64,000 nucleotides of DNA. It comes from Felis catus (Eukaryota). The DNA is taken from the NCBI RefSeq assembly GCF_018350175.1, contig NC_058368.1, positions 86,616,001-86,680,000 on the forward strand. Reading direction: 5' to 3'. Position 1 is the first letter of the stretch. Every line of letters begins with the position of its first letter. Made by a program: the position numbers and the translations under genes. Under the pieces are notes generated by a model. The model was not told the DNA's origin, searched no databases, and saw only the letters and a list, made by a program, of their open reading frames with translations. Positions 1 through 64,000 of this stretch are shown here, in pieces.

Positions 1-112
1 AAAAGAATGAAATCTTGCCATTTGCAGCTAGATGGATGGAACTAGAGGGTATTAAGCTAAGCAAAATTAGTCAGTCAGAGAAAGACAAATATCATGACTT
101 CACTCATCTGAG
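1..112 (+). mobile_element. LINE-1 fragment (ORF2 C-terminus / start of 3'UTR), cut by window edge and abruptly ended on its 3' side
   Basis: aaaagaatgaaatcttgccatttgca...tggatggaactagagggtatt...agtcagtcagagaaagacaaatatcat is the L1 ORF2-end motif; it resembles the reverse complement of 14660-14780. Confidence 0.85.
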
Positions 113-1011
113 TGAAGAAATACTTTTCCTGCACTTCAAATATTTTCGATCATTTTGTTTTCATTGTTATTTTCTCACATATTTTTAAGTTCTCTGTGAT
201 TTTTTTGGTGATCCCTTCATTGTTTAGTTTAGTATCATGTTATTTAGTATCCATGTACTTCTGTTTTTTTTTTTTTTTCCAGGTTTTGTCTTGTAATTGA
301 TTTCTAGTTTTTACCTTTTTGGTCAAAATGATGCTGGGTATCATTTCAATCTTCTTAAATTCATTGAGACTTATTTTGTTGTCTAATATGTGATCTATTT
401 CTCAGAATTTTGCATGTACACTTGAAAGGAATGTGTATTTTGCTGTTTTGGGATCAAATGTTCTGTACCTATATTTTAGGTCCATTTACTCTAATGTGAT
501 GTTCAGAAACACTGTTTCATTACTTTTGTTTGGATTATCTATCCACTTATGGAAGTGGGACATTAATATTCCAACACATTTTATACTACTGTTAATTTAT
601 CTCTTTATGTCTGTTTTATTTGATTTATGTATTAGGTGTTCTGATGTGTTGCCTAGATTTTTAGAGTTGTTATATCCTCTGGTTGGATTGATCCCTTTTT
701 CATTATGTAGTGCCCAGATTTTTCTTTGGCTACACTCTTTGTTTTAAAGTCCATTTTTTCTGATACAACTATGGCTACTGCATCTTTCTTTGTTAATCTG
801 TTCAGTCACCTTAAACCTACTGAATGAAGATTTTTTTCCATTTACACAAAAAGTAATTATTTATGGATGTGTGCTTATTCTCATTTTGTTGTTGTCTTGT
901 TGTTTTTGTCGTGCTTCTCTATTCCTTGTTTTCTCTCATTCTCTTCCCCTGTGGTTTATATAGTTTTCTGTCTTTAATATAATGCTTGGATTCCTTTCCA
1001 TTCATTTATTT

Positions 1012-1052
<41 letters not shown>

Positions 1053-1915
1053 CTATTATAGACTTTTGCTGTGTGGTTATCATTTGGTTCAAATATAACA
1101 TTTTATGGGTATGGAAGTCTTTATTAAATTGATAGTTGCTTAAATTGAAACACATTGTAAATGCAGCAAATTTGTAATGCCCTCTTCATGTATTAGGCAT
1201 GTGATGTCATATTTGACATACTTTTATTTTGTGTATCTCTACTAATTTTTATAAACATAATTTATCTTCTTTGTATTTTAACCTTCACATTAGCTTTATA
1301 AATTACTGATTTATTATCTTAATTGTGCATTTTGTCCTGTGATTTTTTTTTTTACCTTTTATAATTTTCAAATTCCCAAAGACTTTCCTTTAATATTTCT
1401 CACAAGAATGGTTTAGCAGTGATGAACTTCTTTGACGTATATTTCCCTAGGTAATGCTTTACTTCTCTTTCCATTCTGATGATAATTTTGCTGGACAGAG
1501 TATTTTTATTTCCAGTATTTTTCCCCAGTACCTTGAGTATATCCTGTTACTCTCTCTTGGCCCACAGATTTCTGCTGGTTAATAAGATGATATAGCCTTA
1601 TTGAATTTCCCCAATATATAACTTTTTTTTTCTTGGTGGTTTTATAAATATCTGTTTTAATTATTATTTCCCATTTTAATGATGATGTCTCTTCTGTATA
1701 CCTCTGTGGGTTCATCTTGTAGTAGCTCTCTGTGTTTCTTTGATCTGGATGTCTGTTACCTTCTCCAGGTTAGAGATGTTTTCAGCTATTGTTTCTTCAA
1801 CTGAAAGTTTTCTGCCCCCTTCTTTCTCACTTATTCAGGGATTCCTATAATAAAATATGATTACACTTGATAATGTTGCTGAATAATCTTAAATTATTCT
1901 CAATTTATATTATTA
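113..1915 (-). mobile_element. Old decayed LINE-1 (endonuclease region, inter-ORF spacer, ORF1 3' part)
   Basis: Antisense L1 motifs such as tgtgatctatt...gaatgtgtattttgctgttttggg and gatctggatgtctgttaccttctccaggttagag...ttcagctatt. Confidence 0.8.
1013..1050. repeat. (TG)n microsatellite
   Basis: Pure gt run of about 19 units. Confidence 0.95.
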
Positions 1916-4900
1916 GTTTTTTAAGTTTTTAGTTAAATTCCAGTTAGTTAACATAGAGTGTAATATTGGTTTCAAATGTACAATTTAGTGATTCATCACT
2001 TAGAAAAACATATGATGCTCATGACAAAAAGTGCTCTCCTTAATCCTCATCACCTATTGAAACCATACCCCAATATCTCCCTTTTGGTCACCCTCACTTT
2101 GTGCTCTATTTTTAAGAGTCTGTTTCATGGTTTTCTTCTCTTTCTTCCCCCTATAATTTCTTGTATCATTTCTTAAATTTCACCTATGAGTGAAATCATA
2201 TGGTATTTGTCTTTCTCTGACTGACCTATTTCACTCAGCACAATACTTTGTAGCCCCATGCACATCCTTGCAAATATCGAGATTACATTATTTTCTATGG
2301 CTGAGTAGTATTCCACTGTATATATACCACATCTTCTTTACCCATTCATCAGTCAATGGACGGTTGGGCTGTTTCCATGATTTGGTTATTGTTGATAATG
2401 TTGCTATAAACATCAGGGGGTAGGTATTCCTTCAAATCAATATCATTGTATTCTTTGGATAAATACCTAGTTGTGAAATTGCTGGATGATAGGATAGTTC
2501 TATTTTTAACTTTTTGAGGAAACTCCTTACTATTTTCCAGAATGCCTGCACCAGTTTGCATTACCAACAAAGTATAAGAGGTTTACTCTTTTTTGCACAT
2601 CCTCACCATACTTATTGTTTCCTGTGTTGTTAATTTTAGCCATTCTGACAGGTATGAAGTGATATCTCATTGTAGTTTTGATGTCAGTATTTCACTGATG
2701 ATCAGTGATGTTGAACATCTTTTAATGAATCTGTTAGCCATTTTAGGTCTTTTTTGCCAATATGTCTACTCGTGACTTCTGCCCTTTTATTAATTGGATT
2801 ATTTGTTTTTTGGGGTGTTGACTTTTACAAGTTTTTATATATTTTGGATACTAACCATTTACCAGAAACATCATTTGAAAATACCTTCTCTCACTTCTTA
2901 GATGGCTTTTTTTTTTTTTTAATTTCTTACCCTGTGCAGAAGCTTTTTGCATGGATGAAGTCTCAATTGTTCACTCTTGCTTTTGTTTACCTTGCCTCAG
3001 GAGACGTATCTAATCAGCAGTTGTTATGGCCAATATCCATGATGCTACTGCCTGTGTTCTCCTCTAGGATTTTGAAGGTTTCCTGACTCACATTAAGAAC
3101 TTTAATCTGGGGCGCCTGGGTGGTTTGGTTGGTGGAATGTCCGACTTCAGCTCAGGGCATGATCTTGTGGTTCACGGCTTTGAGCCCTGCATGGGGCTCT
3201 GTGTAGACAGCTCAGAGCCTGGAGCCTGCTTAGGATTCTATGCCTCCTTCCTTCTCTACACCACCCCCACCCCCTGCCTCACTCCTGTTCTCTCTCTCTC
3301 TCTCAAAAATAAACATTAAAAAATTAAAAAAAAAACAACTTTAATTCATTTTCAATTCATTTTTGTATATGGTGTAAGAAAGTGATCCAGGTTCATTCTT
3401 TTTCATGTTGCTATCTAGTTTTCCCAACACCATTTGTTGAAGAGATCTTTTTTTCCATTGGATTTTCTTTCCTGCTTTGTCAAAGACGAGTTGACCAAAT
3501 AATTGTGGGTTCACTTCTGGGTTTTCTGTTCTGTTCAGTTGTTCTATGTGTCTATTTTGTGATGATACCATACCGTTTTGATGACAACAGTTTTCTAATA
3601 TAACTTGAAATCTGGAATTGTGATGTCTCTGGGTTTGCTTTGCTTTGGATACTTGGGGTCTCTTTTGGCTCTCTGAAAATTTCAGGATAGTTTGTTCTAG
3701 GTTTGTGAAAAATGCTCCATGTATTTTGATTGTGGTTACATTAAATGCGTAGATTGCTTTGAAAGATCAACATTTTAACAATATTTGTTCTTCTAATACA
3801 TGAGCATGAAAGTTCTTTTCATTTTTTGTGTGTCCTCTTGAATTGCTTTCATCAGGGTAATGTAGTTTTCACAGCACAGGTCTTTCATGTCTTTGGTTAG
3901 CTATATGTCTAAATGTCTTATTGTGTTTGCGACAGTTCTAAATGGGATTGATTCTTCAATTTCTCTTATTACTGCTTCATTATAAGTGTATAGAAATGCA
4001 AAAGAATTCTGTACATTTATTTTGTATCCTATAACTTTACTGAATTTGTGTACCAATTATAGCAATCTTTTTTTTTTTTTTTTGGAGTTGTTCAGATTTT
4101 CTATATAGGGTATGATGTCTTCTGCAAATAGTGGAAGTTCTACTTCTTCCTTGCTGATTTGGATGACATTTATCTGTATATATTCTCTGATTTCTGTGGC
4201 TATGACTTCCAGTGCTATGTAAAATAACAGTAGTGAGAGTGGCATCCTTGTTTCGTCCTGACCATAAAGGGAAAAGCTCTGAAATTTTCCCTATTAAGGA
4301 TGATATTAACTGTGGATTTTTAAGAAATGACCTTTATTTTGTTGAGGTATGCTCCCTCTAAACCTACCTGTTGAGGATTTTTATCATGAATGATGTACTT
4401 CCTGAAGTGCTTTTCCTGCATCTATTCAGATAATCATATGGTTCTTATCTCTTCTTTTATTAATGTGGTGTAATATGTTAATTGATTTGCAAATATTGAA
4501 ACACACATGGAGCTTAGGCATAATTCCCACCTGAACATGGTAAATGAGTTTTTTTTTAATTCTATTGTTTGTTTTGTTCATTTTTCATTGAGAATGCTTG
4601 TATCCATGTTCATCAGGTATATTGGCCTATATTTCTCTTTTCTAGTGGAATCTTACTGGGTTTTGGTATCAGGGTAATGCTGGCTTCATAAAATTGGTTC
4701 GGAAGTTTTTCTTCCTTTCCTATTTTTTGGAATAGTTTGAAGAGAATAGGTATTAACTCTCCTTCAAATGTTTGGTAGAATTCACCTGTTAAATGATCTG
4801 GCCCTGAGCTTTTGTTACTTTGAGGGTTTTTTTGTGTGTGTGTGTTTTGTTTGTTTTATTACTACTGACTCAATTTCCTTGCTGGTTATCATTCACTTCA

Positions 4901-6705
4901 AATTTTCTAGTTTTTCCCTCTCATTTTAGTAATTTGTGTGTTTCTACGAATTTACCTTTTGTTCTTGGATGTGAAATTTTTGGCATATGGTTTTTCATAA
5001 TATGTACTTATAATTGTTCATATTTTTATAGTGTTTCCTCTTTCATTTGTGATCTTGTTTATGGGTATTCTTTCTCTTTTCCCCTTGTAAGGTCTAACTA
5101 GAGGTTTATTAATTTTATTACCATCTTTTTTCCCCAAAGAATCAGCTTTCAGTTCCAATGATCTGTTTTTATTTTTATTATTTATTTAATTATTTATTTA
5201 TTTACTTATTTATTTATTTATTTTTAGTTTCTCTATCATTTTTTTCTGCTCTAATATTTATTATTTTCTTCTTTTGCTGGCTTCAGGCCTTATTATTATT
5301 ATGATTTTTTGGTAAGTTCTTTTAGGTGTTAGTTTAGGTTATTCATTTTACAATTTGCTTACTTCTTAAGGCAGACCTGTACTGCTATATACTTCCATCT
5401 AAGGACTGATTTTGCTGCATACCAAAGTTTGTGAATCATTGTGTTTTCATTTTTATACATGCATTTTATTATTATTATTATTTCTTAGATTTTTTTTGGT
5501 TGACCCATTCATTATTTAGTAGCATGGTGTTTAACATTCTCGTGTTTGTGGTCTTTCCTATTTTTTCTTGTGGTTGACTTCTATTTTCATATTTTTCTGG
5601 TCAGAAAATCAACCTGGTATGACCTCATTAAGCTTTAATTTGTGGAGGCTTTTTTTGTGACTGAGTACATGATCTAATCTGGAGTATGTGCCATGTGGCA
5701 TTGAAAATAATGTGTATTCTGCTGTTTTAGGATGCAGTGTTTTGAACATATCTCCAAAATCCATCTGGTCCAGTGTGTCATTCAAAGTATTTTCCTGGTT
5801 GATTTTCCTTTTAGATGATGTGTCCATGGATGCAAGTGGGTTGTTAAAGTCCCTCTACTTTTATTGCATTGTTACTGATTATTTCCTTTATGTTTTTTAT
5901 TATCTGTTTTATATGTTTAGATACATCCATGTTAGGGGCATAAATATTTATAATGGTTAAATCTTCTTCTTGTGTTGTCCCCTTTATTGTGATATGTGAC
6001 CTCTTTTTTCTTTTTTTGCAGTCTGTTTCCATGTCTAGTTTTCTGAAATAAGTATTGATACTCTGGTTTTCTTTTGACATCTATTTGCATGATAAATATT
6101 TCTCCATCCCCTCCCTTTCAACATGCAGGTGTCTTTAGGTCTAAAACGAATCTCTTGTAGACACCATAGAGATGAGTTTTTTTTTTTTAATCTATTCTGG
6201 CAACCTGCCTTTTGATTGGAGCATTTAGTCGATTTAATTTTAGAGTAATTACTGATAGATATGCATATTGCCATTTTTTAACTTGTTTTGTCTTTGTTTT
6301 TTGAGATATGAACTGTTCTTTATTTTCTTTGTCACTTTTATTCTCTCCCTTTCCCTCTAGGCATCCCTTTTCATATTTTTTGCACACCTGTTTTAGTGGT
6401 CATAAACTCCATACATTTTTGTTTGTCTGGGGAATTCTTTATTTCTCCTTCTATTCTAAGTGATAGCCTTTCTGGATAGAATATTTTTGGCTGCATATTT
6501 TCCACAATTTGCACTTTGTATAAACCATGCTACTCCTTTCTGGCTTGACAAGTTTCTGTTAAGAAATATCTATTTAGCTTTATGGATCTTCCCTTGTATA
6601 TTAAGGACTTCTTGTGTCTTGCTGCTTTAAAGATTTTTTCTTTATCGGTACATTTTGCAAATGTTACTATAACATGTCTGGGTTTTGGAATGTTTGTTGT
6701 TGTAT

Positions 6706-6736
<31 letters not shown>

Positions 6737-8179
6737 TTTTATTACTTATTTTATTTTATTTTTACTGGAGTTCTCTGTGCCTCATGAATCTGGATATTTG
6801 TTTACTTCCCCAGATTAAGCAAGTTTTCTTCTCTTATTTCTTGAAATATATTTTCTTCCCTTTGTTTCTCTCTTTTCTTCTGGAACTTTTATAATAAGAA
6901 TGTTACTAAATTTGATTTAGTCAGTGAGTTCACTGAGTCTATTCTTGTGCTGCCTAATTCTTCTCTGCCTTTTCAACTTCATTATTTTCCATTATTTTGT
7001 CTTCCAGTTCTCTAATTTGTTTCTCTGCTTCTTCAAACCTGGAGTTCATTGCATCAAACTTATTTCTAATGTTGTTTATTGCTTTATTCATCTCTTATTG
7101 GTTTATTTTTTAAATATTTAGTCTCAGTGTTAAGGGTCCATTGATGTCTCTTATACTTCTGTCAAGTCCACTTTGCACCCTTATGATTTTTGCTTTAAGT
7201 CCTCTGTCAGGCATGTTACTTACATCTGTGCTGCTTAGATCTCTGGCTGTGGTTTTATCTTGTTCAATCATTTGTGATAAATTCCTACATCCTTGAACTT
7301 TGTCTATGGCTCTACCTTCTTCTCTTTGTTAGAAAAGATAGTTATGTCTCCTGCTCCTGAATGTAATGGGCTCATGAAAAAGATGTTGTGTATGCCCAGG
7401 GCTTGGTGCTTCAAGAGGTGTCTTCTTTGTGTGCTATGTGTGCTATGCTCTTGTGTTTCGTCTACTTTATTCTTCAGGCCAGTTGTATTCAGATGCTCTT
7501 TTTGCCTGTTGTGGGCAGTGTTTCATCTTTGGCCTGAATATCATAGTTTTACCTAGGTGTGCTCTGATTTGTTTGTGAAATGAGACCCGACAACAACTCC
7601 ACCAGAAATGAGGCACTGCAGAACTCTCTGGTCTGGACACATGGTATGGGCAGAGGTTTATGCTAGTCTTTTGGGGTAGGAACCCATGATAATGGAACTA
7701 TAGCAAGCTTGACTGGGGGGAGTATTCCTGCTAGAGTGCAGAGGTGTGGGACTTGGGGTAAGCCAGTTAGGTAGCCGATATTGGTGCTTTGTTGCTTCCT
7801 ACCGTTGGCTCTGTGCTCATGCTGATTGCCAGGGCGGGGTAAAGGCACAAGTCAGCTCCTATGTTCATTACAACTGTCTCTGTGAATGCTGCCTCTCAGA
7901 TACCCACTCTGAAAAGGGTGAATAATCCCCCTGGTCCATATGTCACAGCATTTCTTTAATTTGCTGTTTCCAGGCTGCCTGCTTCCCAGTTGTTTGCCTG
8001 CCTTCTCTCCAAGAGCAGGACTTTGCCTTCCAGGCTCTGTACAAGCCAAGCCCAATGACTTTTAAAACTCCTTGCTTTTAGCATTGTTGCTTGCAAGAAC
8101 TCAGGAAATTCCACCCTTCTAATTTTCTAAGCCAATGACTTTGGGAAAATCTTCTCTTAGTGTATTCCCCTGTATACTC

Positions 8180-8210
<31 letters not shown>

Positions 8211-8452
8211 GTCCTTCTCTGTGAACACAGCTCCCCTTTGCATCACCCATGATTTTTTTTCTCCCCTCAACCATATCTCTGCACTCCCTACCATTTTAGC
8301 GTGGTGTCTTCTCCCCTTTCAGTTGTGGAGTCATTATTTCAGTGTTCAGGGGGATTTCTGGGGTATTAGGCAGATTTAATAGTTATCTACTTGTATTAAT
8401 GGGACAAGTCTAGTGTAGAGTCTTCTTACACTGCTGCTATTTTCCATTTCCC
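1916..8452 (-). mobile_element. Near full-length inactive carnivore LINE-1 (3'UTR, ORF2, ORF1, 5'UTR)
   Basis: T-rich tail plus aattccagttagttaacatag 3' end; ORF2 remnants in the track (3341-3571, 4057-4245, 5609-5827, 5844-6080); ORF1-like and 5'UTR sequence to about 8450; many stops and frameshifts. Confidence 0.9.
3109..3335 (+). mobile_element. CAN-SINE inserted in L1 ORF2
   Basis: ggggcgcctgggtgg head, (ct)n, aataaa and A tail; flanked by aagaactttaat / aacaactttaat target-site duplication (TSD). Confidence 0.93.
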
Positions 8453-10300
8453 CTATTTGTTTCTTTGAATGATCTGTTTTCCTGTTTCTTGAAATGCCTT
8501 TTGATGGTTTGTTAAATAATTGGCATTTACAAAAACAGCCTCCTCTTCAAAAAATTACTGTCAAAGAAGCGTATGTTCTGAGCCTTGGTATCAGGCGAGG
8601 CAATAGGTTTAAGATATCCTCAGATTTTCTTCTCAGCACATTTCCTCCCCGGCACTGTGATTTCCATCCCCCTCCCCTAATTGTCCCTACATACACAGTT
8701 ATTTTAAAATAGTGTTTAGAGATTCATACCCCAGTATCTTCTTGGGTGCCAGATATTTTATTGTATTCCTCTCTCCATAATTTCTTGGTCCTACTATCTT
8801 CAAATGCATAGCACCATGCATATCTCATGCATATCATGGTAGCAGCGTTTGTTTTCTTCAGATTTTGCCAGACCGAAATCATAGCTATGTCATGTTTGCT
8901 TGTCTGGTCTCTGACTCAGTGGAGACAGAAAAGAGTACCTAAGACATCCTTCAGACTGTTTATAATGTTTCCAATAAGTTATGCTCTGCTCCATCTAGCC
9001 ATAGGGTAAGATTAAGGATTTTTGGCATTCCTCCCCACTATATTATTCCTAGCAGCACTAGGGAAGTGATGAGACAAATATGAATAAAAACCCTACAAAC
9101 TTTCCTACCATTTCAATGTGACTTTTTCCTGACTGGGTGAGTATTCAGTTTTTTGGTGGAGTACTTTGACTGCTTATAAAATTGTTTTAGTATGTTACTA
9201 CTACTTTAAAAATATTTATGGGAGAATTAAAGACTAGAGCCTGAAGAGGTTGATTTAGATACAAAACCTAGGACAGATTTGGTTTGAAGGTTTGTGTGTC
9301 ATGATTTATTTGTGTGTGTGGATATTAGACGTTTTGCTATTATAATGTGTAACTGGAAGTTATATGTTTACTCTTCTGCAAATATAGCTATTTTTACGTT
9401 TCTAAAGGCTCTAGAAATTTGTTTAGTACCAACCTAATGCATTTTGGAAATACAGTTCCTTGTTATGTTTAGTGACTTTTCCTTTAGTTCACTTTAGTTT
9501 GTGTTACGCTAGTACCTTGAAAAAGATTTATTTCATTTACAGGAACTAAAAGATTCAAACACTGAAAGAAAAAAAAAAAGAAACATACAAACAGCTCACT
9601 CAGTTTTTACATGTTGGCTTTATGCTTGGCGTACTCTTCTACACTTTGACAACATTGCACTGGGGATCAACCTTTGGAAAAGACTTGAGTCTTTTTCAGT
9701 GTTTCCTGAATTTACCTTACTGTGAGTATGCATGTGGATTTCTAAATTCTTCTGTATGCATCTCTACTTCTGAAAGTCTTAAATTACCATTGAATCTCTT
9801 TCATCTTTTTCTTATGGGCCTTTGATAACCTTTGTATACATTGACTAGCAATTTTTTTTCCTCAGGGATCTGTGGTTTATCAGTTCTTATTGTAGCATTT
9901 TTTTTTAGCAACAACCTCCATGCTCTCTGTCAGTGTTCTGAGTTATGTATATAAAACATCCTTCTTGCATCATTGTCTTTCAGGCGGGCCCCAAGACCGG
10001 TTAGAAGTGTCACAAATGCAATAATATGTGTTAGGTCTACTCTGTTCCCTCTATAACCAGGAACATAAGTTTCATAATAGGAATATGGCATGTCACTACA
10101 TTTAGACTGTTGCTGCTTTAAGATTTTATTGCGATAACACTACCAAACCTATTGAGAGGCAGATAAAAAATGTTGAAAACATGGTCTTACTGTTTCCAAG
10201 TCACTATTTTTTGTTTGTCTGTTTCAACACTCTTTATTCTTTTGTAAAATTCTGTTTTCCAGATTCTGGTAACATTGGATCTGAACGTTTTTGCTTAATT
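8453..10300 (-). mobile_element. Probable ancient L1M ORF1-start/5' region remnants
   Basis: Weak resemblance to ancient L1 5' antisense motifs (tggcatttacaaaaacagcc; ttccagattctggtaacattggatctga); heavily decayed. Confidence 0.4.
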
Positions 10301-10407
10301 TTAATATTATGTGGGAAATGAACACTTGACAATGTTTACTCTTACTATGTATCAGATCACTTCCTATTCTAATAGGGATTGCTTTGTCACCTTAAAAAAT
10401 GATTCTA

Positions 10408-10429
10408 AACTTTCTCTTTCTTTCTTTCT

Positions 10430-10478
<49 letters not shown>

Positions 10479-10668
10479 TTCATTCTCTTTAGAGAAAGAG
10501 AGTGTGTGACTGGGGAAGGACAAGGGGAGAGGGAGTAGGAGAATCTTGAGCAGACTCCATGCACAGCACAGACCCTGACACAAAGCTCAATATCATGACC
10601 ACGAGATTGTGATCCGAGCCAAAAATCAAAAGTCAGGTACTTAACCCACTGAACCACCCAGGAACCCC
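10408..10668 (-). mobile_element. CAN-SINE with tail expanded to (TTTC)n
   Basis: ttaacccactgaaccacccaggaacccc head (reverse strand); GA-rich region; (tttc)n at 10410-10480. Confidence 0.9.
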
Positions 10669-11124
10669 TACATTTTCTTTTTATAACTTACTAATGATTA
10701 CTCACCCTAAAAATGGATTTTGTAGATTCTAAGTTCTTTACAATGATAATACTTTTAGTTTTTCTTATGCTAATATAGTGAATAAAAAGACTTTCTAAAA
10801 CTAAACATTGCATTTTGAATTTAACAAATGTGTGTTTTTTTAATTTATATTTCTTTGGTAGATTTGTGTCTGTGTAATGAATATGCTGGCCTGTAAATTT
10901 ACCTTTCCTATTTCTATTGATCTTGTTAAAATGCGCTAATCCGTGAATTTGTTTCAAAGGCTAAATTTTTGTTCTATAATTCAGAATGACTTGTGTAAGG
11001 ATACAGGAATTTTCCATTCACATATTTAGTAAAATATACTGAAGAAATTGTATGTGCTCAGAAATATTATAAAACATACACAAAGAGGAAATTTTATTTT
11101 ATCTATCATACTTCCATTGAACTT

Positions 11125-12360
11125 TTATTTTTTTGCTTTTTAAGTTTTTATTTTAATTCCATTAGTTAACATACAATGTTATATTAGTTGCAGGTGTAAA
11201 ATATAGTGATTCAGCAAATCTATACATTACTGAGTCTTCATTACAGTAAGTGTATTCTTACACCCCTTCACATATTTCACCACTCCCATACCCACCTGCC
11301 CTGGTAACATTCAATTTGGTATATATATTTATGCTTCCTTTTCTTTGTTTTGTCTCCATTTTGTCTTTGTGCATTTGTTTAGTTTCTTATATTCCATATA
11401 GAAGAGAAATCTTATGATATTTGCCTTTCTCTGACTCATTTTACTTACATAATGCACTATAGACCCATCCATGTTTTTGAAATGGCAAGATTTTATTATT
11501 TTTATGGTTGAATTGTGTGACTACACAACATCTACTTTAGCTATCCATCTATCAATGGACCCAAGTTGCTTCCATAACTTAGCTACTGTAAATAATGATG
11601 AAATAAGAATACATAGGTCTTTTTAAATTGTGTTTGCATATTCTTTAGGTAAATGCCCAGTGGAACTATCGGATCATATGGTAATTCTATTTTTAACTTT
11701 TTGAATGCACTCCATACTTTTGTCCATAGTGCCTGCACCAATTTGCATTCACACCAAAAGTGCATGAGTGTTCTTTTTTCTCCACATCCTTGCCAACACT
11801 TGTTCATTCTTGTGCTTTTCAAGTTAGACATTCTGACCTCTGTAAGGTGAACTCTTTGTGCTATTGATTTCATTTCCCTGATAATGAGGGGTCTTGAGCA
11901 TCTTTTCATGTATCAGTTGACCATTTCTAAATCTTCCTTGGAGGAATTGCTATTCATGTGTTCTGCCCATGTGTTCTGTTTCTAATTGGATTATTTGTCT
12001 TTCTGGTGTTGATTTGTATTAGTTCTTCATACATTTTGAATACTCACACTTTATCAGATGTATCATTTACAAATATCTCCTCCCAATCAGTAGGTTGTTT
12101 TTATTTCTGTTGATCGTGTCAAATTCTGTGCTAAAGTTGTTCTCGTCGTTGTTGTTGTTATCACAATACTTTTCTTTTTTCTTTCCCTTGACTCAGGAGA
12201 CAAATCAGGAAAGATATTGCTATGACTGATGTAGGGAAATTACCACCTTTGCCATTGTTTAGAATTTTTATGGTTTCAGGTTTCACATTTAGTTATTTAA
12301 TTCACCTTGAATTTACTTTTTAGTATGATGTAAGGAAGTGGTCAAGTTTTCTTTGTTTTG

Positions 12361-12391
<31 letters not shown>

Positions 12392-13385
12392 CTGGCATAT
12401 GTCCAGTGTCTTTAAACACTATTTCTTGAAGATACTATATTTTTCTATTGGATATTCACTTCTCTTTATTGAAGATTAATGGACCATACAATCTTGGGTG
12501 CACTTGTGGGTTCTATTTTGTTCTGTTGATTTTTGTATCTATTTTAGTACCAGAATCATACTATTTTCATTACTATAGCTTTGTAGTATATCTTGAAATC
12601 TGAGGTTGTGATATCTCCAATTCTGTTATTTTTTTTTTCAAGATTGTTTTGGCTATTTAAGATACTTTGTGGATCCATACACGTTTCAGGGTTATTTGTT
12701 CTAGGACTGTGGAAAATATTGTTTGTATTGTGATAGGAAACACAATAAATCTGTAGTTTGCATTAAGTAGTACAGATATTTTAATAATGTGTCTTCCTCC
12801 AACCCATGAGCATGGAATATCTTACTATTCCTTTGTGTCATCTTCAATTTATCCATCAATGTTTTATTGTTATCACATACAATCATTTCACCTCCTTGGA
12901 TAGGTTTCACTCCTAGGTATTACAATATTTTTGTTGCAATTGTAAATGGGATTGTTATCTTTCTACTACTACAATATTAGCTTATAGAAATACAACATAT
13001 TTATGTATGTTGATTTTATATCTGGTGATTTTGCTAACTTTATTTATCAATCTAGCAGTCTTCTAGTGGAGTCTTACCACCATACCTTTTAGTATGATGC
13101 TACCTCTCAGTTTTTCATACATTACCTTTACTCTACTGATGTATGTTCCCTCTAAACCTCTTCTGTTGAGAGTTTTCATCATGAATACATGCTTTACTTT
13201 GTTAAATGATTTTTTCTGCATCTACTGAACTAATCATATGGTTTCTATCCTTAAATTTTGACATCATGTTGTGTGTTGATTGATGTGTGAATATTGAAAT
13301 ACACTTGCATCTCAGGGGAAAAAATCCCAATTGACTATCGTGAATGATTTTTTGATATATTATTGGATTCAGTTTCATAATATTT
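11125..13385 (-). mobile_element. LINE-1 3'UTR plus ORF2 3' half, with an internal deletion near 13075
   Basis: T tail plus ttttaattccattagttaacatacaatg; ORF2 remnants 11583-11909 (...[11 protein letters not shown]) and 12701-12910; (ttttg)n at about 12352-12390. Confidence 0.88.
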
Positions 13386-14204
13386 TATTTTTTTCCTTCA
13401 AATTTTATCTGAATTCCAGTTAGTTAACAGAGTGTAATATTAGTTTCAGGTATAGAACTTAGTAATTCAATACCTGGTGCTCATCACAAGTGCCCTCCTT
13501 AATCGCCATCACCTATGTAACCTATCTTCCACCTGCCTCCCATCTGGTAAGAGTTTGTTCAATATAGTTAAGAGTCTATTTCTTGGTTTTCTATTCTTTC
13601 CCTCTCCCACTATGTTCACTTGTTTCTTTAATTCCACATATGAGTGAAATCATAGGGTATTTGTCTTCTTGTGCCTGGCTTATTTCACGTAGAATAATCT
13701 TCTCTAGCTCCATCCACATCATTGAAAATGGCAAAATTTCATTCTTTTTCATGGCTGGGTATATACCACATCTTTATCCCTTCATCAATCAATGGACAGT
13801 TGGTCTGTTTCCATAACTTGGGTATTGTTGGTAATGCTTCTATAAGCAATCAGGGTGCATGTGTCCCTCTGAGTTATTGTTTTTGTATCTTTTAGGTAAA
13901 TACTTAGTCCCACGAATGCTGGAGTATAGGGTAGTTCTAGTATTAACCCTTTGTTTTCCAGAGTGGCTGCACCAATTTGTAATCCCATCAGCAGTGTGAG
14001 AGTGTTCATTTTACCCTCACCCTCAGAAACACCTGTTGTTTTTGCGCTGTTAATTTTACCATTCTGACAAGTGTAAGGTGGAGTTTAATTGACGTTTTGA
14101 TTTGTATCCCCTGATGATGAGTGATGTTGAGCATCTTTCCATTTTTCTGTTGGCCATCTGTAAATCTCCTTTGGAAAAATATCTATTTAAGTCTTCTGCC
14201 CATT
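13386..14204 (-). mobile_element. LINE-1 3' end, nested
   Basis: New T tail plus gaattccagttagttaacagagtgtaatattag; 3'UTR and ORF2 end. Confidence 0.85.
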
Positions 14205-14425
14205 TCTTTTTCTTTTTTTTTTTTTCTTTTTTCTAAAATGTAGTTAGGTAACATACAGTGCGATATTGGTTTCAGGAGAATACAGTGATTCATCAATTAC
14301 ATATAACACCCAGTTCTCATCACAATTGCCATCCTTAATACCCATCACCAATCTAGCCAATCTCCAACTCACCTCTCTCCAATAACATTCAGTTTGTTTT
14401 CTTCCTCTCTTTTTTAAGTAATTTA
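14205..14425 (-). mobile_element. LINE-1 3'UTR stub, nested
   Basis: Poly-T 14205-14232 then gttaggtaacatacagtgcgatattggtttcagg. Confidence 0.8.
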
Positions 14426-16098
14426 ATTATTATTATTTTTTTAATTTACATCCAAGTTAGTTAGTGTATAGTGCAACAATGATTTCAGGAGTAGATTCCT
14501 TAATGTCCCTTACCCATTTAGCCCATCCCCCCTCCCTCAAACCACCAGCAAACCTCTGGTTGTTGTCTATATTTAAAAGTCTCTTATGTTTGTCCCCATC
14601 CCTGTTTTTATATTATTTTTGTGTTGCTTCATTTATGTTCATCTGTTTTGTATCTTAAAGTCCTCAGATGAGTGAATTCATATGATATTTGTCTTTCTCT
14701 GACTGACTAATTTTGCTTAGCTTAATACCCTCTAATTCCATCCACATAGTTGCAAATGGAAAGATATCATACTTTTTGATTACTGAGTAATACTCCATTG
14801 GATATATATACCACATCTTTATCCATTTATCCACCTATGTATATTTGGGCTCTCCCATACTTTAGCTATTGTTGATATTACTGCTATAAGCATTGTGATG
14901 CACATGTCCCTTTGAGACAGCATACCTGTATTCCATGAATAAATACCTAGTAATGCAACTGCTGGATCATAGGGTAAGTTCTATTTTTAATTTTTTGAGG
15001 AACCTCTGTGCTGTTTTCCAGGGTGGATGCACCAGCTTGCACTGACACCAACAATGCAAAAGAGATCCTCTTTCTCTGCATCTTCACCAACATCTGTTGT
15101 TGCCTGAGTTGTTAATGTTAGCCATTCTGACAGGTGTCAGGTGGTATCTCATTCTGCTTTTGATTTGTATTTCCCTGATGATGAGTGATGTTGAGCAATT
15201 TTTCATGTGTTGGTTGTCCATCTGCATGTCTTCTTTGAAAAAGTGTCTATTCATGTCTTTTGCCCCTTTCTTCACTGAATTATTTGTTTTTTAAGTGTTG
15301 AGTTTGATAAGTTCTTTATAGATATTTGGATACTAACCCTTTCTTTGATATTCATTTGCAAATATCTTCTCCCATTCTGTCGGTTGCCTTTTAGTTTTGT
15401 TGATTGTTTCCTTTGGCGTGCAGGTTTTTATTTTGATGAGGTCCCAATAGTTCACTTTAGCTTTTGTTTCCCTTGCCTCCAGAGATGTTTTGAGTAAGAA
15501 GTTGCTGCAGTCGAGGTCAAAGAGGTTTTGCCTGCTTTTTCCTCAGGGATTTTGATCTCTTCCTGTCTTAATGTTTAGGTTTTTCATCCAGTTTAGTTTC
15601 ACTGTGTGTATGGTGAAGGAAAGTGTCCCAGGTTCATTTTTCTGTATGTCTTTGTCTAGTTTTCCCAGCATTATTTGCTGAAGATACTGTCTTAATTGCA
15701 TTGGATATTCCTTCCTGCCTTGTCAAAGATTAGTTGGCCATACATCTGAGGGTTAATTTCTGGGTTCTCTCTTCTGTTTCATTATCTGAGTGTCTGTTTT
15801 TCTGCCAGTACCATACTGTCTTGATGACTACAGCTTTGTAATACAGCTTGACATCTGGGATTGTGATGCCTCAGCTTTGGTTTGCTTTGTCGAGATTGCT
15901 TTGGCTATTCGGGGTCTTTTCTGGTTCCATACAAATTTTAGGATTGTTTGTTCTAGCTCTGGGATGAATGATGGTGTTACTTTGATAGGGACTGCATTGC
16001 ATATGTAGATTCCTTTAGGTAGTATTGGCATTTTAACAATATTTGTTCTTCCTATTCAGGAACATGGAATATGTTTTCTGGGTTTTTTTTGTTTGTTT

Positions 16099-16132
<34 letters not shown>

Positions 16133-19100
16133 GTTTCTGCAATTTCTTTCACAAGCTTTGTATACTTTTCAGTTCATAGATTTTTCACCACTTCGGTTTT
16201 GTTTATTCCTAGGTATTTTAAGGTTTTTGGTGCAATTGTAAATGGGATCAATTCCTTGATTTCTCTTTCTGTTGCTTTGTTATTGGTGTATAGGGATGAA
16301 ACTGATTTTTGTGCATTGATTTTACATCCTGCAACTTTGCTGAATTCATGGATCAGTTCCAGCAGTTGTTTTTGGTGGAATCTTTTGGGTTTTCCATATA
16401 GAGTATCACGCCATCAAAAAAGGGTGAAAGTTTCACCTCCTCCTGGCCGATTTGGATGCCTTTTATTTCTTTGTGTTGCCTGATTGTGATTCTTTGTGTT
16501 GTCTTCCAATATTATGTTGAATAAGAGTGGCGAGAGTGGACATCCCTGTCTTGTTCCTGACCTTAGGGGGAAAACTCTCAGTGTTTCCCCATTGAGAATG
16601 ATATTAGCTTTGGGTCGTTCATATATGGCTTTTGTGATGTTGAGTTTGATCCTTCTATACCTACCTTCTTTCTTTAGAGTTTTTGTCAATAAAAGATGCT
16701 TTATTTTGTCAAATGCTTTCTCTGCATCTGTTGAGAGGATCATGTGGTTCTTGTCCTTTCTTTTATTGATGTGATGAATCACATTGATTGTCTTGCTGAC
16801 ATTCAAAGATTCCTGCATCCCAGGCATGCATCCCAGTTTGTCGTGGTGAATAATTCTTTTAAGGTATTGTTGGATCAGGTTGGCTAGTATCTTGTTGAGG
16901 ATTTTTGCACTCATGTTCATCAGGGAAATTGGTCTATTGTTCTCCTTTTTAGTGGTGTCTCTGTTTTTGGAACTAAGGTAATGCTGGCTTCACAGAAACC
17001 ATTTTTTGGAATAGCTTCAAGAGAATAGGTGTTAACCCTTCTTTAAATGTTTGGTAGATGTCCCCTGGAAAGCCATCCAGCCCTGGACTCTTGTTATTTT
17101 GAAATTTTTTTTATTACTAACTTGTTTTCTTTACTGGTTATGGATCTGTTCACATTTTTTATTTCTTCCTGTTTCATTTTTGATAGTCTATATGTTTACA
17201 GGAATTCATCCATTTACCCCAGAGTGCCCATTTTATTAGTATATAATTGCTCATAACATTTTCTTATTATTGTTTGTATTGCTGCTGTGTTGGTTGTGAT
17301 CTCTCCTCTTTAATACTTGATTTTAATTATTTGAGTCCTTTCCTTCTTCTTTTTGATCAAACTGGCTACTGGTTTATCAATTTTGTTAATTCTTTCAAAG
17401 AACCAGCTTCTGGGTTCATTGATCTGTTCTACTGTTTTTGTTTGTTTGTTTGTTTGTTTGTTTGTTTTGATAGCATTGATTTCTGCTCTAATCTTTATTA
17501 TTTCCTGTCTTCTCCTGGTTTGGGGTTTTGTTTGCTGATTATTTCCAGCTCTCTCAGGTGTAGGATTAAGTTGTGTATCTGAGAGCTTTCTTTCTTCTTC
17601 AGGAAGGCTTGAATTACTACATATTTCCCTGTTATGACCACATTTGCTGCATCTCAGAGCCTTTGGGCTGTTGTGTTACCATTTTCTGTAGCTTCCATGT
17701 ACTGTTTAATTTCCTCTTTAACTTCACGGTTAGCCCATTCATTGTTTAGTAAGATATTCTTTAGTCTCCAATTATTCGTTATCTTTCCACATTGTTTCTT
17801 GTCCTTGATTTCAAGTTTCAGAATGTTGTGGTCTGAAAATTTGCACAGCATGATCTTGACATTTTTGTACTTCTTGAGGGCTAATATGTGTCCCAGTATG
17901 TGATCTATTCTAGAGAACGTTCCATGTGCACTGGAGAAGAAAGTATATTCTGTTGTTTTGGGATGAAATGTTCTGAATATATCTGTTAAGTCCAACAGGT
18001 CCAGTGTATCATTTGAAGACATTTTTTCCTTGTTGGTTTGCTCTTTAGATGATCTATCCATTGTTGTAAGTGTTGAAGTGTGCTGTAAGTTTGCTGTAAG
18101 TGTGGGGTTTTGAAGTTCCTTACTATTATAGTATTATTATCAAGGAGTTTCTTTATGTTTGTGATTAAGTGAGTTATATAGTTGGATACTTCCACATTTG
18201 GAGCATAAATGTTTACAATTTTTAGTTCTTCTTGGTGAACAGATCCCTTAATAATATAATGCCCTTCTTCATCACTTGTTACAGTCTTTATTTTAAAGTC
18301 TAGATATTCTGATACAAGTATGGCTACTCTGGCTCTCTTTTGGTGACTATTAGCATGATAGAGGGTTCTGCATACCTTACTTTCAATGTGAAGACGCTTT
18401 TAAGTCTAAAGTGGGTCTCTTGTAAACAGCATAAAGAGGGATCTTATTTTCTTATCCATTCTGTTACTCTATATGTTTTGATTGGAACATTTAGTCCATT
18501 GATGTTTAAAGTGAGTACTGAAATATATGAATTTATTGCCATTATGTTGCCTGTAAAGTTGGAGTTTCTGGTGTTGTTCTCTTGTCATTTCTATTCTTTG
18601 TTGATTTTTTTCCCCTCCCCTCAGAGAATGCCCTTTAAAATGTCTTACAGGACTGGTTTAGTGGTCACAAACTCGTTTAATTTTTGTTTGTCTTGGAAAC
18701 TTTTTATTTCTCCTTCTATTTTGAATGACAGCCTTGCTGGATAAAGAATTCTTAGCTGCATATTTTTCTGATTCATGGCTCTGCTTCATCCATCCTTGTC
18801 GCGCGTGGCGTCTATTCGAGGTTGCCGCTCAGTTATAAGCATATTTTATTTCATCCTGACTAGAGTTTACTTCTTTTATCTCCTCAGGAAGGGATTTTAA
18901 TCTATTTTCAACACAAGCTAGTATTCTTATTATCTTGATTCTAAATTCAGGTTCAGAAATCTTTCTTGTATCTATGTTGTTTCAGTCCCTGGCTGTTGTT
19001 TTTTACTGTTCTCTCTTTTGGGGTAAAATCCTTTGTTTTTTTCCTTTTGAAGGAAAGAAAGGAATTAACAAGGTAAAAAAAGTTAAATTCAAAAATTAAA

Positions 19101-19211
19101 AACAACACACACACACACACTCACACACATGCACACACACAAATCATATAAATGATGCTAGATCCTAGATGAATTTTTGTCTGGTTGTTGAAAAGAGCTT
19201 GATAGATTAGA
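14426..19211 (-). mobile_element. Younger felid-type LINE-1 (3'UTR, ORF2, ORF1 with ~440-bp deletion, broken inside 5'UTR)
   Basis: aatttacatccaagttagttag 3' end; RT remnant 16414-16920 (KILNKILAN...[15 protein letters not shown]); EN remnant 17654-18061; colinear with 53390-58690 apart from the ORF1 deletion at about 18775. Confidence 0.92.
17670..18830. repeat. Left arm (visible part) of a large inverted duplication
   Basis: Reverse complement of 62840-64000; position x pairs with 81670-x; 2 mismatches, no indels. Confidence 0.97.
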
Positions 19212-20335
19212 TATACATGGTATGATCTAATAAATGAGTTCCTTTATATTTGTTATTGTTTATATAGTTGAGTCCACACATTGGGGACATAAATATTTAC
19301 GAATGTTAGATGTTCTTGTTCAATAGACCTCTTTATCATGGTATTGTGCCCTACTTTTCTTGTTACAGTCTCTGGTTTAAATTTAGTTTTTCTGATAAAT
19401 GTTGCTACTCTGGCTTTATTGTGATGTCCTTCTCCATGATAATTGCTTCTCCATCCTCTGATTTTCAATCTTCAGCTGTCTTCTGGCCTAAAGTGAGTTT
19501 CTTGTAGGCACCATATAACTACATTTTTTTTTTACCATTCTGACACTCTATGCCTTTTGATTGAAGTTTTTAGTCCATTTACATTCAGAATAATTATTGA
19601 TAGATATGTATTTAGTCCCATTTTATTACTTGTTTTGTCATAGTGTTTGGAGATTTTCTCTGTTCTTTTCCTATCTTTTTCACTTTTGACCTTCTTTTTC
19701 CACCCAAAGTGTCCCCTTTAATATAACTTGCAGTGATTGTCTAGGAGGGCAAATTCCATTACTTTTATTAGTCTTAGAAACTATTTTTCTATCCTATTTT
19801 GAATGAAAGCCTTGCTAGATAGAGTTTTCTTCATTATATATTTTTCCCATTGAGCACATTCAATATATCATGCCGCTACTGCCCCGTGACTTGCCAAATT
19901 TCTATTGAGAGATCTGCAGCTAGCATTACGCATCTTCCCTTATAAGTTAGGGATTACTTTTGTCTTCCTACTTAAAATATTTTTTTTCATTATCACTATA
20001 TTCTGCATTTTAATTACCACATGACTGGTTGTTGGCTTGCTTTTGTTGATTTTGATGGGAGTTCTCTGCTACTGCTGGATCTGGGCATCTCTTTTTTTTC
20101 CCAGGTTAGGGAATTTTCAGATATTATTTCCTCAAATAAATTTTCTTTCTCTTCTTCTTTTGCTATACTAATATGTTGTTACTTTTTATGTACTTGCTAT
20201 TTCCCTAAATTCAGCTTAATTATGTTCCATTATTTATCCATTTTTTATATTCTATATCATTTATTCATTCCTCTTCTTCTTCATTCCTTGTGTTCATTGC
20301 ACAAATCTGTTTGGAAGCTCAGTTATTGCATTTTT

Positions 20336-20562
20336 TCATTTTTTTTTAAATTTTGTTTAATGTTTATTTATTTTTGAGATAGAGAGAGACAGAGCATGAA
20401 CGGGGGAGGGTCAGAGAGAGAGAGGGAGACACAGAATCTGAAACCGGCTCCAGGCTCTAAGCTGTCAGCACAGAGCCCAACGCGGGGCTCGAACTCACGG
20501 ACCGCGAGATCATGACTTGAGCCGAAGTCGGACGCTTAACTGACTGAGCCACTCAGGCGCCC
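20336..20562 (-). mobile_element. Felid CAN-SINE
   Basis: gccgaagtcggacgcttaactgactgagccactcaggcgccc; CpGs retained; TSD tgcattttttcatttt. Confidence 0.95.
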
Positions 20563-21555
20563 TGCATTTTTTCATTTTTGACAGACTTTTTAATCCCTTT
20601 CATGACTGTGGGAAAGGCCTCCCTGAAGTCTTCATTTCTTTTATTAAGCCTAGTCAGTATCCTTATGATTGTTTCATTAAATTCTCCATCAGGCATGTTA
20701 CTTATATCTGTGTCATTCAGATCTCTGGCCATGATCTTATCTTGTTCTTTCATTTGGGTATATTCCTCCATCTTAGCATTTTGTCTAAGTCTCTGCATGC
20801 TTCTGTGTTTAAAAAAAAGCCAGGCATGTTTCTTGCTCCTAAGAGTAATATCTTTATAAAGATGAGGTCATATAGTATCTAGGCCTGGTGCTACCAGGGA
20901 TGTCTGTTGTGTGCCTTGTATGTGATCTGATGTTAACATTTGCCTGCTCTATCCTTCAGGAAATTCATCTGCAGAGGCTCTCTTTGCCTGAAGTGGACAG
21001 TGTTTGGTCCTTGATCAGAGTGTGATGAATTCTAAATAGGTGTGCTCTAATTGACTTGTTAGGTGATCTCCAGTAATACTCCTAGTACAACTGAAGACCT
21101 GCAGAACTTTATGATTGAGAAATGTGCTTAGGACAAAGGCTTGGGCTGGTCATTTGGGGAAGGGGTCCACCACACTGGGACTGAGACAAGCTTCACTGAG
21201 AAGGGCAGTACTGCCAGAGTGCAGGGATGTGGGATTGGTATAAGCAAGCTAGGCATCAAGTGTTGGCATTGTGCTGTTTACTGGAATCAGCTCTGCATTT
21301 ATGCTGAGTCTTTGGAGAGGGAAAACTCACCAGCTGACCCCTTTGTCCCTGGACAGGTGCCTCTGTGCACATTGCTTCTCCAGGAGGCACACTGAGAAGT
21401 GCAAATAATCTCCCCATTGTGGTCCAGGCGTTTTGAAGATTGCTATTTTCATAATTTTTATCTTCCAATTGTTTGCCTGCCTTTGCTCCAGGGAACAGAG
21501 TGTCTTCCAGTCTTTAGAACAGCCAATCTTGCTGACTTTTAAAACTCTAAGCTTA

Positions 21556-21778
21556 GGATGCCTGGGTGGCTTAGTAGGTTAAGTATCCAACTTTGGCCTA
21601 GGTCATGATCATTGTTTTCAAGTTCAAGTCCCACATCAGGGTATGTGCTGACATCTCAGTACCTGGAGCCTGGAGCCTGGAGCCTGTTTCAGATTCTGTG
21701 TCTCCCACTCTCTTTCTCTGCCTCTCCCTCCCTCACACTCTGTTACTCTTTCTCAAAAATAAATAAACATTAAAAAAC
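21556..21778 (+). mobile_element. CAN-SINE with triplicated cctggag unit
   Basis: ggatgcctgggtggcttagt head; cctggagcctggagcctggagcctg; aataaataaacattaaaaaa tail. Confidence 0.92.
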
Positions 21779-22321
21779 TAAAAGTCCAACAACCCGTTCC
21801 TTTTTCCTTGGAGAGGCATCTCTGTGATTGCTACACCTCAGAGACACACTCCAAGAACAGTGAATAATTTATTCCCTTTATACCTCAGAGGCTCTTCGGA
21901 TTGGTGTTTCTACATGTTCTGCTCCCATGTAGTGTGTATTGTAGTTTGCCCACCCTCTCTCCAGGAGTAGGGCAATGCTCTCAGGGCTCTATCCCAACCA
22001 AGCCTTCAGACCTTTAAAACTCCAGTCTTTCAGTCTTCCTGGTTGCAACAACTGACAAAAAAATCAACTCCTCTCATTTTCCCAACCAATGCCCTTGGGA
22101 AAGCATTCTCCCATTGCATTCCCCTGTGTGCTTCTCTCTCTCTGGCCTTTTTCTGCAAACAAGATATCTCTGTTTCTCTGTAGCACCCAAGGTCTGTTTC
22201 TCTCCAAAACCATATCTCCATATTTCCTACCTGCTTCAATGTGGCTTCTTCCCTCCCTTTAGCTGTAGTGTTTGTTCTCTCAGTGTTCAGGTGGATTTAT
22301 GGGGTATCTGAAATGATTTCA

Positions 22322-23059
22322 GATCCTTGCAGAGGGGTGGAATGTGTCAAAGCTGCAGACCCTCAGAACTGGGGGACCGGGGAAGGTAGCCACATCTGAG
22401 ACAAAACTCGGGGGAGAGGTACTACCTGGGGCTTGTGTAAAAGCAGGAAGTGGACAAAAGCTGAAGACAAAGGATGGGTGTGTGTTTGCTGACTGGGGAG
22501 AACAGAGTTCTGACAATAGAGACTGAGTAACTATGTGACACCATTCTCAAAGCTCCCCAGCATACACATATGCACCTAAGAGCAGCACAACAATCCACCC
22601 CAGTAGGCTAGCAGCGCCATCTAGTGGAAACGGAGCCCTTACACTAAGCCCCGCCCAACTGGGCCAATCTTGCTCTTCACAAACAAGTCTCATGGCCTGA
22701 TTAATTTATGGACAATAAAGCTCTTCATAGTCTGACTTCTAGGGTAAAACAAAATAATTTCAGTCGTATTTAGTCTGTTAGTGGGTCCATCTATTCAATT
22801 TTCATTTTTTTTACTTTTTTTCTATTTTCATTTATTTTCTTTTTCCTGAATACAGAAAGAGGAAAAAAACCATTATTTTTAATTTTTATTAAAATATTTT
22901 CCTTTATATTTTACTATAGTCTTTACTTTTGTGTAATTTTTTTTCAAATTCTATTTTATTTCCATCATTTCACTTTAGTCTACTTCAGTGTATTCATTTT
23001 TACAAATTTTCAAATGATTTCCTTTTTTTCACCCCCCCTTTTTTCTCTAATCTTTCAAG
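22322..23059 (+). mobile_element. LINE-1 5'UTR segment of the younger family
   Basis: Diverged reverse-complement match to about 58678-59435; peptide SFVSDVATFP..LRVCSFDTFH appears in both 22319-22516(-) and 59197-59442(+). Confidence 0.9.
22612..22627 (-). promoter_or_regulatory. CTCF-like motif in L1 5'UTR
   Basis: cagcgccatctagtgg, i.e. CCACTAGATGGCGCTG on the minus strand, fits the CTCF core consensus; binding not shown. Confidence 0.6.
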
Positions 23060-23507
23060 ATATATATGTATGTGTGTGTGTGTGTGTGTGTGTGTCTGTG
23101 TGTGCGTATGCACATATAGTGGAATATTACTCAGCAATCAAAAAGAATAAAATCTTGCCATTTGCAACTTCATGGATGGAAGTGGAGGGTATTAGGCAAA
23201 GTGAAATTCTTCAGTCAGAAAAAAGACAAATATCATTTGACTTCACTCAAATGAGGACTTTAAGAGACAAGACAGATGAAGATAAAGGAAGGGAAACAAA
23301 AATAGTATAAAAACAGGGAGGGGGACAAAACATAATAGACCCATAAATATGGAGAACAAACAGGGCTACTGGAGGGGGTATGGGAGGAGGAAAGGGCTAA
23401 ATGGGTAAGGGGCACTAAGGAATCTACTCCTGAAATCATTGTTGCACTATATGCTAAATAATTTGGATGTACATTTAAAAATAAATAAATAAATAATATT
23501 TTTAAAA
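23060..23507 (+). mobile_element. LINE-1 3' end with (TA)/(TG) microsatellite and A tail
   Basis: ggaatattactcagcaatcaaaaagaataaaatcttgcc...aatctactcctgaaatcattgttgcactatatgcta...aaataaataaataa. Confidence 0.9.
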
Positions 23508-23509
23508 AG

Positions 23510-23904
23510 GTGGTTTTATTAATGCATGGGCACAGTATCCATGGGCAGAAAGTGCTGCCCTAGAAATGTTTGGATTGACTGATGTTATACTTGGAAGTTT
23601 GGATAGGCAAACAGGAGGGTTAGTTTCCAAGAGGATTTTCACATGCTAAAGACGACTTACAGGATTGGCGGCCTGGCTTTTGTCAAGATAAGGTTGTTTT
23701 TCCCTCTATCAAAGCATTAACATTGAGAGGGAACATTAACTGTAGGGAGCTCTTGGAGAAATCTGTGACTCTGCCTGTAGTATATATCAATGGGCTGCAG
23801 GGTACAAGGAGGTTTAATTTTATAAACATTTCTTTCTGCCTTTGTTTCCCAAAATGAATTTAGTTTTATCTACTTTTTTTTTTTGCCTCTTGTTTCCCAC
23901 ATCA
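23510..23904 (-). mobile_element. Partial ERV-type LTR
   Basis: Ends tgtttcccacatca (TG start on minus strand); tttattaatgcatgggcacagtatccatgggcagaaagtgctgc resembles a carnivore LTR poly(A) region as recalled. Confidence 0.55.
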
Positions 23905-24712
23905 CCACTACATATGATGTGTGTGTGTGTGTTGTTTTGTTAATAATAATAGAATACAACTGAGTTAAGTTTTTTTACATAAAAACTTCCATAATTTAAG
24001 CTTGTTTTACAAGAAAATAATCAGTTACGCAGAAACTTTCAAAATTTACAGGAAATATTTATTTTAGTTAATTTATACAAGAAAAATTAGAGCCAAACAA
24101 GAAAAATATTTACAGTTTCCTAATCAAGAAATTGCTTACTTATAAAAGATTCCTTTATATACATTGTTATTTTATTTTGTGAAGCCTGTATTCATAAATA
24201 AACTGTCAAGATTCAACAAAGAAATTCTAAGTAACTCTTCTCTATATAAAATATTTCTTGTCTCCTTTATATTCTATGAAATTTCTTAAAATTCTGTTCT
24301 GGTTTTATATACAAAATAAAATATTTTTAACTTCTGTATTGACATTGTCTTGTTAGAAATAATTGTACACTGACTCACATTTGCCTTTTTTTCTGATCTC
24401 ACTCTTTAATCTCCAGCAGCACAGATTTTGAGACTTCATGATAATCTGCTTTAATGAGAATTACCTACTGGAATGTGATGCTTATTTTTATAACCAAATG
24501 TTCCCTTTTCCTGTGAAAACATATTTGCTGTTGTTTTTTAAAGTAAGCTTTAAAAGTTTATAAAAATAATGCATATAATTAAAATAAATGAATGGACCAA
24601 GCAAGCTTCTTTTGTGTGTCTTTAAATTGCAGTTGGATTAAATGACTCACATTTTTCTTTATGAAATACACAAAACCACCCCCAGATTCGGGCTTCCTTA
24701 ACAAAAATAAAT

Positions 24713-24802
24713 AAAATAATAAAAGAAAAGAAAAGAAAAGAAAAGAAAAGAAAAGAAAAAAGGAAAGAAAGGAAAAGAAAAAAAAATAAAAGAAAATAAA
24801 AT
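24713..24802. repeat. A-rich / (GAAAA)n repeat
   Basis: aaaataaataaaataataaaagaaaagaaaagaaaag... Confidence 0.9.
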
Positions 24803-24929
24803 AAGTAACCCAGTTAGAGCCATTGGATGAATAAAGTCATAAATGGAATACTTAGATATACATTTTTCCAAGAAATCTTATTTTGGGATGATTACTACCA
24901 TTAATGGGATAAGGAAATATCTCCAGGTT

Positions 24930-25670
24930 TGAGGGGTTCAAATATGCTACCCCCAAAATGCCATTTGGTCATTTTGATTATTTTGAGGTGAAAGTACTTG
25001 AGAAATAGAAGATGCTGGAAGGATTCCCTGACCTTCCATTTATTTCTAAAAGCAAATCATAGTATTTCCAATAAGAAAAATGCCCTCCCTGTCCCAAGAA
25101 CACATATTGCAGTTTAGCTGTTGAGGTCGGAATAACCTACTAAAATGGCACTAATCATTCTTAAGTCCCTCCCATAGGTTTGGTGGGCACTCACCCACAA
25201 TTTATTAATACTAGTCAATGCCCTTGTTCTTGGCATATCCCAACAAGTTATAGTTGTTTGTTTAAAATGATACATAAGCTTTTGGGCCCAACAGCTTCTT
25301 TGGGTCTTCATTTTCCTTTTAAACACTCCTATATATGCACATAAAAAATATTTAATAAAGTCCATATATTTTTCTCCTTTTATTTATTTTTTAATATATT
25401 TTTTAAATATTTTATTTTATTTTTGAGAGAGAGGCAGAGCGTGAGCAGGGAAGGGTCAGAGAGAGAGGGGGGACAGAATCTGAAGTAGGCTCTAAATTGT
25501 CAGTGCAGAGCCTGATGCAGAGCTCAACCTCAGGAGCTGAGATCATTACCTGAATTGAAATTTGGCCACTTAACTGACTGAGCCACCCAAGTGCCCACAA
25601 CCTCTGCTAATATCTTGAGATCCAGTTGTATTATCGAGAAAAAATTTAATATAATGTATTTCTACTATTT
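24930..25670 (+). mobile_element. Solo LTR, MER34/MER39-like (ERV1), interrupted by a SINE
   Basis: tgaggggttcaaatatgctacccccaaaatgcc...ttgattattttgaggtgaaag start; aataaa at about 25354; right boundary uncertain. Confidence 0.6.
25378..25597 (-). mobile_element. CAN-SINE
   Basis: T-rich tail, gagagagaggcagagc, cttaactgactgagccacccaagtgccc. Confidence 0.9.
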
Positions 25671-26189
25671 CTATCATCCAGAAAAAGTTAATTACCCAAA
25701 GTCTTCTAAATAAGTATCTATTTCAGTTTATATCCACAATTATATAAACACCAATTAAATGCAGTCCCTAGCTCATCATATGTTTTTAACGACATTTATT
25801 GATTGAGTTATTTTGAGGTAAAAACTGACACATTTATAATAGCCCATCTATCAGATGGTATAATACTGGATCATTTAATTAAAACAACTATTTACCTACT
25901 ATTAAGGTGTAAAGTATGAAAACATTCATTAAATATCACATGGAATTAAGTCAGCCTATTTTCTGGTTGTGAATCTCTTGTGAATAGAAAGTTTGAGTTA
26001 CCCATATCATTGTGGCATTGCACTAAGACATTAAAGCAGAACAGTTATACAATTCTATTTTAGTAGAATTCAACCCAAAATGTCCATATTAAATGATATT
26101 AATTTTATATGTAATTTTTAATTCTTCCTGTTTGCAAGTGTGACTTGGGAACCCATTCTAAACTGATTATTTAAAAATATCTCTCAAAT

Positions 26190-27143
26190 TTATTGCATCT
26201 TTCTGGTCAAAAGCAATCTCTTTCTTGTTAGAACTTTTCTGAAAGCTTTCTTCACATCTTTGTTTCTCAGGGTGTATATGAGAGGGTTTACCAATGGAGT
26301 GACCACACAGTAGAACACTGAGATCACTTTACCAATAGTGAAGTTGTGTGTGGCTGGAGGGCGAACATAAGCAAAGATAATGGTGCCATAATAAATGGTG
26401 ACCACAGTGAGGTGGGAGGCACATGTGGAAAAAGCTTTCCTCTGAGCTTTTTGGGAAGACAGCTTGATTATTGTGACCACAATGTATCCATAGGAAAACA
26501 TAGTGAGAAGGAAAGAACTTAGAATCACAACAGATGTACATGTGTAGCCCAAGGCCTCCACCAAAAATGTATCAGAGCAAGACAGTTTAAAAATGGGGTC
26601 TGAGTCACAAAAGAAATGGTTGATCTTCTGGGGGCCACAGAAGCTTAGATGGGAGATGAGTATAGTAGGTAGCAGAGGGGCAATGAAGCCCCCAATCCAT
26701 GATCCAGCTGAAAACCGCAGGCACACCCGAAGACTCATGAGAAGTGAATACCTTAAAGGGCTGCAGATGGCCAGGTACCGGTCATAGGCCATCACTGCGA
26801 GCAGGATGCACTCTGTAGCTCCCATGGAGAAAAAGAAGTAGTACTGGGTTATACAACCAAAAACAGAGATGGTAACAACCCGTGCGAGGCAGGTGGCCAG
26901 CAACTTAGGCACCGTGGCTGTGGTGTACCAGATCTCCAGGAATGACAAATTTCCTAAAAAAATGTACATGGGTGTTTGGAGTGTGACATCCGTGAGAACA
27001 ATGAAAATAATAAGAGTGTTTCCCATGAGGGAGAGCAGATACACAGTGAGAAATATCACAAACAAAGTTAGCCGCAGATAGAGAACACTAGAAAACCCAA
27101 GAAAAATGAACTCTGTCACTGCTGTTTGGTTTGTCCCATCCAT
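26190..27143 (-). CDS. Intact olfactory receptor, class II, OR6/OR11-family-like (317 aa, intronless CDS)
   Basis: N-glycosylation sequon NQT; GN in TM1; LQTPMYIFLGNLSFLEIWYT; MAYDRYLAICSPLRY; INHFFCD; LSCSDT; KAFSTCASHL; PLVNPLIYTLRNKDVK; no frameshift or stop. Confidence 0.97.
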   Translation of the reverse strand: MDGTNQTAVTEFIFLGFSSVLYLRLTLFVIFLTVYLLSLMGNTLIIFIVLTDVTLQTPMYIFLGNLSFLEIWYTTATVPKLLATCLARVVTISVFGCITQYYFFFSMGATECILLAVMAYDRYLAICSPLRYSLLMSLRVCLRFSAGSWIGGFIAPLLPTILISHLSFCGPQKINHFFCDSDPIFKLSCSDTFLVEALGYTCTSVVILSSFLLTMFSYGYIVVTIIKLSSQKAQRKAFSTCASHLTVVTIYYGTIIFAYVRPPATHNFTIGKVISVFYCVVTPLVNPLIYTLRNKDVKKAFRKVLTRKRLLLTRKMQ

Positions 27144-27160
27144 ATCTCATTGTTTCTGAT

Positions 27161-27178
27161 CTGAAATAAGCCAACAAG
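27161..27178 (-). promoter_or_regulatory. Putative 3' splice acceptor of the OR coding exon
   Basis: Minus strand reads cttgttggcttatttcag|atcagaaacaatgagatATG, 17 nt before the ATG, the usual OR arrangement. Confidence 0.6.
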
Positions 27179-28668
27179 TCCAGAATATGGCATATGAGCA
27201 AGAATGGAATATTTATTTATTTATTTATTCATTATTTCATTATAAACCTAGACTCAATAATAATAAAAATTGCTAAAAGAAACATTTTGAATTTTTATAA
27301 AAATTTTCCCTGAATTAGTTCACTTGATTTACAAAATAATTTTCCATAGTAAATAGTATAATAATTCATTTTTAAAGGAAAGAAACTGAGCTAGAAAATA
27401 TATTTCTCACAGTTACATCCCTTTAAGTGATGTAACTTAAAACAGCAAGGTAGGTTGTTTTAAAAGACCATAGTACCAGCTAATACATCAAATGTGGCTG
27501 CTGGAAGAACATGGCTTTATTCCACCACTGAGTATTTCACATACTTGCATTAGAAAATGGTGAAGGTTAGATCTGCAACATATAGATCAGGAGCTAGTGG
27601 ATGGGGTGGAACTCTTATAATGGAACTCGTAGGCATAGCTGTTGTCTTATGACAATAAATGTATTAACTTTGTGACCCCTGTTATACACCGTCATATAGG
27701 GTTTGGTTGGAGATTGATAGACAAGTAAGTTCTATCTCCAGAAAATAAGAGTAAGATTCTACAATTGTGTGGAAATAATTTTTTGTAAGTATTCCTTTAA
27801 ACTTCCTAATTTTGGCTTTGTTTATTTTTAGAGTCATTCCATTCACTAATTTTCCTGCATAAGTTAGGAACAGTGAAGAAAATAACTTTGAAGTCAGAAA
27901 TTCTTTCATTCTTCAAGGAACATAGAGTTTGTTTCCATTGAATCATTAATGTGAAATAACATTTAATATAAGATATTACTAAGTGTACAATATAGTATTC
28001 AAAATTGTAGTTTTTTAACTTTTCCTACCAAAATATATAAAAAAAAATAGGCTTAGAACTTATAATTTAAGAAAACAGTTGGAGGAAAGAAGTGGGACTA
28101 TTTTAAACTGAACATTTTTCCTGAGTTTGATTCTTTATTTCCATAAGAAAAATATTAACATTTAGATGATAAGTGTAAGATCAAAAGTCCAAAGTATTTG
28201 TTATTGCTTTTATAAAATAATTATTTAATGGACATTTTTCTCCCAGTATTAATATAAAATGAATAAATAACTGTTTGAAAAAGAATATCAATAGAGCTGT
28301 GACAAAAGAATCAGGTCTACATCATCCCAAAGAGAAAAAATTCCTTTTCTCTTTTGAAAAGTTATCATGGTTATTTAATTCTGCCTTTATTAAAAATAGG
28401 GTTACACATGTTATATATAACTGTTAGAGGAAACTTGGTGGTAGAAAAAATTAATTTTAAATCATTTAATGCTTTTATACAAATAAAATATTTAAATACA
28501 AAGATAAACTTACATGTTTTTAAGATTAGTTTATATATTTAGTTTATATTATTTCATATGTCTATAAGTTTATATAATTTATATTATATATATTTATATA
28601 TTTAATAGTTTAAAATTCTTCAAAATTTAAAATTTAATGTATAAATTGTTGAAATTTAGTTATAGTGC

Positions 28669-28859
28669 TTTTTTTAAGCTTATTTTTTGAGAAAGAGAAT
28701 GAGAATGAATGCCGGAGGGGCAGAAGGAGAGAGTGAGAATCCCAATCAGGATTTGTGCTGTCAGTGCAGAACCTGACATGGGGATTGATCCCATAAACTC
28801 ATGACCTAAGCCAAGATCAAGAGTTAGGAGGTTTAACAGACTGAGCCACCTAGGTACCC
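28669..28859 (-). mobile_element. CAN-SINE in the putative OR intron
   Basis: tttaacagactgagccacctaggtaccc head; TSD ttatagtg(c/g)tttt. Confidence 0.9.
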
Positions 28860-29037
28860 TTATAGTGGTTTTGATTTCTAAGCTATGCTTGCCTATTCTA
28901 CATGCCAAATCAATGTCTGAGAAAGAATATTGTCCCATACTGCAGAAATATCCAAAATTATAAAAGTACTATTAAGTAACTCCACTACTATCTAGGCAAG
29001 TGAAACATAGTACAGAGCATATCCGAGGTGTACTCAC

Positions 29038-29170
29038 AGCCTTTATTCTGTTCAGTTATTTTTCAGGAATTGAATTTTATTAGTTAAATGTTCTTTAAAT
29101 GTTTCTTTTCAGCAAGCTGTATATTAGAGCACTCTACATTCAGTTTGTCCATAAGGGAAATAAGCTAAGT
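29038..29170 (-). other. Putative non-coding exon 1 of the OR gene
   Basis: GTGAGT donor on minus strand (actcac 29032-29037) and TATAAAAG at 29195-29202 upstream; start site inferred. Confidence 0.4.
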
Positions 29171-29510
29171 AATCGCCCTGCTATTTTATTGGCCCTTTTA
29201 TACCATCTATGCAATAAAGAACATATTCCCTGTGTGTATTTTTTTTCTCAAATTTTGTATACCCAATAGCCAGAGTGCAGAAAAAAGCATGGTCTGAAAT
29301 CGCCCTTGTGAGAAGTGTTAGAATTTAATTAACACTGAGGTCTGGAAATTTGCCTTGTGGCTTCCATGTACATTCCCTGAGGACTTCCCTTTGGATAGTA
29401 TCAGAGACTCTCCAGTTAAGACCAAAGAATAAACAAAGCAACTATGAGAAACATTAAAAAGGTCTTTATAGAAACTGAAGGAATAGCCTTCTGAGTGGCT
29501 TCATTAGTTG
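29140..29510 (-). promoter_or_regulatory. Putative OR promoter (TATA-like, O/E-like and homeodomain sites)
   Basis: TATAAAAG 29195-29202; tccctgagga 29374-29383; tccctttgga 29386-29395; ACCTTTTTAATGT 29451-29463; TAATGA 29501-29506. Confidence 0.5.
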
Positions 29511-30289
29511 CTACTGCCTGTGGTATTCACCATTCATTTATGAGTATAGAATTGTATCTTTCAACATTTCAGCCACCATAGGCATGCCCAGAATATAGTA
29601 TTCCCTGGCTGCAAAGTACATACTAGATCAGCATTGAAAAGTTTTGTTTTTGTTTTTGTTTGTTTTTTTAGTAACAGAGTACAAAAAAAAGACAAAAGTA
29701 AACACTGACTTGGAATCATTTTATAACAAATAACTAAGAAAGCATTACCTAAGTATGTAAAAAACAATGCTGCCTATTATGTAGATTCCAAGGTTAAGCC
29801 GTTTCCCAGAAGTTTTAAGTACAGGACCATAGAGAATATATGCAAAGAGTATGAAAATATGACAAACTTTGCATCAGAAGGTAAGAAAATGGTAATCTAA
29901 ATAAGTAAATAAAATAAGTCTGGGTGGTATCCTCATATATGTTATAATAAGGGAATTTACTGTATAAGTTTGAGCTTGTTCAAATTATTCAAGAAAAAGT
30001 ATGTTTTGTTCATCATGTTGCTTTGTGAACATTGGTAATCCCACATATATGCATATAAATATATATATATATATATATTAAAAACTCACATTGTATGCAA
30101 AAATCCCAAGAAAATCAAACACTTATTTAATAAAGAATGAAATTGTTAACAGTGGTTATCAACGTGTAAGTGGAAATCACCAAGGAGACACTTGAAAAAT
30201 GCTAATTATCTAAGGATGCCAAATACTGTACCAAGGTATTAGTTATGTTCTTACTGAGAATAATTTTCCAAAAGGTGATGAGAGGTAAA

Positions 30290-31400
30290 CTTAAAATAGA
30301 TTTTGGAACTATATTTGGTATATGATGGAATACACCTATTGTAAGTGTAGATTTCAATATTCTGGCAAATATATAAATGTATGTAACTACAACCACATTC
30401 AAGGTATATAGTCTTCAGAAAGTTTTATCATGCCTCATGCACTCAATTATTATTTTTTTTTCATTTAGAACCAAGCAATCACTGCTTTCCTTTTTGCTAT
30501 CATAGCTTAGCTAATTTTTTTCTGGGTTTTCATATATGCACAATCGTAAAGCATGTATTTCTGGTGCTGGACTTACTTCATACAGTATAATAAATTATAG
30601 ATTGAATTTATGCTGCTTATGTATTTCATAAGCCTATTTCTTTTTAGTGCTGAGTTGTATTCCCTTGAATAAATATAGCAAAATTTAATCATCCATTAAC
30701 TTTTATAGATTTTGATGTCCATTCCTATTTTGGTTTAAGAAGAATAAAGCTGCTTTGAACTCTCATGTACAAATCCTTGGCAAAAATGTGTTTCCTTTAA
30801 TTTGAATAAATAGCAATGAGTATAATTGCAAGATTATATGGTAAGTGCCATTTAACATTCCCCGGTAGTGATAGCTCTGTTCTGCACATTCTCCCCAACG
30901 CTTACTATTGTCCCTATGTAATTTTAGATGTTCTGATGAGTGTGTAGGTATCTTATGTCTCACTTTGAAATTTTCTGATAATTAATGATAGAATTTTTTC
31001 ATGTGTTCACTGACCATTACAATGAAACTTAAGTATTCATATGTGGTATACATTTGTAATTGGGTTATTTTCTCACATATTATTGCATTGTTGTAGTTCC
31101 ATTTAAAATGTGTATATGTATGTTTTGGATATGTGCATGTGAGTATATTTTCTTCAAATTTTGACTTCCTTACTTATTTCTTTAACAAAGTCTCCTAAGG
31201 AGCAAAAGGTTTTTAATTGTCATGAAGTCAATGTTATCATTTTTATCTTTCAGGGTTTATGCTTTTTGGTATGTGATTTATATCAGGATTAGTCTACTCT
31301 AAATTATGATGATTTCTTCTATTATTTTCTCCTAGAAAAATTACAGTTTTATATTTTAAATTTAGGTCAATAACTCTTTTCTAGTGAATTTTCTGCATGG
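30290..31400 (-). mobile_element. Ancient L1M-type 3' end
   Basis: atgtaactacaaccacattcaaggtatatag...agaataaagctgctttgaac...tttaggtcaataactc; strongly decayed. Confidence 0.65.
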
Positions 31401-32289
31401 CAACTGTTGGGACTTCATCAAGATAAAAAGCTTCTCAACAGCAAAGGAAACAGTCAACAAAACAAAGAATGGAATGGTAGAAGGAAATTGCAAATGACAT
31501 ACCTGATAATGGGTTAGTATCCAAAATCTATAAGAAAATTTCCCAAAAGCAACACCCTAAAAACAAATAATCCAGGGAAGAAAATAAAACAGAAATAGAT
31601 ATTTTTCCAAAGAAAACATCCAGATGTCCCAGAGACACATGAAAAGGTTCTCAACATCACTCATCAGCAGGGATATATATACAAATCAAAACCACAATGA
31701 GACACCACCTCGCACCTTTCAGAATGGCTAAAACTAACAACTCAGGCAACAACAGATGTTGGTGAAGATACAGAGAAAGAGGAATCCTTCTGCATGGCTC
31801 TTGGGAGTGCAAACTGGTGCAGCCACTCTGGAAAACAATATGGAGCTTGCTTAAAAAGTTAAAAATAGAACTACCCTACAAACCATTAATTGCGCTATTA
31901 GGTATTTACCCAAAGGATACAAAAATACTGATTTGAAAGGCACATGCACCCCAATGTTTACAGCAGCATTATAAACAATAGCCAAATTATGGAAAGATCC
32001 CAAATGTCCATCCACTGATCAGTCAATAAAAAGTTATATGTGTATTTGTATATATATGTATGTATATATATATGTATGTATATATATATGTATGTATATA
32101 TATGTGTGTGTGTATATATATGTGTATATACACATATATATAGTGTAATATTACTCTGATTTCAAAAAGAATGGAATCTTAGCATTTGTAACAATGAAGA
32201 TGGAGCTAGAGGGTATTATGTTATGTTAAGAAGAGAGGGAAGCAAACCATAAGAGAGTCTTAACTGTACAGAACAAACTGAGGATTGCT
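31401..32289 (+). mobile_element. LINE-1 ORF2 3' fragment with (TA/TG) microsatellite at 32035-32142
   Basis: gggacttcatcaagataaaaagcttc...aaaatagaactaccctac... Confidence 0.88.
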
Positions 32290-33245
32290 CTATAAAGAAC
32301 TTATCAAACTCGACACTCAAAACACAAACAACGTAGTTAAGAAATGGGCATAGGACAGAAATGGACACTTTTCCACAGAAGACATCCAGATGGCTAACAG
32401 ACACATGAAAAGATGCTCAACATGGCTCATTATCTGGGAGATACAAATCAAAACCACGCTGAGATACTACCTCACACCAGTCAGAGTGGCTAAAATTAAC
32501 AACTCAGGAATTAATAGATGTTGGTGAGGATGTGGAGAAATGAGAACCCTCTTGCACTGTTGGTGGGAATGCAAAGTGAAGCCACTCTGGAAAACAGTGT
32601 AGAGATTCCTCAAAAAGTTAAAAATAGAATTATCCTATGACACAGCAATAGCACTACTAAGAAATTATCCAAAGGATACAGTAGTTCTGGTTCATAGGGG
32701 GACATGTACCACAATGTTTATAGCAGCACTAGCGACAAGTCAAATGATGGAAAGAGCCCAAATGCCCATCAACTGATGAATGGATAAAGAAGATATGGTT
32801 TATATACACAATGGAAAGAATGAAATCTGGCCATTTGCAACAACATGGATGGAACTGGAGGACATTATGCTAAGTGAAATAAGTCAGTCAGAGAAAGTCA
32901 GATATCATACGTTTCCACTCTTATGCAGAATTTCAGAAATTAAACAGAAGACCATGCGAAGGGAAGGAGAAAAATAGTTTCAAAAAGAGAGGGAGGCAAA
33001 CCATCAGAGACTCTTAAATATAGAGAACAAACTGAGGGTTGATGGGGGTGGGCAGGGGAGAGGGGGAAATGGGTGATGTGCATTGAGGAGGGCACTTGTT
33101 CAGATGAGACTTGAGTGTTGTATGTAAGCAGTGAATCATGGGAATCTACTCCCAAAGCCAAGAGAATACTGCATACATTGTATGTTAGCTAACTTGACAA
33201 TTAATTATATTTAAAAAATAAAAATAAAAAAAATAAAAAAAATAA
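32290..33245 (+). mobile_element. 5'-truncated LINE-1 with poly(A)
   Basis: ctataaagaacttatcaaactc...EIWPFATTWMELEDIMLSEISQSEK...gttagctaacttgacaatt then A tail. Confidence 0.9.
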
Positions 33246-33261
33246 GAAAGCCACTTTTTCT

Positions 33262-33998
33262 AAATAAATAAACAAACAAACAAACAAACAAAACAACAAC
33301 AACATTCAGAAATGGGCAGAAGACACAAATAGACACTTTTCCAAAGAAGACCTATAGATGACTTACAGACACATGAAAAGATGCTCGACATCAGGCAAAT
33401 ACAAATCAAACCCATGAACCACAATGAGATGCCACCTCACATCTTCCAGAATGGCTAACATTCACAACACATAAAACAAGAAACAACAGGTGTTGGCAAG
33501 GATATGAAGAAAGGGGAAATCTTTTGCCCTGTTGATGGTAATGCAAATGGGTGCAGCACTCTGAAGAACAACTAGTTTAGTTTTCTTCAAAAACTAAAAA
33601 TAGAACTACCCAAAATGGAGCTAGAATGTAGTATGATAAATGACATAAGTCAATAGAAGAAAAATAACATATGATTTCACTCCTATGTGAGATTTAAGAA
33701 ACAAAACAGATGAACATATTGGAAAGAGGAGGAAGAGAAGATAGAGAAACAAACTAAGAGATTCTTAGAGAACAAACTGAGGGTTGATGGAGGGAAGTGG
33801 GGGGGGATGGGCTAGATGAGTGATGGGCATTAAGAGGGGCACATGTTGTGATGAGCACTAGGTATTATATGTAAGTGATGAATCACTGAATTCTACTCCT
33901 GAAACTGATATTGCACTGTATGCTAATTAAGCAAAATTTAAATTAAAAAAGGAAAAAAAGATAAAAATAAAAAATTAAAATAAATTAATTTTTAAAAA
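33262..33998 (+). mobile_element. 5'-truncated LINE-1 with internal deletion and poly(A)
   Basis: (aaac)n then aaatgggcagaagacacaaatagac; tagaactaccc|aaaatggagctag deletion at about 33612; A tail 33940-33985. Confidence 0.87.
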
Positions 33999-35029
33999 GG
34001 AACCATAAATTGATGAGTTAGAAAATTATCGGATTATACAGAGATCAAAAGATTTTATAATTCAGATATGCTTGCACAAAGCATGGCATAGAAATTAAAA
34101 TGAATGCATGTCTGTAATATATTTTGTTGAAACCTTGACAATATCAAAAGGTGCAAGTATTTAGTTATATGAAGGGATATTTCTTAGAGATCTTTTTAAT
34201 CAAACTATATGTCCACTGATACATCTAAAATGTTTGTACCTCAGCCATGTCAACCTAGATCAAAAAGGAAGAAGGAAATATATTAAAAAGTTTTGAATTT
34301 GGCTATTGTGCAATGGAGCACCTATGAAATCTATGCCATATCAACAGCATTTTTGAGAATTTTAATAAGGGGGAAACACTGTCAGCTTGAGACTGAGAAA
34401 CAGAGAGAACATAAAATGATGAAAGTATGGCAGTTATGAAAATTATCCTGGCTGAAAGCAGGGTGATAACAAATACTTTCAATTGTGTGCTAACTTTTGA
34501 GAAAAAAAAAAGTAAGGTATCAGATGGTGGAACTCAGAGTCAGAAGGCAGAACCAAGAGTGTAGAATGTAAGACAAAGAACACAGAAGACTAAACTAAGA
34601 GCATAGGGAAGCTTAGGGAGGATTTTTCATAGTCATAGAAATTTTTAATTTTTAAAGAAAAAGAGACCATGTATAATAAACATAACTTACCTCCGTGGTA
34701 AGTTTTTTTAAATAGTTTATAGCTAATCAAAAAATTTCAAATAAAACTGAATAGTTTATACTCTAACAATTTTAAAACATGGTTAATAACCATTTCAATA
34801 AATGCTTGTTAAATAAAGGTAACCTCATACCTAAAATTGATGGGTTTCTAAAGTGATAGTAATTTTTTGAAGAATTTCATTTTATTTTTCATTTTTATTT
34901 ATTTTTTGAACATATTTGTTTATTTTTATTGTTTAATATGTAAGTTATATCCCTCTATTATAATACAATCATTTCTTCTTTTTTAAATAACATTTTTTTA
35001 ATAGAAATGGGGGATAAATCAAGGCACCT

Positions 35030-36022
35030 AGTTTTTTTTTTTTTATATTTAACTTTTTTGGTGTTTGTAGATTCACATATAGTTGTAGATTCACATAAAG
35101 AAATGCTTACCCTTTTGGGGTACCTGGGTGGCTCAGTCAGTTAAGTGTCCAACTCTGATTTTGGCTCAGGTCATGATCTCAGGGTTCATGAGATCAGGCT
35201 GCACTTTGGGCTCTGTGCTGACAGCCCAGAACCTGCTTGGATCTCTCCCTCTGACCTTCCCTCACTCATGTTCTGTCTTTCTCTTTCTTAAAAATAAACA
35301 ATAAAAGGTTAAAAAAAGAAATACTTTCCACATTGATAGCATTTAACAAAACTCTAGTAAAATTACACAACCAGAATAATGATATTGATATAGTCATTTC
35401 CAACACCACAAAAACTTGTCATTATGCCCTTCAATAGCAACATTCACTTGTATTCACCTACCCATCCTAAACTCTGGCATGTACTAATATATTCAGCATC
35501 TCTATAATATTTTTAAGGTTAAGAACATTATATAAATAGGATCATAGAGTACATAATCTTTTGATATTGACCTTTGCATCACTTAGCATGAATCCCTTGA
35601 TAAATCAAAGTTTTTGTATGCATCAAGAGATTGTTGCTTTACATTGCTGAGTATTTCATAATATAAATGTAATACTGTTTTATTAACAATTTGTCTATGG
35701 AAGGGCATATAGGTTGTTTCCAGTTTGGGACCGTTTTGAGTTAACTTCTATAAGTATTCTTGCACAGACTTTTCTCTGAACAAAATTAATCAATTCCCTG
35801 GTTAAAATGCCCAGAAGGTAATTACCAAAATGTTGTGATAGACATTTGTTCACTATTTTAAGGAAACTACCTTATCATTGCCCAACGTGATTGTCTCATT
35901 TTACTTTCACATCAGCAGTATGAGAGTAATCTAGCTACTCTGCACCATTCTCAGTATTTTTTATAGCAACTCTTTATTTTAAACATCCTGATAGATGTTT
36001 AATGATATCACATTCTGGTACA
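35030..36022 (-). mobile_element. Ancient L1MC-like 3' end (continues at about 47460)
   Basis: tagattcacatatagttgta; aaaactctagtaaaattacacaaccagaataatgatattgatatagtc resembles the L1MC1/2 3'UTR as recalled. Confidence 0.7.
35118..35318 (+). mobile_element. CAN-SINE
   Basis: ggggtacctgggtggctcagtcagttaag; TSD aaagaaat(g/a)ctt. Confidence 0.92.
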
Positions 36023-36023
36023 A

Positions 36024-36253
36024 TTTTATTTATTTATTTATTTTTAAATTTTTTTATACATTTATTTATTTTTGATAGAGACAGAGCACAAGTGGGGGAG
36101 GGGCAGAGAAAGAAGGAGACACAGAATCCAAAGCCGGCTCCAGACTCTGAGCTGTCAGCACAGAGCCCGACATGGGACTGGAACTCACAAAACGCAAGAT
36201 CATAACCTGAGGTGAAGTCCGACGCTTAACCGACTGAGCCATCCAGGTGCCCC
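36024..36253 (-). mobile_element. CAN-SINE
   Basis: gacgcttaaccgactgagccatccaggtgcccc; flanked on both sides by ttttatttattt. Confidence 0.93.
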
Positions 36254-36484
36254 AGTTTTATTTATTTTTTATTGTTTTCTTTCTTTTTATTTTTTTTTTC
36301 AGACTCTATAACTCTTTAAGTTTGACTTATTAGGGTTGAACTTTGTGAATTTCAGGGTAAGAGCAGGCATTCCCCTGTGGTAAGTGAGCAAAGAAGCATG
36401 ATACAAGTCAATCAATCCAGGATTACAATATGGAGTCTATTAATTTATTTTCATGGTATATTTAGTTACTTTTATTGTACTTTA

Positions 36485-39270
36485 GTTTTATATAGTTGTT
36501 TTTATTTTAATCCCAGCATATTAAACATACAATGGTCTACAAGTTTCAGGTGTGCAATATAGTGATTCAGCAATTTCACGCATCACCCAGAGATCATCAT
36601 GACAAGTGCATTCCTTAATACCCATCATCTATATCATTTATCCCCCCACCCACCTCCCCTCTGGGAACGGTCAGTTTGTTCTCCAGAGTTGAGTCTTTTT
36701 CTTGATTTCACTTTCTCTCTCTTCTTTTTTTTCCTTTGCTCATTTGTTTTCCTTAATAAATTCCACATAAAAGTTAAATCATATGGTACATTCCTCTCTG
36801 ATTTATTTCTCTGTATGTGTGTGTGTGTATTCATCTACTGGTGGAGAGTTGGATGGCTTCCATTATTTGGCTATTGTAAATAATGCTGCTGTAAAGATAG
36901 GGGCGCATATATCCCTTTGAACTAGTGATTTTTATTTTTTGAGTAAATACCCAGTACTGTGATTGCCGGATCATAGGGTAATTTTTGAGGAAACTAATGG
37001 TTTTCACAGTGACTGCACCAGGTTGCATTACAACCAATAGTTCAAGAAGGTTTCTTTTCTCCACATCCTCACCAACCCTTGCTGTTTCTTGTTTTTTGTT
37101 TTTGTTTTGTTTTTGTTTTTGTTTTTTTAGCTCCTCTGACAAGTGTGAGGTGGTATCTCAATATAGCTTTGATTTTTATTTCCCTGATGCTGAGTGTTGA
37201 GCATCTTTTTATGTGTTTGTTAGCCATCTGGATGTCTTCTTTGGAGAAATATCTGTTCATGTCTTTGAATATTATTTAATTGAAGTTTTTTGGTGTTGAG
37301 TTGTATAAGCACTTAATAGAGTTTGGATACTCTTTTTATCAGATATATCTCTTGAAAATATATTCTTAAATTCAGTAGGTTGCCTTTTGTTTCTGTTGAT
37401 TGTTTCCTTTGCTACATAGAAGCCTTTTTATTTTGATGTAGTCCCAATAATTTAGTTTTACTTTCCCTCCCTTTCCTCATGAGACATATGTAGAAAATTG
37501 TTTACATGGCTGATGTCAGAGAAATTAATGCCTTTGCTTTCTTCTATGATTTTTTTTTTTATGATTTCAAGTCTCACATTTAGATCTTTAGTCCATTTTG
37601 GATTTGTTTTTGTGTACGGTAAGAAAATGGTCCACTTTTTTTTCTTTTTATTAAAGCTGTCCAGTTTTCCAAACATCATTCATTGAAGACACTATATTTT
37701 TCCCATTGAATATTCATTCCTCCTTTGTCAAAGATTAATTGACATATAAGCATTCATTTAGTTCTGGGGTTTTACCCTATTCCACTGATCTATGTGTCTA
37801 CATCTTATGTCGGTACCATGCTGCTTTGATGACTACAACTTTGTAATATAATTTGAGGTCTAGAATTGTGATAGTCCCAATTGTGTTTTTCATTTTGAAG
37901 ATTGATTTTGCTATCCAAGGCCTCTTTTTTGGTTCCTTACAGATTTTAGATTTTCTGCTCTTCTTCTGTGAAAAATGTTATTGGTATTTTTACAGGGACA
38001 TCAATAAAACTGTAGATTCCTCTAGGTAGTATAGACATTTTAACAGCATTTGTTTTTCCAATCTATGGACATGGGATGTTTTTCCATTTCTTTTATTTCC
38101 CTTGAGTTTCTTTGATCTTTGTTTAATAATTTTCAAAATATTGTTCTCCCATCTCCTTGGTTAAGTTTGTTCTTAGATATTTTATTTCTTTTAGTCCAAT
38201 TGAAAGTGATTTTTTAAATTTCACTTTCTGCTACTTCATTATTAGTGTGTAGAAATGCAACATATTTCTGACCATTGATTTTGTTTCCTTCAACTTGACT
38301 GAATAGGTATTAGTTCCAGTAATTTTTTTGTGAAGTCTTTGGGTCTTCTCTATATAGTGTTATGTCATCTGAAAATAGTGAATATTTTATTTTTTCTTAC
38401 CAATTTGGATTTTTTGTTGTTGTTCTTTTATTGTATATTTATTGTGGCTAGGACTCTCAGTACTATCTTGAATAAACGTGTTGGGAGTGGACATCCTTGT
38501 CTTGTTCCTGACCTTAGCAGAAAAGCTCCGTCTTCCCTATGGAGTATGATTGTCACTGTGGATTTTCCATATATGACCTTTATTATGTTGAGATATGTTC
38601 TTGCTAGCCCTTTTTTGTTAAGGTATTTATCATGAAGGGATGTTCAATACTTCTTCTGCATCTACTGAAATGATCATGTTTTAATCCTTTCTCTTTTTGA
38701 TAAGATGTGTCACGTTGGTTGTTTTGAAAATGTTGAAACACTACTGCATCCTGGGAATAAATCCCACTTGGTCATAGTGTATGATTTTTTTAAATGTATT
38801 GTTGGATTTGGTTTGCTGGTATTTTTTTTGAAAATTTTTGCATTCATGTTCATCAGAGCTATTGGTATCACAATAAAGCTGGTCTTAAAGAATGATTTGA
38901 AAGTATTACTTTCTCTTCTTTTTTTTTTTTTTTTTGGAATAGTTTGAGGAGGATGAGGTATTACCTCTTCCTTAAACGTTAGGTTGATTCCACTGTGATG
39001 CCATCTGATCCTGGAGGTGTGTTTGGGAGTTTTTTGATTAGTGATTCAATTTCATTGCTGCTAATAAATCTGTTCAAATTTTTCTATCTCTTTCTGCTTC
39101 AGTTTTTGATACATTTTATTTTTCTGGAATCCATGTCTTGTAGGTTGTCCAATTTGTAGGCATATATTTTTAATTAATATTCCCTTATAATGAATTTCCT
39201 TGGTGATACTTGTTCTTTCTCTTCTTTCATTTGTGATTTTGTGCTTTATTTTTTTGAGTCCTCTCTCTTT
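36485..39270 (-). mobile_element. LINE-1 3'UTR plus ORF2 (RT region), decayed
   Basis: tttattttaatcccagcatattaaacatac 3' end; ORF2 remnants 37069-37260 and 37458-37679. Confidence 0.88.
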
Positions 39271-42200
39271 TTTGTCAAATGTAATTTATTGACAAGTTGG
39301 CTAAATTACAGTGAATACAGTGTGCTCTTCTTTTTGGGAGCATATAGCCATGATTCATAGCTCACATACAACACCCAGTGCTTATCCCAACAAGTGCACT
39401 CCTCAATGCTCATCACCCATCTTCCCCTGTCTCCTAACCACCCATCAAGCCTCAGTCTGTTCTCTGTATTAAAGAGTCTCTTATGGTTTGACTTACTCCC
39501 TCTCTGTTTGTATTTTCTCCTTCCCTTCCCCCATGGTCTTCTGTTAAGTTTCTCAAGTCCCACATATCAGTGAAAACATTATATCTCCCTTTTTCTGACT
39601 GACTTATTTCACTTAGCATAATACTGTCCAGTAGCATCCACGTTGCTGTAAATGGCAAAATTTCATTCTTTCTCATTGCCAAGTAGTATTATTTTGTATA
39701 CATAAACCATATCTTCTTTATCCATTCATCAGTTGATGGGCATTTATGCTCTTTCCATAATTTGGCTATTGTTGAAAGTGCTGCTATAAACATCGTGGTA
39801 TATGTGACCCTGTGAATCAGCACTCTTTTATGCTTTGGAAAGTGCAATTGTTGGGTCTTAGGTTAGTTATATCTTTAATTTTTTTGAGGAACCTCCACAC
39901 TATTTTCCCGAATGCCTGCACCAGTTTGCATCCCCAACAACTGTGCAAGAGGTTTACTGTTTTTCCACATCCTCACTAGCATATGTTGTTGCCTGAGTTG
40001 TTAATTTTAGCCACTCTGCCTAGTGTGAGGTGGTATCTGATTATGGTTTTGATTTCTATTCTCTGGTGATGAGTCATGCTGAGCATATTTTCATGTGTCT
40101 GTTGACCATCTGGATGTCTTCTGTGAAAAAGTGTCTATTCACTTCTTCTGCCCATTTTTTTCACTATTATTTGTTTTTCAGGTGCTGTATTTAGCAAGTT
40201 CTTTATAGTTTTTGGATACAAACCCTTTAACCAATATGTCATTTGCATATATCTTCTATTCTGTGGGATGATTTTTAGTTTGGTTGAGTGTTTCCTTTAC
40301 ATTGCAGAGGATTTTTATCTTCCCAATAGTTAATTCTTACTTTTAATTCCCTTGTCTTTGGAGTCGTGTTGAGCAAGAAATTACTGTGGCTGGGATCAAA
40401 GAGGTTGTTGCTTGTTTTCTCCTCTAGGGTTTTGATGCCTTTCTGTCTTACATTTAGGACTTTCATCCATTTTGAGTTTATTTTTGTGTATGATGTAAGA
40501 AAGTGGTCCAGTTTCACTCTGCTACAGTGACTGTCCAGTTCTCCTGCACCATTTGCTAAAGAGACTGTCATCTTTCCATTGGATACTCTTTCCTACTTTG
40601 TCAAAGATTAGTTGGCCATACATTTGTGGGTCCAGTTATGGGTTCTTTATTCTATTTCACTGATCCATATGTCTATTTTTGTGCCAATACCATACTTTCT
40701 TGATGATTACAGCCTTCTGGTAGAGGCTAAAGTCTGGGATTCTGATGACTCCCACTTTGGTTTTCTTTTTCAATATTATTTTGGCTATTCGGTGTCTTTT
40801 GCAGTTCCATACAATTTTTAGGATTGCTTGTTCTAGCTTTGAGAAGAATGTTGGTGCAATTTTGATTGGGATTGCCTTGAATGTGTAGATTGGTTTAGGT
40901 AGTATTTACATTTTAACAATATTTATTCTTCCAATCCATGAGCATGGAATGTTTTTCTATTTCCTTTTGTCTTCTTCAATTTCTTTCATACGTTTTCTAT
41001 AGTTTTCAGCACAGAGATCTTTTACATCTTGGGTTAGGTTTATTCCTCAGTATTTTAGGATTTTTGGTGTAATTGTCAATGGGACCGATTTCTTGATTTC
41101 TCTTTCTGTTGTTTTATTATTGGTGTATAGAAATGTAACCCATTTCTGTACATTGATTTTGTATACTGCGACTTTGCCGAATTCATGTATCAGTTCCAGC
41201 AGCTTTTTGGTGGAGTCTTTCAGGTTTTCCATGTAGAGAATCATGTCGTCTGCAAAAAGTGAAAATGTGACTCCTTCTTTGGCAATTTTGATGACTTATT
41301 TCATCTTTTGTCTGATTGCTGATGCTAGGACTTCCAACCCTATGTTAAACAACAGTGGTGACAGTGGACATCCCTTTCATGTTCCTGGTCTCAGGGGGAA
41401 AGCTCTCAATCTTTCTCCTTTGAGAATGATATTATCTATGGGCTTTGCATACATGGCTCTTATGATGTTCAGGTATGTTCCTTCTGTTCCAGATTTCTTG
41501 AAACGTTTTTATTAAGAAAGGATGGTGTCAAAAGCTTTTTTATGCATCTATTCATGGGATCATATGATTCTTATCCTTTGTTTTATTAATGTGATGTATC
41601 ACATCGATTGATTTGCAAATATTGAACCAGCCCTACAGCCCAAGAATGAATCCCACTTGATTATGGTGAATAATTATTTTTATAAACTGTTGAATTCAAT
41701 TTGATAGTATCTTGTTGAGGATTTTCATCCATGTTCATCAGGGATATTGGCCTTTAATTCTCCCTTTATGTGCGGGTCTTTGTATGATTTGGGAATCAAG
41801 GTAATACTGTGTTCATAAAATGAGATCAGAAAATTTCCTTTCATTTCTATTTTTTAGAACAGCTTGAGAAGGATAGGTATTCACTATGCTTTAAATGTCT
41901 GGTAGAATTCTCTGGGAAGCCATCTTGCCGAGGACTCTTAATTTTTTTAATATATTTGGTAACTAATTCAATTTCTACCCTAGTTATGGGTATGTTCAAA
42001 TTTTCTATTTCTTCTATTTTGAGTTTTGGTAGTGTGTACGTGTCTAGGCATTTGTCCATTTCTTCCAGGTTGTCCAGTTTGTTGGCATATAATTTTTCAT
42101 AGTATTCTCTGATAATTGATTGTGTTTCTGAAGGGTTGGTTGCCATAAGTCCAATTTAATTCATGATTGTACCTATTTGGGTCCTCTCTCTTCTTTTTGA

Positions 42201-43637
42201 GCAATCTGTGTAGGGGTTTATCTAGTTTTTGTTTTTTTTTTTTCAAAAAACCCGTTCTTAGTTTTATTAATCTGTTCTACTGTTTTATTTCAATTCTATA
42301 TTCTTTATTTCTTCCCTCATCTTTATCATTTACCTTCTTCTGCTGACCTTGGGGTTTCTTTGCTGCTCTGCTTCTAGTTAGAGGTTAGAGGTAACCTAAC
42401 CTCTAGAGTTAGAGGTTAGAAGTTAGAGGTCCAGTTGCTGTTAGAGGTTATATTTGGGATTTTTCTTGTTTCTTGACATAGGCCTGTATTGCAATCTATT
42501 TTCCTCTTAGGACTGCCTTTTCTGCATCCCAAAGGGTTTGGACTGTAGTATTTTCATTTTCATTTATTTCCATATATTTTTTAGTTTCTTCTTTAATTTC
42601 CTGGTTGACCCATTCATTCTTTATTAGGATCTTCTTGAACCTCCATGCATTTGGAGGTTTTCCAAACTTTTCCTGTGGTTGATTTCAAGTTTCATAGCAT
42701 TGTGATCTGAAAATGTGCATGGTATTATCTCAATTCTTCTGTATTCTTCTTTTGTGACCCAGTATGTGATCTATATTGGAGAATGTTCCATGTGCACTCT
42801 AGAAGAATGTGTATTCTGCTGCTTTTGGCTGAAAAGTTCTGAATATATCTGTCAAGTCCATCTGAGCAAGTGTATCATTCAGGGCCATTGTTTCTTCATT
42901 GATTTTCTGCCTCGATGATCTGTCCATTGTTGTAAGTGGAGTATTAAAGTACCTTGCAATTACCACATTCTTACCAATAAGATTGCTTATGTTCATGATT
43001 AATTGTTTTATATATTAGGGTGCATAGTCTTTCATAATTGTTAATTCTTCTTGATAGATAGACCCCATAATTATGATACGATGCCATTCTTCATCTCTTG
43101 TTACAGTCTTTGCCTTAAAATCTAGTTTGTCTGATATAAGTATGGCTACTCCACCTTTCCTTTTGGCATCCAGTAGGATGATAGATGGTTCTCCATCCAC
43201 TCACTTCCAATCTGCAGGTTTCCTCAGGTCTTAATTTGGTCTCTTGTAGGCAGCATATAAATGGATTTTTTTTCTTTTACATGTAATACCCTATGTCTTT
43301 TCTTGGGGAATTTAGTCCATTTACACTGAGAGTGATTATGAAAAGATGGATTCAGTGTCATTGTGTTAACTGTAGGTGTCATGATTGTGATTATGTATTT
43401 CTTTCTTTGTACTCTTTGCTGCCTTCTACTCACAGAGTCTCCCATAAGATATCCTTTATGGTTGGCCTTGAACTCCTTAGTTTTTGTCTGTCTGGGAATG
43501 CCTTTATCTTTCTTTGTATTCTGAATGAGAGCCTTGCTGGATATCTTGCCTGCATATTTTTCCTATTCAGCACATTGAGTATTTCCTGTCACTCCCTTAT
43601 GGCCTGCAAAGTTTCATTGGATAGGTGTGCTATTATC

Positions 43638-43820
43638 TTTTTTTTTAAATAATGTTTATTATTTATTTTTTGAGAGAGGGAGACAGAAAGAGAAAGAGTG
43701 AGACAGACAGAGAATCTGAAGTGGCTCCAGGCTCTGAGCTGTCAGCACAGGGCCTGAAGTGGGGTTCGAGCTCATGAACTGTAAGATCATGATCTGTGCT
43801 GAAGCCTCCCAGGTGCCCCC
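43638..43820 (-). mobile_element. CAN-SINE (head partly deleted) in L1 ORF1
   Basis: TSD aggtgtgcta(t/c)ta(t/c)cttt; ggctccaggctctgagctgtcagcacag. Confidence 0.92.
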
Positions 43821-44986
43821 AGGTGTGCTACTACCTTTATGTATTTACCCTTGTAGGGTAAGGCCTGTTTGTCTCTACCTGCTTTCAGAATTTTATCCTT
43901 TCAGAATCTTTATCCTCTCTTTATCCTTTTATTTTGCCAGTTTCTCTATGATATGTCATGGTGTTTACCTGTTTTTGTTGATTTTGAAGAGAATTCTCTA
44001 TGCCTCTTGGATATGGATGCCTGTTTCTTTTCCCATATAAGGGAAGTTTTCAGCTTTAATTTGTTCAAATAAGCCTGCACCCACCTACCCCCTTCTTCTT
44101 CTGAAATGCCTACCTTACAGATTTTATTTCACTTGATTGAATCACTTAGGTCTCTTATTATCCTTTCATGGTCTAGTAATTTCCTTTCCCTCTTTTTCTG
44201 AAGTTCATAATTTTCCATAATTTAACTTATATTTTAGCTTTTCTCCCCTCTGCTTCTTCCATCTTTGTTGTCACTGAACATAATTTATTTTGCATCTCAT
44301 TTACAGCATTTCTTAGTTCATTGTGACTATTTCTTAAGTCTGATCTCTGTAGCAATAGATTCTGCGCTGTCTTATATGCTTTTTAAAGCTCAGGTATTGG
44401 TCTTATGACTTACATTCTTAATTCTTGTTTCGATATGTTTTTATGTCTTTTTTTGAGTAATTCTCTGACTGTCATTTCTTTCTGGAATTTCCTTTGGGGA
44501 AATTCTTCTGTTTTGTCATTTTGGTTGTTTCTGTCTTTTATGTGTTTTAATAGCTTGTTATGTGTCCTGTACCTGTGAGAACTATTATATTAAAGGAGGT
44601 TATAGATTGTCCAAGAACTGACACTTCACTGTTTTTGGAATGTGTTTTATCCACTCTCTTGTTGTGTAGTTGGCTGTTCTATCCCACTGGTCATTCTTCT
44701 ACAAAACTCCTCCTTACTCATAGTGGTGGATTGTTTAGACCTTCCGCCAGGTGTGCTTTGATTTGTTTGTTGAAATAACATTGTGAAAAAGGAAGTGGAA
44801 AGGGACTTGATCCCATACAAGGAAAAAAAAATGAAAGGAGTGAAAAAGAAACAACAAAGACCAAGCAGAGAATAAAAGAAACTTAAAGCTAAATCCAGAG
44901 AAAAAGAAAAGAAAATAAAGAAGGAGATATAGAAAAAATTTTAAGAAAAATAGTATACTAATGCCTGATTAAACAAACAGAGAAGA

Positions 44987-45028
<42 letters not shown>

Positions 45029-45536
45029 TTGGCCAGACATAAAATTAGAAACTATAAGCCTGATTCCAAAGGAAAAAAAAAAGTAGTGGGTAGAAAGAAA
45101 AAGAAAATAAAACAGAAATGAAGGAAAGAAGAAAAAAGAGGGGGAAAAAAGAGCAACAGACTGATATACAAACTGCAGGACAGCTGTCTGTTGGTGCCTG
45201 GGACCTGTGGCTGTGCTGGTCTGGAGGAGAGTGGTCTGTTTAGCTCATTGTCAGTCCTTTTCCTATAGATAAGTTGCCAGGCAGGGAGAGGCGAGGTTTG
45301 GTTTAAGCAGGTGCCACATCCACTTGTGGCCGCTGCTGTCCCATTTCCTGAAGTCCCACCCTGTTGGTTATGTGGAGAAAATGGTGACACCACCAGTCTC
45401 TCCTCCTTGGCCTGGGCAACTCCAACCGTTATGTTCAGGCAGCCCTCACAGAGTAGCATGGAGGGGGCTTGGCTTGTCCTGATCCACAGTCTCCTGCAAC
45501 ATCTAGGTGCCCAGCTGGGATTCTAAACCCGCAGTC

Positions 45537-45750
45537 TTATTTATTTATTTTTTATTTTTATTTATTTTTGAGATAGAGTGAAAGCAGGGGAGAGGCAGAG
45601 AGAGAGAGAGAGAGAGAGAGAAAATCCAAAGCAGACTCCAGGCTCTGAGCTGTCAGCACAGAACCTGATGTGGGTTCAAACTCACAAACTGTGATATCAT
45701 GACCTGAGCAGAAGTTGGAGACTTAACCAACTGAGCCACCCAGGTGTCCC
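45537..45750 (-). mobile_element. CAN-SINE in L1 5'UTR
   Basis: acttaaccaactgagccacccaggtgtccc; (ga)n; (ttta)n tail. Confidence 0.92.
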
Positions 45751-46103
45751 TAAAACCTGATATCTTAAGGGATCTCCCACCATGAAGATCTGGTTCTGGG
45801 GTAGCACCACTCTTCCCTGCCAATATAACTGGCCCCTGCAAGGTCTTTTGTCTTTGGAGGGGGGCATTATATCCTCTTCCAACAGAACTCAAAGGAGGGA
45901 ACACGCCCCAGATCGCTACCAAGCACCAGGGTTAGATCCCTTCACCCGGAGGCATGCACATACTGTTGTCTTTGGTCTGCGGAAACTCCTGTACTTTTCA
46001 AAATTCTGATCTTTAGCTTCTGATGCCGTTTGCAAAGTAGAGACTGCCACTCTGTATTTCTTGATCCCCAGTCTTTGCTCTGGAGATGTTTTTCTCCTTT
46101 TCT

Positions 46104-47167
46104 TTTTCTTTTTCTTTTTCTTTTTTTGCCTTTTTTAAAACCCGACTTTAATATTTTTATATGAAATTTATTGTCAAGTTGGTTTCCATACAACACCCAG
46201 TGCTCATCCCAACAGGTGCCCTCCTCAATGCCCATCACCCAATTTCCCCTCCCCCCACCCCCATCAACCCTCAGTTTCTACCTTTTTCCCCCCCTTCCCC
46301 CCCTCTCTGGTCTTCTGTTGAGCTTCTCAGGATCCACATAAGAGTGAAAACATATGGTATCTGTCTTTCTCTGACTTATTTCACTTAGCATAACACTCTC
46401 CAGTTCCACCCACATTGCTAAAAAAGGCCAGATTTCATTCTTTCTCATTGCCAAGTAGTATTCCATTGTATATATAAACCATAACTTCTTTATCCATTCA
46501 TCAGTTGATGGACATTTAGGCTCTTTCCATAATTTGGCTATTGCTGAAAGTGCTGTTATAAACATTGGGGTACAAGTGTCCCGATGCATCAGCACTCCTG
46601 TATCCCTTGGGTAAATTCCTAGCAGTGCTATTGCTGGGTCGTAGGGTAGATCTATTTTTAATTTTTTGAGGAACCTCCACACTGTTTTCCAGAGCTGATA
46701 CATGAATTCAGCAAAGTTGCAGGATACAAAATTAATGTACAGAAATCAGTTGCATTTTTATACACTAATAATGAAGCAACAGAAAGACAAATAAAGAAAC
46801 TGATCCCATTCACAATTGCACCAAGAATCATAAAATACCTAGGAACACACCTAACCAAAGATGTAAAAGATCTGTATGCTGAAAACTATAGAAAGCTTAT
46901 GAAGGAAATTGAAGAACATATTAAAGAAATGGAAAAATATTCCATCCTTATGGATTGGAAGAATAAATATTATGAAAATGTCAATACTACCCAAAACTAT
47001 CTACACATTCAATTCAATCCCAATCAAAATTGCACCAGCATTCTTCTTGAAGCTAGAACAAGCAATCCTAAAATTTGTATGGAACCACAAAAGACCCCGA
47101 ATATCCAAAGTAATATTGAAGAAGAAAACCAAAGTGGGAGGCATCACAATCCCAGGCTTTAGCCTCT
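46104..47167 (-). mobile_element. Young 5'-inverted (twin-primed) LINE-1
   Basis: Minus-strand 3' end to about 46694 (open ORF2 C-terminus 46278-46690), then plus-strand ORF2 46695-47167; TSD tgtttttctcYttttct at 46087 and 47167. Confidence 0.88.
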
Positions 47168-48302
47168 GTTTTTCTCTTTTTCTAACACTATACCACAGTC
47201 CACAGCTTCTCTTTCTCACCCTTTGTCTCTCCACAGTAGGGATCACTTCCCTCCGTGTCCATTCCGTTTATCTCCCCCAATTCACATAAATCCGCCTCTG
47301 TCAGGCCAAGCTGTCTCCCTTCACCTGTGACGATTCTTCTGCCACTAGGCAGATTGATTTCCTGGTGTTCCAAGTGATCTGATCTCAATATAGCTATGTT
47401 TGAAGGAGAAGGGAATTCCCTGCCCCCCTCCTTCTTTACCATCTTAACTATTCCCTCTACTTGTTAACATTTTATATTTACTTATTTTCCATACATCCTC
47501 CTCTATGAAATATACTTCAATTCTTTTGCCAATATTCCAGATTTTTTTATGTTGTTGTTGTTGTTGTTGTTGTTATTGCTGTGTTTCATTGTTGAATTTA
47601 GTAATTCATTATGTATTTTTGACTGGACTTTTGTCTGATACAATTTTTGTAGTTGTTTTATGTATTATGTAGCTAGTAATGTGATGGCAAAATGTGATGG
47701 CAAAATTTTTCAAGATATAAAAAATAATAATACTGATGAAGTCCAGTTTATCAACTATTCTTTTTATGCTTTGGGTGCCAAGTCTAAAAACTACTTGTTT
47801 GTTCTTAAATCCTATTTTTTTCTACATTTTATTTCTAATAAAATTCAGTTTTACCTTTTATAATTAAGCCCATTGTCCATTTTGAGAAATTTTGTGTACA
47901 AAATTTGAGATTTAAATTGGGATTATTTTGTTTTACTGTGTTCTTGTTCTTGTTATTTGTTTGGCCTATGGATGTCTAATTGCTTCATCACCATTTGTTG
48001 CAATCTTTATCCTCTTGAATTGCTTTTGCAATCTTGTGAAATATTGTTTGGAAATATTTGTGTGAGTTTTTATACAGATTCTTAGTTATGTTTCAATGAC
48101 TTATATCTCTAAACTTCCACTAATGCTGAAGTCTTAATACCCATAGCTGTGTGACAAGTTAGCATTTGTATAAAATAATTCTCATCACTCTCATTTTTTA
48201 AAATTGTTTAGCTTTTCCAGTTCTTTATCTCTCCTTAGAAATTTTATTATAATCTTATCCATGTATGCAAGAAAACAGTAAAATTTAAACTGGAATTGCT
48301 TT

Positions 48303-48512
48303 GGGGCGCCTGGGTGGCTCAGTCAGTTAATCGTTCGACTTCAGCTCAGGTCACGATCTCACGCTCCGTGAGTTTGAGCCCCGCGTCGGGCTCTGGGCTG
48401 ATGGCTCAGAGCCTGGAGCCTGCTTCCGATTCTGTGTCTCCCTCTCTCTCTGCCCCTCCCCCGTTCATGCTCTGTCTCTCTCTGTCTCAAAATTAAATAA
48501 ACATTAAAAAAA
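48303..48512 (+). mobile_element. Young felid CAN-SINE
   Basis: CpG-rich near-consensus copy; perfect ~21-bp TSD aatttaaactggaattgcttt. Confidence 0.96.
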
Positions 48513-48629
48513 TTTAAACTGGAATTGCTTTAAATCTTTATACCAATTTCAGAAGGATTGACATTTAGCTGTATTGAGTATTCTAATTCATACCTCTTTA
48601 GGTATGTTTAATTCCTGTATTTAAATTTT

Positions 48630-49262
48630 CATGATTCCATTCTGACAGGTACGAGGTCATATCTCGTCATGGTTTTGATTTGTATTTCTTTGAGAATGAA
48701 TTATGTTGAGCATTTTCTCATCTGTCTGTTAGCCATCTGGATGTCTTCTTTGGAAAAGTGTTTTTTCATGTCTTTTGCCCACTTCTTAACTGGGTTGTTT
48801 GTTTTTCATTTGTTTGTTTTTGGATGTTGAGTTTGATAAGTTCTTTATGGGTTTTGGATACTAACCCTTTATCCAATATGTCATTTGCAAATATCTTCTC
48901 CCATTTCATAGGCTGCTTCAATGATGTGTGCAGTAAAATGATGCAGCTGAGGTCAAGGGGTTTCTGTCTGTGTTGTCCATTAGGGCTTTGATATTTTAAT
49001 GTCTCACATTTAAGTTTTTAATCCATTTTGCATTTATTTTTGTGTATGGTATAAGAAAGTGGTCCAGTTTAATTCTTTTGCATGTGGCCATCCAGTTTTC
49101 CCAACACCATATTTTGAAGAACCTGTCTTTTTTCCATTGACTACTCTTTGTTATTTTGTTGAAGATTAGTTAATCATATAGTTGTGGGTTCATTTCTAGG
49201 TTTTGTATTATCATCCGTTGATTGATGTGCCTGTTTTTGTGCCACTACCTTACTGTCTTGAT
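48630..49262 (-). mobile_element. Internal LINE-1 ORF2 fragment without 3'UTR or tail
   Basis: From ccattctgacaggtacgaggtcatatctc to ccttactgtcttgat. Confidence 0.8.
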
Positions 49263-51334
49263 AAGTGTCTTTGGCTTTTCACTACACCAATTCTGTTTTG
49301 TTAAATTTACATAACTGTTTTTTTTTTTGCAATTTTAAAAAGCATTGCAATTTTATGTCATATATATTTATTTTATATTGACCTTTATCCTGGTGCCTTG
49401 CTGAACTTACTTCTTAGTTTATTTGTAGGTTGTTTTGGGATTTTTTCCAACTTTTATTTAATTTCTAATTATTTAACATAGTGTAATATTGGTTAAAGGA
49501 GTAGAATTTAGTGATTAACACTCACATATGAACCCACCTCCCACCCACTTACCTCCATCAACTCTCAGCTGTTCTCTATGGTTGAGTCTAGTACAGTTTC
49601 CTTCCTTTCTTTTTTTTTCCCCTTCCCATATCCTCATCTGTTTGCTTCTTAAATTCCACATATAAGGGAAATCATTATTTGTCTTTCACTGACAAACTTA
49701 TTTCACCGAACATAATGTACTCTAGCTCTATCTACATCATTACAAATGGCAAGATTTCATTCTTTTTGATTACCCAGTAATATTCCTTATTTATATAATA
49801 TATTCTATAACTTCTTTATCCATTAATTACTCGATGGACCTTTGGGGTCTTTCTATTGTTTGCCTATTGTTGATAATGCTTTCATAAACATTGGGGTGCA
49901 TGTACCCCTTTGAATCTATATTTTTGTACACTCTTTGTAAATACCTACTAGTGCAACTGCTGAGTCATAGGTCATTTCTATTTTTGAATTTTGAAGAACC
50001 TCCATACTGTTTACCAGAGTGGCTGCACCAGTTTGCATTCCCACCAGCAGTGCAAAAGGGTTCCCGTTTTCTGCATCCTCAACAACCTCTGCTATTTTCT
50101 CTGTTGTTAATTTTAGCCATTCTGACAGTTGTGAGGTGGTATCTCATTGTAGTTTTGATTTGTATTTCCTTAATGATGAGTGATGTTGAGCATATTTCAT
50201 GTGTCAGCCATCTGGATGTCTTCTTTGGAAAATGTCTATTCGGGTGTTCTCCCCATTTCTTAACTGGGTTGTTTGATTTTTAGATATTGAACTTAAGTTT
50301 TTTATAGATTTTGGATACTAACCCTTTATCCATATGTCATTTGCTAGTATCTTCTCCCATTCGATACATTCCCTTTTAGTTTTCTTGATTGTTTCCTTCA
50401 ATATGCAGGAGATTTTTATCTTGATGAGGGCCCCAATAGTTCATTTTTGTTTTTGTTTCCCTTCCTTCCAGAGATGTGTCCAGTAAAAAGCTGCTGTGAT
50501 CAATGTCAAAGTGATTGCTGCCTGCATTCTCCCCCAGAGTTTTGATGTTTTCTTGTTTCACATTTAGATCTTTCATTCATTTTGAAATTATTTTTGTGTA
50601 TGGTGTAAAAAAGTGGTCCAGATTCATTGTTCTGCATGCCACAGTCCAGTTTTCCAAACACATTTTGTTGAAGGGACTTTTTTCCATTAGATATTCTTTC
50701 CTGCTTTGTCAAAGATGTGTTGATTATATCTGTGAGAAGGTTTGTAACACTTTGTATTTCCCTCTTATACTGCTTTTGCTTTGTTCCAAATATTTTTGAC
50801 AATTATATTTATATTTTATTTATCTTCATGTATGTTTTGATATTTTGTTTAATTTCTTCATTGATCCAATGATTATTTGGTAGCATATTATTATTTAACT
50901 TCCACGTTTGTTTCTGTTTTTTTTTTTTTATTCTGATTTGTTTTATATTGTTTTGGTCAGAAAATATGCATGGTATTATTTCAATTATGTTAAATTTATT
51001 AAAATTTGTTTTGTTGTCTAGTGTGATCTATTCTGGAGAATATTCTGTGTACATATGAAAAGAACATGCATTCTATAGTTTTTGGATGGAACTTTGTGTA
51101 TATATCTGTAGTGTCCATTGGGGCTAATGTCTCATTCAAAGACACTGTTTCCTTATTGATTTTCTGCTTGGATGATTTATGCATTGTTGCAAGGGTGGTT
51201 TTAAGTTCCTTAATTTATTGTGTTACCATCAATTTCTCACTTTATGTATGTTAGTATTTTCTTTATGTAATTAGGTGCTTCACTATTGGGAGCATAAATA
51301 TTTATAATTGTTAAATATTCTTGTTGGATTTGTT

Positions 51335-51593
51335 TATTTTTTTTATTTTTTTTATTTTTTATTTTTTATTTTTAAAAAAAATTTTTTTTTCAACGTTTAT
51401 TTATTTTTGGGACAGAGAGAGACAGAGCATGAACGGGGGAGGGGCAGAGAGAGAGGGAGACACAGAATCGGAAACAGGCTCCAGGCTCTGAGCCATCAGC
51501 CCAGAGCCTGACGCGGGGCTCGAACTCACGGACCGCGAGATCGTGACCTGGCTGAAGTCAGACGCTTAACCGACTGCGCCGCCCAGGCGCCCC
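51335..51593 (-). mobile_element. Young cat-type SINE (SINEC_Fc-like)
   Basis: Near-consensus ggcgcagtcggttaagcgtc.gacttcagccaggtcacgatctcgcggtccgtgagttcgag (minus strand); tail aataaacgttgaaaaa; TSD ttggatttgtt. Confidence 0.96.
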
Positions 51594-51661
51594 TTTTTGG
51601 ATTTGTTGATTTATCATTATGTAATGGCACTTTTAGTCTCTTGTTACAGTATTTCTTTTAA

Positions 51662-51878
51662 TTTTTTTTTTAAGGAAGGTTTATTCATTTCTTGGAGACA
51701 GAGAGAGACAGAGCATTGGGGTTGAGAGTGGCAGAGAGAGAGGGAGACACAGAATCCAAAGCAGGCTCCAGGCTCTGAGCTGTCAGCACAGAAGCTGACA
51801 CAGGGCTGAAACTCCCAAACCTTGAGATCATGACCTGAGCTGAAGTCGGACGCTCAATAGACTAAGCCACCCAGACAC
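51662..51878 (-). mobile_element. CAN-SINE
   Basis: TSD ttacagtat(t/g)tcttttaa; tgaagtcggacgctcaatagactaagccacccag. Confidence 0.93.
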
Positions 51879-53141
51879 TCTTACAGTATGTCTTTTAACA
51901 ATTATTTTTTCTGATATAATTATTACTTCTCCAATTTTTTTCCTGTCTATGTGGTAAATGTTCTTCCCCATCTTCTCTTTCAGTATGTATGTGTCTTTAG
52001 CTGTGAAGCTAGTCTTGTAGGAAGCATTTAGATTGGTTGTGCTTTTTATCCATTTCACTGTATATGTTTTTTTTTTTTTTTGCAGAATTTAGGCTATTAA
52101 CATTCAAAATAATTATTAAGTACATACTTGTTTTTTTAATTGTTTTCTGGTTGTTTTGTAGTTTTCTGTTCCTTTTTTCTTGTCTTGTTCTCTTTTTTTG
52201 TAATTGATGCATTTCTACAGTGTTATGTTTGGGTTTTAAAATCTTTATTTTATATATATCTATTATAGATTTTATATTTTAGGTTACCACGTTTATATAT
52301 AACATGCTTATGTCCACCTTAAGAGGTCTACATTAAATTGGCAGACATATACGTTCAAACACATTACTTAAAATCTTCTTTTTATAACTCTTTCTTCCAC
52401 ACCTTATGTATATATGGTGTCATAGTTTACATCTAATTATAACTTCCTCCTTTCCACTTGAAGAAATCTGTTTAACATTTCTTATAAGTCTGGTGTAGTG
52501 ATGATAAGGTATTTTAACTTTTGTTTGGGAAAACCTTTATCTCTTCTTGAATTCTGAATTATAATCTTCAAGTAAAAGTATTGCTTGTAGTTTTTGTTTG
52601 CTTGTTTTCCTTTCATTACTGACATGCTACTGCACTTGGGCCTGCAAAGTTTCTGCTAAAAAATCAGCATATTGCCTCCTTGTTTTTTTTTTTTTTTTTC
52701 TGGGGATCTCTGTGTGCCCTTGATCTGGATATATGTTTCCTTCCAAAGCATAGGGAAGTTTTAAGCTATCGTTTCTGCAGATAATGTTTCTGCCCCATTT
52801 TCTCTTTACCTATTCTGGGATCCATATAATGAAAATATTATTATGCTTGATGGAGTCACTGAATTCCCAAAATCTATTTTCCTTTGCATATTTCTTCTCT
52901 CATTTATTTGGCTTCATTATTCTGCATTATACTGACATTTATTTCCCTGATACAATCCTTTGCTACTTTCAGCCTCTGACTTATTCCATCAAATATATTC
53001 TTAATTTCATTTACTGCGTTCTTCATCTCTGATTTTTTTTTTATTTATGTGTTAAGGAATTCAATGATGTCCTCCACTGTTTCCTCAAGTCATTGAGTAT
53101 TTTTATGATCTTTATTTTATTTATTTTCTTTACTTTTTTTT

Positions 53142-53379
53142 ATTATTTTTTTTATTTTTTTTTAAATTTTTATTTTCAACGTTTATTTATTTTTGGGACA
53201 GAGAGAGACAGAGCATGAACGGGGGAGGGGCAGAGAGAGAGGGAGACACAGAATCGGAAACAGGCTCCAGGCTCTGAGCCATCAGCCCAGAGCCTGACGC
53301 GGGGCTTGAACTCAGGGACCGCGAGATCGTGACCTGGCTGAAGTCAGACGCTTAACCGACTGCGCCACCCAGGCGCCCC
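53142..53379 (-). mobile_element. Young cat-type SINE inserted in the L1 poly(A) tail
   Basis: Near-consensus copy; flanked by acttttttt on both sides (53132, 53381). Confidence 0.95.
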
Positions 53380-53737
53380 GACTTTTTTTTTAAAACTTAC
53401 ATCCAAATTAGTTAGCATATAGTGCAACAATGATGTCAGGAGTAGATTCCTTAGTGGCCCTTACCATTTAGTTCATTCCCCCTCCCACATCCCCTCCAGT
53501 AACCTTCTGTTTGTTCTCCATATTTATGGTTCTCTTATGTTTTATCCCCCTCCCTGTTTTTATACTATTTTTGTTTCCCTTCCCTTATGTTCATATGTTT
53601 TATCTCTTAAAGCCCTCATATGAGTGAGGTCAAATGACATTTGTCTTTCTCTGACTGACTAATTTCACTTTGCATAATACCCTTCAGTTCCATCCATGTT
53701 GCAAATGGCAAGATTTCAATACTTTTGATTGCCGAGC

Positions 53738-53774
<37 letters not shown>

Positions 53775-53890
53775 GTATATTTATATATATATTTATATAA
53801 TATATATACTCCATATATATATATATACTCCATGTATATATATATAATACAAATATATTATATATATATACTCCATTATATACACACACA
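53738..53890. repeat. TA-rich microsatellite expansion in L1 3' region
   Basis: (ta)n with repeated tatatactccat units. Confidence 0.9.
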
Positions 53891-56800
53891 TTATATACTT
53901 CTTTATCCATTCATCCATTGATGGACATTTCAGCTCTTTCCATACTTTGGCTATTGTTGATAGTGCTGCTATAAACATTGGGGTGCATATGTCCCTTCAA
54001 AACAGCACAATTGTATCCCTTGGGTAAATACCTAGTAGTGCAATGCTGGGTCGTAAGGCAGTTCTATGTGTAGTCTTTTGAGAAACCTCCATACTGTTTT
54101 CCAGAGTGACTGCACCAGCTTGCATTTCCATCAAAAATGCAAAGGAGTTCCTCTTTCTCTGCATCCTCGCCAATATCTGTGTTGCCTGAGTTGTTAATGT
54201 TAGCCATTCTAACAGGTGTAAGGTGGTACCTCATTGTGGTTTTGATTTGTATTTCCCTGATGATGAGTGATCTGGCGCATTTTTCATGTGTTGGTTGGCC
54301 ATATGGATGTCTTCTTTGGAGAAGTGTCTATTCATGTATTTTGCCCATTTCTTCACTGGATGATTTGTTTTTTAGCTGTTGAGTTTAGTATGTTCTTTAT
54401 AGATTTTGGACATTAACCCTTTATCTGATATGTCGTTTGCAAATATCTTCTCCCATTCTGTCGGTTGCCTGTTGTTTTGCTGATTGTTTCCTTCACTGTG
54501 CAGAAGCTTTTTATTTTGATGAGGTCCCAGTAGTTCATTTTTGCTTTTGTTTCCCTTGCTTCCAGAGACATATTGAGTAAGAAGTTGCTGTGGCCAAGAT
54601 CAAAGAGGTTTTTGCCTGCTTTTTCCTCGAGGATTTTGATGGCTTCCAGTCTTACAATGAGGTCTTTCATCCATTTTGAGTTTATTTTTGTGTATGGTGC
54701 AAGACAGTGGTCCAGGTTCCTTCTTCTGCAAGTCGCTGTCCAGTTTTCCCAGCACCCCTTGCTGAAGACACTGTCTTTATTCCATTGGATATTCTTTCCT
54801 GCTTTGTCAAAGAGTACCTGCCCATACATTTGTGGGACGTTTATGGGTTCTCTCTTTTGTTTCTTTGATCTGAGTGTCTGTTCTTGTGCCAGTACCATAT
54901 TGTCTTGATGATTACAACTTTGTAGTTTAGCTTGAAATCTGGGATTGTGATGCCTTCTGCTTTGGTTTTCTTTTTCAAAATTGCTGTGGCTATTTGGCAT
55001 TTCTGGTTCCATACAAATTTTAGGATTATTTTTTCTAGTTCTGTGAAGAATGTTAGTGTTATTTTGATAGGGATTAGATTGAATATGTAGATTGCTTTGG
55101 GTAATATAGATATTTTAACAATGTTTGTTCTTCCTATCCAGGAGCAAGGAATGTTTTTCCATTTTCTTGTGTCTTCTCCAATTTCTTTCAAAAGCTTTCT
55201 ATACTTTTCACTGTATAGATTTTTCACCTCTTTGGTTAGATTTATTCCTAGGTATCTTATGGTTTTTGGTGCAATTGCAAATGGGATCAATTCCTTGGTT
55301 TCTATTTCTGTCACTTCTTTGTTGGTGTATATGAATGCAACTGATTTCTGTGTATTGATTTTATATCCTGCAACTTTGCCAAATTCATGAATCAGTTCCA
55401 GAAGTTTTCTCATGGAATCTTTTGTGTTTTCCATATAGAGTATCATGTCTTCTGCTAAGAGTGAAAGTTTGACCTCCTTCTTGCCGATTTGGATGCCTTA
55501 ATTATTTCTTTGTGTTGTCTGACTGCAGAGGCTAAGACTTCAAATACTATGTTGAATAACAGTGGCTAGAGTGGCATTCTTGTCTTCTTCCTGACCGTAG
55601 GGGAAAGATCTCAATTTTTCCCCATTGAGGATTATATTAGCATTGGGTCGTTCATATATGGCTTTTATGATCTCGAGGTATGCTCCTTCTATCCCTACTT
55701 TCTTGAAGGTTTTTATCAAGAAAGGATGCTGCATTTTGTCAAATGCTTTCTCTGCATCTATTGAGAGGATCATATGGTTCTTGTCCTTTTTTTATTGATG
55801 TGAGGAATCACGTGAATTGTTTTGCAGATATTGAACCAGCCCTGCATTGCAGGTGTAAATCCCACTTTGTCGTGGTGAGTAATTTTTTGTTATGTATGGT
55901 TGGATCCAGTTGGCTAATATCTTGTTGAGGATTTTTGCATCCATGTTCATCAAGGAAATTGGTCTATAACTCTCCTTTTTAGTGGGGTCTCTGTCTAGTT
56001 TTGGAATCAAGGTAATGCTGGCTTCATAGAATGAATTTGGAAGTTTTCCATCCATTTCTATTTTTTGGAACAGCTTCAAGAGAATAGGTGTTAACTCTTC
56101 TTTAAATCTTTGGGAGAATTCCCCTGGAAAGCCATCTGGCCATGTGTTCCTCTTTTTTGGGAGATTTTTTATTACAAATTTGATTTCCTTACTGGTTATG
56201 GGTCTGTTCCAATTTTCTATTTCTTCCTGTTTCAGTTTTGGTAGTGTATATGTTTCTAGGAATTTGTCCATTTCTTCCAGACTGCCCATTTTATTGACAT
56301 ATAATTGCTCATAATATTCTCTTATTATTGTTTTTATTTCTCTGTGTTGGTTGTGATGTCTCCTCTTCCCTTCTTGATTTTATTTATATGGGTTCTTTCC
56401 GTTTTCTTTTTGATCAAACTGGCTAGTGGTTTATAAATTTGGAAATTCTTTCAAAGAACCAGCTTCTGGTTTCATTGATCTCTTCTATTTTTTTTTTTTT
56501 TTTTTTTTTTGGTTTCAAGACTATTGATGTCTGCTCTAATCTTTATTATTTCCTAACTTCTAATTTTGGGTTTTATTTGTGCTTCTTATTCCAGCTCTTT
56601 AACGTGTAAGGTTAGGTTATGCATCTGAGATTTTTCTTCCTTCTTTATGAAGGCCTGGATTGATATGTACTTTCCTCTTATGACCCCCTTTGCTGCGTCC
56701 ACGAGATTTTGGGTTGTGGTGTTATCATTTTCATGGGCTTCCACATAGTTTTTAATTTCCTTTTTAACTTCTTGGTTAGTGCTTCATTCTTTAGTAGGAT

Positions 56801-57615
56801 GTCTTTCAACCTCCAAGTATTTTTTACCTTTCCAAATTTCTCTTGTGGTTGATTTAGAGTTTCAAAGCATTGTGTTCTAAAAATATGCACGGTATGAAAT
56901 CGATCTTTCTGTACTTGCTGAGGGCTGATTTGTGTCCCAGTATGTGGTCTATTCTGGAGAATGTTCCATGTGCACTGGAGAAGAATGTATATTCTGTTGC
57001 TTCAGGATGAAAGGTTCTGAATATAACTGTTAAGTTCTTCTGGCCCAGTGTGTCACTCAAAGCCATTGTTTCCTTGTTGATTTTTTTGATTAGATTATAT
57101 GTCCATTGCTGTGAGTGGGGTGTTGAAGTCTCCTACTATTGTGGTATTTCTATTGATGAGTTTCTTTATGTTTGTGATTAATTGATTTATATATTTGGGT
57201 GCTGCCACATTTGCCACACAAATGTTTACAATTGTTAGGTCTTGGTGGATAGACCCCTTGATTATGATATAATGCCTTCTGCATCTCTTGATACAGTCTT
57301 TATTTTAAAGTCTAAATTGTCTACGTATGGCTACTTCGGCTTTGTTTTGTTGACCAATAGCATGATGGATGGTTCTCCATCCCCTTATTTTCAATCTGAA
57401 GGTGTCTTTAAATCTAAAGTGTGTCTCTTGTCAACAGCATATAGCTGGATCTTGTTTTCTTATCCATTCTGTTACCCTATGTCTTTTGATTGGAGCATTG
57501 ACTCCACTGACATTTAGAGTGAGTACTAAAAGAAATGAATTTATTGCCATTATGTTGCTTATAGAGTTGGAGTTCCTGGTGTTCTCTGATCCTTTCTAAT
57601 CTTTGTTGCTTTTGG

Positions 57616-57646
<31 letters not shown>

Positions 57647-59119
57647 GTGTTCTCCCCTCAGAGAGTCCCCTTTAAAATATCTTGCAAGGCTGGTTTAGTG
57701 GTCACAAACACCTTTAATTTTTGTTTTTCTGGGAAACTTTTTATCTCTCCTTCTATTTTGAATGACAGCCTTACTGGATAAAGAATTCTTGGCTGCAAAA
57801 CTTTACGATTCAGCGCTTTGAATATATCCAACCAATCCTTTCTGGTCTGTCAAGTTTCTGTGGATAGGTGTGCTGCAAACCTGATCTGTCATCCCTTGTA
57901 GTTTAAGGACGTTTTTCCCTTGCTGTTTCCATGATTCTCTCCTTGCCTGAGTATTTTGTGTATTTGTCTCTGATATACCTTGTTGATGGTCGGTTTTTGT
58001 TGAATCTGATGGGAGTCCTCTGTGCTTCCTGGATTTTGATATCTGTGTCTTTCCCCAGGTTAGGAAAGTTTTCTGCTTTGATTTGCTCACATAACATTTC
58101 TACCCCCATTTCTCTCTCTTCCTCTTCTGGGCCCCTATGATTCTGATGTTGTTCCTTTTTAATGTGTCACTGATTTCTATAATTCTTAAATCGTGCTCTT
58201 TTGCCTTAATCTCCCTCTTTTTTTTCTGCTTCGTTATCCTCTATAAGTTTGTCCTCTATATCGCTGTATCTCTGTTCTGCCTCATCCAGCCTTGTCGCTG
58301 CAGCATCCACTTGTGATTGCAGCTCAGTTAGAGCATTTTTTTTAATCCTGACTAGTTTTTACTTCTTTTATCTCCATAGAAAGGGATTCTAATTTATTTT
58401 TGATTCCAGTCAGTATTCTTATTATTGTGATTCTAAATTATGGTTCAGACATATTTAGCATCTGTGTTAAGTTCCTGGGTGTCATGTCTTCCTTCTCTTT
58501 CTTTTGGGGTGAATTCCTTTGATTCGTCATTTTTAAGGGAGAAAAGGAATTAATGAGGTAGAAAAAATTAAAATTAAAAAATATTAAAATTAAAAAATTA
58601 AACACACACACACACAAAAAATTGAATAAATGATGCTAGACCCTGGGTGTGTTATGGTCAGCGTTTTGAAAGTGGCTTGAAAGATTTGAGAAAAAAGGGG
58701 GGGGGGAGAAAAAAAGGAAATTGTTTGAAAATTTGTAAAAATGAATACACTGAAGTAGTCTAAAATGAAATGATGGAAGTAAAATAGAATTTGAAAAAAA
58801 TTACACAAAAGTAAAGAATATAGTAAAAAGTAAAGAAAAATATTTCAATAAAATTAAAAATAAGATGATTTTTTTCACTTTCTGTATTCAAGGAAAAGAA
58901 AAGAAATGAAAATAGAAAAAAAAGTAAAAAACCAAACAATGAAATTGAAAAGGTGGACCTGCAAACAGAGTGAAATATGACTTAAATTACTTCGTATTAC
59001 CCTAGAAGTCAGACTATGAAGCGCTTTATTGTCCATAAACTTATTAGGCCTTGAGACTTCTGTTTATGAAGAGTGATGTTGGCCCAGTTGGGCGGGGCTT
59101 AATGTAAGGGCTCTGTTTT

Positions 59120-59135
59120 CCACTAGATGGCGCTG
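59120..59135 (+). promoter_or_regulatory. CTCF-like motif in L1 5'UTR, next to a GC box
   Basis: ccactagatggcgctg; gggcggggc at 59090-59098; binding not shown. Confidence 0.6.
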
Positions 59136-60242
59136 CTAACCTACTGGGATGGATTGTTGTGGCACTAGTAGGTGTATATAAGCATGTGAAGGAGCCGTGA
59201 GAATGGTGTCACACAGTTACCTAATCTCTACTATCAGAACTCTGTTCTCCCCGATCAGCATTCACACACCCGTCTTTTGTCTTCAGCTTTTGTCCACTCC
59301 CCGCTTTTACACTGTCCATGACCAAGCCCCAAGTAGTACCTCTCCCCTGAGTTTTGTCTCAGATGTGGCTACCTTCCCCAGCCCTCCACTTCTGAGGGTC
59401 TGCAGCTTTGACACGTTCCACCTCTGCAGAGGGTCTCACTGAGCAAAGGTTGAATCCTGGCTGCATCCAGGAAAGTTCATGGGACCATGCTGCTGCTGAT
59501 GCCCAGAGACTGCAGCCTGGTTCCAGCCCGCCCCAGAAAAAGTTTACAAGATGTTGTAGCAGCAGTGTTTCAGGGATTATGGAAAATCACAACACTCATG
59601 TGGCACCAGGCTTCACCCTTAATGACCTTTTCCTTTTCCAGCAACAACAAATGTAGCTGTTCTCTGGGGTCTAATGGGACCAGGTGGTCTCAGTCTCTAC
59701 CAAATGTCCTTCCAGCAATGGAGCCACTTCTCCCCATGTGGCATGAGAACCTCCTGGATCCCACTCTGTTCCTGGGCATTTGCTCTTCCCACCAGAGCAC
59801 AACCAGGTATGTAGCTGCAGAGGTGGAGACACTGCACTCCCCCTGTTTACAGTCTTAATGGAATTTAAACCCTCTTCTTTCTCCCTTTTTAGTTTAGTCC
59901 CTACAGCTGTTTCTAATTTTCCACTTTATCTCCAGCTGCTTTTGGGGGGGTTGCTTTTGCCACACCCACCCCCCCATCTCCGTTCTATGCATGCAAAAGC
60001 AGCTCCCTGCCTGCTACAGCTTCTCTCTCCCCAAGTTCACCTCTGTGCACTGTGTACCTGCTGAATTCTGTAGTTCAGTTTGTGCAGATTGTTGTGTTAA
60101 TCCTCAGATCAGTTTTCTAGGTGTGCAGGATGGTTCAGTGTTGGTCTGGTTGTATTTCATGGACACAAGACACACAAAAAACTTCCATGCTCTTCTGCCA
60201 TCTTGGCTCCCTTTTATGATATTTATTTTAAATTTTTGATCA

Positions 60243-60930
60243 AGGAGGAGCTAGTAGTGTAGTAGAGGAGGAATCTAGGCTTCCCTCATCCCTTGAACAC
60301 ATCTAGATAAATTTCAAATCATTTTGAATAAAAAAGAAATTTCTGAAGACTGAGAAAATATTGAACAGTTAGACGGCGAGAAGAGGCCACATTTTGGAAG
60401 GTAGGATATGTGGACATGGTTTTGGGGAAAAATACAGATAGATGTTGAAGAGGGGCGAGAGCACTGGTCATAGTGAAAGGTGAGAGAGAGAAACACTCAG
60501 GGGATCCCACAAAGAGAATACTTCCACAGAGCCATTGATGGGGAAGGGGAGAGTGGCTGATTTTTGTGAGATTTGCAACCAGCAGGGTTCAGAGATTGGA
60601 GTTTTTGAGGTCACAAACATGGCTTGTGTAGAATTCTGTGTACTGTGTACTCTGTAGTGTTTCTGTAAAAGCAGGCAGGTAACCCAGGGGCAAATGGTGC
60701 CATCTCAGGATCATCGAAGATGCACTGGGAGAAACTGTTCCCTCGTCTTGGAGTGCAGCTGAAAGATGTATCTTTGCTTCTCCAGGGACAAAAGATCTTG
60801 TTGTTGACATTCCCCTTCCCTTCCCCTAACCATCCTTGCAGAGACACCTGCTGAGGACAGCTAACCCAGACATTGGCTGCTTAGTGTGCATTGTTCCTAA
60901 TTCCATGTTCCTGTGTCTGGTGTGACTGGT
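60243..60930 (+). mobile_element. Older carnivore LINE-1 5'UTR
   Basis: ctaggcttccctcatcccttgaacacatctagataaatttcaaatc; reverse-complement similarity to 21800-22320 and 8100-8450. Confidence 0.8.
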
Positions 60931-61164
60931 GTGACTTATTTTTTTGTCCCATGACACCAACCTGTAGGTATTAACACCCTAAAAGTGCTAACAGTTTTTT
61001 TCCAGTTTTTTTCTGAGTAACAAAAGTGGCATTACACTGTTTGCAGTACATACAATTGGTCAAAAATATTTTGAAAAATATTATAACAACAAATATAAAG
61101 AATTTATAATTTAAGAAAACGTTTTGGATATGAGTTAGGAATAACTTTTTAAAATATATGTCAT

Positions 61165-62839
61165 GAAATGAAAAGAAAAGAAAGAAAAGGAAAACACGAT
61201 GGTCCCAAATCTTTGGGATGCAACAAAAGCAGTCATAAGAAGGAAGTGTATAACAATACCAATAAGGCCTACCTCAAGAAGCAAGAAGAGTCTCAAATAA
61301 GCAACTTACCCCTACACCTAAGGGAGCTGGGGAAGGAACAACAAATACAGCCTAAAACCAGCAGAAGGAGGAAAATAATAAATATCAGAGCATAAATAAA
61401 TGATATAGAAACAAATAAAAAAACCCAGTAAAACAGATCAATTAAACAAGGAGGTCATTCTTTGAAAAAACTAGTACAATTGATAAACCTCTATACAGAA
61501 TTATCAAAAAGAAAAGGAAAAAGACCCAAATGAATAAAATCACAAGTGGGGGAGGATAAATAACAATGAACATGACAGAAATAAAACAATTATAAGAGAG
61601 TATTATGAAAAATTATTTTGCAATAAATTGGGCGATTTGGAAGAAATTCATAAATTACTACAAACATATAAACTACCAAAGCTGAATCAGAAAGTAATAT
61701 AAAACTTGGGCAAGACAATAGCTAGGAAGGAAATTGAACCAGTAATGAAAAATTACCTAAGAAACAAAAAGTTCAGGGGTAGATGTCTTTGCAGGGGAAT
61801 TCTACCAAAGGTGCAAAGAAGATTGAATACCTACTCTTCTCAAACTATTTCAAAAATAGAAATGGAAGGAAAACTGCCAAACTCATTCTATGAGGTCAGC
61901 ATTACTTTGGAGACAAACAATATGCTAAAAAAGAAAACTGCAAGCTAATATCCCTAATCCACATAGATGCAAAAATTCTTAACAACAGTGTAGCAAATTT
62001 AAGCGAACCATGTATTAAAAGATTCATTCACCATGAGCAAGTGGGATTTATTCTTGGGTTGCAATGGGGGTTCAATATATGCAAATCAATCAGTGTGATA
62101 TTAACAAAAGAATGAGCAAGAACTATATAGTCCTTTCAATAGATACAGGAAAAGCATTTGACAGAGTAAAACATACATCCTTAATAAAAAACCCTTAAAA
62201 AAGTAAAGATAGAAGGAACATACCTTAACCTAACAAGGGCTATAACCAAAACCCCACAGCTAATATCCTCCTTCATGGGGAAAAACAGAGTTTTCCTCTA
62301 TGGTCAAATAAAAGACAGGGATGTTTGCTCTCACCACCACTATTTAACATTATACCAGAAGACCGAGACTCAGTAGTCAGACAACAAAGAGAAATAAAAG
62401 TCAGTGAGAATAACAAGGATGAAGTCAAACTTTCATTCTTCTCAGACGACATGATGCTCTATATAGGAAACCTGAAAGACTACACTAAAAAAAATGCTAG
62501 AACTGATAAAAAAAATTCAATAAAGTCATAGGATACAAAATAAATGTGCAGAAATCTGTTGCATTTCTCTACACCAATAATGAAGCAATAGAAAGAGAAA
62601 TCAAGGATCAATCCCATTTACGATTCAACAAAATCTATAAGACAGCTAGGAATAAATCTAACCAAAGAGGTACAAAATCTGTATTCTGCAAACTATTAAA
62701 TATTTACCAATGAAATTAAAGAGGATAAAAAGAAATAAAAAGGCATTCTATGCTAATTGATTGGAAGAACATTGTTAAAATGTTTATACGACCCAAAGCA
62801 ATCTTCATTTAATGAAATCCCTATCAAAATATCAACACA
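61165..62839 (+). mobile_element. LINE-1 ORF2 middle (RT region), cut at the duplication breakpoint
   Basis: AYLKKQEESQISNL..., [27 protein letters not shown]...FSDDMMLYI; ends abruptly at aatccctatcaaaatatcaacac. Confidence 0.88.
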
Positions 62840-64000
62840 GAGTGGCAACCTCGAATAGACGCCACGCACGACAAGGATGGATGAAGCAGAGCCATGAATC
62901 AGAAAAATATGCAGCTAAGAATTCTTTATCCAGCAAGGCTGTCATTCAAAATAGAAGGAGAAATAAAAAGTTTCCAAGACAAACAAAAATTAAACGAGTT
63001 TGTGACCACTAAACCAGTCCTGTAAGACATTTTAAAGGGCATTCTCTGAGGGGAGGGGAAAAAAATCAACAAAGAATAGAAATGACAAGAGAACAACACC
63101 AGAAACTCCAACTTTACAGGCAACATAATGGCAATAAATTCATATATTTCAGTACTCACTTTAAACATCAATGGACTAAATGTTCCAATCAAAACATATA
63201 GAGTAACAGAATGGATAAGAAAATAAGATCCCTCTTTATGCTGTTTACAAGAGACCCACTTTAGACTTAAAAGCGTCTTCACATTGAAAGTAAGGTATGC
63301 AGAACCCTCTATCATGCTAATAGTCACCAAAAGAGAGCCAGAGTAGCCATACTTGTATCAGAATATCTAGACTTTAAAATAAAGACTGTAACAAGTGATG
63401 AAGAAGGGCATTATATTATTAAGGGATCTGTTCACCAAGAAGAACTAAAAATTGTAAACATTTATGCTCCAAATGTGGAAGTATCCAACTATATAACTCA
63501 CTTAATCACAAACATAAAGAAACTCCTTGATAATAATACTATAATAGTAAGGAACTTCAAAACCCCACACTTACAGCAAACTTACAGCACACTTCAACAC
63601 TTACAACAATGGATAGATCATCTAAAGAGCAAACCAACAAGGAAAAAATGTCTTCAAATGATACACTGGACCTGTTGGACTTAACAGATATATTCAGAAC
63701 ATTTCATCCCAAAACAACAGAATATACTTTCTTCTCCAGTGCACATGGAACGTTCTCTAGAATAGATCACATACTGGGACACATATTAGCCCTCAAGAAG
63801 TACAAAAATGTCAAGATCATGCTGTGCAAATTTTCAGACCACAACATTCTGAAACTTGAAATCAAGGACAAGAAACAATGTGGAAAGATAACGAATAATT
63901 GGAGACTAAAGAATATCTTACTAAACAATGAATGGGCTAACCGTGAAGTTAAAGAGGAAATTAAACAGTACATGGAAGCTACAGAAAATGGTAACACAAC
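62840..64000. repeat. Right arm (visible part) of the inverted duplication; L1 ORF1/EN sequence on plus strand
   Basis: Reverse complement of 17670-18830; identical peptides in the ORF track (18340-18744 vs 62926-63330; 17986-18195 vs 63475-63684). Confidence 0.97.

What the first reader, a model, noticed from the sequence alone, without database searches (positions are those of the whole stretch)
17670..64000. Inner ends of a large palindrome / inverted segmental duplication enclosing a 44-kb spacer with the OR gene
Seen: 17670-18830 is the reverse complement of 62840-64000 (x pairs with 81670-x) over 1161 bp with no indels and 2 mismatches, and the match runs to the last base of the window. 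The duplicated DNA is a dead L1 that differs at many positions from its sister at 56.7-58.4 kb. Both copies share private damage: a ~440-bp ORF1 deletion at about 18775/62895, the gtaagtg iteration, and stops. They are therefore one genomic segment copied, not two insertions. The spacer is 18831-62839 (44,009 bp). Established: multi-kb arms over 99% identical around a unique spacer are the architecture of mammalian sex-chromosome palindromes, which undergo arm-to-arm conversion and spacer inversion. Inference: much or all of 1-18830 is the left arm, and the OR-bearing spacer may be invertible. An X-chromosome location would fit the L1 density but cannot be shown here.
Basis: partly seen in the sequence, partly recalled or inferred. 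Interest (0 to 1): 0.9.

Follow-up and report, generated by a model that had tools for sequence, protein, structure and literature searches.

The report
Young autosomal inverted duplication, OR cluster
A 25-kb stretch of junk-rich DNA in a cat olfactory-receptor gene cluster has been copied backwards 44 kb away, giving a palindrome-like structure that could let the receptor gene between the copies flip, a known and fairly ordinary kind of rearrangement.

Summary
With DNA fetched beyond the window, the arms run from window -6014 to 18833 and from 62837 to 87687. They are about 24.85 kb each and 99.89% identical, around a 44,003-bp spacer. The unique arm DNA has exactly two copies in the genome.

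It meets the published working criteria for a large palindrome. It is not on the X: Xist exon 4 lies on contig C47, the window on the 239-Mb contig C1. The arms hold only L1 and SINE debris and a dead OR gene.

Junction anatomy makes the left arm the parent and the right arm the derived copy. The right arm's two joins cut an L1, a second L1 and a SINE, with only 2-3 bp of microhomology.

The arms differ by four clean substitutions, all transitions, and five microsatellite or homopolymer indels. A young duplication explains this without arm-to-arm conversion. Conversion and spacer inversion remain plausible but untested.

Assembly artefact is therefore unlikely but not excluded.

Verdict: a new member of a known kind, of modest interest.

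The parts
1..18833 (+). Left (parental) arm, window part. The full arm is window -6014..18833, 24,848 bp, starting 6,014 bp before the window.
   Evidence: Self-megablast of the 144-kb extended stretch, difference map, arm length.
18834..62836 (.). Spacer, 44,003 bp. It holds one intact OR gene plus L1 and SINE debris.
   Evidence: Of 147 open frames of at least 75 aa in window 1-62836, Pfam hits were 1 OR, 6 RVT_1 fragments and 1 L1 ORF1 domain. No Rfam match in the window.
62837..64000 (-). Right (derived, inverted) arm, window part. The full arm is window 62837..87687.
   Evidence: Both of its junctions cut repeats.
14813..19211 (-). Dead L1 at the inner end of the left arm. It continues about 380 bp past the arm boundary into the spacer, so the left inner junction is ancestral.
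   Evidence: A single BLAST alignment, 18780-19211 to sister L1 58276-58689 (73%), crosses 18833. 14813-18783 aligns to 53897-57820 at 79.6%. RVT_1 at 16417-16989 on the minus strand.
61184..62836 (+). Unrelated L1 ORF2 fragment, cut about 1.16 kb short of its 3' end exactly at the right inner junction (62836|62837).
   Evidence: 61184-62834 aligns to sister L1 56732-55057; five other L1 copies also end their match at 62830-62835. Junction alignment. RVT_1 at 62229-62528.
18800..18833 (.). Junction-proximal CpG cluster (6 of the arm's 101 CpGs). It carries 2 of the 4 clean arm-to-arm substitutions (18802 C/T, 18827 G/A), both derived in the right copy.
26190..27143 (-). OR-B, an intact 317-aa olfactory receptor gene in the spacer.
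   Evidence: ORF scan. Pfam 7tm_4, E = 1.1e-52.
26548..27134 (-). 587-bp run of OR-B (CDS positions 10-596) identical to the inverted paralogue OR-B' at window 95585-96526, outside the right arm. Read as a gene-conversion tract.
   Evidence: Flanks are about 70% identical while the 5' CDS is 99-100%. 36 of 37 CDS mismatches lie at position 597 or later.
53897..58689 (-). 'Sister' L1 in the spacer, used as the outgroup for the arm L1. It retains the ORF1 segment that the arm L1 lacks.

Best explanation
This is a real, evolutionarily young, two-copy inverted segmental duplication on an autosome, inside an olfactory-receptor gene cluster.

A 24.85-kb segment (window -6014..18833) was copied in reverse orientation. 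It holds L1 and SINE debris and a dead OR gene. The copy was joined in 44 kb downstream. Its inner end joins onto a broken L1 ORF2 fragment at 62836|62837. Its outer end joins onto a SINE that lost its first 29 nt at 87687|87688.

Both joins have only 2-3 bp of perfect microhomology. I infer that some acceptor DNA was lost: at least the L1's 3' 1.16 kb and the SINE head. This pattern fits two microhomology-mediated template switches (FoSTeS/MMBIR-type) or end-joining. It does not fit homologous recombination.

Shown:
- the structure and its copy number of two in the assembly;
- the polarity of the two inner junctions and of the right outer one (the left outer junction could not be checked);
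- the non-X location;
- the lack of intact genes in the arms.

Inferred:
- Mechanism, as above.
- Age. Four substitutions in 24.8 kb give roughly 10^4 to 10^5 years, using recalled mammalian rates of about 1-2e-9 per site per year.
- Consequence. The structure now forms a palindrome-like inverted repeat. That should allow arm-to-arm gene conversion and NAHR inversion of the 44-kb spacer carrying OR-B.
For: Structure:
- Arms of 24,860 aligned columns at 99.887% identity, the only high-identity self-match in 144 kb.
- No N in any fetched piece.
- A largely unique 3-kb arm stretch has exactly 2 full-length matches in the 2.43-Gb genome.

Polarity:
- The left arm's L1 runs uninterrupted across 18833.
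- The right copy's L1 is cut at 62837 and abuts a different, 3'-cut L1.
- The right outer flank is a SINE lacking the 29-nt head that all 7 other aligned copies have. The lost head ends GTTAAG where the arm ends GTTGAAG.

Genuine divergence:
- The four clean differences are all transitions, two of them at CpG.
- By comparison with related L1 copies, 1 is derived in the left copy and 3 in the right.
- All five indels lie in microsatellites or homopolymers.

Junction-linked mutation:
- 2 of 4 substitutions lie within 32 bp of the inner junction, both derived in the new copy.
- This matches the error-prone synthesis reported for replicative rearrangements (passages of PMC4352052).

Location: Xist exon 4 is on C47, not C1.

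Local precedent for contact between inverted copies: a 587-bp identical tract between OR-B and OR-B', whose flanks are about 70% identical.
Against:
- One search shows only that 20 listed runs from 11 studies hold at least half of the sampled words of the 10-kb stretch around the junction. That does not test the junction itself.
- The ancestral state of the left outer junction could not be shown, because no repeat spans it.
- Youth and efficient arm-to-arm conversion cannot be told apart without an orthologous sequence from another species.
- The two junction-proximal changes are CpG transitions inside a CpG cluster, so ordinary deamination could contribute.
- The age uses recalled mutation rates.
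Confidence: 0.68

Rival explanations
1. An old palindrome whose arms are kept nearly identical by ongoing arm-to-arm gene conversion, as in sex-chromosome palindromes. The low divergence would then say nothing about its age.
For: - It meets the size and identity criteria.
- Gene conversion between inverted paralogues 68 kb apart is evident in the same region.
- 2 of 4 substitutions sit in the last 32 bp of the arm, where conversion tracts would rarely reach. That is 2/32, about 6% local divergence, as expected for an old unconverted edge.
- Earlier notes report converted inverted L1 pairs elsewhere on this contig (unchecked leads).
Against: - The arms hold no gene that selection might preserve.
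- There is no arm-specific transposon insertion and no indel larger than 6 bp.
- Homology drops from 99.9% to none within 3 bp at both ends.
- Both edge changes are CpG transitions in a CpG cluster.
- The simplest reading of four differences is youth.
Confidence: 0.15
2. An assembly artefact: one 25-kb segment placed twice, the second time inverted, by the assembler.
For: - No read-level support could be obtained.
- Near-identical long repeats in L1-rich DNA are a known weak point of long-read assemblies (my own knowledge).
- 5 of the 11 listed differences are indels in low-complexity runs, where consensus errors occur.
Against: - Two separate precise joins would be needed, each into the middle of an unrelated repeat and each with microhomology typical of real breakpoints.
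- There are no gaps (N) anywhere in the 144 kb.
- The four substitution differences are all transitions, with derived alleles in both copies. That is not the pattern of consensus noise.
- The indels include 4-bp and 6-bp unit changes in AGTC, TTCT and GT arrays, typical of real microsatellite mutation.
Confidence: 0.1
3. A by-product of an inversion made by staggered breaks. The spacer was inverted, and the stretch between the staggered nicks was filled in at both ends, leaving inverted duplicates flanking the inverted segment.
For: The product has the same outline: inverted duplicates flanking a segment. This model is known from Drosophila and Anopheles inversion breakpoints (recalled; PMC1952172 seen only in the search listing).
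Against: - The model predicts one ancestral and one novel junction on each copy. Here the left inner junction is ancestral, and both junctions of the right copy are novel.
- The mirror version needs the SINE's 5' truncation to coincide by chance with the nick.
- A stagger of 24.85 kb is very large for this model.
Confidence: 0.05

Closest known systems
Large inverted repeats (palindromes) of mammalian genomes, for example human X palindrome P24 (FLNA/EMD region) and the human X palindromes of Jackson et al. 2021 (PMC8327919, passages read). Warburton et al. 2004 is cited there; I could not read it.
   Same: - Arms over 8 kb and over 99% identical, head to head around a unique spacer. The 44-kb spacer lies within the reported 77 bp to 358 kb range.
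- A protein-coding gene in the spacer, as in 11 of 26 human X palindromes.
- Expected NAHR inversion of the spacer. P24 is inverted in 18% of European X chromosomes according to that paper.
   Different: - It lies on an autosomal contig, not the X or Y.
- No intact gene in the arms, against 21 of 26 human X palindromes with arm genes.
- No evidence of conservation between species or of conversion.
- Divergence is low enough to be explained by youth alone.
Inverted-repeat-mediated polymorphic inversions in humans (Aguado et al. 2014, PMC3961182, passages read). Also the OR-cluster low-copy repeats that mediate the 8p23.1 inversion (papers seen only in the search listing).
   Same: - Inverted segmental duplications flanking a tens-of-kb segment.
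- Such inversions recur often: 11 of 16 analysed showed signs of recurrence.
- The setting is an OR gene cluster.
   Different: - Here the inversion itself is only predicted.
- The repeated units are not OR-gene-bearing low-copy repeats. They are repeat-rich DNA with one OR pseudogene.
- The scale is about 94 kb, not megabases.
Non-recurrent replicative rearrangements (FoSTeS/MMBIR). Hastings et al. 2009 (PMC2621351) was seen only in the search listing; passages of PMC4352052 were read.
   Same: - Breakpoints in non-homologous sequence with 2-3 bp of microhomology.
- An inverted copy templated from nearby DNA.
- Inferred loss of DNA at the acceptor site.
- Point changes clustered next to a junction in the new copy.
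   Different: - This is a rearrangement carried in a species' assembled genome, not a de novo disease allele.
- There are only two junctions.
- The mechanism is inferred from the junction sequences only.

Membership tests
Large palindrome / large inverted repeat (working definition of PMC8327919) | Arm length over 8 kb | tested here: met
   The arms span 24,848 and 24,851 positions (-6014..18833 and 62837..87687).
Large palindrome / large inverted repeat (working definition of PMC8327919) | Arm-to-arm nucleotide identity over 99% | tested here: met
   99.887% over 24,860 columns: four clean substitutions, two G/T changes inside a poly-T indel, five indels.
Large palindrome / large inverted repeat (working definition of PMC8327919) | Head-to-head orientation around a spacer | tested here: met
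   Inverted orientation with a 44,003-bp spacer. The reported range is 77 bp to 358 kb.
Sex-chromosome palindrome | Located on the X or Y chromosome | tested here: not met
   The window is on C1 (239,367,248 bp). Xist exon 4 (RF01881) matches C47:60.02 Mb at 127.5 bits, cut-off 100.
Sex-chromosome palindrome | Protein-coding (often testis-biased) gene families in the arms | tested here: not met
   - In window 1-18833, the only Pfam hit among open frames of at least 75 aa is an L1 RVT_1 fragment.
- The only OR match in the arms is a pseudogene with many stops.
- The -6014..0 part of the arm was covered only by the scan for ATG-started frames of at least 150 aa and by tblastn with three ORs.
- Expression was not tested.
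Sex-chromosome palindrome | Arm identity maintained by gene conversion (identity higher than the age allows; orthologous palindrome in other species) | not testable with these tools
   No other mammalian genome is held.
Inverted-repeat-mediated inversion polymorphism | Both spacer orientations found among individuals | not testable with these tools
The assembled haplotype is in the ancestral orientation, because the left arm's L1 continues into the spacer.
Segmental duplication (at least 1 kb and 90% identity; definition recalled) | Low-copy duplicated segment of at least 1 kb at 90% identity or more that is not a transposon family | tested here: met
   There are two copies only. A 3-kb largely unique arm stretch has no third full-length match; the other matches are pieces of about 130-360 bp at 69-81% identity.
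FoSTeS/MMBIR-type rearrangement | Junctions with microhomology and no extended homology | tested here: met
   The outer junction shares AAG perfectly (GTTGAAG against GTTAAG). The inner junction shares at most 2-3 bp. The partners are an L1 5' region with an L1 ORF2 fragment, and unique DNA with a SINE.
FoSTeS/MMBIR-type rearrangement | Replicative origin (template switching), as opposed to break and ligation | tested here: inconclusive
   The inverted templated copy and the 2 of 4 substitutions within 32 bp of a junction fit a replicative origin. End-joining of a duplicated fragment would leave the same junctions.
Inverted duplications from staggered-break inversions | Each copy has one ancestral and one novel junction | tested here: not met
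   Both junctions of the right copy cut repeats. The left inner junction is continuous L1. The left outer junction could not be polarised.

The most novel reading that the evidence does not exclude
The structure is an active autosomal palindrome in a cat OR cluster. Its arms would be homogenised by conversion. Its 44-kb spacer would toggle orientation among individuals. Toggling would flip an intact OR gene (OR-B) between inverted and direct orientation relative to its converting paralogue OR-B'. In the direct state, OR-B and OR-B' could drive NAHR deletion or duplication.

A bolder variant is that the inverted duplication and the 587-bp OR-B/OR-B' identical tract are scars of one multi-template-switch event.
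Probability: 0.15. Interest if true: 0.5.

Novelty: new member of a known kind. Interest (0 to 1): 0.3.

Why it matters
The structure marks a probable hotspot of structural change in a carnivore OR cluster: presence/absence of the duplicate, inversion of a 44-kb OR-bearing segment, and secondary rearrangements. Its junctions are unusually readable. They show which copy is the parent, and they show a non-homologous, microhomology-type origin. That makes it a clean natural example of how palindrome-like repeats are born on autosomes. In practice, short-read mapping and SNP calling over about 50 kb here will be unreliable, and the spacer orientation cannot be inferred from SNPs. None of this is unexpected for mammalian genomes.

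Tried and rejected
- Read support. The look-up of sequencing runs listed 24 runs, 20 of which hold at least half of the sampled words of L017. No junction or depth test was therefore possible. The word shares are not evidence for the junction.\n- An older, wider palindrome hidden in the spacer. An 85% inverted pair at 22321-23059 and 59436-58676 lies almost symmetrically about the axis (coordinate sum 81757 against 81670). It is a multi-copy repeat, with 2,899 first-look candidates and other copies at 79-82% identity. By position it is most likely an L1 5' end. No other symmetric homology was seen, so I read it as coincidence.\n- A larger inverted duplication that includes the ORs. OR-B and OR-B' are inverted paralogues but are not collinear with the arms. 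They are a separate, much older duplication.\n- Continuity of the left outer junction. No repeat spans -6014, so it could not be polarised.\n- Acceptor-site continuity. The L1 piece after the SINE (87951-88429) covers the same part of the L1 as 61184-62835, so it is not that fragment's missing 3' end.\n- Rfam scan of the window: no match.\n- Earlier scan notes near this place: none.\n- Warburton et al. 2004 (PMC524409) is not held. A search for a felid structural-variation study listed no such study among its ten rows.\n- I did not scan metagenome contigs for the junction, because host DNA of this locus is very unlikely to be there.


Full report
OBSERVATION

The inverted match exists as described. 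The repeat finder reports arms 17670-18833 and 62837-64000, 1164 nt, with 44,003 nt between them. A base-by-base test of the pairing x with 81670-x finds two mismatches inside 17670-18830, at 18802 and 18827, and random pairing beyond 18833.

The window is G000:C1:86616001-86680000, on a contig of 239,367,248 bp in a 2.43-Gb, 71-contig genome. I fetched 40 kb on each side and compared the 144-kb stretch with itself. A single inverted alignment runs from window -6014..18833 to 87687..62837. It spans 24,860 columns at 99.887% identity, with 7 mismatches and 5 gap openings. It is the only self-match of at least 90% identity and 300 bp in that stretch.

The match goes on for 23.7 kb. No fetched piece contains an N. 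A largely unique 3-kb part of the arm (window 8100-11100) has exactly two full-length matches in the whole genome. The other 38 listed matches are pieces of about 130-360 bp at 69-81% identity.

WHAT THE ARMS AND SPACER CONTAIN

Of 147 open frames of at least 75 aa in window 1-62836, Pfam recognises only three kinds of domain:
- one olfactory receptor, 26193-27146 on the minus strand;
- six L1 reverse-transcriptase fragments;
- one L1 ORF1 RBD-like domain, 57906-58166.

Within the arm part (1-18833) the only hit is an L1 RVT_1 fragment at 16417-16989.

tblastn with the three intact ORs of the region finds one further OR-like stretch in each arm, at -2493..-3387 on the minus strand and 84166..85060 on the plus strand. 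It is 26-28% identical to the queries and riddled with stops, so it is a pseudogene.

The intact ORs are:
- OR-A at -9419..-8472 (+), 315 aa, 2.4 kb outside the left arm;
- OR-B at 26190-27143 (-), 317 aa, in the spacer;
- OR-B' at 95585-96526 (+), 313 aa, 7.9 kb outside the right arm.

All three match Pfam 7tm_4 with E-values of 1e-49 to 1e-54. One public source names OR-B' 'olfactory receptor 6F1-like [Felis catus]'. Rfam finds nothing in the window.

WHICH COPY IS THE PARENT

The inner end of each arm lies in the 5' region of a dead L1.

- Left inner junction. The L1 continues past the boundary. One BLAST alignment, 18780-19211 to the sister L1's 58276-58689 (73%), crosses 18833. This junction is ancestral.
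- Right inner junction. The same L1 stops at 62837. It abuts a different L1 fragment (61184-62835, ORF2 region, sense on the plus strand) that is itself cut about 1.16 kb short of its 3' end. Five other L1 copies in the region also end their match to that fragment at 62830-62835.
- Right outer junction. Arm DNA is joined to a carnivore-type SINE lacking the first 29 nt that all seven other aligned copies have. The name 'carnivore-type SINE' is recalled, not from a call.
- Left outer junction. The left outer flank is unique DNA, and no repeat spans it. Its ancestral status is inferred, not shown.

Both junctions of the right copy are therefore novel. The left arm is the parent.

HOW IT FORMED

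Neither novel junction lies in extended homology.

- At the outer junction the arm ends GTTGAAG, where the lost SINE head would have ended GTTAAG. That is 3 bp of perfect microhomology, or 6 of 7 imperfect.
- At the inner junction at most 2-3 bp are shared.
- The acceptor side must have lost at least the L1's 3' end and the SINE head.

This is the signature of two microhomology-mediated template switches (FoSTeS/MMBIR) or of end-joining. It is not NAHR.

A staggered-break inversion would leave one ancestral and one novel junction on each copy. That is not what is seen here.

ARM DIFFERENCES

One search lists four clean substitutions, all transitions:
- -1916, T/C;
- 16215, A/G;
- 18802, C/T;
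- 18827, G/A.

It also lists two G/T changes inside a poly-T indel, and five indels. All five indels lie in microsatellites or homopolymers: AGTC, poly-T twice, GT and TTCT.

Related L1 copies polarise one substitution as derived in the left copy and three as derived in the right copy.

Two of the four lie within 32 bp of the inner junction. Both are CpG transitions derived in the new copy, and they sit in a cluster holding 6 of the arm's 101 CpGs. I assumed CpG sites are about 12 times more mutable than other sites. On that assumption, two or more of four substitutions falling there has a probability of about 2e-4. This is my own arithmetic on the counts, not a tool output.

Two readings fit:
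- error-prone synthesis, or single-strand exposure, at a template switch (replicative rearrangements are described as error-prone in passages of PMC4352052);
- an unconverted edge of an older palindrome.

AGE

Four substitutions in 24,848 bp is 1.6e-4. With recalled mammalian rates of about 1-2e-9 per site per year, that gives an order of 10^4 to 10^5 years if no conversion has acted. Youth is the simplest reading. Conversion cannot be excluded without another species' sequence.

LOCATION

The X-chromosome idea fails. Rfam's Xist_exon4 model matches C47:60,021,384-60,021,508 at 127.5 bits (cut-off 100), and no match on C1 was reported.

Earlier scan notes place RNF17, PARP4 and STOML3 on this contig. 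These are unchecked leads. From my own knowledge, those genes are autosomal in humans.

IS IT AN ARTEFACT?

I could not test reads. The look-up of sequencing runs listed 24 runs, 20 of which hold at least half of the sampled words of the 10-kb stretch around 62836|62837. That does not test the junction.

The internal evidence argues for a real structure:
- two precise microhomology junctions in the middle of unrelated repeats;
- no gaps;
- differences that are all transitions, with derived alleles in both copies;
- unit-length changes in microsatellites.

I put an artefact at about 10%.

WHAT IT DOES

By the working criteria for large palindromes it qualifies. Those criteria are arms over 8 kb and identity over 99%. 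The observed spacers are 77 bp to 358 kb (PMC8327919).

Such inverted repeats mediate recurrent inversions:
- human X palindrome P24 is inverted in 18% of European X chromosomes (same paper);
- 11 of 16 inverted-repeat-flanked human inversions show signs of recurrence (PMC3961182).

The 44-kb spacer with OR-B is therefore predicted to be invertible, and the arms to exchange sequence. The assembled haplotype is in the ancestral orientation. These consequences are inferred, not shown.

SIDE FINDING

OR-B and OR-B' are inverted paralogues 68 kb apart. Their flanks are about 70% identical, but CDS positions 10-596 are identical. Of 37 mismatches in 939 CDS positions, 36 lie at position 597 or later, and 1 lies at position 9. 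This is a clear recent gene-conversion tract. It shows that inverted copies in this neighbourhood do interact.

VERDICT

This is a genuine, probably young, gene-poor autosomal inverted segmental duplication in an OR cluster. It is a new member of a well-known kind. The sex-chromosome framing was not.

Noticed in passing
window 26190-27143 (-) and L012:1585-2526 (+) = window 95585-96526: OR-B (in the spacer) and OR-B' (outside the right arm) are inverted paralogues. Their flanks are about 70% identical, but CDS positions 10-596 are identical (a 587-bp run). 36 of 37 CDS mismatches lie after position 596. This is a recent gene-conversion tract between inverted OR genes 68 kb apart. If the spacer were inverted, the two genes would become direct repeats.
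   Followed up: partly
window 22321-23059 and 58676-59436: An 85% identical inverted pair of a multi-copy repeat (2,899 first-look candidates; by position probably an L1 5' end) lies almost exactly symmetric about the palindrome axis. The coordinate sums are 81757 against 81670. I read this as coincidence, but the pair is slightly more alike than either is to other genomic copies (79-82% identity).
   Followed up: partly
L013:9129-10000 plus window 1-112 (window -871..112), and window 14663-15656: Each arm contains an internal inverted L1 pair of about 1 kb at 89.5% identity, roughly 15 kb apart. The full structure therefore holds four copies of this piece in alternating orientation.
   Followed up: no
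L013:581-1528 (window -9419..-8472, +): An intact 315-aa OR (OR-A) lies 2.4 kb outside the left arm. It shares a 90% identity cluster with ORs named from spotted hyena and lion, so it is a conserved carnivore OR next to the breakpoint.
   Followed up: partly
L011:166-1060 (window 84166-85060, +) and its twin at window -2493..-3387 (-): A heavily decayed OR pseudogene (26-28% identity to OR-A, OR-B and OR-B', many stops) is the only gene relic inside the arms, and it was duplicated with them.
   Followed up: partly
window 18065-18104: An 11-bp tandem array (TGTAAGTGTGC, 3.9 copies) lies inside the arm L1.
   Followed up: yes
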